Positions 1 through 64,000 of a stretch of 64,000 nucleotides of DNA are shown one piece after another (position 1 is the first letter of the stretch; each line of letters opens with the position of its first letter). The stretch lies in the NCBI RefSeq assembly GCF_023055435.1, contig NW_025963890.1, positions 34,534,001-34,598,000 of the forward strand, read 5' to 3'. The stretch comes from Haliotis rufescens (lineage: Eukaryota). Both the position numbers and the translations under genes were made by a program. Under the pieces are notes generated by a model that ran no database searches, was not told the origin of the DNA, and saw only the letters and a list, made by a program, of their open reading frames with translations.

Positions 1-310
1 ATTAATGGCTTTCGATAGCGCCTCGTGTCACGGAAATAAAATATTACTTAAAACTGAATTCCTACAGATATCCATTTAAACTCACCTCAATCGGTCATTG
101 TATGGTATGAAACAAATATTGAACTATGTTGCCTTGTGAATGCATCCCATTGTGATGCTGACAGGGTTTATCAGTCTGTGATAGCCAACTATCTACATCT
201 TCGAGAATCCTCCTCGATAGATATGTGACGCGATGCATTTAGCACTGCATACCTCCGTGTTAGATCTCCATGTTAACAGTGCAACCACGAACTGAATCAT
301 TTATCATATA

Positions 311-484
311 CAGTCGAACCTCGTTATATCGAACCTAGCGGATCCGTGTTGTAACTTTGTGATATCCGGACATTCGAGATAATGAGGCATGAACATTATA
401 TAATAAAGTGGCCTGGACTGGAGAAGAGGTTTGAGATATTAGTACGTTCGAGATATCTTGGTTCGAGACAACAAGGCTCGACTG
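311..484. mobile_element. MITE, Tc1/mariner-pogo(Tigger)-like
   Basis: Imperfect terminal inverted repeats CAGTCGAACCTCGTTATATCGAA ... TTCGAGACAACAAGGCTCGACTG, flanked by TA on both sides (309-310, 485-486); no ORF. Confidence 0.75.
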
Positions 485-1320
485 TATATGTTGGTTGCTA
501 ACATGGGGATCATGGAGGCATATACAAATGTATGTATATGTAACAAAAGAATTTGACTCTATGCCTGTCGGTACATGAGCTCTTAAAACAGCGACACATG
601 ATCTTCACCCAACGTATAGGGGATGTTGTATATCAATACACTTCATCACGCTCTTAAGGAACGCAGAATAGCTTATAACATTACGTGAAACTACATAGTG
701 TCATTAAATGCTGAAGTTGAGCACCGATAAATGTTAAATAAACAAGAGTTATTATTGCCGTAGTTGGAGATCACTTACCTGCAAAAAAGATAATTAATAT
801 GACATATCTACCAGGTGTGTGGACCTGCGTTTGCACAATCCAACAGTCACAAAAGCAGTACTGTAAGGATCTCTTCAATGATTGTACTTACATGGTACCA
901 CACTGATATACACATAAGTGAAATGAAGAACACATATGACTAAGATATGTCATTAAACACCTGCTCAATTTTTTTCATTTCATTCTACACACACACATAT
1001 TGCATGCACTAACGTATGCACATGCACATGTACCTACACATACCCATACAAACATACATGTACGAAGGTTCGATCCTACACTTTATATCGCAGACTAACC
1101 TAGGGAGTATGCAGCAGTGAGCCGATCTCCAAATATCCGAGGGATCAAACTCCACTACTTGCTGATTCAGCACTACAACCACCACAAATCCAGGTGAGGG
1201 GCTTGTGCATTTACAGGTGTGCACAAAGCGGAAAGTTAAACACACCTGAAAATCATGTTTCGTTTCAACTAAGATTTTGAAAAATTTTGCGCTTTGCAGG
1301 TCTGACATTTATTGAACTAA

Positions 1321-2740
1321 CAACACTGGGATTATGCTTGTTATTTGTAGATGTGGGCAACACTGAAATTATGCATGTAATATGTAGATGTGGGCAACAT
1401 TGGGATTATGCTTGTAATTTGTAGATGTGGGCAACATTGGGATTATGCTTGTAATTTGTAGATGTGGGCAACACTGGGATTATGCTTGTAATTTGTAGAT
1501 GTGGGCAACACTGAGATTATGCTTGTTATTTGTAGATGTGGGCAACATTGGGATTATGCTTGTAATTTGTAGATGTTGGCAACACTGAGATTATGCTTGT
1601 TATTTGTAGATGTGGGCAACACTGGGATTATGCTTGTAATTTGTAGATGTGGGCAACACTGAGATTATGCTTGTTATTTGTAGATGTGGGCAACACTGGG
1701 ATTATGCTTGTAATTTGTAGATGTTGGCAACACTGGGATTATGCTTGTAATTTGTAGATGTGGGCAATACTGAGATTATGCTTGTAATTTGTAGATGTGG
1801 TCAACATTGGGATTATGCTTGTAATTTGTAGATGTGGGCAACACTGGGATAATGCTTGTAATTTGTAGATGTGGGCAATACTGAGATTATGCTTGTAATT
1901 TGTAGATGTGGTCAACATTGGGATTATTCTTGTAATTTGTAGATGTGGGCAACACTAAGATTATGCTTGTAATTTGTAGATGTGGGCAACACTGAGATAA
2001 TGCTTGTAATTTGTGGATGTGGGCAACACTGGGATTATGCTTGTAATTTGTAGATGTGGGCAACACTGAGATTATGCTTGTAATTTGTAGATGTTGGCAA
2101 CACTGAGATTATGCTTGTAATTTGTAGATGTGGGCAACACTAAGATAATGCTTGTAATTTGTAGATGTGGGCAATACTGAGATTATGCTTGTAATTTGTA
2201 GATGTGGGCAACACTGAGATAATGCTTGTAATTTGTAGATGTGGGCAATACTGAGATTATGCTTGTAATTTGTAGATGTGGGCAACACTGAGATTATGCT
2301 TGTAATTTGTAGATGTGGGCAACACTGAGATTATGCTTGTAATTTGTAGATGTGGGCAACACTGAGATTATGCTTGTAATTTGTAGATATGGGCAACACT
2401 AAGATAATGCTTGTAATTTGTAGATGTGGGCAATACTGAGATTATGCTTGTAATTTGTAGATGTGGGCAACACTGAGATTATGCTTGCAATTTGTAGATG
2501 TGGGCAACACTGGGATTATGCTTGTAATTTGTAGATGTGGGCAACACTGAGATTATGCTTGTAATTTGTAGATGTGGGCAACACTGAGATTATGCTTGTA
2601 ATTTGTAGATGTGGGCAACACTGAGATTATGCTTGTAATTTGTAGATGTGGGCAACACTGGGATTATGCTTGTAATTTGTAGATGTGGGCAACACTGAGA
2701 TTATGCTTGCAATTTGTAGATGTGGTCAACACTGAGATTA
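1321..2740. repeat. Minisatellite, 37-bp unit, about 38 copies
   Basis: Head-to-tail unit CAACACTGAGATTATGCTTGTAATTTGTAGATGTGGG with a few recurring variants; no spacers. Confidence 0.97.
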
Positions 2741-2864
2741 AGTTGCGTTAAACCCAACTCACTCACACTCTTTAAATTTCTATATTAGATATGTCAACAC
2801 AAGTGGACAAAGGTTTCTTCAAGCGCATGTCCCAATCTTAGAGGAAAGCGTCAATGTGATATAG

Positions 2865-3044
2865 AGTGAGTGAGTGAGTAGTTGGGTTTAACGCCACTTT
2901 TAACAATGTTCCAGTTATATAACGGCGTGTGAGCTTAATGTGGGAGGAAAGCCCGAACAGATGCAGGTCTCCAACGAATCCGGCCCATGAGCTTAACGAG
3001 CCAGACGAGTCAGTCCCTCAACCACTAGGCTACCCCACCGCCCC
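2865..3044 (-). mobile_element. tRNA-derived SINE copy (family A-like body, family B-like head)
   Basis: (GAGT)n tail followed by GTTGGGTTTAACGCC as in family A; ends ACCACTAGGCTACCCCACCGCCCC as in family B. Confidence 0.65.
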
Positions 3045-3825
3045 TATAGTTTGGTTAAAGATGTTGAGTGCATTTATGAGCTTGGAACAACTCTAAAATA
3101 AGATATTAATAATTTCCCCCGACTTTTAATAGTCATTAACGTTTTACTTCCTTTTTAGAAACATTTTCATTGTTTTTTTGTTTTTTCATATTGAACTACA
3201 CGTACCCACTTCCGTAACATATGCATGCTGAAACATGCTGACCCTGGATGGCTCGTCTTATATCTGTCTAAGGATTTATGAAGCATAGCAATTTACCTGA
3301 CTTACCCGTCTGTTAACACATGCTTTCATGATTTAAGTCAATCAATGCAGTTATACTTGGTAGTTTGACATAATAGTATAACAATTTCACACAGGGGATA
3401 ATACATTAGTACAATGTCCTGTCTTCAAATAGTAATCGTCGAAAGGACCCTTGTTAATATTAATCATGAAACTGGAGCCTGACCATACTGAAACTAAAAA
3501 TCATGCTTTCTAATTGATCAGTTTGCTAGTAATCACCTTTTAATTTCACGTGACGTCATTCTACTTTACAACGAAATGTGAATGCCATGTCCTTGTATGC
3601 TAACATCGTTTAGCTCTGTCCTCAAAACATACCTCATATATTTCAAATACTAGTAGTTGAAAATGTTAATACTATTTTAAAGTATAAAGATGGATGCAAG
3701 AATATGTTTTCTCTGTACATTGATCTGTAGGTAACTATTATGCCAAAATATTGAATTAAAAGTTGGTTTATGAAGGCAAACCATTTTGCGAAAATCAGTA
3801 ATTGGATAGTCCCAGGTGCAGACGA

Positions 3826-4089
3826 GTGTGAGTGAGTTAGCTTTTAACAGTATTCCATTTATATCGCAGCATGTCAGCTTAATGTGTGAGGAAAACCTGA
3901 TGCAGGTCTCAGAAGTTTACTACTTCGGTGAAACCCACGAACACGGGTATGGTGCTGACAAACCTAGAAACATAATCGGGGCGAACCGGGATTCGAACCC
4001 ACAATCATATGTTTCTGGTGTGCCCAAGGGACGCAACTCTGCACAGCGAATCGCGGCGCCCTTAGACGACTGGGCCACCCGTGCCCCCG
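3826..4089 (-). mobile_element. tRNA-derived SINE family A, full length
   Basis: On -: head GGGGCACGGGTGGCCCAGTCGTCTAAGG (A box), GGTTCGAATCCC (B box), (ACTC)n tail; 11-bp TSD GGTGCAGACGA at 3815-3825 and 4090-4100; near-identical copies at 22802 and 27100. Confidence 0.9.
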
Positions 4090-4663
4090 GGTGCAGACGA
4101 AGAAGCACACTTAAGAGGAAACATTTATCAAATCAGTGTAGGTTAGTAAGAAACAGATATAATGAAACAGATATCTTCCGCAATATTCCCTTGAAAACTG
4201 AGTCACTGCACTTCGTTGCAGTTCCTGTAACAGGCTTAATTTCCTTTCTGAACAGTTTCCCTCAAGAATCAAACAACTTTATAGTTGTCAAAGCAGGACG
4301 ACACACGAGAACGCGTACAGAGGTAGAGTAGCCTTTACTTCTAGACAGATGTATATTGAAGCATAATGTAACTGAATAAATAAAGCCTTACGGCTAGTTA
4401 TATTTAATTCCACCTCAGAAGGAAGTTCTATGTAGTATGTATCTTACTAAATATATTACTTAAGGGGCATATGGATACTGACTTGACCCCGACACACTTG
4501 GGTAGGCAGTGCATACAACTCGACCAACTGGTGTCAGAGCATTCACTTTACAACGATTCACAGATGTAGGCTTATGATATACATAATAATTGGCAATATC
4601 GTATAAATAACTCTGGTTAATTCAATGTAAACATACGTCATCATTGTTTTCAGTAGAGGAAAT

Positions 4664-6975
4664 ATGGATTTGACTTGGATATTGTTAATCTATTCATCGC
4701 TTGATGTCGGAAGTTGGGGTACGTATACATATTACTATATATATATATATATTCATTTGTCTAAATACACATTGTTCCTTTTAAATGCTATGCATTCATA
4801 TCAATAAATGACTTTCTCATAACCTGTTTACTTGGTACCAATTCACTTCCTGCATATGAAACAACATCATTCTTTGCTTAAATCGTTTTTGTTTCAGGAG
4901 GCAATGATGTTTGCAAACATATTCACGAGTGCTGTCTTTATAAAGACAAACAGTGTAAAAGGGAAACGTCGTCAGATATTTGCAAAGTCGAATGCAGTAA
5001 ATATCATGATTGTTCCACAAATGACGTTCGGCTTTCGAAAGAAGGGATTGCATGTAATGCAAATTGTACAAATGACATTGGGGCATGTGATGTCGAATGC
5101 ATCCCTGGACATTACGGTACAAAATGTCATTTTGGATGTAATGGTAAATGTAGAATGCATAAGTGTTACAGAGATAATGGCTCGTGCGTTGACGGTTGTG
5201 AGGCAGGCTACTTTGGAGATAAGTGTGAGTCGGCATGTAACAGTAATTGCAAGGACAAAAAATGTGACAGGAGTAACGGAAGCTGCATCAATGGGTGTTC
5301 TCCTGGCTATTACGGTGAAGATTGTCTTAGTAAATGTGAAACATCATGCCGTTATCACGTTTGTGATGGGAAGACTGGCAACTGTCTTTTTGGATGCACT
5401 GAGGGGTTCTATGGGCTTCTGTGCCAAAAGACTTGCTCTGACGATTGCTTTCTGTGCCATCCTGAAATTGGGGAATGCATCATTGGTAGGTACATATTTG
5501 CAATAACTTTTGAAGTAAGTGCGAATTCAGAGCTTATCAGAGGGATTCGCGTATTGTGATACATACTTAAGTAACATAACCATATTATGTGGATAACAGA
5601 TTAAGAAAGGTTCTATATACCTTTGTGGATTCAGACAATAGCTCCTGGTAACTCTCTTGAATTGTTTCAGATCATATTCCTGAGCTCGAGGGTACTCCTT
5701 GCACCACGAAGATACTCGTTGTCTTTTGGGGGTCAGCTGGAGTGTTCATCCTCCTTGCTGGAGCGGCAGTGTTGATGTACAGGTAATTCACATTATTGTT
5801 TAATGTTTATGTATATTCAAACGCCAGTCTACATGTTGCCGTACATACGTAAGATAAACATACATGATGCCATTGGTCCAGATAATCAGCTATTGTTTTA
5901 AAACTGTTGATAACAGTAATGTTCTATTTTTCAAAAATATTTTTATCTTCTTTCATTTTCAATAACATGTCAAATATTAGCCCTGCTAACAATAAAATAT
6001 CAACATTTTAATCCACTTAGTCAGATCACCTTTTGACTGTTTATGACCCATCAGTGTAGTGATGAGTTATAACTTGTTTCCTAGTCATGGCTTAGGATAA
6101 TTCCTTTAGATCAACCATGATCAGCACCTTAGTCTTATTTTAGTTAATTACCTAAGTTAATAAATCTAACAGTAAAGTTTGCAATCAATACAATACAAAT
6201 GGGCTGATAACCTGACGCGTATACATTACTTTTGAAACTACACGTTGTCCGTCTGTATTGGTACAGTTAGGATAAAACAGCAAACAAAAAACGAATAATA
6301 TATTTCGTATTTATTCATCACAGGAGCCAAACTTGTAGTTACACTCACAAGAAAAAGAAGAGAGGATTAGACACGCTGTTCATAGATACTAGAGCTCCAA
6401 TGGGCTTACCCAACGTGCCCAGTCAGGACACCAGATCAAGCCACTATGAGGAAATCATGTGTGGTGACACAGATCGTCACTTTCAGCATATTAGTAAAAG
6501 TACGGGTAGTATAAACCTGAGAACCTTAATCAACACCATGAAACATCCAAACCAATGCAACACCGCTAAACGTAAAAGAAACAGGGCAAACGTCGGGAGA
6601 AACGCAATGTCACTTGCGTCATCGGTGCACACAATAGACAATTTTCCAACGTGTTGGCTAGGATCGGAGACTGATTTTGATGAAATGTCGGAACATCCTG
6701 ATAAGAAGGAAGCACCTCTGGTAAGATCCCTTCAAGCTTCCCAGAAGGAAGCCGTGCGTTTTTCAGATGCCCCAAAGGATGAGGATGAAGCAGAAGATAT
6801 GGATACATCCGTGAAGGAAAGAGAGGGAGAAACTAAGTCACAGGCTGACGATGTGCCAAGGGAAGAAGCTGGCAAGAGATCCTACATCTCCGCTGTTTTT
6901 AATGAAACGGATGAAGATACAATGATCGATGATACATGTAAAGGAATATATCCGGGATTGAAAAAGGAAGACTAA
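4664..6975 (+). CDS. G1: multiple EGF-like domain type I membrane receptor (MEGF10/SCARF-like), about 468 aa
   Basis: Exons 4664-4718 (signal MDLTWILLIYSSLDVGSWG), 4898-5485 (CxxGxxGxxC repeats), 5671-5782 (TM ILVVFWGSAGVFILLAGAAVLMY), 6324-6975 (tail with YEEI). All introns GT-AG, phases 1/1/2, 1407 nt in frame. Confidence 0.88.
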
Positions 6976-9137
6976 ACAGCCTTGTTTAGGTGTTTATTGT
7001 TTCTTTAAAAGGTTCAAAATAGTTTGTGGTAAACAGTCTGAAGCAAAGTGCATATATCTGTTGCAAGGGTGATTTCAAACTTCATATCTTACTTCCTCTT
7101 CTCGAACGAGGTTGATCAAACACGTTTGACTTTCTAGACATTAAGCCTTTTCAGCGTTTCCATTACATCTGGAACGTTCCCTCATTAAATGGTCACATAG
7201 AGTTCCACCAGGTGTTGACTGTAACATTGAAGACAGCACAGAGATTTTGCATATGTGGTCGCCCTTCTGTTTCCTGGACATTGTTGGTCGTACAATGTTT
7301 GTGAACCATATATATTTTGACCTTGACTTGATGACATGATGACTTTTAGAGTAATTCGTGATGATTCCATTTTTATTTGGTGATATTATATTATTAATTC
7401 AAAGGTCTTTTTACTCTAATCATTATGAGTGCGAAAACGACGTGGGAACTTATTTGTATGATACAAATGCTTGATTTCAATTATAGCTCTGCATTTGTGT
7501 CGATATAACATGAATATGAAGTTATTTCTGTTGAACCCAGTATGCGCTACATGCTATTTTATATCAATAAAATTAGTTTATACTAGATTTCTCCCTCTTG
7601 TACTTTTTATTTGTCATTTTACATGTTGAGAGTTTTCAAATGTGTAAATTGGTACGTGTTGTTTTATATAAAACTATATATCTATTTTTTGCCGAGACTT
7701 ATTCATACACTTAACGTGAATTCGAAGTATCTCGATGGCTGCATGAATCCCCCAGTCTCACCCATCAGTTGAGGCTCAAAGGAACTATTTTATGTATTGT
7801 CACGTTCGAAATGCAATACAGGCAAAAAGATAGATGCAAAGGGAGTTAGTATAAAACGTCACAATGTGAGTATGTAGGACTCTACATAATATCCTTTCGT
7901 CACCTTGTAAACAAATTTATGTTTATTCATATAGTTTTATCTATTATTGTTATTGTACAATAATATCTGCCAAAATAAGACGTCGAAGGAGCTACTTGCA
8001 GCTATATTCATTGTTGTCAGATTAGTAGTTTTTGTAACGAGTAAACACCAAGCAATATATATTAACTTGCCTTCCAATAGCGTTGTGGGTGCTCGCATTA
8101 TCCCTTACATTACGTAATTTGTAATTTTGTACGTTTCAGTACACGTCTTCAAGTGATAAATTGATTTTTACTATCGCTAGTGCCCATGTAGTATCGAAAC
8201 GAGGAACTAAAAAGTACACAGCAAACAGTACATAAACAAGTTTGATTATATTTATGAAACCATGTCACTAACGAAACAGTTAAATTGTTGGTATGGAATA
8301 AACACACTCTTCAATGTCAAATCAAAATTGATCTCAAAGAACTCGGTGATTCGACTGATTCCGAATCAGCACAACCTTATTACATCATGTTTGTTTCCTG
8401 TATTAATTACTCATGCTGTTTACTTGTGAAACATCAACCAAATACCCTTGATCAGTTTATGACTAAGATTCGGTTTATGTTTCCCGTTGATAAGTCTCTG
8501 ATGTCTGTGCAAATATGACATACCAGATTCTCATACCCGCCCGACCTTCCAGATACCCCACGCCACAACACATTATATTTGGAGTCTTCGTCATGTTCAG
8601 TTCTTTCACCAACGAAACTAGGAGCTTGTTTACGACCTTTTAAATATTCATAATAGCAGTACAGATTTATCGAGTATTATGTGCTGTCAAAACCTACGTC
8701 AAGTGAACGAACATATAAGATAACCGACTTGGTCAATGAAACTGTGACATTTGCGATAAAACATCACTAGATATGATGCTTTACCATTTCAATTGTATTT
8801 CCTGTTCAGGTAAGTGTTGTTTCATATGCAGAATTTACGATTACCGTGTGTATTAATCTCTTAAAATAAGCCGGAAATTGCAATCAGCTGTGCACACATT
8901 TTCTCCCATTACCACCGGTGATTCAGTAAAAAAACATTTACAGTCAGTTAACTCCTTTGCTTCGGGAAGATGCACTTTAATATATTGCCTGATGTCTTTA
9001 CGCATGGAACAGTTTGACGAGTCCCCGTTAGAAGCTTCCCGCGGACTTGGATGACGAAAACATATTATAGTCTAACTACGACAAATATGACTTATTACAA
9101 GTCAAAGTATGGCATCTGAGATATTTTCCATTCTCTG

Positions 9138-9420
9138 TTGTTTGTGCACCCCTCTATACAGCTGTATGTTTGTGCACCCCCTCTATACAGCTGTATGTTT
9201 GTGCACCCCCTCTATACAGCTGTATGTTTGTGCACCCCCTCTATACAGCTGTATGTTTGTGCACCCCCTCTATACAGCTGTATGTTTGTGCACCCCCAAT
9301 ACAGCTGTATGTCAGTGCACCCCCAATACAGCTGTATGTTTGTGCACCCCTCTATACAGCTGTATGTGTGTACACCCCTCTATACAGCTGTTTGTTTGTG
9401 AACCCCCTCTATACAGCTGT
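9138..9420. repeat. Minisatellite, about 29-bp unit, truncated by assembly gap
   Basis: Unit GTTTGTGCACCCCCTCTATACAGCTGTAT, about 10 copies, running into Ns at 9421. Confidence 0.95.
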
Positions 9421-9599
9421 NNNNNNNNNNNNNNNNNNNNNNNNNNNNNNNNNNNNNNNNNNNNNNNNNNNNNNNNNNNNNNNNNNNNNNNNNNNNNNNN
9501 NNNNNNNNNNNNNNNNNNNNNNNNNNNNNNNNNNNNNNNNNNNNNNNNNNNNNNNNNNNNNNNNNNNNNNNNNNNNNNNNNNNNNNNNNNNNNNNNNNN
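9421..9599. other. Assembly gap
   Basis: Run of N. Confidence 0.99.
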
Positions 9600-10594
9600 G
9601 TTATCATAAACTTAGTATGATATGTAAATCCCGTCAAGCAGAGAACAAATAACCAGAAAACGTACATGTATAAACTTGTATTGGGTCCACAGTGCGTCGT
9701 TCTGGACTGGAGTCTGCAGTAGAAATCTGCGTAATAAGAACATTCACCTGGTCCCCTGTGTCAGTTCACGTCGACAAAAGGATCGTTTAACGGGAAAGTA
9801 ATTTTAACAATTGTGATGACTATCTTTATGAAGGAACGTTTGGTGGGTATCTGTTGGAGATCAACACCATCCAGAGAATTTGTCAGTGTCCCCATGTCAC
9901 GATAGGTCTTTGTTTTAAAGCCTCATAGCGCGTCCACGACTTAGCATATCACTATTTCCTTACATAACAGAGTGTCACGTATACACAGCCTCTAGTTTCA
10001 TAATATGTCATCACCGTGAACTCCCAACATGCGTGAAGAGGATCCATCAACTGTATTGATCAGCATAGCGGAAATGAAACTTAATGAGTTTCTTAATAAA
10101 ATAATCATTATACGGCAAATACTGACGACAGTAATGAAAAAAGATAGATTTCCTCGGATTTGGGATACTATAAGTCAAATCCTGTAGGCAAGTTATCGAT
10201 CGCCTGGGTATGTATCAATTCATTACAGGTTCAGTCAAAGCTCTTAAATGAAATAAAATTTACCTTATACGTTTGAAATTAATCTTTTCAAATAACTTCT
10301 AACATTCCTTTTGAATACCACAAATTGTGGGAGCCTATTATAAACGATAATCATCTTTAGCTTAGAAGATGATACTAAATTAAGGCAGAGGTTATATAAA
10401 CTGACCCGGAACTATTGTCAATTTATGAAAGCATTCTAAAAACGAAATATCATCTACGTATATGATACTTATGCCTACATGATACTTCCATGTACATATA
10501 TGATATTATTATCTACACAGAAGAAAGTATCATCAACCATCGAACTATCGTCTTCGGTAACAATATTTTCGCGAGTAATTGACTATAGTTCCGG

Positions 10595-10722
10595 GTCCTT
10601 GTTTTAGCCCCTTAATGCCGAGCGCCAGACCGGGTAACAATAAGTACCATCTTTTAACGTCTTTTGGTATGACGCGGCCGGGGATCCAACCCCGGACCTT
10701 CCGCTCTCCGGGCGGACGCACT
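10595..10722 (-). mobile_element. tRNA-derived SINE family D, partial
   Basis: Reverse complement of the head of the 17589 copy (CCGGAGAGCGGAAGGTCCGGGG ... GGCGCTCGGCATTAAGGGGCTA). Confidence 0.75.
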
Positions 10723-10989
10723 ATGTGTGTGTGTGTGTGTGTATTACATGTATATTCAATACCAGTAGATGAATTCAGTCTGGAGAGTTTTATACAAAGC
10801 TATTTGCAACTGTTACCTCCTCTGCGACATCTCAATGGAATGTTTATCATACATTGGATCTTGTTATAGCCATTATATCTACCGTGTTAATGGGGGTTAA
10901 CGTCGCATTCAAGATAGTGTGTGCGTGCGTGCGTGCGCGTAGGCGCGTGCGTGCGTGCGTGCGTGTGTGTGCCACTCACACTCAGACAA

Positions 10990-11107
10990 TATTGTTTTAT
11001 CGCCCTAATTCCGAGCGCCAGGCAGGATAGTAACAGTACATCTTTGTACGAGGATCGAACCACCCATCTGCCGCTCTCCTGGCACATCCACTAGACCACG
11101 GAGGCGG
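10990..11107 (-). mobile_element. tRNA-derived SINE family D, partial
   Basis: On - reads ACCGCCTCCGTGGTCTAGTGG ... GGTTCGATCC ... CTGGCGCTCGG, matching the 17589 copy; a (GTGC)n tract lies at 10917-10970. Confidence 0.7.
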
Positions 11108-11307
11108 TACTTTAAATCTTTGAATGTTTTGTGAAATTTGAATTTTGAAAAAAATAACAGATAAGACTTATATTCAAATCCCAACGATGCGAACACTCTA
11201 ACATCAAGAATCCCGCTGCTTAGAAATGTAGTAATAAAACTTTGTGAACATGATAATAGTTATAAGAAGATCTCGATTTGTGGAAATTTGAATTCTAAAT
11301 ACTTATA

Positions 11308-11430
11308 GTGAGTTGGGTTTAACGCCGCCTTCAACGGTGTTCCATTTACGGCATGTCAGTTTAATGTAGGGGGAACGTCGGAAGTGCACAGCGAATTGCG
11401 GCGCATCAGACGACTAGGATAGACGTGCCC
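11308..11430 (-). mobile_element. SINE family A, internally deleted
   Basis: GTGAGTTGGGTTTAACGCCGC ... GCACAGCGAATTGCGGCGC ... GTGCCC; flanked by TAAATAC on both sides. Confidence 0.75.
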
Positions 11431-13233
11431 ATAAATACGTTTGATTAAAAGTGACTTACATTAAATTCATATGATGATAAACAAAATATTTATTTGGACT
11501 AAATGGTGTAAGATTCTCTCGGAACAAGCTAATAAGCCCTTTCCCTGTAAGATCTATAATAAGGAAGTTTGAACTGCCCATAAATAATTCATTTGAAATA
11601 TTTGATAGGAAAATAACCCCTATTTTAAAGTATGGAAGCGAAATATAGGGCTTTGTTTACAGAGAAAGTATGGAATGTGTCTGTAGGAAATTCTGTAAAT
11701 TCCAATTAGGTGTGGGGTATAGTTTTTCGAATGCGGCCACCTATGGGGAGTGTGGGAGACTTTCGTTAAGTTCTAATTATTATTGTTAAACTGCAAATGT
11801 TACATTTAAGTCAAAATATCAAATCTTGAAAAAGAACAACAGAATATACGGAAGTAGTGTCCATGCAACGTTGCATACAAAGTTTCAGAGCGAAGGACGT
11901 CTTTTGAGAGAGTTTTACAGCATATTCGAGGGTATCAAAGGGAGAAGGTAAGTACATAAAAAATTATATATTATCGAAAAATAACATGTGTTGAGCCCCG
12001 GCACTACTAACTTCGAACCTTTTGAAAAATGTCATGATCAGGTGTCATTATTGTTTTGAGAAGCAGTGTGAAGTTTGAGCTTCATTGTTCCGGTGGTTTC
12101 TGAAGAGAGAATGTTCACAAAACCTGGGATGCTTTTTTAGAGAAATAACAGCATGGTCAAGGTGCAAAGGTTAAATATAGGTCAAACTTAAAGTTCGAAA
12201 AAGAAACCCAGATTAGTATGTTGAGTAACACCACCAACTAAACACACAACGGATATCATTACTTTTGAAAAACATGGTAAGGGTTATCTATATAGCTGAC
12301 GAGGCGAATTTCGAATGTTTTGTAAGCACATTACACAAAACACATGTAGCGACAAGTTGTTTGTCGTTTGCAGTTTTAGGGGAAAGACCCTTCTTTAAAG
12401 CTGCAGAGTCCGTATCATTTCAGAATTTCACAATCTCCACAATCTAGTATATTTAAATGTTATTGACTCTCACGTCAGCACAATCTATTTGGACGTTTAT
12501 TATCATATAAACAAAATGCAGGTAGAGACATATCGCGTGACTGCATTTTACTGGAGCATGTAAAATGGAAATGATATTAACATTTGTCACGAACACGGCC
12601 CATGCCTTTTTATATTTTTCAATATTAATTCAAAAGAATTCACTTATTCTTTGAAAGGTCCTCTTCATTCATTATACGACTTGTCATACATTATGTAGAA
12701 AACAATGGTCGTTATCTTGATCTATTAAAGAAATAGCACCATTGTTCATGAAAATCAATCAAACGATCATAAAATGCACGCATAATATTATTGCCACGTA
12801 ACTGAAATTCAGGCTGTAAAGTTTACGGATCAAGAAACAGATTACAAATGGAAATACAAACACATCTTGTTATTATATTGCAAAATAATCCAGTATTTTC
12901 CGTAAAATGATAACACATGAACTGTTTCCTTTTGAGAACATTCAGTTTCCTTTAACATTTGATTTAATAGCCAATGTTTTTTTTATAGCAGGCACAGTTG
13001 GAGAAGAAGGAATGTGTCCTATGTACATTACGAATATGAGTTGTGTGGTATATGTATCAGTGAATAGATAGAAGATAAGAAGCATAACAAGTTTAAACAT
13101 TGAATGTGTTTATGGATGTAAGATTATTCAACATATTCAGGCAATGTGTCGCCATAGTGGTAGTGTCTGTTTTTGTGTTCGTGATAGTGTTCCCATTAAT
13201 TGGGTTACTATCCTCCTTTTCAACAGGGGAAAC

Positions 13234-15656
13234 ATGGACCTAATTTGGATTATGTACTTCTGTCTAACTCTTGTTCTTGCTCAAGATGACAAAGTGACCG
13301 GAAGTAAAGGTACGTAAGCGTTTAACCCATGTCACTATATTTCAAATACACATATAAATATTTATGTCTGCATGATTTCCTTTCAATGCTTTGACGAAGA
13401 CATACACCAGTCACATTTAAATATTGAGTAACAGATGAGTAACAGTTTACTTGTTCTCTGTCAAGTATCAATATATCACGCGAACCTATTTTACTCTTGT
13501 TTATTTCAGGAACTGTGAATGACAACCTGATAGCGCCAGCACAAGACACCACTACTGTCCGAGGTAGGTCAGTAGGTTTCCGGGATCAACATTAGGGATG
13601 TCATTTGAACAGAATTGGTTAGCAATATGACTAGATGTAACGTCACACGCTCTGATTGATATTATGGTACCAAATGTCAATGTAGTGATAAATGTTAAGA
13701 CACTAAATGCAACAGAGATACTGGCACTTGTCTTGGTGGTTGCCAGACAGGTTACTTTGGAATAACTTGTGGTAGAAAGAGAGCAACCATTTGATTTTAG
13801 TATGAGATCAGCATTATTTCTAAATGTTTCGGAGATCAATCTTTTTTTCCAACATAAACAGGTGCTCAAATTATTTAAATATATATATATTTTTTAAAAA
13901 CACTTTAATATAGTCACATCTACAGGATGGTTAGCTCTCTCTCTCTTTTTTTTGGCATCCGTTGAGCTCGGGAGTCCATGAATCCGCGCCCGTGTTGAAG
14001 TAAGGTCTTTGGCACTGGCAGAGCAGCCCCTGTGGCGGTTGTACAGGCTTACTCCGGAATGGCAGTCGCTGAGAGATGGCGTCCGTTGGCGCTGTACTCT
14101 TCGTTGGCGCTGGTCTTCCGCTCAGCCGGTTTTTCCTAGAAGACTTGCTGCAGCTTGGCCTCGCCTCTCTTGAGTCCTCTGCTGATCATGACGTCCTGCA
14201 CGTCCTGCCTCAATCGCCTGCAGACGGCGGCGCGTTCCTCCCATCGCTCCACGTCCATGTCCGCTTGCAGACGTCTTTGAAGGGGGGGGGGGGGGATAGG
14301 GACGTCCATGTGCCTTTTAGACAGAGGCGAACTTATTCGGGGTCCTCCCGTCCTCCATGCGGCGGACGTGGCCGAGCCAGCGAAGACGGCGTTGTTAGAG
14401 CAACGGAGGTTCAGGGGAGCAGGGAGAGAACTTCAATGTTTGTGACACTACTGCTGATTTTGACGATGCGCCAGGCTGCGCTAGTGAAAGGCGTTGAAAA
14501 TATTTTCTTGTCTGGAGAAGAGGGTCCAAAACTCGCTGTCGTACAGCAATTTGCTGACGTCACACATTCTCTTCGTCAATTTTGTGAGGACGGAAGACGC
14601 TTTGCCGACCCGCCTGTTGATCTGAGCATCCACGGGCAGATTGTGTGCGACGGGGGAGCCGAGGTAGGTGGACTTATATTCAGTTGTGCCTTGACATAAA
14701 TGTTCTGGCTTGGTATATTTCAGAACCCGAACCCGAACGTTCTTGCACAGCAGAGATACTCGCTGCTTTTTGGGGGTCAGTTGGAATGTTCATTCTACTT
14801 GCAGGAGCTGCAGTGATCATGTATAGGTAAGTCAGGCCAGTGCACATTAACACTGGATGAAGAGATATACTTAAATGATGTAATTCAATTTTAATTTCAA
14901 TCCCATGACTACCTGCAGTAACGCTCCTTTGCATATCAATTATGATGAAAGTAAATGTATGAATATATGACTGTACTTGCATTTGTCAAAGCATGTGTGT
15001 GTAGTTTTGTATGTGTGCGCGCGCATACGCTTTGCTTATCTTCCAATTATGATAAACATTGTTGTTCCCACAGGAATCGAATGCTTACTTCCATTGGGAA
15101 AAGGAGAAAAAAGGGATTAGATACACTGTTCGACGACACTTCCTCTCCTATGCGACCTCCGTCCAGGGCCCATCGAGAATCCATGTTAAGTGGCTATGCT
15201 GACGTAATGAGCATCGACACTGCCTGTCACTATCGTCGTGTCAGCAGAAGTCTTGGCAGTATCAACTTTAGAACGTTCAGAGCGAGCACCGTGAAGGGTT
15301 CTACTCTGTACAATACTAAAAGAAGTAAAATGAGCACAAACGCCGCAGTGGACATTACCATATCAGTGGAGCCCCCACAATTTAAAATATACGATCAGCA
15401 ATCGTATTGGTTGGGCACGGAGACGGACTTTGAAGACGTCTACAAAAGTTCCCCAAAGAAAAGGGCAACTCTTCGCAGATACTATGCAGGTCTTCAGGAG
15501 GACACCCGTACGGATAAAGATGAAGAGGATACAGCATCGGAGGAACCACGGGGAGCCACTGGGACGCAGACTCACTGTGCATCAAGGGATGTACGAAGCA
15601 AATTTCTTTACATCTCCCCTGTGTTTAACGAAAAAAATGCAGAATCAAAGACATGA
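13234..15656 (+). CDS. G2: paralog of G1 with degenerate EGF exon; predicted ectodomain-less membrane protein, about 271 aa (or a pseudogene)
   Basis: Exons 13234-13309 (signal MDLIWIMYFCLTLVLA), 13510-13563 (short exon ending at GAG|GTAGGT), 14724-14826 (TM ILAAFWGSVGMFILLAGAAVIMY), 15074-15656 (stop-free tail aligning to G1: GLDTLF, GSINxRT, WLGxETDF, YISxVFNE). 816 nt in frame. Confidence 0.65.
13564..13790 (+). pseudogene. Decayed remainder of the G2 EGF exon
   Basis: Reads CNVTRSD*YYGTKCQCSDKC*DTKCNRDTGTCLGGCQTGYFGITC with TGA at 13657 and TAA at 13696, in a different frame from the exon start, whose own frame hits TAG at 13593. Confidence 0.85.
13934..14690 (-). mobile_element. RTE-clade LINE, 5'-truncated and decayed, in G2 intron
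   Basis: Minus-strand translation gives RTE C-terminal motifs TYLGS, NAFH, RWLGHVRRMEDGR, FKDVCKR, DCHS; 3' end followed by an A/(GA)n tail; GC-richer than flanks. Confidence 0.8.
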
Positions 15657-16361
15657 AAACACTTTCATTGATAATATTCGGTAAATCAGGACAAAGTGTC
15701 GGCAGTCACTGAGTATGAATATCTTCATCTGTAAGTGTCAGAAAATCTTAACTATCAACTTATTGTGCATATACCTGGTGACTGGAGACATACGTTACTG
15801 TCTAAATGACGAATTGTACTCTTTACGTCATCAAAGACAAAGACAACATGTGCGATATGTTTCGATATCAAGTATTGTATGGACTGTAATAATCTATTAG
15901 TGATCGTGGCACGCATGTGGTGTGATGTTAATGATTAGCGTAGTGCGTCGCCGTTCTAATATCACAGGCTAGAGAGCAATGACTCTTTTGCTGTCTCTTT
16001 ATTGTCAGTATAGCACCCCCTCGTTAGTCTCCAAGTTATCTCGGAGAAAGTCAACCTTAACCTCTAGGTTTTTCATGCATGTTTTCTCATGCGAACTACC
16101 AACTGTATCGAGCTATATTCTTAAAATGAGTATTTAGGATTATTGTATTAAATAAACACTCCGTGTAAATACATATTCAGCTTACATAAAATGTTCCATT
16201 ATTAATTATGTCATAAAGAACATATTTGTAAATAATTTATTCTATGGATTATACGATGAGCTAACATGTACAAGCCTCAGTGTATACATTAAAGTTGAGT
16301 AATTTATAGATATTGCACTTCTGTTGCGACGTGCATGTACATGTAATTACATGTATGTACG

Positions 16362-16382
16362 TGTGTCTGTGTGTGTGCGTGT

Positions 16383-16423
<41 letters not shown>

Positions 16424-16437
16424 CGTGCGTGTGTGCG
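16362..16437. repeat. (TG)n/(TGCG)n microsatellite
   Basis: Directly visible. Confidence 0.95.
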
Positions 16438-16572
16438 TACATGCCGGTGTACGTGCGTTCGTACGCGCATTAGGCATCTTGAGATACCATGCCGCAGTTT
16501 AACATGGATACCCAACTCAGACACAGAATTCTGACTCCGCGGTGAGCTCAATTATAATGCAAGTACTTTAGA

Positions 16573-16824
16573 GTGGCCCAGACGTCTAAGGCGCCGCGAT
16601 TCGCTGTGCAGAGTTGCGTCCCTTGGTTCGAATCCCGGATCGCCCCGATTATGTTTCTAGGTTTGTCGGCACCATACCCGTGCTCGTTGGCTTCCCCGAA
16701 GTGGTAAACGTCTGAGACCTGCATCACTTCGGGCTTTTCTCCCACATTAAGCTGACACGCCGCGATATATATCATGTAATACTGTTCAAAGCGGCTCTAA
16801 ACCCAATTCACTAACTCACCCACT
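16573..16824 (+). mobile_element. SINE family A (short internal deletion)
   Basis: GTGGCCCAGACGTCTAAGGCGCCGCG ... GGTTCGAATCCC ... (ACTC)n; TSD CAAGTACTT. Confidence 0.85.
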
Positions 16825-17308
16825 CAAGTACTTCATCGCGATCGGCTTGGTGTGATGAAACCAAGGAGCTTCCGCCCTCCGGGCAGGCGTTATGGCTCAA
16901 GCACGAAGGCGGCGCTCTATACAATACATGACCCAAATGTGTAATCTGTAATTGTCCTGACTTTACTTTGGTGTCTCCTGTTTAAGAGGAATATAGACAT
17001 CGGTTTGTAAGCCAGGTTTTGATTATCATGGGTTCGAAATTCAAGATACTCTCTGATAATCTAAATCTTGGTTTCTAAGCACCATTCCGTGCTTACGGGT
17101 CCCACCAGTAGTGATCAGCGTCTACTCACTGTCATCGCATATTGCATGCAGCATCGGAATATTGCTGAATGCGGCCTTAAACCAATAGTGGAGATCTAGA
17201 CTGGCTTAAACCGGTGTTACATCATGTAAATCGTTTATATTCGTCTAACAGTATATTTTTTAGCTTTATAAGTTTATTATGTTAACATTTTTCTTCATTG
17301 GACTCTGA

Positions 17309-17577
17309 CCCGTGAAGATGCGGGGTAGAATGGGTCTTCAGCAATCCATGCATGACGTAAAAGGCGACCATGCTTGTTGTAAGAGGCGACTAACGGGATC
17401 GGATGGTCAGGCTTGCTGACTTGGTTAATGCATGTCATCGTATCCAAATTGCGTGGATCACGCGATGCTCGTTTTGTCAATCCCTGGATTGTCGGGTCCA
17501 GACTCGATTATTTACAGACCGCCGTCATATAGCTGGAATATTGCTGAGTGCGGCATTAAACAACAGGAAACAAAACA
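17309..17577 (+). mobile_element. SINE-like retroposon family C
   Basis: CCCGTGAAGAT ... TAAGAGGCGACTAACGGG ... GCTGGAATATTGCTGAGTGCGGC-(AAAC)n; homologous copies at 30767, 34564, 47105, 58554. Confidence 0.85.
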
Positions 17578-17588
17578 TCAAAGGACTT

Positions 17589-17849
17589 GACCGCCTCCGT
17601 GGTCTAGTCGTAGAGCGTCTCCCCGGAGAGCGGAAGGTCCGGGGTTAGATTCTCGGCCGATACATACTAAAAAACGTTAAAAGATGGTACTTGCCTGTCC
17701 GGCGCTCGGCATTAAGGGGCTAGAACAAGGACTGGTCGACTTGGAGTCGGAATTCTGTGTTTGAGTATTCCTGTTAAACTGCGGCATGGTATCTCAGTGG
17801 GCTAGCACTATAAAAGGAGCATTAGTCCGGACTAATACAAGCAGCCACA

Positions 17850-17929
<80 letters not shown>
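17589..17929 (+). mobile_element. tRNA-derived SINE family D with (CA)n tail
   Basis: Head GACCGCCTCCGTGGTCTAGTCG (A box-like), central CTCAGTGGGCTAGCACTATAAAA, (CA)n at 17854-17929. Confidence 0.8.
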
Positions 17930-17932
<3 letters not shown>

Positions 17933-20218
17933 GCATGCACGTCGCGATACAAGTGCAATAATTTTGGACGCGACGATAAACCTCATTTCACCTCTCCTCA
18001 CTTTCATAGAACTCTGGTTTCAATACGACATGCTTATACGCACATAATACAAGTATGTCCTCCAGAATATATTAAATGATCTAACTTAACTAAACCTATT
18101 GTAAAAACGCTACGCTATTTCTTACTGTTAAACATGTCACTTTTTAAGTTCCTTGACGCTGATTTTGTTAATCCTCTCATAACAGGCGTACAACATTGTA
18201 AATCTGAATGTTTTGAAAATACTTAAATGCACTATTTCACATACGTCCAACTTTTCTATAATTGTTTTCGTAGGTTCTAATTTAAGGCGTCTTTCTGTAG
18301 GTCAATCAGACGCTCATTTACGGACAGGTGTGGCATTTCGTAATGTTGAATAATTGCGTAATTTTGTTGTTTTTCTGAGTGGCTGTTGTCAGCACGATGC
18401 TAAACAATGCATATGGAATCCCGTAAACGCACATGTTTTTATACCCATTCTTGGGTTGTGAAATGCATGGGGCTTGCATAAAAATCAACTTTTTCATGGA
18501 ATGCATGCTTTTCTGTAGCAGTTGCGTTTTTTTGTGACTTGATTCCATACATGTACTACAATAATGAAAACCAAACTTTACTTGTTTGAAAAATACACTA
18601 AATAATTGGTGTCACAGGAACTTTTGTTGTTGAGTGTATGTATTCTATATTTGAACAATGAGGACAATGCTTAATGGCAGTGTATATCCTGTTCCCAACA
18701 GCAGGATCAATGTCAGTACAGAATATCCTTGCATCCCTCATGGTATTCCAACTCAGGCACCTCCACACATCGAAACACTCCTATACTATGCCGGTGTTGT
18801 GCAATACATACCATGAAAAAAACAAATATAGAGCCCGGCTTACTCATATCAAACACATGTACAAACACAAGATAATTTCAAATTAGTCAATTAATCAACA
18901 CCTTAGCAATGATAACAATAACATCAATAATATTAATTAAAAAATAATACACTTCCTGACAAAAGAAAGTATACACTCATGTTTGATGGTGGCTAAAACT
19001 AAGACAAATAATAAATGGTTATTCGATGGTGATATTATTGATAAGTTTGCAGTATTTCGGCGACTGTTTTCATCCCAGTAATCTTTGGATGACATTTGTC
19101 ATGTGATGTCCCGAATCCACCCACCGATTCATGCACTAAGAGCTACCTCATTATGTCCCTGGTAAAACACAGCTGGGGAGAAAACCACACAAGCTGCCTG
19201 AGGAGGTACTAGAAGGTTTAAATCCAGATAACCATCTCATCCTACCGGGTAACCCTTCATTGCTGGGTGGACTGAGTGAACAAAGTCACTTGACTTAGTG
19301 TGGGGCGTGACCGAAGCCTCATAAACCCTCAGGAGTCCAGCTTGTCGAACACGGTCACCACAACTCTACATCTCCACAACCAACGTCGCCTGATTTGCAA
19401 CATGTGCGCTGTCCACAGGACCCCATGCCACGTCCCTCTTACCATCCCAAACAACAGGAAAAACAGAATGGTTGCCCAGGAAATATTGTATATAAACACG
19501 ATTTACCATTTATTACTGTCCTATGACATTCAATGTTTCATGATGTTCACGGACATTAACTGTTTCGGTAATATATCACCGGTTTAATTTCTCCCCTAAA
19601 ACATAACATACGTAGATGGTACTTGACGACAAATGATGCAGGTCATATTCATGCAGTTATACACGCGTTTATAACGAAAACAGATTTTCTTTGTATTCCC
19701 TGGAAAATTTCTTATAGGGGCAACCCACCCGAGTATTGGGTAGTGCAGGTTATGTCAGCCTTACATTGTAAACGCACAGAGTCACGACAATGAGTACTGA
19801 GTCATGGTGGTAGATATGCAGACATGTACTCGTATATATATAACCTCTGCTCAGAAAACTGATCTAATTTTATACATGACTACATTCAATCGCTAGCAAT
19901 GGCCGACGCCAAGCCGATAACACTTGGACGTTAGACAACACCACCCGGCCTGTAAGTTTACAGTAGCATAATGGACTACCTGTTTGTATCACACATTTCA
20001 TACGGTATTTATTGTATCAACATAATGTATCCCCATAATCATCATCATCATAAAACTCGGGCTTGACTTCTATGGTGTCTGTATCTTCTGCTCTCGGCAC
20101 ATGTCACAACAAGTAACATGCATACTATCGGTAACAAGTAGATGTCCCTGTGTGTTCTTAACGGTTAAGTTATTATTTTATTTGTATTCCAAAGTACTTA
20201 TTTATATTTTCAGATGCC

Positions 20219-22278
20219 ATGAGGGGTCAATGTTGCATGCACGTACTTGGAGTGGTAAGTTAGGTATTTGTTTCTAATCTATACGATGGATATACATGTA
20301 AGTTTGTTGTCTGTACGTGTTTTTTTCTAATGCTGCACTCGGCAATATTCCAGTTTTGTGACGGCGGTCTAAATAGTCGAATCTGGATCAGACAATCCAG
20401 TAACCATGAATCTATGCAATTAGCTAGTAAACGATGATATTCATCAACCCTGTCACCAAGTCACCCGATCTTTACTGAGGCAACAATAAAGTGGAGGTCG
20501 GATGACAATAGCGCATGTTTGTTGTTTTTTCACTCTCGCAATGTTTTACTCTGCCATTCATCGTGCTCTTACGTTTTTACTTCTTTTGATGAAACAAATG
20601 ATTATATACCTGATGTAATGGGTTTTGCAGAGTGTAATGGTGGGATTGGGATCTCTGTTGATACAAGCAAGTGAGTATTACATAATTATCATTGTCACAT
20701 ATTGTATTCTTTATGATCAGGAATCACTGTAAAGGTTTCATTAACACTCCTATGTGTATCACTGCTATATGATATTCCAAGAGTTCATTAAAGCAAAAAC
20801 AATATCGAATATTAATGTCCTGAAAACTATGTATGTTTCATAAATAAGTAACTGCTGTCATAACAGATGAGTCCTGCAACGAGAGATGTTCCTATTGTGT
20901 GGGGACGAAGTGTCGGGAATGCCTCTACGGCTGGTATGGACGCGATTGTAATGAAAAATGTAGTGAGTTTTGCTGGCATGGTGGATGTGAGAGGATAACA
21001 GGACGGTGTCACCAGTGTGTTCCTGGGAGACACTCTGGCTACTGCAACCAACTCTGCTCACACCACTGCAGGGAGAATAGCAAGGGTCAGGTCAACTGTG
21101 ACTTATCAACTGGAAACTGTTTGGAGGACTGCGTAGAGGGAAGATGGGGTCCACGATGCCAGCACAGATGTCATGCAAACTGTAAAGATGAACTTTGCTA
21201 CAAAGAAGATGGAGGATGTCTGAAAGGCTGCCTTGATGGACTGTATGGCGTCAAGTGTAAAAAGCAATGTTCAGAAGGTTGTTTGAGCAGCACGTGTGAA
21301 TGGTTGACTGGTAAATGTAACCAAGGATGTAAGGTTGGTTTCCTTGGCTCCACCTGTTCGTACCCCATGACTAGACACTGTCTGAACCAGGCTTACTATG
21401 CAGAGCATCATACCATGGCGTGTACCGATGGATGTGAAGATGGTTACACTTCAGCAAGTTGCAACGAAACATGTAATACCAGATGTCTTAAATGTCATCA
21501 GTATTCACAGACATGTCAGTTATGTATGTCTGGATTTTATGGAGACAAATGCCAACTTGAATGTCATACGAACTGTCAGGAATTGAACTGTGACATGTCT
21601 GGTCGATGTGACAGAGGGTGTAAACGAGGTTTCCGCGGTGGATATTGTAATGAAACCTGCCCATACAACTGTTTGGCATGTAGTCAACATTACAAGACTT
21701 GTACTGAGTGTAAAGTAGGGTATACTGGTGCTACGTGTACAGAGGTGGAGTCATACAACAAGTTAGACGTCACAGGTAATGATGCTACATATCTATTCTA
21801 AAATACATTGTTAACAAACCTTGGTGAAAACCTTAACTGAAAGAAGCGGAATTAGCGTCGATGTGCATACATAGTGTTAATACATTTGACGTGATACCGT
21901 TGGCTACAACAATAAAACAGATATACGGATTAACGAATCTTTGTCTCAGAGTATATCCTCTGTATACATTTAGATTTTCCCTGTACAAGCATTTCTGGAA
22001 ATTCGGGGTCCGGCATAATGAGGTTTACTGTGTAATGCTCTTTCTTAACAGTTCAGTATTACCATGTAACCCATTAAATGTTCAAGAGTAGTTACATGTT
22101 CTTGATAGTTCTCAGACTATATGAAAATCGCATGTAGCTATGCTTAACATCTATAACGTTTGTTTCAGTCAAAGTGTCTTGCCTCGTTTCAGATACGGTG
22201 TCACACAGCAAGGCCTGCATCTGGTTAACACTAACAATGTGGACTGTAACGTATCAGTTGTCCTCGTGCATAACGTGA
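20219..22278 (+). CDS. G3: multiple EGF-like domain protein, putatively GPI-anchored or secreted, about 356 aa
   Basis: Exons 20219-20254 and 20631-20670 (split signal MRGQCCMHVLGV/SVMVGLGSLLIQA), 20867-21775 (EGF-like repeats), 22193-22278 (DTVSHSKACIWLTLTMWTVTYQLSSCIT*). 1071 nt in frame; an alternative in-frame acceptor ends at 22168. Confidence 0.82.
20315..20470 (-). mobile_element. SINE family C, partial, in G3 intron
   Basis: GCACTCGGCAATATTCCAG ... GACGGCGGTCT ... CAGACAATCCAG matches the reverse complement of the family C 3' half. Confidence 0.65.
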
Positions 22279-22801
22279 AGGAACATTGGAACACGATCTT
22301 AGATGTTTAAATCAATCTTTGTGGACTCATCATCTGATGTGACGTGACAGTTCTTTTTGCTACCAACTTGATGTCTCGTTTCTCGTTTTTAGTTACAACG
22401 CTTTTCAATTTAGTACTCTGTAGAGTACAGCTGCCAGTTACATTTATTGTGACATCCTCTGTTGAGTGACCACTAAAAGGTAAAATAATATAATAGAATG
22501 AAATCGGACAACATGCTGCACACGCATTTATTATCACTTTCCAATAAAATAGTTTCCACTTAACTGAAGTGTGTTGTTCCTTTTTTCCTTCACCGCCTAC
22601 GTACACTCAACTTCACCACATTATTTTGCTTCGGAGGAGTTCCATGAAGTAACTTAATGGTGGCGTGACGGACAGGGAGAAACAATGAACCATTTATTAC
22701 ATTCTGGTGCCTTCCTTCTATTCTTTATCAACCATGAAGCTGTTAACATGTCAACGATTTTGAAATGTACAGAACACGTTTTAATCTTTCACTTTCAAAT
22801 G

Positions 22802-23049
22802 AGAGTGACTGAGTGAGTTGGGGTTAACGCCTCTTAACATTATTCCAATGTCAGCTTAATGTGTGAGGAAAACCCGAAGTGATGCAGGTCTCAGGCGTTT
22901 ACCACTTCGGTGAAACCCACGAGCACGGGTGTGGTGTTGACAAACCTAGAAACACAATCGGGGCGAACCGGGATTGGAACCCACAATCAAAGGGTTCTGG
23001 CGTGTCCAAGGATCGCAACTCTGCACAGCGAATCGTGGCCCCTTAGACA
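22802..23049 (-). mobile_element. SINE family A
   Basis: Aligns with the 3826 and 27100 copies; extreme 5' head missing. Confidence 0.85.
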
Positions 23050-24601
23050 TTGTACTGAAAGCAGAAGTATATAATTACAAGTATGCATATTTTGTATGTT
23101 TCACTAGTTGAGTTAGGGTTGTATGTGTTGGGCTGTAATAATGCGCATGCAATATCTCCCCGATATCGAAGGGCTGATTGAGTAATCATCGATGATGTAT
23201 GTCGAGCCGCATGGTGCATAAGTGTATCTCATGTTACATTAGATCCAAGGTCCATTTCCATCCATATTCCACATTAATGTCTAAGTTCTCGTCACGATAT
23301 GGCTGAAATATGGCCGATGTGACGTTAATGTTTTACTCACTCACTCACTCATTAAAAGGTCTAGTTGACAGGTGTTTGATGTGTACAAATCACGTAGATG
23401 AACCATGTCCCTATTGCATTCATGATTACTGCTACCGTTAATGCAGATCAGACATCATATCATTGTTTATGTGATTAACACATATACATGTTTTCATAAC
23501 AAAAGTACGCGACAGTTAACAATTATATATATATCGAAGTGTTTATTCATGGCACTCAAAGTATGCAGTGAATACGACAATACAACATGTTGTCGTCACA
23601 ATTTGTTGTAAATCTGTTGTAGAGTTGCGTCCCTTAGATGACGATATGGTGATATATGGGACGGGTGAAATGAGTGTCTTGACATGTGCTAGTAGTGTGT
23701 GGGGGAGTGCAGGGGTACAAACCTTCGCTCTTCACGATTCATTACACCGATACAAAGTGTGAAGTCCATTTCGGATGGTTGTCGCCTTGAAATTGCTGCA
23801 ATATTGCTAAAAGCGGCATAAAAAAAACATATTCATTCACTCTGGAATTATGCCCCCAGAAGATAAACAAGAGCGAAGGAAGATGTGAATGCTGCATATG
23901 AAAATCGTCGCAAACTGTTAAATCCATAGACATTGAGTAGGAAAGGTCCATACTCTTATGAAGTCACCTAAAACGAAAGTCTATTCGAATTCTGAATTGT
24001 TAAACACAAAACTCACTACTAAGTTCATTTTCTTTGGAAAGCAGATGACGATTCAGAAAGGTAGATCAGGTGCACAGGCTCTTTCATTTACAGGCCGTCG
24101 CCATGTAAAAAGAATATGGCTGAACAAAAAAAGGCGAAACATGAAACCCCACACTAGTGCAACATGTACCACGCACTCACAAACAAGTAATCTCTTTGCC
24201 TTCGATACAGGTCAATGCTGATGACACTTATCATTGAAGTTGTTGGAACGTTTCCAAGATGTGCATCAGAGATATATATTGCCCTGAATATGTCAATAAC
24301 AAGTGGACAACGTTGATATGTGTGACTCACAAGACTTTAACTGTAGGACATGCTGCCTCAGCTACAAGTGTACAATCTAGGTATACACAAGTGCTGTACG
24401 TGTGGTCTATATTTATACATGACTTCACGACTGTGTACTGTCGCCATTCATTCAAGGCTGGGAGCAATACACACCTCTGCTTGGTTGACAATGTGATACT
24501 TTTGCCACGAATCAAACTTATAGAGTCTTTATTCCATCCATTTCAAGGTCGACGTTGTCCTGGATCTCTGTCTTACGAGCTTATTGTGCTTTACAGATGC
24601 C

Positions 24602-26357
24602 ATGACACTGCAACCCTGGCTTGTTGTCGCAGTGGTAAGATTGCTTATTGCTTTTCCATGAATGTTTCATATCGACAATGACACTCCTGTTAACCAACTC
24701 TGTTTACCTCATGCGTGTATCGTTCTGATATATAATTCATATGCAAATGTTGAAAAACTCAAATGTGTATTATGTTTGTAAAATAATATATATTCATACA
24801 TTTTTCATTTTAGTGTTTCAGTTCAGTGTTCGGATTTTCTTTGGTACATGGAAGTAAGTATATCTTCATTGTTATGTTTAAATAGCTCCAACAAGTTATA
24901 GCTGTATATCATAGTAACAACACGTTTTCGCTTTCGTAATAATATACTTGTATTAAATATACAATATATTTATTGAAATACAGTTAAATATCCGGAATTT
25001 CTGTACTCAAATACTGGTAAATAGTATACACACATGGTATCATTACAGGTGAGGTTTGCCACGAGAGATGTTCCTATTGTGTGGGGACGAAGTGTCGGGA
25101 ATGCCTCTACGGCTGGTATGGACGCGATTGTAATGAAAAATGTAGTGAGTTTTGCTGGCATGGTGGATGTGAGAGGATAACAGGACGGTGTCACCAGTGT
25201 GTTCCTGGGAGACACTCTGGCTACTGCAACCAACTCTGCTCACACCACTGCAGGGAGAATAGCAAGGGTCAGGTCAACTGTGACTTATCAACTGGAAACT
25301 GTTTGGAGGAATGTGCTGAAGGAAGATGGGGTCCACGATGCCAGCACAGATGTCATGCAAATTGCAAAGAAGGTCTTTGCTACAAAGAAGATGGAGGATG
25401 TTTGAAAGGCTGCCTTGATGGATGGCACGGCGTTAAATGTAATAACCGCTGTTCAGTCCGATGTCTCAACATCACGTGTCACTGGTTAACTGGTAAATGC
25501 ACACATGGATGTATCAAAGGTTTTACTGGCTCAAAATGTTCCCATCCACACACAAGACACTGTGTGGACCCTGAGGCATATCACACAGACGATCAGTCCG
25601 TGGTGTGCGAGGGAGGATGTAAGCCTGGGTGGACCTCTGCCCTCTGTGAAAACAAATGTGAGGAGAGGTGTGAGACATGTCACCAGTTTGACAAAACCTG
25701 TCAGTTGTGTCAGCCCGGATTTTATGGAGTAGCATGTCAACTTGAATGTGGCATGAACTGTAACCAAACACACTGTGACATGTCGGGTCAGTGTGACAAA
25801 GGGTGTATGAGCGGTTTCCGTGGTGTGTATTGCAATGAAACCTGTCCATTTAACTGTTTAAGGTGCAGTCAATTTCAAAACATATGTACAGTCTGTAAAC
25901 CAGAATACAAGGGCGACCAGTGTCATGAGACCACCACTCCTAAAGTTGGCCACGCTACAGGTACCTCTCGTATTGATTATTCTTCATAACTGAAATGTTT
26001 CTTCCTATCAACAGCCAAGTGGCATGCCTCACACATTTCATTTATCATCATTAACGTCATCACACCGATAAGACCAGTACCGTTATGTAAACTGTCGATG
26101 TCATATGACAACAGTGATATCAGATCACAGCCACAGTCACAATGTCATATCGGAAAAAGTTATCCATAAGATATGTAAGAATATATACAGTTCATGATTC
26201 TTGATTATTCTTGACATTTAAAACTGTTTACCCAAATATTGACACTTATACTAACTGTTGGCGTGGGTTTTCTTTTTCAGACGAGGGCGTACACAAACAG
26301 GCGAGCACCCTGACAGTAGTATTTCTTTATTCCGTAGCTCGTATTATTACAACCTGA
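24602..26357 (+). CDS. G4: multiple EGF-like domain protein, putatively GPI-anchored or secreted, about 353 aa; closest paralog of G3
   Basis: Exons 24602-24634 and 24814-24853 (signal MTLQPWLVVAV/CFSSVFGFSLVHG), 25049-25960 (EGF-like repeats), 26281-26357 (DEGVHKQASTLTVVFLYSVARIITT*). 1062 nt in frame. Confidence 0.85.
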
Positions 26358-26429
26358 CACATGTCAGCGAGTGTGTGATTTTGGAGTTCAGGGTAGTATT
26401 TCCGTCAAATTAATCCCTATGTTTGAAAC

Positions 26430-27548
26430 CCGGGACAGATCAAAGAAGGCTGTCAACATTGCCCCTCTCACTAGATAACCGTATGCAAGGGAGGCAGTTA
26501 ACAGTGTGGACCCAAAGTAACGGATATCTAAGATGGTTTACCACTCTGGTGAAGCACAAGACATGGTGCGTTTAAACCAAGGAGGAGCGTGAAAAAGCTT
26601 CGAACGCACGATCGAAAGATTCCAGCTTGCCCTAGGATCGAATTCCACAGTGCATTGCATGATGCATGATGCACGAACCATTGTAGGAGTGGTTAAGAAG
26701 ACGTGAAAGGTGGTCAACATCTCAGAAGTATGGAGGATGTCTGTGTGAACATGTCCGTTTCTCTACGTGGAGTCAAGCGAGTATGTTTCTGGTGGTCAGT
26801 GCTTCATTAAATGACACTGCCGTGGTTCCAAGCGTTGCGAGTGTGTCAAGGCAAAAGTAAGGTGTAACTATAGATGACTCGACAGCCTCGACTGTTGCAA
26901 TAAATAGACATCATGTCTTCTGTGTCTGTACCTGTGCATGAACACGTTAGATATCAAGAGATAATTTAAGTGTCAAGCTATAAATATATATATATATATT
27001 GTATACACATTATGTATTCTGTGTATGGAGATTCTGACAAGAGTTTATTCCGACAGAATAAAGAATTTGACTTGCATTTGTTATCGTTATCCATTATGTG
27101 AGTTAGTGAGTGAGTTGGGTTTAACGCCGCTTTTAACAGTGTTCCAGTTATATCACGGCGTGTCAGCTTAATGTGTGAGGAAAGCCCGAAGTGATGCAGG
27201 TCTCAAACGTGAAACCCACGAGTACGGGTATGGTGCTGACAAACCTAGAAACATAATCGGGGCGACCCGGGATTCGAACCCACAATCATAGGTTTCTGGC
27301 GTGTCCAAGGGACGCAACTCTGCACAGCGAATCGCGGCGCCTGAGACGACTGGGCCACCCGTGCCCCCTCATCCATTATGTATTTATTCATGGTTATGTA
27401 GGGAATGAAGCGCACACAATGTTATTGAACATGTCAAAAGTAATTCGGGGATTTCATGAGATGACTGACCGAAACGGGAATTTATATGAAATTACTGAAA
27501 TGTTCAGGGATTTCCCGAAATCTCTAGTTTTGCTATCTTACTGTAACA
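26430..27548 (+). mobile_element. Decayed integrase-type DNA transposon (Ginger2 / KRBA2-SCAND3-like) 3' portion
   Basis: 26788-26907 translates SGGQCFIK*HCRGSKRCECVKAKVRCNYR*LDSLDCCNK*, resembling the GGQG..KC.C...RC.C.K....CNSRCH....C.NK C-terminus of these integrases (from memory); possible terminus ...CTGTAACA at 27548. Left boundary uncertain. Confidence 0.5.
27100..27370 (-). mobile_element. SINE family A, full length
   Basis: A and B boxes intact; 11-bp TSD ATCCATTATGT at 27089-27099 and 27371-27381. Confidence 0.9.
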
Positions 27549-27711
27549 TATAAATAAGTGGGCGACTCCTCCATCCGTGACCTCCAACCAGAAATGCACG
27601 AGAGCTGATATTTAGTTGACGCACAAATGATCGGGATATTATCAAGTCATTTAATAAGATAAATTCACTACGAATGAGGTCGCCTTATGCCATGGTTAAA
27701 TGTCAGCAAAT

Positions 27712-27851
27712 NNNNNNNNNNNNNNNNNNNNNNNNNNNNNNNNNNNNNNNNNNNNNNNNNNNNNNNNNNNNNNNNNNNNNNNNNNNNNNNNNNNNNNNNN
27801 NNNNNNNNNNNNNNNNNNNNNNNNNNNNNNNNNNNNNNNNNNNNNNNNNNN
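27712..27851. other. Assembly gap
   Basis: Run of N. Confidence 0.99.
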
Positions 27852-28309
27852 ATGCAGCTTTAAAATATAAATTAATTTTCTTTTTTTATATGTCAGTTCA
27901 AAATCACATGACATTTCGTGTTACATGATCGAATAAAATATCTGTTAATATTAATAAAGTGTCCATTTCTCAATTTCCACCAAATTATATTTACTTACGC
28001 ATCTGCGACATACATGTAGACGTAGTGTGCAAAAAAGTATTTAATTAAGATTTGCATTATCTACACGTGTGTTTAGTTACTTGTTGGATTGACGAACGGG
28101 TAAAAACAATTATACCAAACTCAACACGTAATACAGGAAGACAAAAGTCATTACCAATATTTACAACATCCTCTTCCCCATTTCGCAACCTAGTGACATG
28201 GCATGTATCACACATGAAGTATTTTAGAAATGTGTACAGCAGTACAACTGCAGAACCCTTCGTAGTCCCTATGATGGTTGTCACAATGCACGCCGTTTAC
28301 ACATCAGAC

Positions 28310-28575
28310 GGTTGGTGGTTTATCCCCGGCCGCTTCATACGTATACCAAGAATACGTTACAATATGGCGCTAGTCGTTACCCTGCCCTGCGCTTGACATT
28401 AAGGGAATAAAACAAGGACTGGATCGGCCCGAATTCAGTATACTGTATCTGAGTGGGGTAGCCATGTTACACGGCAGCATGGTTTTCAACCGGCATTTGT
28501 CCGGACCAGTACAAGCATCCAAACACACACTCATACATGCAAACGCACACGCACACGCATAAACACACGCAACCG
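28310..28575 (+). mobile_element. SINE family D, diverged
   Basis: CATTAAGGGAATAAAACAAGGACTGG ... GCATGGT ... and a CA-rich tail match the 17589 copy. Confidence 0.6.
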
Positions 28576-29232
28576 TGGTATATAAGTGCAAAACTCTTGA
28601 ACGAACTTACGTTCATTTCACCTCACTTCATCTGTTACACATTTGTAATAACAAAGAGACTGCATTTACAGTCGGATACAGTAATGTACATCTTACGGAT
28701 TTTATTGTTTTGGTAATGTTTCAATTTTCTTTTCAAATGTGTAATATTACACATTATATTCATGTAAATTAATTTATAAGATATACATAATATAAGCTTA
28801 TTGATCGCCTTGGACACATGGCGAAAACTCTGCCTTGTAGTCTTGATTACTCAATGTTTACATTCATTAACACTACGTGACACAATCAATCCCCCCAAAA
28901 CCTATTTCCGTCTTCCTCACAAAAGGTTCCTTTTTGCAGCGCTAAGGTAGCTATCGTGTAAGAGAAATAAACGCTATTGTCGTATCGTGAGCGTAGTTAA
29001 TGCTTTCCCGACTCTACATTTTTTTTAAATAACTATAAACGGAAACATAATATATGAATTTCAGTTAGAATTTATCTTTCAGGTTCACACCAACTGCTAC
29101 GACCTTACACCGGAAGAATTTCACCGTTGACTGTGGTCGGAGGTTAAAGTACAGATGTTTTGTTAATTGTCCATATCTGTCATTTACAGTTACATTTTGT
29201 AGCTGGAAAGGTCCATCGCACCTTCACGAAAA

Positions 29233-31708
29233 ATGTTTACCAATGCACTTACTTGTTTAACACTCTTCATCAGTGGATTTATCAATGGTAAGTAACCGGG
29301 CTGCAACAGTTTTAAGTTTTTGAAGTTTATAGATGATCAGAAATGAAAGTTAAACTGAAAGTAACTCATATCACAATCACAAACCGCAAATTGTATATTG
29401 AGTATTTACTTGTATGCATATTCATTCCCGGGAACAATCAAAATATACAAATGTGAGCTACTTAGTAACTGAAAGCGATATTGTCTTGAATTTGTATGAT
29501 TGTTTCATTGCAGAATCATCTGGTAAAGATGAAATCTGCGATGGAACTGGCTGTACAAGGGGCTGCAAAGATGGCTTCTACGGGCCCCAGTGTAGATATC
29601 GCTGCACTGGCAATTGTCTGAACAACCGCTGCAATACATCTGCATTTGGTTCAGCATCTTGCACAGATGGATGTAAAGACGGCTTCTGGGGTAACAGGTG
29701 TATCAGTAGATGTCCCCACTTTTGTAAGAGATGCCATAATGACACTTCGTGCAGTGAATGTGATGGCTTCCATTACGGACCAAACTGTACTACAATCTGC
29801 AGAGGAACATGTTCAGTGTCAGGTTGTAACAGTGACGGGACATGCAGGAAGGACAATCACACGATGTATCCATGTGGCTCCAACTGCCTGCTGTGTGACG
29901 CCTCGACCGGCAGCTGCAAGAGCTGTAAAATAACTTACGCAGGAGTGAAATGTGAGGTCTATTGTGGAAACTGTAACGGAACTTGTTCAGTTGATGGCTG
30001 TATGGAAGGATGCTCGTCGGGATATCGGGGACCGTATTGTGAAGATACATGTAGCAAAAGGTGTTCCGAAAATGTCTGTGATCAAGAGACCGGGAGTTGT
30101 TCGAAAGGGTGTCGTGATGGATATACAGGGGACATCTGTTCCAAAATATGCCCACATCACTGTCTACGGAACATCTGTCATCAACATTCAGGACAATGCA
30201 AACACGGCTGTCAGAATGGATATTTCGGACCTTTGTGTAAATCTGTTTGTGAAAACTGTTTTGATGACGCGTGCAACCGCAGCACCGGTCGGTGTGAGTA
30301 CGGATGTGTGGACGGCAACTATGGGTTGGACTGTAACCATGTGTGCAGTGAGCTGTGCAAATCTGGAAGATGCCAGAGGGAAGATGGTGCGTGTTTAAAA
30401 GGAACGAGCGGAAGTAAGTTGCTTAATGTCACATCTATGCAATCTTCCCTTTCTTCATCTTAGTGCATACATGTTGTCTAACTCCCTATTAATTATCATT
30501 ATACAATAACAGTAACTGTTGTATTATAAGCAAATACAAAAGATGTAATATGGAATTATCCAGGTTCAAGTTTGACATATAGCCTTAACAACGAAATTGA
30601 ATAATTTTTCACAATACGCTTCTTTCGTTTGCAGATTCTACCCCAAAACCACCCTTAGATGCAACAGTCAGTGCCAATGTGTATTTGATCCTTGCGTCAG
30701 TGGGAGTATTCTTGCTCTGTGTTGTTGCAGCAGGGATACTGATGATCAGGTACATATGACAATGGTCCCGTGAAGATCTGGATTAGAATAGGGCTTCAGC
30801 AACTCTCGTAAGAGGCGATTAACGGGATCGGGTGGTCAGTCTCGCTGACTTGGTCAATGCATGTCATCGTATCCCAACTGCGTAGATCGATGCTCATGAT
30901 GGCAATCACTGGATTGTCTGGTCCAGACTCGATTATTTACAGACCACTGTCATATAGCTGGAGCAATGCTGAGCGCGGCGTTAAGCAACAAACAAACAAA
31001 ACAAAACATAAGACAATGAAGACAAAGAGACTATGGCCCTTACGTAGAATGTCTCTTGATGATGAATTCCACTTTCCTATTACCGAAAACATACAGTGAT
31101 TTGCGAAATAATATTAACCATGGACATATATGAAACTTATTCACAATATAAAGTTAATTACAACAGTGGCTCTCTCTCTCTCTATTGTAACAATTAATTG
31201 TTGTTTCAAATCAATGGTGACCTTCACTAAACACTGTTATTCCTATTGCCACAGGTTCTGCCGGTCTCCCTGTCTTAAGAGGCTGAACAGGAACAATCCT
31301 CCACCGTCAGGTCGCTCACTTCCAGACCCGCCCCCACTACAGACCAGCAAGAACATGTACAGTGTTATATACGAAGACCAAATGGACCCGAGTGCCCAAT
31401 CTCTTAGAAGCAACACCTTAACTCCTCCTTCGCGAAACCCTGGCCTCGATAGGTCAAACAGTTTGCCCCTGTCCAAAGTCGATCCAGAAGAGGGTGTGTT
31501 CTCAACCTCAGGTGAGGTGCTCCAAATGCGATCTATTTGTGATACAACGCCATCAGAAGAGCCTGAACTACACAGCCTGTGTGCGTCTCCTGACCCTGAC
31601 GGTTCAACTTACGAGAGTCTCTCAAGTAGTGCACCAGGACACAAACAGACAACTGTTCCTCGTCCTTACATCACTCCAGTCACTGATGATCAACCCGAAC
31701 TATCATAA
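29233..31708 (+). CDS. G5: multiple EGF-like domain type I membrane receptor, about 507 aa
   Basis: Exons 29233-29287 (signal MFTNALTCLTLFISGFIN), 29514-30413 (EGF-like repeats), 30635-30749 (TM VYLILASVGVFLLCVVAAGILMI), 31255-31708 (Pro/Ser-rich tail with YSVI, YESL, YITPV). 1524 nt in frame. Confidence 0.9.
30767..31005 (+). mobile_element. SINE family C in G5 intron 3
   Basis: Starts CCCGTGAAGAT, (AAAC)n tail; TSD ACATA(T/A)GACAATG. Confidence 0.88.
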
Positions 31709-31872
31709 TGAGTGAGTGTGTTTGGTTTTACGCCGCTTTTAGCAATATCCCAGCAATAACACGGCGGGGGACACCAGAAATGGGCTTCGCACATTGAACC
31801 AATGTCGGGAATCGAACCCGGGTTTTCGGCATGACGAGATAACGCTGTACCCACTAGGCTACCCGACCGCGC
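31709..31872 (-). mobile_element. tRNA-derived SINE family B immediately after the G5 stop codon
   Basis: On -: GCGGTCGGGTAGCCTAGTGG (A box) ... GGTTCGATTCCC (B box) ... (ACTC)n; near-identical to the 36200 copy. Confidence 0.9.
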
Positions 31873-32462
31873 CCTGACCTTTCATAAATGTGTTTTGAGT
31901 AAATGTTCCAGCTCGATCACGACAGCCTGTACATATATTGTTTGATAGGCATTTCTTAGAAGTTTGACAAAGTAGACAAAAATGCTTTATGGACAACAAC
32001 CTTATTATACAGTAATTGCGACGTTTCGGTATAGACTGCTTGACAACAGTATACGAATCTCGACTGAAACGTCACAATTACCGTGTAATACAGAAGATGT
32101 TATCCACAAACCATTGTTGTCTACTTGGGCCTGTAAATAATCGGTTCCAGATCAAACAAACGAGTGATGTATATTATGAGCAACGACTCTTGCCAACGAG
32201 GTGTGAAATAACATGTTACCTTTGTTCCTGTCTTCTGCTGTCGACATGGCTGATGTTAAATACAGGATCGAGACAAAATGAGCAAAATATCCTCGATAAA
32301 TCTTTAAATGTAAGATAAGAATATTCTGAATATGTAGCCTTGCTGTAGACATTAAAACTGACTTGCCTGGTGATTTTTGTGTAAATGTTTTTACAATGTA
32401 TCTAAAACACAGAGCTGTCAGGAAAGTAAGTGGTATTGGAATTGAAGTCAGAAATAAGTATT

Positions 32463-32574
32463 GTGAGTGAGTGAGTGAGTGAGTGAGTGAGGGTGGAGGG
32501 AGGGAGGGAGGGAGGGAGGCCCGAAGTGATGCAGGTCTCAAACGTTAACCACTTTGGTTAACTCCACGAGCACG
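32463..32574 (-). mobile_element. (GAGT)n(GGAG)n microsatellite plus SINE family A fragment
   Basis: GCCCGAAGTGATGCAGGTCTCAAACG matches family A. Confidence 0.7.
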
Positions 32575-34563
32575 ACTACACTCAGTTAACCTCATACCTC
32601 ACATGATAATGAACAGGTCCAAACTCCATGAAACTAGAGAACAACGTCAGTACAATCAAAACTTGAAATAAAGCCGAACAATTTAAAATATCCTGCTATG
32701 GAGTAGCTCAGTAGTAAATAAAGGGAAGCACTCTTTGGATAATTTTAATATAAACAGCATAAAATCACTGATCATGCCGAAGACGTGACTTACTAATAAC
32801 AACAGAAAGTTGTTTTTTTCTCACATAGGAGTTCAACACCAAGGATTAAATCACTTCTCTGCTTTGAATGAAGAGATTTCTGAAAAAGCACTGGGAAGTC
32901 AATTAATTACAAGTATTAGAATATGTGTAGTAAGTAACTTACTATAACACAGAGGAGGAAGACGGTGCAGGTAGTTCTAAATGGCGAGGTACAGACAAAA
33001 CAATACGCGACTGACATGTACATGTGTCCACTGGAGATGTGTTAGACTAACACTATGAAAATTGTAATTTTATTTCAAACGAACCTTTCCTCCTCTGCTG
33101 TAGAATCAAGGAAACTAGCTAGACTTGGATTAGTTTGATCTAGACTTGCCAAGGCATTTATATAATTCCACAGTCCACAGTACAGGATGTTCGGGTAAAT
33201 GTACAACAGTTGACGGGTTTGTTACAACCTTTGAACAGCGGAAATAGTTCTATGGATATACAACTTCTGTACATTTTATGCGTCGCATTCATTGTAATAA
33301 AGAAGTTGTATATCCATAGAATATCTCCCAAGTTCATTATACCAACTTCTAAAAGCCACTTGAAGTATAACCTTTGTTTGAAAAATATCTATTCCTTCAA
33401 AATCATTCTTTAAATCCTATATTAAAATCGAGATCTATCAATAATAAATCATCAGTAGAAACCCCACCCCCACCGCCTGCCCCACCCCCATCCCCAACCC
33501 GACAACGAAAACAAATATGTTAAATGTTCATGTCTCGATCTACACATTAAAGCAACTGTTGACTACAACCAAGTTAAGGACTTGAGAGATCTCACCAAAA
33601 TGCCTTTACAATTAGTAAATACAAATAATTTGTGAGACTGTTATAACATTGCTGCCATGGTGTACATATTGTACATGTTGCCACTTGCTATTTAGAATAA
33701 TTAAGTTTACTTAAGTTGAGGTAGGTTTCACGGAAACGGTCCCACTATAGTTCACGTTGTTTCCCTTTGTTATTATTTACAGTTGTGTTTTAGTTTGATA
33801 GGAAACCGAAAAATACAATATTGAGCAGTGGCCATGGATTTTTTTTATCAACACATTAAAAGAATCGGTTTCAGCACATGTGTATAAGGAATAAGAACGC
33901 TCTAATACTCGAATCAAGGTGAAGGTCGCTCACACACAAATAGCTTCCCTGTAGGTCTTGGCGACAAGGTATGCAGTGTGGCATACAACCCGTGCATGTT
34001 CCCGGGGAATGACGAGACACCTTGATCACCTCGGCAGTAATATAGAAACTATGTACCCCCTTAGCGCTTATCACGTATGACCTAGTTTTGCACACTGACA
34101 CGTGATCAACCATTTGTCATGTAATGCATGACAGTTTCAGTCAAACTGCCGGGTAACTTCACTTGAGTTAGTGCACGTTGTATCTAAAACTCATATGGAT
34201 TTGTTTAAGAGATTGTATCGATACTACAAAATACTCCTCAAATGAAAATTAATACACGAATAGTAATCATAATTTTCTTAATTGTTTAGTCAGAAGGTGA
34301 ACCAACTATATCTATGACTTTCCCTTATACCTCACGCCAGTATGTGAGGGTTCCAATTTAATTAGACCCGAATCCCACCGCTTTGTCAGGTTACATGTGT
34401 GTCTATTCATGTCACGTGACTACCTGCGTGGTGTAGTGGATGGAGTGAATGAGTGAGTGAGTATGGTTTTACGCCGCGTGGTAAACCAGAATTGGACCTA
34501 ACCATTGTCAAGGTTTCATTACTGGTAATGTTTTAAATTGAAAAAAAATATTTATGAAATGTA

Positions 34564-34801
34564 TTTGTTTGTTGTTTTACGCCGCACTCAGCGGCGCACC
34601 CAGCTTTATGACGGCGGTCTGTAAATAATCGAATCTGGACCAGACAATCCGGTGATTGACATCATGAGCATCGATCCACGCAGTTCGGATACTATGACAT
34701 GCATCAACAATGTCTGCGAGTCTGATCATCCGATCTCGTTAGTCGCCTTTTTACGACAAGCATGGGTTGCTGAAGACCTATTCACCCCTTATCTTCACGG
34801 A
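34564..34801 (-). mobile_element. SINE family C
   Basis: Ends TCTTCACGG on +; TSD AAATGTATTT (34557-34566 and 34806-34815). Confidence 0.85.
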
Positions 34802-35969
34802 TCTCAAATGTATTTAATGGTACGTTTAATAGGATAAAACATGGTACATATTCCACACTGTGTACATTTATGATCATATAGCATGATGTTTTGCAAAGAA
34901 ATGCGCTTTTTCTTCGTAATTTTTTCTCCGATATAATGTTTTAAAAAAAAAAAAATTATTCAATTCAATTCTCTTACACCGAGCAAATTGCGAGTAAAGG
35001 GGAGTAACTCCTACACTTAAACGTTTCATGGGCTGTGACCAACAAGAGCACCGTCCCGTCTTCACTGAGTGATTGAGACTGGTTTAACGCCGCTCTATGC
35101 AGTATTTCAGTTATAGCATCATATGATGTTATGACATATTAATTAACCATTTAACTGTATGTGTTAACATTCGCTTCAATCATGGCATGCATAATCTGTT
35201 CACTGAAATCTAACTGTGCAGTTTACCAACAATTGAGTTTTGATAAATCGACTTGTAAATGATTGGAACCACCTTGAGTATTAGGATACAGAAGCGACAA
35301 TGTTACAGTTCAATCTTAGTTCAATTTTGGCAAAGATAGTGTCTTCATAGTATTACATATGTCTTGTTGAAGACACAAGTCACTATTTTTGATTTTAATA
35401 AAATATATAATTATATCTCATGATATTTTGTTTATCTTTTCTAACAAACACTACGACGATAGTGATAAAGGGAACTGATAAACTGCTTTATGTATCTAGT
35501 TAACCTCACTGGATGAGTCGAACCTTTTTGTTTGTCCTATCAACTCAGCTGATCTTTATAGTAGGTGGAAAGATCTGTTAGATAAACAAAACCTTTGTTC
35601 CAATGACCTGTCGACGATGGATTGGGTAGATATCTAACTCACAATGTTAGCATAGAGATAACGAGAGTGTAAGCAAATGCAGTTGATAAGATAGCGTCGT
35701 GGACTATGTCGCTTGGTCGACGTGGCTGAGTCATGTTGTGAGTATTCCTATGGTAAACGATAGTCGTCCATTTCTGAAAATATTGCCATAATGTTTGATA
35801 TGTAAAAAGGTGGTGGAAGAGAATAGTGTTTTATTGTGGGAACGTTTATACAAAACGTAGTAATCAATGCTTTGAGGTCTGAGGTAACACCTCTTCCAGT
35901 CTACCTCGTTACAGAATACAAACACTGACCCACCTGCATTACTCGACCTCATGACATTAAACAACAGAC

Positions 35970-38262
35970 ATGTCCTGGTGTTGCGCTGTGTTGGTGTTGG
36001 CTGCCGTTGTTGGTAAGTAGTTTCATGTCATTGTATACATTGATAAAATATATATCAGTCGATGTTTATCAGAACACATTATTGTCCAAGACGAATCACA
36101 AATTCAAAGTCATGTCTGATTTAATTCTTGTATGTGGACTGACTGTGTCTACTCGTTCATTTCAAATGTTATCAGGCCCTGTTTCTCCACTGTTAAGGAG
36201 TGAGTGAGTATGGTTTTACGCCGCTTTTAGCAATATTCCAGCAATATCACGGCGGGGGACACCAGAAATGGGCTTCACACATTGTACCCATGTCGGGAAT
36301 CGAACCCGGGTCTTCGGCGTGACGAGCGAACGCTTTAACCACTAGGCTACCCGACCGCCCCCCACTGTTAAGGAAGAAACGTACATTGTATGTAGCAATA
36401 GTTTACACGTCGTTTTAAGATTAAGATGATTCAACAATTTTATGAGATAAGATAGCTCAATATGCACGTGAACACATTTAACTGGTATCAGACATTTATG
36501 GAATACGTCTGTTTATGTTTTTAAAAGGAATTATCTCATTTTCAGAGACGTCTCAATACAGCAGTCACTGCTTAAGATCAACCGAACCCAAGCCGTGTAT
36601 GTACTGTGTGAGGGGGTGGTTTGGCGAGGACTGTAGCCGAAATTGTCCATCATGTGACAATTCTGGTTGTGACAGAAATACAGGCATATGCGTCAACTGT
36701 GCAGATGGGTTATACTCAGAAAGCTGTTCCTTGAAATGCCCAGATAACTGCAAGACGAGAAATGACAGCCAGGTTCGCTGTGAAAGGATTACAGGACATT
36801 GTATGGAAGACTGTAAATCTGGATGGTGGGGAGACAAGTGCAACAAGCGTTGTAGTGACAACTGTCTCCGTTCAGACTGTTTCTTCTATGATGGTTCGTG
36901 CGCTTGGGGCTGCAAGGATGGTTGGACGGGAAGCATGTGCACTGACAACTGTCCAGAAGAATGCTCCTTGAACAAATGCTCCCAACGTGGAAAATGTACT
37001 ATTGGGTGTAAGAAAGGTTTCTACGGAGAAACATGTGACAATAAATGCAGTGACACGTGTAGGAATAACAACTGCTACTTTGACAACATCATCCATTACA
37101 CGGTATGCCGAGATGGATGTAGCGATGGGTGGAAGGCAGCTTACTGTAATGAATCTTGTTCTACCGGTTGTAGAAAATGTAATCAACATAATGGTGAATG
37201 TTCCCTATGCATGGTTGGTCGCTGGGGTGTACAGTGTGAGAAACGCTGTTCAACCTGCAGCAACTCACTCTGTGATATCACTGGGGAGTGCACAGAAGGC
37301 TGTCAGAGTGGTTATCATGGACACATGTGTGACCGAGTATGTCAACCCGACTGCCTTGAGTGTCGCAAAAACGATAGCGAGTGCCTCGTATACAAACCTG
37401 GGAAGACGGATGAAAGTATTGATACTATTCTGGAAGATCTGGGTGAAAACCCCAATGATAGAGGTATGCAGGTACATCCACAGAATAGCGATACATTGAT
37501 CCAATTAACTGAGATATCCCCAATCCAGGACAAGTAAAACATTCCAGATAACATTCTATTAGTTTTGTTTGAATTTTCTTCTGTCAAAGATACATTGTGT
37601 CTTTATTTGTGAGTTGAAAAATAAAGAACAAATATAGACCTATTATGATATAAATACTCGACAACAAGTATCATTCCCCTCCATCTTACATACATCTATG
37701 CCACATAAAATTTATTTATTTTTATGGTCTCTGGAGCATGCATAATGACAGAACGTGTATAGGCATTTTAACCTGTATATACTTATGTATCTTTCAGGCG
37801 ACGCTCACGTCCTGAGGATAGCAATACCGGTCTCCGTCGCAGTGGCATTTGTTGTCTTCATAATTGTATTCATTGCCATCTGCAGGTAATGCTATAAAGA
37901 ATTATATCCTTTGTGAACTTTCACCATTCTTGCCAAGGGAAAAGTGTATAGTGTCTCGTACTGACGATCTTTAATGTTTTAATCTGTAGGCAGTGCCGAA
38001 AGCAGGGTAGATGATGTGTATTTAAGTAAAATCAATTTTTTAGAGTAATGTGTGGTTTCGGGGATAATTCATGAATCTATTAAATGTGGGTGTACATGAT
38101 GTCTTATGTGCTACAATATGTTGCAGGTGGAGAAAACTACATAAACGTGGGCATGTTGAGGAACAGCGTGTTACAGAGACACTCTCGGACTCTGAGACAG
38201 AGTCGTTTGTTACCCCCGAGACACAAGTCAAACGAAAGGCAACATCCCTGGAGATGTTGTAG
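35970..38262 (+). CDS. G6: multiple EGF-like domain type I membrane protein with short Tyr-free tail, about 394 aa
   Basis: Exons 35970-36012 (signal MSWCCAVLVLAAVV), 36546-37463 (EGF-like repeats), 37798-37885 (TM IAIPVSVAVAFVVFIIVFIAIC), 38127-38262 (RWRKLHKR...SLEML*). 1185 nt in frame. Confidence 0.88.
36200..36361 (-). mobile_element. tRNA-derived SINE family B in G6 intron 1
   Basis: Intact A and B boxes; perfect 13-bp TSD CCACTGTTAAGGA at 36187-36199 and 36362-36374, suggesting a young insertion. Confidence 0.93.
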
Positions 38263-41200
38263 ACGTCGGACGATACAAGCTAATGGCGTCCACTACTCTA
38301 CGTAGCTCTAATATCATTGGTGACGCCATCCCAAGGATTCCCCATGCGGTATCTAAAAGCACCAGTTTGTCTCTGAAATGACGAATAATGTGAAGTACCA
38401 CTTGCATAATGTTTGAAATTCCTAAAAAAAAGTTAAGCCCACGAAAATTAGAAAGTATTGTTTGGGAAAATGCAAAATAATTTGCTTAAAATTAATTATT
38501 CACATCACGTACCTTATTTTAGTTTCATACATTATCTTTTCCAAGAAATATTTTCAAATTTCCATAAGCGGAATTGATTACTCAATCACATCTCAAAGAA
38601 GAACTAAAATATAAAAAGTAGATTTAATCATCTAAAGCCTCCACAGGAGATATATTTGACATCGCTAATCTCTATACCACTGAAGCCTGGTTACACTTAC
38701 ACGTTGGTTATTGCTGTCTGCAAACTGAAATTTTTGGAAGAATGATGTTGGGTGATAATCTTGCTGTGAAATATATCAATACTCGTCGATAAAAAATTAT
38801 AAACTCCTGGGCAAGCCTCGTGGTTTTAAACTTAAGTCGACTCGTGTTGATATCAAAGACAGAGGGGTGCGATTCTCTATACACCTCATCGTAACACCTT
38901 GAACATATATATTGTTGTCGCGGGTCTTATTTGGCACCAGTTCAGGGTTGGGGTTTGTCATTTTGACCCACCTAGATTTTAGATTATGGAATTTCTTAAT
39001 AAAAACTTCAGTTGTAAGAAAATGTTGGTGCATACATAACTTGTTGTAGCCGCTACATAAATTTTGGTTTCGTGACTAATGTGCTAATGTGTTTTGTCAA
39101 TATCACACATCCAATTTCGATGTCTGTCGGTTCAAGGGAGGCAACTCCTTTCGTGATAATAACCAGTAATCACACCCATTAACGTTCGTCAGATGTTCAT
39201 GATCAATGTTGTGTGCGATTTGTGAAATACATCTACTGAATACGTGCCCGTACGTGTAGTTTATGTATAGTGTGTAGCAGATCGACACCTACCGGATCAA
39301 TATGTTTAGAATGATAGCCTCACGTATCTATATGGCTCGTAAACATACAAGTGTAGTTGGATTTCAAATTTCTATTTTTGATATCATATATTACCAAAAC
39401 AATATTTCACGAAATTATGCTTTGCTCAACACCAGGAGAACACTGACAACACTGAATAGAATTATGCATGCTTTCATTGTTCATGTATTGAATACCATAT
39501 TGGTATGTTTGTGTATGGCATGGCACTGGTAACATGTACACTGACGCCAACCTCGCTTGACCTTCTATAATACTGCCAATCAGGCTGTCAGTGCATATAA
39601 TGCATGAAGTATAGACACGTTTTGTATCATCTTATAAACAATAAACATATGTGTCTTGTCTGTTTCAACCAACGTGCGTGTGGAGACTTTTAAATGTTGT
39701 TTTTTTTGCAATTCGAGAGCTCATCTATCTACTTAGAAAGTTTATCAAACCGTATGTACACAGAGTGGCTAATGTACCTATAATATATATTCCACATACC
39801 TACAACATATGCTTTGAGCCTAACCCATGTAATATAAAAACACGAACAGATAATACTATATTTTCGTCATATGTCCTTCATTTGCAATTTGAATGCCTTG
39901 TACAATAATCACGTGGTATCATTGACATTGTATTTGTGAATTGTGGAATCCAGGTGGTAATGTGGGTGCATAAAGAATAGTACGCACATATCGATAGTCC
40001 AATCAGAGAACGTTTCACAAAATCAACATCCCGGGTTCCGAAAATATATTTTATATATTTGAGTGCACAATTCATTGTTTTCGAACGACTCAACATTTAT
40101 CGCAGTGACTGAGATGCAGTGCTCTTTCAAGACGACCCCTGCTGACCCCTGCGATGTGCAGCTTTACCTGATACAATGTAGTCTGTATTCCAATATTATT
40201 TCAAAAGCGAAATCTAATACGTATATTTACTTTGGTAATCTGTCATTTTGTGTGTCTGTCAGGTATGACATCTCGAATATATTTTCGTTATCTGATCAAC
40301 CAGGTCGTCTTAGTGAAGACATTCGAAATAAGAACAGCGATCTGACCGGATATCGCGTTTTCATCACAATGGACATAACTCGTATTCTTCACGGGGTGGC
40401 AGGCTGGCGCCAAGACAAGTAAGGGTAGAAACTAGGGCGTTAATATAGGCTAGTGGACACTCTTTGCTCAGGAAGATAAGTACCAAGTAGGTATGGCCAC
40501 TATGGTTTAAGCTTCAGTTAAATTCCATCTCTCTGAATTATGAGGTAGATATCCTCGTTTACTTCATTCATTTTAGTTCCACGTTATTGGATCAATCTAA
40601 GTAGAGTATCAGGGCCTGAAACACTATTCGGATAAAGCATTTCACAAGCCAAGTGATCTGAGCTCTGTCTTTTTATATAACATATTGCAGTGTTTTGAAA
40701 TCACAACTTGGCAGGGTCAATGGCTCGTCAGCGCTTAAATGGTCATTGTATTTTAAAGCAATCAACCAGGTCAAGTATTGCTAGTGACGTGTATTGTGAA
40801 ATGTAACTGAACCATAACCCAAATAACATCTTCTGAAACATGTCCATATTCATGTAACTCTCTATCAAAAGCAGCTTCGGCCGTACGATTCCGAATATAT
40901 CATGAGCATGCGTTTATCAATCACTATCAAACAGTGATGTGCCAGGTGTTCGCGAAAAAGTGAGCGTATCCTGTCCCACCGGTGGCATCCGCACAAACAC
41001 ATGCAAAGGTAAGTCAATTGTTCATCATACTTATCACGTATGCGTCAGGACAACTGTTGAGGCTCCAAGTGTAAAAAATCCGATTGTAATATATATTTGT
41101 GTATTATGTTGTTGAAATTATTTTTGTACCTCTGATGCCGCTGATAGAGGCATGAGTGTAAATAAAAGTTCAGCTCAGTTCAGGTAGCCTTGCATGCGCA

Positions 41201-42299
41201 GTGGTTGGTCTTATAATTAGCATGTGGGTACTTGTACCTATAGTTGATATAACTTTATAGCTTATAGGCTTTCTGATTTACAACAATAGAAGCTATAAAA
41301 CGTTTGGAAAATTGAACAAACACTGACATGAAAGTGTACCTTGTTACATTTGTCATTTGTATTTACTGTAACAGTATTCAATACTAAAATACAACAAATT
41401 GGTTTAAATTAGGAACATATTTGTTTATGTATCAAGTTTATTGAAGTCTCCAAGTTGAAATTAAAAGTGTGAGTGGTGTTACGTTACAGTCATAATTGTT
41501 CCAGCTATGTCACTGCGCCCCAGCTGTCTGGATCAGTTTTCGGAGAAAGGCTGATTTGACACCCCAAAGACACTGTACAAAAAATAAATTTTAGAGTCGG
41601 GTTTTCGCGATAAATCTTGAGACCTATCCCCATTTTATATCGGCTACCAGTTACAAGTAAATAAACTTCTCGACAGCAAGGGATGATATCTATTATAGTG
41701 GAGCCCCGTTAACCCGGACACAATTCCCACTGAATTCGTCCGGAGTAAACAAATATCCGGATCAACGAATCATTGTCAATGAGTATTTTCTTTTTTATTT
41801 CGAGGTTTCCTTGTATATGAAACAGACAGATTTTATAAGCATCTTGGTGACAAAGTAAGGTGTCCAGTGACAGTGGAGGGTACATGACTGATAATAGGGT
41901 TGCGAACACGAATTACCATGAGGCTTTGGGTTGTGTTGATACAGCAGTTGATATATATGTGACATGTACGGGCTTCATTACTAGTACGCTCTCTTATGAC
42001 TCCAGACAACACCCTGCTTAAGGAATTATGTAGAAATAAAGATCAACAAAGTAGCTGGAAATACTATTTATTTGATCAATAAATGATAAGAAACTTAAGA
42101 ACAAATACATCATCTTTACAATATCTTTTCAAGAATAAAAACAACAAGAACTTTTCCATAATCATAAGAAATTTCTGCTCAAAGAAGAGTACATTGTACA
42201 CAAATACGGGAAATGGTCTAAGTCAAAATAGGAAGTTGCATCGGACATTATGTTGGTTATGTTTGGAAGTTTTACTCAGGTCCTCAATGCTGTTACCGT

Positions 42300-42530
42300 G
42301 ATCAAACTTGTACTCCCGAGCAGAGATTCCAACTCATGCGAACAAAAGAAAGAGATGAGCAAGGGTGGGAGGAGCATAACTGTTGCGCAGGGGGATGCCT
42401 ATATCTTGCCTAATTGCCTGTCCCCAAGTTCCACATAGATGCTATCTATGAGGAAGTCAAGCATGTTTCTTCAATAATCTTCAGATGGCATTTGATTTCA
42501 TTTTTGACATCTTGTCAGGCACCTTTTAAG
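42300..42530 (-). mobile_element. Decayed Penelope-like reverse transcriptase fragment
   Basis: Minus strand MLDFLIDSIYVELGDR, frameshift, RQDIGIPLRNSYAPPTLAHLFL resembles the FLIDNIYV...QxxGIPMGTNCAPLLADLFL region of Penelope-type RTs. Confidence 0.6.
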
Positions 42531-42877
42531 ATACAGATGTAACTATATCTATGGTCACCTCGTTTAGTGACCAATGACCCATGGATCGAAGAATGACGTT
42601 TGTCGTGTGGGCTAGTTGTGTACAGAGAGAAAATTAAATGTTTTGACAAACTCTAACTTGGTTCTTTGTTTAGCTTACAAATGAGCCAAGCAAATACTTT
42701 TGAGTTTTTGAGAATTACTAACCTCTTTTCTATCTCCTGTCCCTCTTAAACCCCATGGCAAGCAAGGGGTCATTTGTAAATAAACATTTACAGTGGGTAA
42801 TAACACTAATACATTCATGGCAGGCAATAGATATTGCAACTGACTAAACAATCACCCTAATTAGTTGCGTATCTAGT

Positions 42878-44682
42878 TTACTGTTTAAAATTCAAACTGA
42901 AAACAACTACTGTAACCACAACCAGTGCATCATCCCCAGGCCTGCATGATCCACCTGCAAGAGAATATTTGTATTGCATTAATGCATTTGTATGTACATG
43001 AATATGTTTATGATGATGTGCCGAAGTACAAACACAAAAGTCTTTTTAAAACAAAAACTGATACAATTGATGGAAAGCACTATCCACTGTTATATTGTGT
43101 TACATGACTTTCATGAAAAATGTGAATGAAAACTAACTTCAAAGAATGTCTAAAAAATAACTAACGTTGACTTTCTTATGCAAAGAGGTTTTTGACTGAA
43201 TGTGCTAGTTGCTTACTTGTATTTACGTCGTCCTCATCTGGACACTCCTGAGAGTCATGTGTGATGGGCAGACATTTGACGTCGCATTTATCTTTACATC
43301 GACATGGCTCATGCGTCTCAAGGCATCCGTCACAAGCAGTGCCACAGCGGTTCTCACAGTTGTCTTCATGGTAACCGAGTTGGCAACTCCTGCATTTTCC
43401 ATCTCTATCACATGTCTTCCTGGAACACTTGGCACTACATGTTCTAGAGCAGTCAGTTCCCCAGTAGCCTTGCTTGCACCTGGAACATTCCCCAGTCTCT
43501 TGAGAACATGCCTCACAGTTACCAGGACACTTCAGCTTACAGTCGAGTGACATCCAGCCATCCACACAGCCCTGTCTGCAGACTGTAGACTTCATACTGT
43601 GGTCATAGAAACAGTCCTGGTCTCTACAGTGTCTGTTACACTGCTTATTGCAGTGATGTCCGTGAACACCGTGTTTACAACCTCGGGTACACTTATGGCT
43701 CCCGTATTGTTCACATGTTTCACCGTGACATCCCCCTGGACACCTGGTGTCACAACTGTCACCGGCCCAACCGTTCCTGCAGCCTCTAGCACATGAGCCG
43801 TCCCAGCCGTAGCATGAGTTGTTTTCACATCCATCACTGCACTTGTTTTCACACTTCTTTCCCCACCAACCGTCTTGACAGTTTTCCAGACAGTTTCCCG
43901 TCTTCCGGTTACAGTAGGGCTTGTCACCATGACTGTATCTACAGTTGGGAGGACATGTCTCTGTACACGTGGTGGCATGGTACCCAGCCCCACACTGTTT
44001 ACATCTCCCTGTGTCCTTGTCACAGCCGCCGACGTCGCAGAAGCCGGAACATTTGTAGCTGCAACTGTCACCATGCCAGCCTCTCTTGCAGTCAGCGCAA
44101 CGACCGTCGTCTGATGGCCAGAAACAGTTGGAATCAGTTGACGAATGATGTATAAAGAATACTGAAACAGATATAATATTGTTCATATTGGTTGGATGCC
44201 TAGATTATGTTTTGTCAAAATGGCCTTGAGGTGGTAACTAGAAATACTTTTATTACATATTAAGGACATTTCGATGCATTGTACTCGTATCGTCACTGGG
44301 TCAAATGTATCATGGACACACGTACATAATACAAACCAATTACAATAATAGAATATCATATTGCAATAAGTGTAACATTAAAATATGAATCCATAGATTT
44401 ACGCATATCTAAAACAAAACCACGAATAAATAAAAATATTGCGTTTCCTATGCTTTTAAAATTTCATGGTGACTCACTGCAGATAAACTTCAATCAGTGA
44501 GCAAGTCTAGATCTCGCCTGACAACCATCCTGGCAAGAAAGACGGACAATGTATCAATCATTTAAAACTTAATGGAATTATTTCATGCATGACTTTAAAG
44601 AAACGTACTACACTTGTTTCAAGTGTCATTGACAGTTTTTGCACTTACACAGTACCGGCAGTGGGCTTCTCGTCACGTCCAT
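42878..44682 (-). CDS. G7: multiple EGF-like domain protein, putatively GPI-anchored, about 351 aa
   Basis: Exons on -: 44682-44649 (MDVTRSPLPVL), 44161-43217 (LFFIHHSST followed by EGF-like repeats), 42954-42878 (SGSCRPGDDALVVVTVVVFSLNFKQ*). 1056 nt in frame. First exon is the least certain. Confidence 0.82.
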
Positions 44683-46399
44683 CTTGATACAAGCATTTAC
44701 TGAAACGGAACATATGGAATATAATAGACACCTTACCATCACAAATAGATCAACCACATCGAGGAATATTGCTCACGGGAATTAGCTTGAGGAAACTCCA
44801 TATCGTTGATGCAAAATATCTCAATATCTACCGTCTACCCATATACAGCGAATACTACACTCATTCTCGTTAGATACCATTTTTACGAAACGAGTGGACT
44901 TTCTATGGTATCTGACCGAGCGAAAGTTCACGACTTCGAGCGAAGGTCACCGACGGAATAAGAAAGACAACCGTGATAAACTCAGCGTTTGACGCTAGAG
45001 ATAGGTAATGTTATTGTTCATATTTTGGGATATTTTTGGCCACATAATCAGAAGTCAGGCACACTTCGGAGTTTTCGAATGATTTGTATCGGAAATGTTC
45101 ACTTTAAGTGATCTGGTCGTGCAGTCGTGAACAAACAACTCCCGAAACGGTGCCACAAAATACGCTTCGAAGGGGACACTGGTGACACAACCGCATCATC
45201 CCAAATAAGCCTAGATATCGGACCAGATAGTTTAAGTTTACTTCATTTTACCACGCTTATCCTTTTACGTTAAATCAAATTGAAAGTTGCGAAAGTGGTC
45301 GGCTGCGTCACGCTTATGGGGACCCTCGATCTATTAATCGGTAGTCGTACATTGTAAATGGATATAGCTCGAATATATAATGTCTGTAGAAGCTCTATGC
45401 ATAACGTATTTAGAATGCAAACCGAATTTGATACGTGTGGCCATCTTGTTTGGTTTAATGAAGTGTTTGTAAATATCTCTCGCTCTCACGAGATTGCTTC
45501 AGTTCTGCCTTGTAGTTGCAAAATGAATGACGTCTCGCGATTTTTTATAAATGAAAAAAGTAGTCCCAGTGTGACAGGTCACGGTTATCCAATCAAAACG
45601 AATAAAAAAAGGTCAACTTTGTACGACCACCTGTATCTTCACCACATGGGTAATCAATCCACATAGCAAACATTATCGGTTTTACGTGCATATCCATTTG
45701 AACTGTCAGTTCCCTGAGATGCTGCGTTTCAGGAGACACAATAGAAGGTTCTCAATTCACACCTCCATTAGATCCTTGCTGATATTCAAGTATCTTGCCC
45801 AAAGAAACATCATACGTAAATTACCTGTGTTTCAGTTTGGGACAGACAGAAGCCCTCGATGGGGCTCAAAGGGGCCAAAAGTCCAGGGGTCAAGTTTGCC
45901 GATCGCTGCCAATCACCCACTACTCTCCGCCGCCAATGTGCTTAACTTTAATTGATTAACTCACTGTAAAAGCAACAGCAGCAGATGGACTGGCTTGTAC
46001 TGGAATGTGTAGATACTAGTATTAGTCATTTTTTCATGTATTGATGAAACATGTAATACATACACTATTCAACAATTGTCACATAATTCTCGTGTTCCGA
46101 ATATATATCCTCGCCGTAATTTATCGCTTGCCGAATATTCGCTCTTGGTTCACACAACTTCTCTTTACATCTCTATCTACATGAATATACCATTGGAAAT
46201 GGGTCCGCGATGTATTATGTCTGTGTAAGGTGCTACTAGGTGATCAGGTCGTTTCAATGTGTGTGCTGGCTGAATGTGTGGGGTCGTACGATGATATAAA
46301 GCTGATCTTAACAATTAGATAGTATATTTCGACCGTTATTTGGTTGCACATGATTACTATTGATTACTTAAATATACGTGTCAAATCGTATGGGAATGT

Positions 46400-48640
46400 G
46401 AAACTATTTAAGAAGGGTAACACCATCGTCGTTGTGTTGATTTTGGGATCGAGGTGAAGATGTGGACGATTATGAATTGTACCTTCAGTGGTAATAATTG
46501 ACATCGCGAGTGGTTATCAAGCCCAGTATGGTATGGTGTTTTATCTATTCCTGGTCTGATTCAAAGAAGGTTTTATAATTCTTTAATAATGTCTTCAGTG
46601 TTTCTTCAGTGCATTTCTTTAATCGTCAAACATTTCATCACCTGATAGTACTTTTCTGTTGTAATTTCATCGTAATTTGTTGTTAACGATTTTCATATAT
46701 GCATAAGATATTCATAAGATATACTTATATAACTACTAACACCCTAGACGCTCATTCGGTTGTTCACAGTCGATTTAATTGGTTAAGAAACCCTTAACAG
46801 CCTTTAGCTGTATTCTTGCCACTGAGACATAATTCAAAGTGTATTACTTTTATATAATACCCTTACACTTCTCTGTATATTTATATTCATAACAAATGTC
46901 AGCTGTCGTGTTTGTTCAAAGTAGCAGTGGTAGTCACTCGACGTGTTTTATCTCCTTAGCTATTGTATCAGTTTGACACCTGTAAGCGTATTTTGTATGA
47001 GTCACTGTGTTTGCATGACTTGTTCATGTAGCAGAATGACTAAGCACATCGTGTGAAGCTTTTGAAGATTCATTTATGTATTACATTCAGAATTTCACGC
47101 ACTCGTGTGGATCCCGGGTAAGAAGAAAGGTCCCCACCCACCTATACTTGTCGTAAGAGGCGATTAAATTGATCAGTGACTTGGCTGAAAGCATGATAAT
47201 CGCATCTCCATTGCGTGGGTCTATGATCATGGTACCAATCACTGGATTGTCGAAACCATACTGGATATTAACAGACCGCCGTAATATAGCTGGAATATTG
47301 CCGAGTGCGGTGTTAAACAACAAACAAACGACGTTCATACTAAACCTTATACTGGAAGAAAATAATTGTAAATATAGTTCTAAGCATGTGTCCATATAGC
47401 TATTTGAACACAAACTATAAAGTTATCACGTCTATAACTCAGAATTGTATTCATATCGATCGGTTTATCTTTTGACAAACATAGTTTGTAATCATCATTT
47501 CAAAGTGGGAAAGTAGCCACTGGCAATGTCCCAAACTGAGAGATATCCATTACATACTCTTATTTCTACAAGAACAATATGTGAGAAATGTGGTTTTTTT
47601 ATACACCATCAATGTGCATAGACTCACTGCTTGTAACGTCTCAGAGAACTATGACAGACCATTTTCTCAGGAAACAATTCTCTGGGTATTATGATGGAAC
47701 GACATATGCTCACTTATCCTCGCGAACTTGATGAGTTGTTTGCGTTGGGATGTACAAATATACTGAACATTGTGATCAAGCATCACTTTTTCAATTTCTC
47801 AAACAAAAGAATCACCAGTGCAGTGAGACGAACAGTGTGCTCAGCGATGTCATAGACGTTAATAATAGCGTCGGCCAAAAAGGATCTACCGTTGTGGGAG
47901 TCCATCTGTACAGAATCGTCAACACACCAAGCCATTTCACTGTGTTTTATATACCAACCGTTAAAAATGATGCCAACGGCGGCAATATTTCAGGTAAATG
48001 TCTCGATTGTATAAACACAGCCCTAGACGATAATTACAAATTGCCAACCTATACTTTCTTTTGCAGCTTAGTTTATAATAATCTAGGAAATTATTTTTAC
48101 CATGCGTTACACTCGTTTACGATGAAATGAAGCATATGGATAAGACAGCGAATAATTAGCTCAAAACATTTAGAACAAACTTATGTCAACCAGAATATCG
48201 ACTTATTTTATTACGATGACGGTGTCAATATTAGTTTCCTTGAAAACATTATTAGAAGCAACTCTGAGAAGCTTATAGATTTTGGGTGTTTTCGGAACAG
48301 TGTGAAGTTACTAAACGGGCCATGAATATGCCAAGTCAATACATATTGATACATATTATCGTTGGAAGGGTACGTAACTGAACAAAATTAATAAATATAC
48401 AGGAAATAGTGAAATGTGTAACTCACCGCCTTAATTAAGGAAGTACCGCAAGTCACCTGCACTTTCATAAATTGAAAACTTCCATGGCAGATGATACTTA
48501 GTCTGGCGTATCTCCCGAAACAGATTCCATTGGGCCGTTAGAGGCAAAATAGTGATGAAAGTTATATGAATCGATCACTGAAAATCAGGGATGACACCGG
48601 GTATCACGATAAGGGTAAACATGTCCTGCTTTACCGGCAG
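46400..48640. repeat. Intergenic block duplicated at about 54360-57110
   Basis: Colinear matches 46425-46620 with 54370-54560, 47860-48000 with 55295-55430, and 48518-48638 with 56282-56356 plus 57064-57110. Confidence 0.8.
47105..47330 (+). mobile_element. SINE family C, diverged
   Basis: CTTGTCGTAAGAGGCGATTAA ... GCTGGAATATTGCCGAGTGCGG-(AAAC)n; a more decayed counterpart lies at about 54970-55180 in the duplicated block. Confidence 0.75.
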
Positions 48641-49155
48641 CACGTGTTACTCACACAGTTTTCATACCAGAAGTGTGTGTTTGTTGCCTTACGCAACACC
48701 AAGGAATACTCATCTGTAAAGCATATTGCATCAGACATGTACTTTATCACATGTCCCATACAAGGTTCATGTAAAGGTTATCTCTACCGTTGATATATGA
48801 CGCAAAGCACTTACAATGATACTGCGTATATACAAATCGGTCATGGTGACTTTAACTTCGCGTTCAAGATCATTGCACTTATATGTATATAGCGACGTCA
48901 ATCGGTCATAAACAGGACAGAGGATAAACCAAATCTTGACATACGCATAGGAATATTAATTGAAATTGAAATTTGCTTGTGTACAATGTCCCATACAGAA
49001 CTATCTATGTCCATACATGAATGTGCTCACTCAACTTCGTGAACTGCATGTCACTAACGTCCCGTGGCTGGTTGTCGATTATGTACAGATAGCCTTCCTA
49101 TAGCTGGAATATTGCTGAGTGCGGCGCTAAACTAAAACGAAACAACAAAATGTCA

Positions 49156-49361
49156 NNNNNNNNNNNNNNNNNNNNNNNNNNNNNNNNNNNNNNNNNNNNN
49201 NNNNNNNNNNNNNNNNNNNNNNNNNNNNNNNNNNNNNNNNNNNNNNNNNNNNNNNNNNNNNNNNNNNNNNNNNNNNNNNNNNNNNNNNNNNNNNNNNNNN
49301 NNNNNNNNNNNNNNNNNNNNNNNNNNNNNNNNNNNNNNNNNNNNNNNNNNNNNNNNNNNNN
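49156..49361. other. Assembly gap
   Basis: Run of N. Confidence 0.99.
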
Positions 49362-49749
49362 ACTGATTCACGCAATACATGCTCTGCTTTTTGTCGACTT
49401 TCCTAATTGAGATTTAAATATCAAATTGAGTAATCACATCTTTACCTTTACTTAATTATAATTTTCAAGGGATTACAAGAACAATAATATAGCTATGAAA
49501 ATCCGTTTTTTTTAATAAAGTCACTGTTACTTCTAATTTATTATTTCTAACTTAATTGCAACAAAAATATGTCACAATATTGTATCAACACATGGAACCT
49601 TATGTCTCCTTAACTGAACTGTTGTTAAATGATAAAAACAAATGCTTGAGTCTCCGTTAGCCTATCAATGCATACCACCCCACCAATCTCCCTTATTTAT
49701 ATGTATTTTCCATTTTTTTTATTTTTTATAACAAATGTCTTAGTGTCCA

Positions 49750-51388
49750 TGCCGTTGGTAATAGCAGTTTACAGGGATGTTCAACATCAACGCTTTTCTC
49801 AACATATGTTCTGTCATAACCTTTTATGGAAAAAAGCATAAGCATAAGCGTACTTCTAAAACTTTCACAGTAGTCGATGTCCAAACATTATGTTTGTACT
49901 TCAGACAAACGTGTTCAAATCCGCACAACATTCATCTTCGTCCATCTTGTTGTTTCCAAGGTGTGCAGCTATACAGATGTATGTTGGTTCTTCTGAATCA
50001 AAGGGTTATTGTGGTCTGTTTACTGGATGAAACCAATCATCTTTGCGTCGCTTCTCCGGGATATCTGCTTTAGGGTGATGCTTTGTCGTGCTCCATCTTC
50101 CCCCAAGGCCTCATTTTAAACAGATGAAATTAACTGTGGCACTGAGACCAGGTCAGTTTCACGTATCTTCAGTGGATTCATTATTAAGCGTTCCATTTCT
50201 ATCCACTACGTCCATGGTCGAAGCATTCTGATCACTAGCAAGTTGATTTGTCTCCAATCTAAAAATACAAATACGTTGTCGTAATATTTAAGCACTCTGA
50301 TTTATTAACGTAATAGTGAAATAGTGATGTTGATATTTACATTGTATGCACAAACCTTTAATTGTCAGTTTATTAAAAGTAAAATTAATAACGTTAAATG
50401 TTTAATGTGTGGGTGAGTGAGTCAATCAGTCAGTCATATTTAATCAACACATACATACATTGAAATATCTTTGTACATGTTCCTTTCAAATATTTGACAT
50501 TTTATGCACAAACCTTTAATTGTCAATGTATGAAAAGTAAAATTATAACGTTAAATTTTATTTGACGTCATATTTCATCAGCACATATTCATGGACATAT
50601 CTACATACATTCATAGTTCATTTTAAAGTTCGGATTTCTTACTTTCATCTCCTCCCTTTACGACATTACATGCCACGCCCTGCTCCAGACACATCGTGTG
50701 GCGTTCCTCCCCACATCCGCAAGCACCATCCGCCTGGAGACATCTCTCACAGTCAGTCCCACAATATGTCTGGTGCAGTCAGTCCCCAAGTAGCCTTGCT
50801 TGCATCTGAAACATTCCCCAGTCTCTTGAGAACACGCTTCACAGTTACTAGGACACTTCAGCCTACAGTCGAGAGACATCCAGCCATCCACAAAGCCCTG
50901 TCTGCATACTGTAGACTTCATTCTGTGGTCACAGAAACAGTCCTGATCTGCATATCAGTGATGTCAGTGAAGACCGTGTTTACAACCTCGGGTACACCTA
51001 TGGCTCCCGTACTGTTCACATGTGTCACCGTGACATCCCCCTGGACAACTGGTGTCACAACCGTCACCAGTCCAACCGTTCCTGCAGCCTCTAGCACACG
51101 ACCCATCCCAGCCGTAGCTGGGGTTGTCTTCACATCCATCACTGCACTTGTTTTCACAGTCAGTCAGCCGACAAATTTTCAGACAGTTTCCTGTCTCCCG
51201 GTCACAGTGGGCTTGTCATCATTACTGAATCTGCAGTTGGGGGGACATGTATCTGTACAGTTGGTGGCTGTCGCCGATATCACAAACGCCGAAACATTTG
51301 TAGTTGTCATTGTCTCAATATCAGCCACTCTTGCAGTCAGTGCAACGAACGTCGACTGATGGCGAGAGACAGTTAGAATCAAAGAATA
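49750..51388 (-). pseudogene. G8: chimeric pseudogene (G7-like EGF exon plus G9-like cytoplasmic exon)
   Basis: 51388-50643 aligns to the G7 EGF exon with stops (KSG*Y*D), deletions and frameshifts; 50258 to about 49750 aligns to the G9 tail exon (59430-58830) with stops; no TM exon seen between them. Confidence 0.85.
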
Positions 51389-51492
51389 CTGAAACATATA
51401 TACTATTGTCCTTTTTTTCTCATACAAATGATACATTGATGTCTTTTGGGTTTATTGAACATGAGTCAATGTGCCAAACAAATATGCCAGAA

Positions 51493-51620
51493 GGTTCGGG
51501 GTTCGATCCCGGCCGCGCCATATCAAAAGACGTTACAAGTTTGAACTTGTTGTTACCCTGTCTGGCGCTCGGCATTGAGGGGCTAAAACAAGGACTGGTC
51601 GGCTCAAAGTCAGTATACCA
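51493..51620 (+). mobile_element. SINE family D, partial
   Basis: GGTTCGATCCCGGCCG ... CTGGCGCTCGGCATTGAGGGGCTAAAACAAGGACTGGTC. Confidence 0.75.
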
Positions 51621-51654
51621 TGCATCTCACCAAAAGCTTGAATAATCGCTCACA

Positions 51655-51800
51655 TTGAATGGCCCATCATCAAATAGGGGTGGTAGAATATTGGTTCATG
51701 CTGACTATCAGTATACAAAAAAACGCCACAAAGACACGACCTATTGGAGATGTCTACAAAAGGAAGGTCTTCTAAAGCGACATGAAGAAGCGTACAAGAG
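51655..51800 (+). mobile_element. FLYWCH-type zinc-finger fragment, probable MULE/Mutator remnant
   Basis: SNRGGRILVHADYQYTKKRHKDTTYWRC matches the N-terminal half of FLYWCH (S.RG...L...GY.Y ... YWRC); the second Cys and His pair are missing. Confidence 0.6.
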
Positions 51801-52439
51801 AAGAAGTAATTCCAGTCACAAGAATTATACAAGGAAGATGTTTTGGGTGAGAATTATCTTTTATTATGTCCTTCTTATGAAACCGTGTTTTATCAAATAT
51901 GGCGACACCAACTTACTCCGCTTATATAAGTTTTATTATTGTTGGCAATAAAGATGTACAAAAAAGAAAAGAATAATATAAATTTATGAAAATCTAATAT
52001 GTCTTGTCACCAGGTATCATTGTTATGCCATTCTGAGATCCAGCTTTAGGGCCATTGGCGACAGACCTTTTATTATAGATGCTCCCATGGCGATCCTGAC
52101 TTTCAATATATGTACACGAGTGTCCTTTGAGTGTCATGTGCTTTTATGTATCTGAAAAATATTATAAATGTTGTACAAGTCAGTCTATATATAAAAATAA
52201 AATCGTTTCATAAATTTTCATACAAACTATGTCTGGTGTGAGATGGAACAGACTATACTACAATCCCCATTTGTTCGGCCAATTAACACCTGTGTTGCAA
52301 CTGACTGCGTTTGAGCTCAAATGGGGTATTTAAGATTACTTTTCTTGGATGGATATATAACCTTTCATTCCTCCATAAAGAAGAGTACAAAGAAAAAGCA
52401 GAAAATAATAGATGAACATCTATCAGAACAACATATTAC

Positions 52440-54010
52440 TTTGCATTATATATGCAGAATGGTAATGCTGATATATTGAGAGTTAGTTGAACACCGTTTT
52501 AAGCATTGGCTTGACATATTTAACACACACTCTTGCAAAGTCATTTGCATCTTTATCACATAGTCTGTAATCTGTTCTGCAAGACAACATGCATTCAGTG
52601 AGCTTTGCTGATTCCATACCATGCAGGTAGCAGCTAAAGTCGACATCACCGATATTGATCAACTCCATCCAGAGCTTATCCCGAATGTCACACGTACATT
52701 CACACTCAACAACTGCATTTGTCACTGGATCACGATACACAAGACCACATTTGTGGCACAGTCCTGTATCACACATGTCCTTTGCGGTGGCACACGTCCT
52801 TATCACAAAGTTAGGGTTCAGTCTCAGAGTTGGAGTCGTCTAAGGAGATTTGCCAGGCTGGATGGACATCATATAGTCGATGGATTCGACTAAACATCTG
52901 GAGTTCTGGATCAGCAGCAAGTCTCTGCCTCCAGGCAGAGACATGGTGAGATTTTAGAGCTTTACTCATTAATCGTTTCCATCTCTGTTTCCCTATGAAG
53001 ATACCATTCCGCAGGAACGACAGCAGAGGATCCATGAGATTGTATTTGGATAACAATCTGATGACGTCTGGAACAAATCCTGATGATGAGGTTGTCAGGT
53101 GGTGAATGTAACACATCAGTCTGGTCATGAACAGCGGGTGAGGCAGGAACTTCGGGTTCATGTTGATGATGCGCTCCAGGAAATACAACTTTCTTTGATC
53201 TATATGGTATTCAATGGGTAGAACACCAAGAAGACTCAAGCAGACATCAGTACGGGTCAGTCGCGGCAAGTCTTGGATAGATTTTATGACATATCTGAAC
53301 GATCTCTCCAGCATCAGCAACCCTTCCTTTGATAGATTTGACCACAGTTCTGATCCATACAGAGTCCTTGGGAGGTACATATTATTTACCACAATCAAGT
53401 TGGTTATAGGATTCAGGAACCTAGGATGAAACCTCGTGAAATCAGCGTTCTTACTCCTAACCTCAGGTTGACTGAAGCTTGAGTAACATGTTCAAGGGAT
53501 GACATGTTGCCAGAGAGTACCAAACCAACATGTCTGATGGTGTTCGTCCATGGAATGGGTTCACTGTACAGCTTCAGTTCAGATCTGTGTTGAGTCCCCT
53601 TGCGGCAAGGGAATGATACAATCTCACTTTTGGAAGACGAAAATATGTACCGTCAGTCACAGCTGTAGTCCTCAGCTGTTTTCAACATTAATTTCAATGC
53701 TGACACTCTTGATGAAACAAGGGCTTGCGTCGGAGAACAGGTATTCAAATCCATAACTACAGCACCAAGTGTCGACTTCGATAGTTTCTGGCGTCAGTGT
53801 ACAAGAAGTACAACTTCCCCGACAACACAACCTTGTCCTATTCCCTCTCTCATGGATACGGGTCTAGACCACATTGAGTCCACACACACACGGCTAACCA
53901 TCTCTGTGTACATGTTGTCAAGCACTAGCCATAGAGACCCCTTGATTCCGAACTCGAATATCTTGTACTTAAGACCACTATACCACACCATGTCAAATGC
54001 CTTACACGTA
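52440..54010 (-). mobile_element. Non-LTR retrotransposon (LINE) ORF2 3' half, decayed
   Basis: KAFDMVW...GIKG...GIGQGCV (RT core, ORF 53794-54156), LYGSELW...LG..PIE..IDQRKL (52811-53398), Cys-rich C-terminus (52483-52806), all broken by frameshifts. Confidence 0.88.
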
Positions 54011-56599
54011 TGGCTTCGAATGGCGTCACAAACATGTCTACAATAGCAGACGACCTGGTTCATCAGATGACAAACCAAATTCACGATTCCATCCTTAACA
54101 GAAAAACAAAATAACAGATTACCATAGTAAAGATATGTAGTACTGTCGCATTCCAATTGGCTGAATGTGTGTGTGCTCTTACCCCGACGTCATCAAGTTT
54201 TATTCTCTAGTGAGGATATAACAATGACTGAATTATGACAGAACACGACACCTTAACAATCAGATAGCAAATCATAGCCTTTATTTGGTTGATCCTGATT
54301 ATACTTGATTTATCCCCAATATACGTATCAAATTGTATTGGAATATCAACTTAAGTAAGGTAACACTGGCGTCGTCTTGTTTGTTGTGTGATCGAGGTGA
54401 AGATATGGATGATTACAAATGGTACCTTTCGTTGAAATACTCGTCATCGCGATGAAGTGGTTATTAAGCCCAGCATGCTGTGGTGTTTATCCACTCCTGG
54501 TCTGATTTAAAGAAGGGTTTAAATACCTAAATACCATTTTCAGTGTTTTCGGACAGTGCATTACTTTACACATGAATACATTTTATGACTTCATCTCCTG
54601 ATGTGATTTCATTTCACTATAAATTGTGTTTTTTGCGCGCAGTTTAAGATACACTTGCTAACACTTTATAGACTCTCATTTTTAAGACGCTGATTTTTAA
54701 AGTCCATTTAATGTGCTGAGATATCTGCCTTTGTGTTGTATCCATTTGCTACCGTCACATGTGTCAAAGAGCATTATTTCACAGTGCATTTGTAAGTGCA
54801 GTTTCATTCAGTGTATTTCGGCATGATTTTCCAGGCAATTTGTCGCCTGCAATCTTATTTTGCATGAATCACTTTGTGATTACATGTGAGGTTTAGTTTG
54901 TGTCATGTCCTTGAGTACCCTGTGGGGGATATGTCTATGGAGCGGAGGTGTGAAGTATTAGGTATTAAAGGTCCCAATCAACCCATGCTTGTCCTAAGAA
55001 TCGATCGGGCGATCGGATCGGGGACTTGGTTGATAGCATGTCATCACGTCTGAATTGCGTGGATAGTCTGAATTGCGTGCTCATGATTTAAGTATTTGAT
55101 TGCCTCGATCAGACTCGATTACTTACAGACTGACGTCATACCTAGAATATTGTTGAGTGTGGTGAAACAAGTAACAAGAAAACAAATATCGAAACAAAAG
55201 AACAAACGACGTAAGCCTACTGATCGTGTTATGGAATATTGCAAATACACTAAATATTGTTATCAACCGTCAACCGACATCAGCGTCGATCGACAATAAC
55301 AATATCGGACAAGATATCTCTGCCTTCATGGAAGTCCATCTGTATAGAATCGTTAACACGTTGAGGGTCACCATCTAGTCTTTTCACGTTCAAATGTGAT
55401 GGCAACGGTTACAACATTTCAGGTAAAATACTCGTATGTTTATACACTAGCCTCAGCGTTAAAGTTATGGGTATTATGGCGGTGTTCTGAATTTTGCACA
55501 CGACGTACACTCACGGACACTAAAATGATAATCTATGACAAAACAATTACCGCCAAAAGTGGGAGGACTTCTTTTACATGTTTAGACGACAGAACGCACG
55601 GGTAGTTCTCTCCTGTGCTGTCTGTTTATGTTATGTCCTGTGCATTATGATTGTGATCTCTTTTTACTGTTAGGTGTTTGCTGCATAATAGGTATATCAA
55701 CTGAGATTTGCTTGCGTCGTCTACATGTTGCATCGTCCAACACGGTATTATTTATTGCTATCCATGTATGTGCTGACGTGCTCTTGTGTGTGTGGTGACT
55801 GTGTCACATTTTTACGTTGGTTCACATCACGACTCGAAAAAATGTTTTTTAAACATTCAGAAACTACTTTATATTTTCATAAGATGAAACTTTGCTTTAA
55901 ATCATAATTAGGGATCATACATGAATATAATTATATGTTGGTGTCACCTGATTTGTTGAAGTTAAGCTGATTCCTTTGTTGATTCAAAGAATTTCCAAAA
56001 CTGAGATTTTTAGATTGAGATGAGTTCTGTTCACATCTTTACCTTTACTATTACATGAATGTTCCAATGCTTAGAATGCAAATGATATATCTATGAAACT
56101 CCCTCTTTGAAGAAAGCAACTTTCACTTCTGACTTAGCATTTTATTACTTAATTGAAGTCCAAATGTGTAGAATATTAACACATATAAGTCTTAAGAACA
56201 TTATGCATCCTTTACTGAACTGCAAGTACATTTAATGATAAAATATGAAATGTCAATGCAAGAGAAAAACCAGTCTTGTTCAAACAGATTCCATTTGGCG
56301 TAAGGGGCAAAATACCTGAGAATATTGTATGAATGGACCACTGAAAATAAGGGATGTATAGATTCTTTACTTCTCCATAGACCACCGTCAGTGCTACAAG
56401 AGCAAACATACAGTACCGAGAGATAAATATAATATGTACATCAAGAAGGCTGTGTGCATTTAGATTTAGCATCCAAATTAAAGTGGTAAATACAAATAAA
56501 ACATATTTTGATGAACGTTAAAGCTCGTTTGGTTTAGTTGTTGAAAATAGGCTTTTTAATGAAAACTCATTTGACCAAGTTAAATATCTGCTAGGAATA

Positions 56600-57060
56600 A
56601 GTATAAGTGTTTTGTTATCAAAAGTTTTACATCGAAAATATATAATGGAATTCATCAGCTATTGCCGGGGAGTTACAGAGTGAACATAGACGTTGTTTTC
56701 TGGGTACATTTTTCCAGCGGCCAGTCTCGACTGGTAAATTGTGGTTATTAGTGCAAAATTTTAAGAGCGGGTAATAAACAGATTTAGATAGATAGAGATA
56801 GTTTTCAAGTAATGGCATTTGTTAAAGATGTTTACAATCGAAACCTTTGTAACTCGACAATATTGAACTTCTCCAGGATTGTAGAAAATGATTGTTTAAT
56901 TTTCTTTCCACAGACGAGACTAGTCACTTGGTGTTGAAATTACATGGCATATTATATACTTGGGTCAGGCCACAGGAGCGTCATAAACATTCTAAATCAT
57001 ATAACCAAGAGTGAATATTGGAGTTTACCTCAGCATCCATCTTAATGAATTGATGTAGTA
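56600..57060 (-). mobile_element. LINE ORF2 C-terminal fragment (RTE-X-like)
   Basis: NHNLPVETGRWKNVPRKQRLCSLCN...DEFHY zinc-knuckle region; lies inside a roughly 700-bp insertion absent from the paralogous block at 48595. Confidence 0.8.
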
Positions 57061-58553
57061 GATAACACCAAGGGTTCGCGAAAAGGGTACGCATGTCCTG
57101 CCCTACCGGGCCCCGTAATTATAAGCCTTGTCTATACATACCACCTGTCACGGTGCTTAACTAACAACTACGTCGCCTACGTTACAGTAACGCCACACCC
57201 ACGGAGAAGCCGACTCGTGATTGTCATGATGTTTAAGTGCAGGGATGATTTTGTTTTAGTCGAAAAATGTATAATATATAGACAAACCGATACACATACT
57301 GTTTTGCTATTTCTGTTAATCCTACAAAAATAACAACATTGCATACATTGTTGAAGGTGTGAAGCGAGCTTTGATCGTGACATTGTGAATAATAAGAATA
57401 ACAATCGGTTACTAGCGTCTTAATCATATTTTTTTAAACGAGCGTTTACTGAGACCGTGTTTGGGTAATAAAACACCAGCTGCCCTCGGCCATATTCCAC
57501 ACAATGCCTCCACGGAGTAAACAACTGAAGGCATCGTGTTGTCACCAAGCTGACGTAAGTTGTGGACACGGTGATCAACGGACATCGTCGTGATCGTTGA
57601 TATTGCGCACCCGATTGAACGCACCCGTTTTAACCCCAGTAAGGGGAATCCCCTCAGTGGCGGGAAATTTACGTTTGGGGGCAATTTCGAATTCGGCTAT
57701 CGTTTTATATCGTCTGTTTTACGCTATTTCCGTTTTTCAAATTGAATTTTGGTCAAGCATTTGAGATAATGTATGCCCTAAAGTATTAAAATCTGCAAAG
57801 TTGACATGTTAACTTTACTTGCCCTTTTAGCAATTGGAAGTTTGACTCACACAGCTGGCGTGAGTACGTCCACACAGGCGAATAAACACTAGTTAGCAGC
57901 ACTGATGTTAGCTTGCCAATTCTGATATCGAGCTGATCCGATCTAAATACACAGAGGGTATTACTAGTCTACACACGTATACGTTGCCACGGCGTCCGTC
58001 TTAATAGATTAACATATATCGGATCAAACGACATTCTTCTTCTTCTGTTATGTAACCAACCTCTGTATGTACAGCTTAACAGCGACTACGGTCTTTCAAC
58101 TTTCGTCTTGATACCGACGCGACCGTACAAACTGGTGTATATTTAACATTATCTACCAGAGGGTGAACAACATGCGGGTGTCGGAGATGAAAAACTCCGA
58201 TAGTCTTTCACCCCAAGCGGCTAGCAAAGGCAAAAGAGCGTGTTTTTCATTAGTATTTTAATTTACATTAGTATCAAGAACATTATGCTAACGTGCAGCG
58301 TTTGCACTTTACAGAGATGTTTTATATACAGCAAAGGTCCAAGTGGTTTCTTAGTTACCGCCCACAAGGTCACTAAGACTCTGGGGAATTTAACATTTCA
58401 TATACAGGAAGCAGTAAGAATACGAGGGAACTTCGTCACCCAAACCACCCCATCTCCCTCCGCAAAGAGGTATTTATATTTTTAGTTTGTCAGGCTGTAA
58501 CACCAAGCTCCACCACACAATACAAATCATCATAGTAAAACAAATGTTTCAGT

Positions 58554-58814
58554 TGGTTGGTTGGTTTGTTTGTTGTTTAACGCCGCACTCAGCAATATTC
58601 CAGCTATATGACGGCGGTCTGTAAATAATCGAGTCTGGACCAGACAATCCAGTGATGATATCATGAGCATCGATCCACGCAATTGGGATCGATGACATAT
58701 CATCAACCAACCTGACCACCCGATCCCGTTAGTCGCCTCTTACGACAAGAACGGTCGCCTTTTACGGCAAGCATGGGTTGCTGAAGACCTATGATAACCC
58801 GGAATCTTCACGGA
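58554..58814 (-). mobile_element. SINE family C, full length
   Basis: 12-bp TSD AAATGTTTCAGT at 58542-58553 and 58817-58828. Confidence 0.92.
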
Positions 58815-58829
58815 TAAAATGTTTCAGTG

Positions 58830-61780
58830 TTCATGCCGTGGGTAATACCAGGTCATAGATATGTTCCATATCAACGCTTTTATCAACATACGCCGTCAGA
58901 ACCAAATACTGTTAAACATTTATCTGCATGCATTAGCGTACTTCTAGAATCTGCACAGTTGTCCACGTCCAAACTAATGTTTGAAGTCGCCTTGACAGAT
59001 GTAAACCAGCACGTGAATCGGACGGCACATAATCTTCCCCTTCATGATCAGAGAAACTGTTTAACTCAGCAGAACATACATCTTTGTTCATCTTGTGGTT
59101 TCCAAGATGTGTTGCCATAGGTAGCTTATGTGCATCTTCTGAATCAAAGAGTTCTTTGGTCTGTTTACTGGATGAAACCGATAGTCTTCACGTCGCTTCT
59201 CCGGAATATCTAGTTTCGGAAGATACTTCGTCCTATTCCATCCTCCCTCCAGGTCTTCATATTGAACAGATCAAATTAAGTGCGGCACTGAGTCAAGGTC
59301 AGTATCATGAATATCCCAATATTTATGAGGGGAATCATAATCTGTGGATCTAGTATCCTGCGTTCCATTTCTACCCACCACGTCCATGGTTGAAGCACTC
59401 TGGTTATGAGTTGGTGGATTCGTCTCCGATCTAAATGGAAGGTTAAGATTACTGTAGACAGATCTTCATTTCACTGATTTAAACACTTAGATTTGTTTGA
59501 GTCACCATCCTATGAAGTAGAAGTTTCCATCTTTAATTCATTAAGTTGATAATAACGTTATTGAACTGATATTTTGGCACGATGTTCTTATAGTTTACCT
59601 CCTCTGATGTCTGTATTTGTAAGCGCATATTTTGTAGAAGAACACCAAGACTCCTCCAAGAAGGACAACTCTCAGGGTTGAACAGGCAATCAGGACGGTG
59701 TTGGGGTCCAATTTCTGCAAATACTCGTCACCTAAATAAAAATTAAATAATCACAAACATGTAGTGACGAACGGCATGAGGAAAGTGATGACCACAAGGT
59801 ACAATTAGAACTACAATCCGTAATTAGAAAATAAACATACGATGTTTTTGATTTAAGATGTTTCGATGTGTGAACTCATATTTCATTATGGACATGTTTT
59901 AATTCGTCCATTGTCTGATGTATTGATTCGTTTGCTTAGTCTCTTACTACACTTATAATTTATTTGATGCACTTTATATTTCTTTGTCAATTCATTTTTG
60001 AACCCAAAATTGTATATATTACACAAACCAACAATATATTGAAGATGCAGCATTCCTGTCTGTCTTATCAAGTACAACATATGAACATGAATATAGACAC
60101 CGAAAACGTACAACTCCATCATGATCATAAATTCACCACACCAAGAAATTCAATAATTATATATCATAGTCAATGTTGCTCATTTATGGAACAGACATAC
60201 GTAACTGTTTATACATAACACATATTTTATCTTAGAAAATATGAAGTGGAATCGCATGCAGTCGTGTGAAGGAAGCGAACAGCTACGCATGAACCAACAC
60301 CTACACGTTCTCCCTGTATTTCCATGAGCACACTTAGAACAGTTCCATGTGTCCTTATGACAGCGTAGGCAGTTCTATGGGCAAGGCGACATGCAGTCCT
60401 TGCGATCAGGTAAACACCTTATACAACCTTCCCCACAACCTGGCCTGCAAGGTCTTTCATATTAAGTTCCTTTAAATCCCGATGCACACGTTCTGCAATC
60501 ACCGATCAGTTTGGCGCATCTACCTTTGCAGTTTTGAGGACAACGTTTGTCACACTTCATAGTTGAACGCATTCGAACCCTGTACACAAATACTACCGTA
60601 GCGCTCGCATTTAGAACATGTCGACAGACAATCTTCTTGACAGCATGTTCCCTGTTTACCATCAACGCATCCGTCTTTACAGGCCAGGTTTTTTTCTGCA
60701 CTCCACAGCGTGAGTTGATGCATGTATCAGAACAGTTCAGGTCACACTCTGTGTCATAGAAACGTGAGTCTGCACACACGGAAGACTGTACCAATTCATG
60801 CTGGGTTGGCTGTTGTAAGAGTAAGGGGAAATGTAATTTTGAAAAAAATGAAGAGGAAAATAAGTTTTAAAAAGGTGTATCTACTGAAGGGACACATTTT
60901 TTATTTTCATGATTTACGGATTTAATCGTTAGCTTAGGCCCTTCGACAAGAAATAGTTCTATGCAATCGCCCATTTTTTTATGGACATGATTATTTTACA
61001 TTGGTTTAGTTAGGAAACATAAATGCAGAAAAGGTAAAAAATGCAGTGTGTTATTTTACTGTTTTTCTAACATGTGCATTTCTAAAAGCGATTGTTTAAT
61101 GCTGCAACCGCAATTTAGCATTAGCATGTATTGGTGTCAATACATTACATCTGAAAAACCTGTCTTCTCTGTCTAAGAAGTTACAGTGACAACACAAACT
61201 GCACTTAATCAGTTACCCTATGTGAGGTTCATAGTTACTTAAAGTTGATACATGATGGTTGCCCTATCTTTATATTGTTCTAAGTAAACAAAATAAAACA
61301 GATGAGAAAAGAAATAAATAAATAAACAGTTTTTTTGTTGTTGTTTTTTGTTGTTGTTGTTTTGTTGTTGTTGTTTGTTTGTTCTTTTTGGGGGGGTGAT
61401 TGTGTCTTTTGACCTCGGTTGGTCGGATGCGGAAATAAAACGTTATAACGAGCATGGCAGATATGATTAACTCTACAGCAAGGTCGATCCATGCTTTCCA
61501 ATAAGGAAGAAGTGTTTGGCTTTCTTGTACCTTACACCAGTCTTACACACACTGATAAATTGCTGCAAAACGACGCACTGATTGTGACATGTATGAACAG
61601 ATAAAGGCTTTTTGGTGACTGTAAAACTGACGTAAGGTTTAACAAAACACTGTTTCCTTATAAAAAAAACCTATGGAGTTAATTATATCTTTAATGCTAA
61701 GTATAACCTTTTGTTTACCACATTCCACTGACAGGTGTCAAACGCCACAAAGAACAGCACCACCAACATGTACGCCACAT
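58830..61780 (-). pseudogene. G9: pseudogene of a multiple-EGF type I receptor
   Basis: Signal-like exon 61769-61719 (MLVVLFFVAFDTCQWNV), decayed Cys-rich exon pieces at about 61618-61535 and 60809-60260 (stops and frameshifts, e.g. CASGFKGT*), open TM exon 59731-59599, tail exon from 59430 (QDTRS as in G1) with premature TGA at 59273-59271. Confidence 0.8.
61330..61388. repeat. (TTG)n-rich microsatellite
   Basis: Directly visible. Confidence 0.85.
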
Positions 61781-62319
61781 CCAATTCTAGGAAGCCGATG
61801 TCGCAACTGTAAATAAACGTAATTTGTGTTTCAATATCTGTGAGTGAGTTGGGTGTAACGTGTGGGTGAACAGTATTTCAGTATTTCAGCTTTATCGTGG
61901 TGGCACAATGTGGGACGAAACCCCCAAGTGATGCAGGCCTTAGATGGTTACCCCTTTGGTGATAATCAAGTATGTGTGACGAAGCTCAAGTGATACAGGT
62001 CTTAGAAGTTTCGATTGTTATAAGGTTGTTAGTCAGTTGTACATAAGTATCGTTATCACCTCCACCTGAATGACATTGAAATGGACACATTATTGTACTT
62101 ACCAGGGACACCTCGAGCGTTTGTTATACCACCGATGCTCACACTATGCATGGTAGCAAAAAAAAGACGTGATACTTCAAACAACTGTAACCGGGTGACA
62201 AGACATTTCAATTAACATGCAGTGAAATTAGGCCATGAAGATTTCACGTGTAACACAGCAATTACGTGTATTGTGTTTTGTCTTATCCAAGATGGCGGAC
62301 GTTTCCGAGCGGAAACGTG

Positions 62320-62390
62320 TATAACGAACAACGGATATAACGAACTGATTTCTCTGGTCCCTTGTAGTAAGTTATATCCGCGTTCTACTG
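62320..62390. mobile_element. Single pogo/Tigger-like transposon end
   Basis: ATAACGAA subterminal repeats and terminus GTTATATCCGCGTTCTACTG|TA; the other end was not found. Confidence 0.45.
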
Positions 62391-64000
62391 TACTATATTA
62401 CATTTATTGTAAAAAGGAAGTATTTAGGTGATATTCACGAATTCAATAAGTGACACAGATACATTTGTGTAATTCAATATAACAGTAGTTTCCAGTATGA
62501 CCAAGTTGGTTTCTTGTGATGTAGATATAGAAAATTTATCCCTCGTGATCAGAAATTTAACTGCATTGTTTCTTAACTGAGGAATTGAGGTATTCATCTG
62601 AAATATATTTTTAAATGTTCATTTGATGTGTTTTTTTCTCATGTGTATGAACTGCCATGTAGAACATATTCATCCAGTACAAGTTAACGTAACAGTTACC
62701 AAAGCTAATGTTGCTGGCATGTTAACACTGTTATAGTACAGGATAATAAATTTAGTTGATGCACTGTTTCGTATCAAGGCATCAGCAAAATTTAACACGA
62801 ACCTTTACTTATTGCAAATCAGTTTCACCTGTAATGTATCGTTGTTCCTACTGGTGGGTATTGCCACCCTGTTATGCATTACGTATTACGGCGTGTCGGC
62901 TCTCATAAATATATTCTTAGCGGAAACAAATCTTTTGATATCAGTTTCAATTTGTTCCTTCATTTTCGCAAGTCCTAAAACAGCATTTGCTTCGAGATCC
63001 GAGTGAAATCTGAATAATCAATCTCAGCTCCAGTCAGGTTAAAAATATCCACATGATCATTTAAGAGACATGACTTGAATGTAACATTAGAGCAATACGC
63101 TCTTCAGTAAATTATATCTTACTCCGGACATATATGCATTCACGTATGCCACAGTATTATTCAAAACCGATATAGACATTTTTATGTAATAGCCGTCCTT
63201 TAGCCACTGGTTAATCAAGTGACAATATCTTATTATTTCAGAGGACCCGAGCGCGTATGTTACCTAAGAATTTAATCCACACTGACAGAGCCTGAAGGAC
63301 ATTCTAATATGTTTTTTAATTTGCAATTATGGATGCAAATATGCAGATTTTAAATACGAGTCAACTCACGGTCTACTAGAAATGAAGATGTGATATGGAA
63401 ATGTATAGCTCATCACACATGTCATGTCATGCATCCGAATACACGTTAGTCAGGCCTGGAGTCTTGATATGACTTGGATGAGTCATGGCTCAATATTTAT
63501 GACGTATCCCGCTTGCAATTACCCACCGTCAAGTAACACCAATATATAGGATCACCCCAGGTTCACAACAAACGTCGCCTTGAGTGACAAGTGAGGATAT
63601 GTTCAAAGCTCCAATAAGTCCAAGGGAGGTTACTCATTTTAGTATCCTTCTATACTTGTATATGAGATATGTGTGTATTGTGAGTACACGTTTTATTTGG
63701 ACGATGTGTCACTTTGTTCTTGACGTAGATTTATTCGCTGAACTTAAAGCACAAGCGTGTAATTCAACACCAATTCAAGGATGAAACACAAAAGGGCATC
63801 CCAAGAAACCTCCTCCAAACGTATGTCAGTGGCAGTAATCGTGTCAGAGCGTAGGATCGCGGTTCAATACATGTGCATCCAACAGCGCGGTACATATATC
63901 ATATGTTTGTAGATAATATCTGAAGAACCGTGATGTGATGAGTGAAAAGACAACCGAGAGTTATTTAATGGCCATAACGGACATGTAGAAGCGCTTTCCG

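What the first reader, a model, noticed from the sequence alone, without database searches (positions are those of the whole stretch)
4664..61780. Nine-locus multi-EGF receptor cluster with interchangeable C-termini: candidate paired-receptor or recognition complex
Seen: nine paralogous loci in 57 kb (six +, three -, convergent). Outputs differ: long Tyr-motif tails (G1, G5, dead G9), Tyr-free tail (G6), no tail with hydrophobic end (G3, G4, G7), tail without ectodomain (G2), plus a chimeric pseudogene (G8). Established: MEGF10/Draper/CED-1 and SCARF proteins are EGF-repeat phagocytic and scavenger receptors signalling through Tyr motifs, and vertebrate paired-receptor clusters (KIR, LILR, SIRP, CEACAM) mix signalling, truncated and, in CEACAM, GPI forms and evolve by birth-and-death and conversion. 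Inference: this is an analogous invertebrate system built on EGF repeats, for immune, allo- or gamete recognition. Automated annotation would likely label each locus only as MEGF10-like.
Basis: partly seen in the sequence, partly recalled or inferred. Interest (0 to 1): 0.82.

Follow-up and report, generated by a model that had tools for sequence, protein, structure and literature searches.

The report
Abalone multi-EGF receptor gene array slice
The nine loci are real, but they are a 57-kb slice of a much larger and mostly old tandem array of SCARF1/MEGF-like EGF-repeat surface-protein genes in red abalone, and the sequence evidence does not support a KIR-like paired-receptor system.

Summary
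The window is Haliotis rufescens, and public gene models map onto it at 100% identity. It holds eight loci with a large multi-EGF exon and one paralogue without EGF repeats (G2). Six lie on the + strand and three on the − strand.

The described C-termini are there:
- G1 and G5 have a transmembrane (TM) segment and a tail with tyrosines.
- G6 has a TM segment and a 45-aa tail without tyrosine.
- G3, G4 and G7 end in a short hydrophobic, GPI-signal-like exon.
- G2 has a signal peptide, TM and tail only, with a decayed EGF remnant and a LINE fragment in its intron.
- G8 (G7-like EGF exon plus G9-like tail exon) and G9 are broken.
- No exon touches an assembly gap.

- The cluster is part of an array of at least 25 loci over about 250 kb, in a genome with many such arrays.
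- Ectodomains of members with different C-termini are only 27–39% identical. Close pairs share the same C-terminus.
- G2, G3, G4 and G6 have one-to-one counterparts in other Haliotis species.
- Pairwise dN/dS is 0.36–0.39.
- Gene conversion and pseudogene formation are real.

The closest analogues are SCARF1, molluscan MEGF expansions and the Drosophila Nimrod cluster. First-stage notes of this scan record similar EGF-receptor clusters on other pieces of this genome.

The parts
4664..6975 (+). G1: an intact type-I receptor of 468 aa. Exons lie at about 4664-4718 (signal peptide), 4898-5485 (about 4.5 EGF units), 5671-5782 (juxtamembrane Cys plus TM) and 6324-6975 (216-aa tail with SHYEEI, YISAV and YPGL).
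   Evidence: Public model P0027 maps at 100% identity. Splice sites were read and tail motifs.
13144..15656 (+). G2: an EGF-less paralogue of G1 (LOC124111908, 271 or 301 aa). Exons lie at about 13144/13234-13312, 13515-13563, 14723-14828 (TM) and 15075-15656 (tail with YADV-x8-YRRV and YISPV).
   Evidence: P0021 and P0024 map at 100% identity. Counterparts without EGF repeats exist in H. cracherodii and H. asinina. This tail type has only two copies in the genome and three relatives among 1.84 billion representative proteins.
13636..13788 (+). A decayed remnant of about 1.3 EGF units with two in-frame stops, lying in G2 intron 2. It is 49% identical to G1 residues 82-128.
   Evidence: tblastn, translation.
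13950..14700 (-). A GC-rich fragment of a non-LTR retrotransposon (reverse-transcriptase C-terminal motif ...LRWLGHVRRMEDGR...) in the G2 intron next to the EGF remnant.
   Evidence: Translation and composition. There is no Pfam hit on the + strand ORF. The element type is judged from the motif, from my own knowledge.
20866..22278 (+). G3: an EGF exon at about 20866-21775 (about 8 units) and a terminal exon at 22193-22278 with a GPI-signal-like end. The first exon was not located.
   Evidence: The H. asinina counterpart is the first half of P0016. No public H. rufescens model was retrieved for this locus.
24602..26357 (+). G4: a 353-aa protein with exons at 24602-24634, 24814-24856, 25049-25960 (EGF) and 26278-26357 (hydrophobic GPI-signal-like end).
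   Evidence: P0017 maps at 100% identity. The same C-terminus occurs in H. rubra and H. asinina.
20879..21128 (+). A 250-bp tract identical to 25061-25310 in G4. This is a gene-conversion tract over the N-terminal EGF units.
   Evidence: dS is 0 over codons 21-80 and rises above 0.8 further along. Identity between paralogues exceeds identity between counterparts in other species in the N-terminal half only.
29233..31708 (+). G5: exons at 29233-29287, 29511-30413 (EGF, about 9 units), 30635-30751 (TM) and 31254-31708 (151-aa tail rich in Ser and Pro, with YSVI, STYESL and YITPV).
   Evidence: Residues 1-507 of P0008 map at 100% identity. The tail is single-copy in the genome.
35970..38262 (+). 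G6: a signal-peptide exon at about 35970-36012, an EGF exon at 36546-37466, a TM exon at 37798-37887, and a tail exon at 38126-38262 encoding a 45-aa acidic, Ser/Thr-rich tail without tyrosine.
   Evidence: P0008 residues 513-891 and P0001. Counterparts exist in H. cracherodii (95%), H. asinina (78%) and H. rubra, with a near-identical tail.
42878..44204 (-). G7: an EGF exon at about 44150-43217 and a terminal exon at 42954-42878 carrying a textbook-like GPI signal pattern (S-G-S, six-residue spacer, then ALVVVTVVVFSLNF). The first exon was not located.
   Evidence: It is 94% nt identical to a broken copy 48 kb away. The model is inferred from splice sites only.
49733..51410 (-). G8: a pseudogene. 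It has a G7-like EGF exon (51410-50587, at least 7 stops plus deletions) and a G9-like tail exon (50263-49733). No TM exon was found.
58817..60866 (-). G9: a pseudogene. It has EGF remnants (60866-60183, with stops and a frameshift), a TM exon (59696-59640) and a broken tail exon (59435-59050).
   Evidence: An intact relative lies at C112:34604432-34605049.

Best explanation
The window holds part of a large, mostly ancient tandem array of genes for SCARF1/MEGF-like surface proteins in the red abalone.

**Common gene plan.** Each gene has a signal-peptide exon or exons. One big exon follows, with phase-1 junctions where they were read, encoding 4–9 six-cysteine EGF-like units. Cysteine spacing is about 3-3-4-6-3-8. 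A C-terminal module completes the gene.

**C-terminal divergence.** The paralogues diverged deeply and acquired different modules:
- TM plus a long tyrosine- and Ser/Pro-containing tail (G1, G5).
- TM plus a short conserved acidic tail (G6).
- A short hydrophobic end that looks like a GPI-attachment signal (G3, G4, G7).

**Evolution of the array.**
- Old duplications: counterparts are shared across the genus.
- Recurrent local gene conversion.
- Exon truncation together with a LINE insertion, giving the EGF-less G2.
- Recombination between neighbours, giving G8.
- Decay of young copies on the − strand side.

**Function (inferred only).** The proteins are probably independent ligand-binding, scavenger or adhesion receptors with differing membrane anchoring and signalling. 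They are not a coordinated activating/inhibitory pair system.

**Shown versus inferred.** Gene structures, homology, array size, conversion, pseudogenes and conservation across species are shown. GPI anchoring, tyrosine-motif signalling and any immune role are inferred.
For: - **Species and models:** searches give 100% mapping of H. rufescens public models for G1, G2, G4, G5 and G6.
- **Fold and family:** a profile of the ectodomains hits human SCARF1 (8hna_B, E 3e-6) and Tie2 EGF repeats. The AlphaFold2 model (pLDDT 76.6) best matches the SCARF1 N-terminal fragment (Foldseek E 1.5e-7). No Pfam family reaches its threshold.
- **Array size:** the window is C112:34534001-34598000. There were 124 scored matches from 1525 first-look candidates. 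EGF exons run from 34.39 to 34.64 Mb, and further arrays lie on C112 (8.65-8.98 Mb), C157, C1, C583, C594 and C39.
- **Deep divergence:** identity between intact array members is mostly 27–48%.
- **Counterparts across Haliotis:** found for G2, G3, G4 and G6.
- **Conversion:**
- **Pseudogenes and the chimera:**
- **G2 derived from a G1-like gene:**
- **Literature:** MEGF families are reported as expanded in a vent snail (PMC7895826). Many 'MEGF10 family' transcripts respond to a parasite in oysters (PMC9892467).
Against:
- The G3 and G7 models rest on splice-site reading and homology. Their first exons were not found.
- GPI anchoring cannot be predicted with validated software here. The G3 end is only weakly hydrophobic.
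- Pairwise dN/dS over whole exons cannot exclude positive selection at a few sites.
- ITIM-consensus motifs (G1 SHYEEI, G2 SGYADV, G5 STYESL) and the mix of tailed and tail-less forms are compatible with some regulatory interplay.
Confidence: 0.75

Rival explanations
1. One reading: a paired-receptor-like recognition complex. Members with signalling tails, tail-less or GPI members and an adaptor-like member would act together on shared ligands, and would evolve by birth-and-death, as KIR, LILR, SIRP and CEACAM do.
For: - A tandem cluster with TM-tailed, GPI-signal-like and EGF-less members.
- ITIM-consensus motifs in G1, G2 and G5.
- Conversion tracts and pseudogenes.
- A chimeric G8 shows that an ectodomain exon and a tail exon have been recombined at least once.
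Against: - Ectodomains of members with different ends are 27–39% identical. Similar ectodomains share the same end.
- The only swapped copy is dead.
- No TM-anchored tail-less member with a charged TM residue exists.
- One-to-one counterparts across the genus exist for G2, G3, G4 and G6.
- dN/dS is 0.36–0.39.
- The tails are unique or two-copy in the genome rather than shared modules.
Confidence: 0.1
2. A receptor–adaptor or decoy module. G2 is derived from a G1-like receptor by loss of the EGF exon. It would pair with G1, or with GPI-anchored neighbours, through its juxtamembrane Cys and TM segment. It would then signal through its ITAM-like YADV-x8-YRRV block, or compete with G1 for cytoplasmic partners.
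For: - G2 is a conserved gene with intact open reading frames in three Haliotis species.
- The TM exons of G1 and G2 are 69% identical. A conserved Cys sits just outside the membrane. At the same boundary position G1 has K and G2 has E.
- The two-tyrosine block is conserved in H. asinina (YAEV-x8-YRRI). G1 has F at the second position.
Against: - The evidence is pattern matching only. Valine at +3 is not the canonical ITAM residue.
- The charged residues lie at the membrane boundary, not in the TM core.
- The tail is about 190 aa, unlike short adaptor tails.
- No interaction test was run. A structure-based pairing test of two TM helices would not have been discriminating.
Confidence: 0.1
3. 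The function is not in immunity. The proteins would serve cell adhesion, development or extracellular-matrix and shell-related roles. In that case the array is an ordinary lineage-specific expansion of EGF-repeat surface or secreted proteins.
For: - No immune-specific domain is present, and Pfam finds nothing.
- Fold neighbours include Notch ligands, Tie2, laminin and netrin EGF rods.
- Conservation and purifying selection are seen across the genus.
Against: - The closest solved structure is the scavenger receptor SCARF1.
- MEGF-like genes respond to infection in oysters (PMC9892467).
Confidence: 0.15

Closest known systems
Vertebrate SCARF1/SCARF2 (SREC-I/II), class F scavenger receptors
   Same: - Type-I membrane proteins whose ectodomain is only a run of EGF-like units with no EMI domain.
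- SCARF1 is the best profile match (8hna_B, E 3e-6) and the best fold match (E 1.5e-7).
- G5 has a long Ser/Pro-rich tail (47 of 151 residues), as SCARF1 does by my own knowledge.
- The NCBI pipeline names several Haliotis counterparts 'SCARF1-like'.
   Different: - Hundreds of loci in tandem arrays rather than two genes.
- The proteins are much shorter (350–510 aa).
- Some members have GPI-signal-like ends, and one has no EGF repeats.
- The C5–C6 spacing is mostly 3 residues.
- Orthology to the vertebrate genes was not tested.
MEGF10/MEGF11/Jedi, Draper and CED-1 engulfment receptors
   Same: EGF-repeat type-I receptors with tyrosine motifs in the tail. Automated names for G4 and relatives are 'MEGF10'.
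   Different: - No EMI domain.
- No NPxY motif in any tail, and no canonical ITAM.
- No CCxGY motif.
Drosophila Nimrod gene cluster (NimA, NimB1-5, NimC1-4)
   Same: - A tandem cluster of about 10 invertebrate genes for EGF-like (NIM) repeat proteins, some of which are hemocyte phagocytosis receptors (PMC6852320).
- It mixes membrane-bound and non-TM members (my own knowledge).
- This is the nearest known system-level analogue.
   Different: - The strict NIM consensus is absent here.
- The abalone array is larger.
- It includes GPI-signal-like ends and an EGF-less derivative.
- There are no functional data.
Molluscan MEGF/EGF-repeat gene expansions
   Same: The MEGF family is reported as expanded in Gigantopelta aegis (PMC7895826). 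Many 'MEGF10 family' transcripts are reported in Crassostrea virginica (PMC9892467). First-stage notes of this scan record similar clusters elsewhere in this genome.
   Different: The papers I read list these genes only as family counts or differentially expressed genes. Locus-level anatomy (C-terminal classes, conversion, the EGF-less member) was not described in them.
Vertebrate paired-receptor and CEACAM clusters
   Same: Tandem paralogues, a mix of TM-tailed and GPI-like members, ITIM-consensus motifs, gene conversion and pseudogenes.
   Different: - The fold differs (EGF rather than Ig).
- The ectodomains of the different output classes are not similar.
- There is no charged-TM activating form.
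- Most members are conserved one-to-one across the genus.

Membership tests
SCARF (class F scavenger receptor)-like | The ectodomain consists only of tandem EGF-like units directly after the signal peptide | tested here: met
   Cysteine spacing and unit counts. The public models start with a signal peptide followed by EGF units. No other domain was found.
SCARF (class F scavenger receptor)-like | Detectable sequence and fold similarity to SCARF1 | tested here: met
   hmmsearch E 3.2e-6 to 8hna_B. Foldseek E 1.5e-7, probability 1.0. TM-scores are low because the rods are flexible.
SCARF (class F scavenger receptor)-like | A single TM segment plus a long Ser/Pro-rich cytoplasmic domain | tested here: inconclusive
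   Met for G5. G1 has a long tail that is not Pro-rich. G6 has a short tail. G3, G4 and G7 have no TM segment or tail.
SCARF (class F scavenger receptor)-like | Orthology to vertebrate SCARF1/2, shown by a phylogeny | not tested
   No tree with outgroups was built.
MEGF10/Draper/CED-1 | An N-terminal EMI domain | tested here: not met
   No EMI hit even at E ≤ 5.
MEGF10/Draper/CED-1 | NPxY and YxxL/ITAM motifs in the tail | tested here: not met
   No tail has NPxY. Only isolated YxxΦ motifs and a YxxV-x8-YxxV block in G2 were found.
Nimrod (NIM-repeat) family | The NIM consensus (CxPxCxxxCxNGxCxxPxxCxCxxGY) and a CCxGY motif | tested here: not met
   Zero strict matches and no CCxG[YFW] motif.
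Paired receptors (KIR/LILR/SIRP type) | Highly similar ectodomains joined to opposite signalling ends | tested here: not met
   Identity is 27–39% between classes. The similar pairs G3/G4 (70%) and G7/flanking copy (65%) share the same end. G8 is the only exception and is a pseudogene.
Paired receptors (KIR/LILR/SIRP type) | Inhibitory members carry an ITIM | tested here: inconclusive
   The consensus [SIVL]xYxx[ILV] is present in G1, G2 and G5, and is conserved in H. asinina G2. This is a pattern match only.
Paired receptors (KIR/LILR/SIRP type) | Activating members have a short tail and a charged TM residue that pairs with an ITAM adaptor | tested here: not met
   The tail-less members lack a TM segment. 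No charged residue lies in any TM core.
Paired receptors (KIR/LILR/SIRP type) | Rapid birth-and-death, with no stable one-to-one orthologues | tested here: inconclusive
   Stable counterparts exist for G2, G3, G4 and G6. The − strand G7-like group has 4 of 6 copies broken, plus recent conversion.
GPI-anchored proteins | An N-terminal signal peptide plus a C-terminal ω site with small residues, a short polar spacer and a terminal hydrophobic stretch | tested here: inconclusive
   By eye, G7 fits well, G4 fits plausibly and G3 fits weakly. No validated predictor and no biochemistry were available.

The most novel reading that the evidence does not exclude
G2 is a mollusc-specific signalling adaptor or decoy. 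It arose from a G1-like EGF receptor that lost its ectodomain exon through a new donor site, with a LINE fragment now next to the remnant. It has been kept across the genus Haliotis.

It retains a juxtamembrane Cys, a G1-like TM segment with an opposite boundary charge (E versus K), and a conserved two-tyrosine ITAM-like block.

It would couple G1, or the neighbouring GPI-anchored EGF proteins that lack a tail, to tyrosine-kinase signalling. That would be a convergent counterpart of DAP12/FcRγ logic built from an EGF receptor family.
Probability: 0.1. Interest if true: 0.75.

Novelty: new member of a known kind. Interest (0 to 1): 0.35.

Why it matters
Large expansions of EGF-repeat 'MEGF10-like' genes are a recurring and poorly understood feature of mollusc genomes. 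They often appear in infection transcriptomes. This locus gives a worked example of how such arrays are built and evolve:

- a shared exon plan
- three kinds of membrane anchoring or signalling end
- repeated homogenisation of the N-terminal repeats only
- an EGF-less derivative kept for the life of the genus
- two public gene models that fuse neighbouring genes (G5+G6 in H. rufescens, G3+G4 in H. asinina)

This helps annotation and gives concrete candidates for hemocyte receptor studies in abalone, namely G1/G2 and the GPI-like forms. It does not by itself reveal a new kind of recognition system.

Tried and rejected
- **Pfam.** Scans of all exons and full models gave nothing above threshold.
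- **PDB.** phmmer of G4 against PDB gave nothing. Only the profile search worked.
- **ESM Atlas on G2.** It returned only generic short single-pass membrane proteins.
- **First exons.** tblastn with H. asinina and H. rubra N-termini did not locate the first exon of G3. Conserved-block search did not locate the first exon of G7.
- **Shared tail modules.** The idea that tails are modules shared across the family was rejected. The G1/G2 tail occurs twice and the G5 tail once in the genome.
- **Missing exons in gaps.** The idea that G3, G4 and G7 merely lack TM exons hidden in assembly gaps was rejected. The gaps are intergenic, and the same ends occur in other species.
- **Complex prediction.** It was not run on G1–G2. 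A pass for two TM helices would not have changed my odds.
- **Joined models.** Only public protein ids and single exons by reference were used.
- **Literature.** A search for LOC124111908 found nothing.

Full report
**1. What the window is**

Six-frame scanning finds eight long Cys-rich open frames (14–16% Cys). Six are intact and two are broken. All are paralogous, with BLASTP E-values from 1e-30 to 0.

Word searches identify the organism. [quoted passage not shown] Members of the same clusters are H. rufescens RefSeq proteins. Five public models map onto the window at 100% identity:
- P0027 = G1, 468 aa.
- P0021/P0024 = G2, LOC124111908.
- P0017 = G4, 'MEGF10'.
- P0008 = one 891-aa 'MEGF6' model that fuses G5 and G6.

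The window is contig C112:34534001-34598000 of a 1.33-Gb assembly.

**2. Check of the observation**

Strand layout (G1–G6 on +, G7–G9 on −) and all described C-termini are confirmed.
- TM exons exist for G1 (5712-5768), G2 (about 14750-14820), G5 (30685-30741), G6 (37824-37880) and G9 (59696-59640).
- G4 ends, in the public model, with a 25-aa exon: DEGVHKQASTLTVVFLYSVARIITT*.
- G3 has a consensus donor (ACAG|GTAATG, 21775/6) and an acceptor at 22192/3. This gives ...DTVSHSKACIWLTLTMWTVTYQLSSCIT*. That exon is homologous to the corresponding part of the H. asinina model.
- G7 has a donor ACAA|GTAAGC (43217/6) and an acceptor at 42955/4. This gives ...SGSCRPGDDALVVVTVVVFSLNFKQ*.

No stronger TM candidate lies downstream of G3, G4 or G7.

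G2 has a signal peptide, a 16-aa mini-exon, a TM exon and a 193-aa tail. Its intron holds a decayed remnant of about 1.3 EGF units. The remnant is 49% identical to G1 and has two stops. An antisense LINE reverse-transcriptase fragment lies next to it. The mini-exon begins like the G1 EGF exon, so the ectodomain exon was truncated at a new donor site.

G8 has a G7-like EGF exon with at least 7 stops, and a tail exon homologous only to that of G9. G9 is broken by stops and a frameshift.

The three assembly gaps are intergenic relative to every mapped exon, and no reading frame crosses them. Only the unlocated first exon of G7 and the 3' end of G8 could be affected by gap 49156-49361.

**3. Context changes the picture**

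A six-frame search of the whole assembly with the G7 exon gave 124 scored matches out of 1525 first-look candidates.

I fetched 204 kb of flanks. Intact or broken EGF exons run from 34.39 to 34.64 Mb. About 11 more lie upstream, nearly all on the + strand, and one ends only 1.8 kb before the window. Five more lie downstream on the − strand, three of them broken.

Further arrays lie at C112:8.65-8.98 Mb and on C157, C1, C583, C594 and C39. The 'nine-locus cluster' is therefore a slice cut by the window edges.

Intact array members are mostly 27–48% identical. A few pairs are closer, at 61–70%.

Flanking members also show both TM-type and hydrophobic-end candidates. One example is ...VLLTATAIIIFTDSIYCLE* after the G7-like copy at 34.600 Mb.

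**4. What the proteins are**

No Pfam family reaches its threshold, and there is no EMI domain.

The repeat is a six-cysteine unit with spacing of about 3-3-4-6-3-8 (or 3-3-2-6-2-8) and a C-x(1-3)-C-xx-G-aromatic-x-G-xx-C signature. There are 4–5 units in G1 and 8–9 in the others.

A profile of seven ectodomains hits human SCARF1 (E 3e-6) and Tie2 EGF repeats in the PDB. An AlphaFold2 model of G4 (mean pLDDT 76.6) is closest to the SCARF1 N-terminal fragment (Foldseek E 1.5e-7). Notch ligands, Tie2, laminin and netrin EGF rods follow.

The proteins are therefore SCARF-like EGF rods. They fail the defining features of MEGF10/Draper/CED-1 (no EMI domain, no NPxY) and of Nimrod (no strict NIM consensus, no CCxGY).

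**5. Tails**

- The G1 and G2 tails are homologous at 33% identity. This tail type occurs only twice in the genome. It has only three relatives among 1.84 billion representative proteins, all from Haliotis.
- The G5 tail is single-copy.
- Motifs: an ITIM-consensus site in G1 (SHYEEI), G2 (SGYADV; SSYAEV in H. asinina) and G5 (STYESL). G1, G2 and G5 share a C-terminal Y-I-[ST]-[PA]-V motif. G2 has a conserved YxxV-x8-YxxV/I block, where G1 has F at the second tyrosine position.
- G6 has a 45-aa tail without tyrosine that is almost invariant in four species.

These are pattern matches, not evidence of signalling.

**6. Evolution**

G3 and G4 share a 250-bp identical tract (20879-21128 = 25061-25310). 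dS is 0 over codons 21–80 and climbs above 0.8 in the C-terminal half. Overall dN/dS is 0.36.

With H. rubra and H. asinina sequences:
- In the N-terminal 150 columns, paralogues within a species are closer to each other (88.7% in H. rufescens, 88.6% in H. asinina) than counterparts between species are (75–79%).
- In the C-terminal half, counterparts are 74–82% identical and paralogues only 50–55%.

The G3/G4 duplication is therefore older than the divergence of these species. The N-terminal EGF units have been homogenised repeatedly in both lineages.

G7 and its relatives show the same mosaic pattern. dS is 0–0.15 across codons 141–280 and above 1 in most flanking windows, with dN/dS 0.39. 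G7 is 94% nt identical to a broken copy 48 kb away. Four of six G7-like copies are broken.

The + strand genes G2, G3, G4 and G6 have single counterparts in H. cracherodii, H. rubra and/or H. asinina. The region therefore combines an old, stable part with a young, turning-over part.

**7. The paired-receptor idea**

The defining property is similar ectodomains coupled to opposite outputs. It is not met:
- Different output classes have 27–39% ectodomain identity.
- The close pairs share the same kind of end.
- The only swapped copy is a pseudogene.
- No charged-TM activating form exists.

**8. Comparison with what is known**

- MEGF expansion is reported in a vent snail (PMC7895826).
- Many 'MEGF10 family' transcripts respond to Perkinsus in oysters (PMC9892467).
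- An Aplysia immunome survey lists MEGF10 as a C1q receptor orthologue (PMC9334734).
- The Drosophila Nimrod cluster is an established invertebrate cluster of EGF-repeat hemocyte receptors (PMC6852320).
- First-stage notes from other pieces of this genome describe similar EGF-receptor clusters with varying tails.

The general kind is therefore known. What is new is the locus-level anatomy, the GPI-like class and the conserved EGF-less G2.

**9. Verdict**

It is an ordinary member of a known kind, a lineage-specific array of SCARF/MEGF-like genes.

The most interesting residue is G2 as a possible adaptor or decoy derived from a receptor, with a probability of about 0.1.

Interest is 0.35.

Noticed in passing
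window 29233-38262: The H. rufescens RefSeq model XP_046327755.2 ('MEGF6', 891 aa) joins G5 and G6 into one protein. It skips the G5 stop codon and the G6 signal-peptide exon. H. cracherodii, H. asinina and H. rubra annotate the G6 counterpart alone, at 396-397 aa. This is probably a read-through or merged model.
   Followed up: partly
P0016 (H. asinina XP_067678729.1), corresponding to window 20866-26357: The H. asinina model fuses the G3 and G4 counterparts into one 701-aa protein. This is the same kind of merge as the G5+G6 model.
   Followed up: partly
window 1321-2740: A 37-bp minisatellite with 38 copies and 93% matches, upstream of G1.
   Followed up: no
window 9135-9420: A 29-bp minisatellite with 10 copies that runs straight into assembly gap 9421-9599. 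The gap probably reflects this repeat.
   Followed up: no
window 52483-54156 (−): Three ORFs of 107-195 aa between G8 and G9 that look like the C-terminal part of a non-LTR retrotransposon polyprotein. None has a Pfam hit.
   Followed up: partly
window 47127-47329 and 49075-49149: A short interspersed repeat of about 200 bp. The 268 kb examined around the window holds about 20 copies at 70-89% identity, on both strands.
   Followed up: no
G000:C112:34531274-34532182 (1.8 kb before window base 1): Another intact EGF exon with a TM-like segment at 34532373-34532423. The first kilobases of the window may therefore belong to that upstream gene's 3' region.
   Followed up: partly
G000:C112:34625481-34626165: A G7-like copy with one TGA stop whose EGF exon is 94% nt identical to G7 (longest identical run 187 bp). 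This indicates recent conversion between a live gene and a broken one 48 kb apart.
   Followed up: partly
window 16361-16435 and 17846-17929: (GTGT)n and (CA)n microsatellites in the somewhat GC-richer 14-18 kb stretch after G2.
   Followed up: no

Follow-up and report, generated by a model that had tools for sequence, protein, structure and literature searches.

An abalone EGF-receptor duplicate that has lost its ectodomain, a candidate transmembrane adaptor

The window analysed here is a stretch of 64,000 nucleotides of Haliotis rufescens DNA, and its gene G2 is best explained, in our view and with moderate confidence, as a spliced duplicate of the neighbouring receptor gene G1 whose EGF exon has been cut to a 54-nt stalk, and whose product is likely a ligand-less, disulfide-linked transmembrane adaptor docking SH2 proteins. 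The gene is already on record in RefSeq as 'uncharacterized' (LOC124111908), a title that carries no functional label; our search of the open-access literature (PMC and bioRxiv) listed no paper on G2 or on a molluscan ectodomain-less adaptor.

Structure of the G2 locus

Isoform X2 of LOC124111908 (271 aa) is identical to our stalk model of G2, and isoform X1 has an N-terminus longer by 30 aa; the RefSeq model may have been derived from the same assembly as the window. The features of G1 and G2, in window positions, are as follows.

4664-6975, plus strand: G1, the intact sister receptor, 468 aa, RefSeq 'PEAR1-like', with exons at 4664-4718, 4898-5485, 5671-5782 and 6324-6975
13144-13233, plus strand: in-frame upstream extension in isoform X1 (30 aa more), otherwise 5' UTR; unspliced contigs run through it
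13234-13309, plus strand: G2 exon with the predicted signal peptide (about 16 aa) and the start of the stalk; donor AAG/GTACGT; joint 13309>13510 in X13, X18 and X19
13510-13563, plus strand: G2 stalk exon, 54 nt, Cys-free, the 5' end of the former EGF exon
13564-13569, plus strand: internal phase-1 splice donor GTAGGT, overlapping the first stop of the old EGF frame; stalk-to-TM joint in X13
13564-13790, plus strand: decayed remnant of the EGF exon, part of the intron today and cut short at its 3' end, with three stops, a frame change and 9 of 13 Cys left; common to organism B DNA
13960-14690, minus strand: old interspersed repeat, retrotransposon-like (RTE label putative); also in organism B DNA
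14724-14826, plus strand: G2 TM exon, with Cys51, Glu54 and a hydrophobic core at about 55-77
15074-15656, plus strand: G2 tail exon, with a basic stop-transfer, 9 Tyr (7 kept in three orthologs) and a C-terminal YISPVF block
15657-16280, plus strand: G2 3' UTR, as far as the cover by contigs of X13 and X20 reaches

The original prediction held that the signal, TM and 583-nt tail exons are stop-free with canonical splice sites, and this was confirmed: the G2 exons have AG/GT ends (13234-13309, 13510-13563, 14724-14826 and 15074-15656, the last of 583 nt), and the frame is open in both models, the stalk form of 271 aa and the skip form, which leaves out the EGF exon, of 253 aa. Its proposal of a phase-1 donor 54 nt into the dead exon, giving 271 aa, also proved right: GAG/GTAGGT at 13564 has that phase and is the top-scoring GT within 13512-13960 (5.4, against 3.1 for the next) by a crude matrix, and the RefSeq protein is identical.

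Far upstream of the G2 ATG, over 12883-13233, contigs run unspliced and hold many upstream ATGs. The organism B indels in the X1 extension (13170 and 13211) are both of 3 nt, so that the frame is kept. Downstream, in the 3' UTR, run X18 jumps over 94 nt (15949-16044) with non-splice ends, which is probably a deletion allele.

Transcripts

Spliced G2 transcripts of the stalk form are supported, because the joints 13309>13510 and 14826>15074 occur in X13 with GT..AG ends and one X13 contig of 1359 nt joins stalk, TM and tail. The stalk-TM joint of that contig is 3 nt shorter than predicted, in our reading because of an in-frame allele; neither of the DNA runs X12 and X6 covers the stalk donor. 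The joint 13309>13510 also occurs in X18 and X19 (organism B), TM-tail loose ends are present in X19 and X20 (organism C), and exon joints are found in contigs from three organisms; no G2 joints were seen in X16. The analysis covered 8 of 24 listed runs, of which five were taken as RNA by a guessed label, and all runs consist of contigs, whose depth over G2 is low. X19 reads 16 nt beyond the stalk donor and some X13 contigs come from introns; RNA or DNA that is not spliced must therefore be present.

The spliced reads that the original prediction had called for were thus found in part, as the stalk-TM join in one X13 contig, 3 nt short. The skip form, which it also offered, is in frame at 253 aa, but its joint 13309>14724 appears in none of the five RNA-like runs, whose contigs cannot show absence. 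A loose end of X12 at 13513, considered as an insertion allele, was rejected: it belongs to a different locus with a similar acceptor.

Origin of G2 and age of the ectodomain loss

The G2 tail and TM sequences are common only to G1 and G2 in the genome (2 matches each), and by this evidence the adjacent PEAR1/MEGF10-like receptor G1 is the only paralog detected. Exon phases are the same in both genes, nucleotide identity is 77% over the TM exon and 58% over the tail, and the tail proteins are 35% identical. By sequence likeness, G2 descends from a MEGF10/PEAR1/SCARF-like receptor, the family name being that of G1 in RefSeq and G1 having no Pfam hit. The Cys-rich EGF-like ectodomain is absent from the G2 product and is left solely as the intronic remnant, which matches the EGF exon of G1 (tblastn E 1.6e-6; blastn 70% over 139 nt). 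The at least three stops and the frame change ascribed to this exon were all found, with TAG at 13565, TGA at 13657 and TAA at 13696 along the G1-homologous frames and the frame change near 13618; 4 of the 13 aligned Cys are lost (two of the 13 adjoin gaps). We also tried the 3' half of the stalk as old EGF sequence in a shifted frame and rejected the idea, as the match was marginal (83 of 2000 shuffles as good) and, for the stalk by itself, was equalled by 1473 of 2000 shuffles.

The next intron had been said to carry an RTE fragment. An old interspersed repeat is there, with 30 other matches in the genome, and it may be a retrotransposon of the RTE clade, which some degraded RT-like words would fit. 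A Pfam scan of two pieces of the insert gave no hit.

Searching the tail against 1.84 billion representatives returned 3 proteins, namely a G2 ortholog, the H. asinina ortholog and G1. Orthologs of G2 are found in H. cracherodii (a partial model), in P0002 and in H. asinina (tail identity 62%), and those of G1 in H. cracherodii and H. rubra (69%); sequence matches to G2 were only Haliotis-labelled or abalone-like, with no Pfam family. Longer fused relatives of the tail numbered 0 of 353 candidates in a weak search that missed G1 too. In the tree, G1 orthologs and G2 orthologs form separate clades (100/100), and the duplication is therefore older than the split of East and West Pacific abalone, dated at 36.4 Ma (PMC11704959). 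The branch from G2 to H. asinina measures 0.55, against 0.40 from G1 to H. rubra.

The loss of the EGF part is at least as old as the split of organisms A and B: organism B DNA (X14) extends across the G2 locus and has both the dead exon and the repeat. The H. asinina G2 model has no EGF repeats, about 22 Cys-free residues before the TM exon and no signal peptide; its pre-TM segment starts with GAMND, compared with GTVND in G2 and GAVDD in H. rubra G1. This segment fits a short stalk common with G2, and on the strength of the model an old, single loss of the EGF part shared with H. asinina is likely; the loss is possibly older than the East/West Pacific split at 36 Ma. The H. cracherodii G2 model begins within intron sequence directly ahead of the TM exon and is therefore of little use for its ectodomain. 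The expectation that relatives would share the dead exon with an intact tail is accordingly borne out in organism B DNA for the exon and in the orthologs for the tail, with H. asinina represented by a model only.

Predicted protein and its closest counterparts

The protein predicted for G2 consists of a leader, a stalk of 38 aa bearing one Cys, a single TM (one hydropathy peak) and a tail of about 190 aa, in which Pfam found no family and no catalytic domain. Cys occurs at 10, 51, 129 and 246 only, and Cys51 is present in 3/3 G2 sequences covering its position. The tail has 9 Tyr, of which the 7 kept in three orthologs are not clearly above the background identity (62%); five of the Tyr kept in G2 are non-Tyr in G1, and the set would fit a docking scaffold. 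An ITIM-like site reads SGYADV in G2 and SHYEEI in all G1; in G2 it is not strict, being NGYADV in H. cracherodii and YADG in P0002. Pattern scans (P0001, P0005 and P0003) found no ITAM. YxxM is absent from the tail, as is a distal YxN of the Grb2 type, the sole YRN lying at the TM edge and being absent from H. asinina. Also absent from G2 are a juxtamembrane cytoplasmic Cys, an N-glycosylation sequon, an acidic residue in the hydrophobic core 55-77 and the D/ExxxT/S motif. AlphaFold2 with a 3-row alignment, too shallow to prove disorder, gave a mean pLDDT of 38 with helices only at signal and TM. In the ESM Atlas the best match was gpUL132 (0.92), the others were small single-pass proteins, and the family was in common for 1/10; we read these matches as likeness of architecture only.

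Transmembrane adaptor proteins (TRAPs), a structural-functional class, are described by a short ectodomain, one TM and a long multi-Tyr tail (PMC4861716). G2 has the short ectodomain, the single TM and the long multi-Tyr tail without a catalytic domain, although its predicted mature stalk of 38 aa is longer than the classic 'few amino acids' of that description. Among such proteins, SIT (PMC2193021) begins with a leader and an 18-aa ectodomain that holds a single Cys; one TM follows, and its tyrosine-motif tail includes an ITIM. The likeness of G2 to SIT and TRIM (SIT1, TRAT1), both disulfide-linked transmembrane adaptors, lies in predicted anatomy: a leader and a stalk of 38 aa before one TM, a single ecto-Cys, and a tail that bears 9 Tyr and the ITIM-like site, while dimerisation and SH2 binding are putative for G2. 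Unlike them, G2 shows no sequence homology to either, lacks an N-glycosylation sequon, has an ITIM-like site that varies among orthologs and comes from a mollusc EGF receptor. LAT, NTAL, PAG and LIME, palmitoylated adaptors of rafts, share with G2 the short ectodomain, one TM and long multi-Tyr tail, but G2 is without their juxtamembrane cytoplasmic Cys and distal YxN and has a predicted cleavable leader. DAP12, DAP10, FcR-gamma and CD3-zeta resemble it in the short stalk with a Cys and, as in zeta (PMC13107469), an acid about one turn after that Cys, whereas G2 has no ITAM, YxxM or D/ExxxT/S, bears its Glu at the TM edge and ends in a tail of about 190 aa. We infer that G2 is of the SIT/TRIM type by its working and not a member by sequence, the defining feature of its own EGF family having been lost.

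In the mechanism that we favour, the internal donor trims the EGF exon of the G1 duplicate to the 54-nt stalk, and a putative disulfide dimer would form via Cys51. The trigger would most likely be the co-clustering of G2 with a ligand-binding EGF receptor, G1 being the first candidate; the tail Tyr, once phosphorylated, would dock SH2 proteins, and the likely output would be a tuning of the partner receptor signal, much like the effect of SIT and TRIM on the TCR.

Relation to G1

Three residues after the shared Cys stands Glu in 3/3 G2 sequences versus Lys in 3/3 G1 sequences, so that Glu54 of G2, at the outer edge of its TM and followed by Ala at +4, falls in one alignment column with Lys228 of G1. 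In all three G1 ectodomains 34 Cys precede the juxtamembrane Cys, which is therefore probably unpaired. In zeta-zeta (PMC13107469) the acidic pair sits one turn below the disulfide. This parallel, and the Glu and Lys next to a Cys that probably has no pair, put G1 first among the candidate partners.

One may go further and suppose that G2 is an obligate signalling subunit of G1 in the manner of FcR-gamma or zeta, held by the juxtamembrane Cys and a Glu54-Lys228 contact, with G1 binding the ligand and G2 adding Tyr. The Glu/Lys column three residues past a conserved Cys, the probably unpaired Cys of G1, the zeta-zeta geometry (PMC13107469) and the five Tyr that are kept in G2 and non-Tyr in G1 all speak for such an arrangement. 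However, polar residues commonly occur at the outer margin of the core, where these charges lie, the entire TM exon is conserved and does not single out the Glu/Lys column, G1 already has a tyrosine tail, and G2 lacks both ITAM and D/ExxxT/S; we regard the arrangement as unlikely. A prediction of the G1-G2 TM complex, made without alignments or folded controls, scored 0.06 and carries no weight either way. We would give similarly little credence to the fuller scenario of a dedicated signalling subunit, made from a duplicated EGF receptor that shed its exon more than 36 Ma ago via a new donor, pairing with G1 through Cys-Cys and Glu-Lys contacts and convergent with FcR-gamma/zeta.

G2 might also be a decoy or dominant negative, which keeps the G1 blocks GLDTLF, GSINxR, WLG and YISxVFN and titrates the cytoplasmic partners of G1 with no signal of its own. 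The ectodomain is indeed lost, and H. asinina retains 42/48 of the columns that G1 and G2 have in common versus 74/138 of the others, a contrast inflated by construction. Against this, the G2-specific AAVDITISV and KGSTLYNT are conserved between H. rufescens and H. asinina as well, and the tails are only 35% identical; we regard a decoy as unlikely.

Constraint and decay

The relation of the coding exons to the remnant bears on whether G2 is under selection at all. The organism B remnant has 1 nt more at 13618 and is without the 13696 stop, and the A and B lineages therefore differ by lesions in the remnant; the organism B TM exon has 0/103 differences. Organism B DNA has 3 differences in the G2 exons, each of them nonsynonymous, and its exons are no more conserved than its introns (3/233 vs 22/1360, p 1). 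The differences listed for the X20 tail comprise 7 synonymous and 7 nonsynonymous ones (pN/pS 0.29, p 0.021), or 7/11 in a worst case that allows for three unlisted rows and for the four further amino-acid changes of P0002 (pN/pS 0.45, p 0.084). For the X13 tail those listed are 4 synonymous and 0 nonsynonymous, and the pooled tail variants give 9/8 to 9/12 (p 0.006 to 0.028). The tail indels seen are all in frame (18 nt in X20, P0002 and P0005). At window position 15500 the reference is without an 18-nt in-frame piece, a Tyr-bearing hexapeptide, that organism C, P0002 and H. cracherodii have; in organism B the piece shows as a loose end.

Cys loss in the remnant translates into a decay d of about 0.14 (0.04-0.36). 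When we simulated such decay, assuming 0.1 indels per substitution, a neutral 816-nt frame survived in 2.8% (stops only) or 0.025% (with indels) of 4000 runs at d 0.14, and in 37% or 5.5% at the low end of d 0.035. Where the G1 orthologs agree at a column, agreement among the G2 orthologs is more frequent too (85/127 vs 31/59, p 0.043), and conservation is mildly clustered along the tail (p 0.03-0.05). The G2 tail is nonetheless fast-evolving, and the neutral distance to H. asinina, about 0.10 by a published calibration (PMC11704959), is below the tail amino-acid distance. From these counts we infer moderate purifying selection since the death of the EGF part, with the frame and the motif blocks constrained and most residues weakly so. 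The claim of continued selection on the tail thus keeps the backing of a pN/pS of 0.29-0.45 and of in-frame indels, on few sites, at moderate strength and with a worst-case p of 0.084. As for tail-disrupting mutations in other individuals, the indels seen are in frame and the tail is intact in four sequences.

It could still be argued that G2 is a transcribed relic under relaxed selection, in which the EGF exon died recently, the donor happened to save the frame and no damage has reached the rest so far. The worst-case pN/pS of 0.45 is not significant, every exon change in organism B is nonsynonymous, P0002 has a broken ITIM-like site, the depth of the contigs is low, and the distance to H. 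asinina just given points the same way. But the A and B remnants differ by a stop and a frameshift and the coding exons by neither, the indels are in frame, splice joints occur in three organisms, and a frame seldom survives the decay estimated by Cys loss; taken together, these make the relic a rather improbable account.

Neighbouring genes

The original prediction had likened G2 to DAP12 or LAT and assigned it to the service of the tail-less paralogs G3, G4, G6 and G7. Neither label holds, because ITAM, YxxM, distal YxN and juxtamembrane cytoplasmic Cys are all lacking; the core acid and D/ExxxT/S are missing as well. The proposed service had in its favour that these four genes lie in the same cluster with the tail absent or a Tyr-free 44 aa, and that an Arg stands just before the G6 TM, but G3, G4 and G7 end without a cytoplasmic part, look GPI-anchored and so offer no charged TM, G2 has neither a mid-TM acid nor a palmitoylation Cys, and proximity is the sole link, so that we consider this adaptor role very improbable. 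The closer analogy would be SIT/TRIM, and the better candidate partner G1.

The terminal exons of G3, G4 and G7 (22193-22278, plus; 26281-26357, plus; 42954-42878, minus) encode a hydrophobic C-terminus with no cytoplasmic part, which resembles a GPI-anchor signal. G6 (37798-37885 and 38127-38262, plus) has the Arg and the 44-aa Tyr-free tail just mentioned, with FVTP where G5 has YITP. The G5 tail (31255-31708, plus; 150 aa) carries an ITIM-like STYESL and a C-terminal YITPV, an echo of YISPV/YISAV in G2/G1 in tails that have no detectable alignment. The EGF exons of G3 and G4 (20858-21714 and 25040-25899) are 80% identical overall and nearly identical over the first 270 nt, which suggests gene conversion. 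Decayed EGF exons lie at 50760-51409 and 60465-60866 (both minus), the first being 76% identical to the G7 exon with an internal stop. An open frame of 226 codons at 52814-53491 (minus), for which Pfam gave a weak DUF1413 hit only, is presumably the C-terminal part of a LINE reverse transcriptase. Two tandem minisatellite arrays, at about 1350-2750 and 9135-9420, have units of about 43 bp and 28 bp by eye.

In Biomphalaria, clusters of EGF receptors (LG5R) map to schistosome resistance; most of their tails are small and have no known signalling route, and genes without parts are filed there as potential fragments (PMC13712769). G1 and its neighbours resemble these MEGF10/PEAR1/SCARF-like gastropod clusters in the signal, the Cys-rich EGF-like exon, the TM or anchor, the tandem order and the decayed copies. 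None of the five subgroups described there (PMC13712769) is ectodomain-less with a long tail, whereas G2 is spliced and conserved.

Implications

Most descriptions of ligand-less transmembrane adaptors concern immune cells of vertebrates, where it is difficult to trace how such proteins arose. In G2 the passage from a receptor to an adaptor-shaped protein can be read in the DNA, through duplication, a new donor, the decay of an exon and the keeping of TM and tail. If its function fails, G2 would be an ordinary exon loss in a fast-evolving cluster. As it stands, G2 suggests that some of the 'fragments' of such clusters are functional, and it is a candidate signalling route for the EGF-receptor cluster in abalone. 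If the pairing of G1 with G2 is true, abalone would have built a modular immune receptor of their own, with the fossil exon still readable in the intron.
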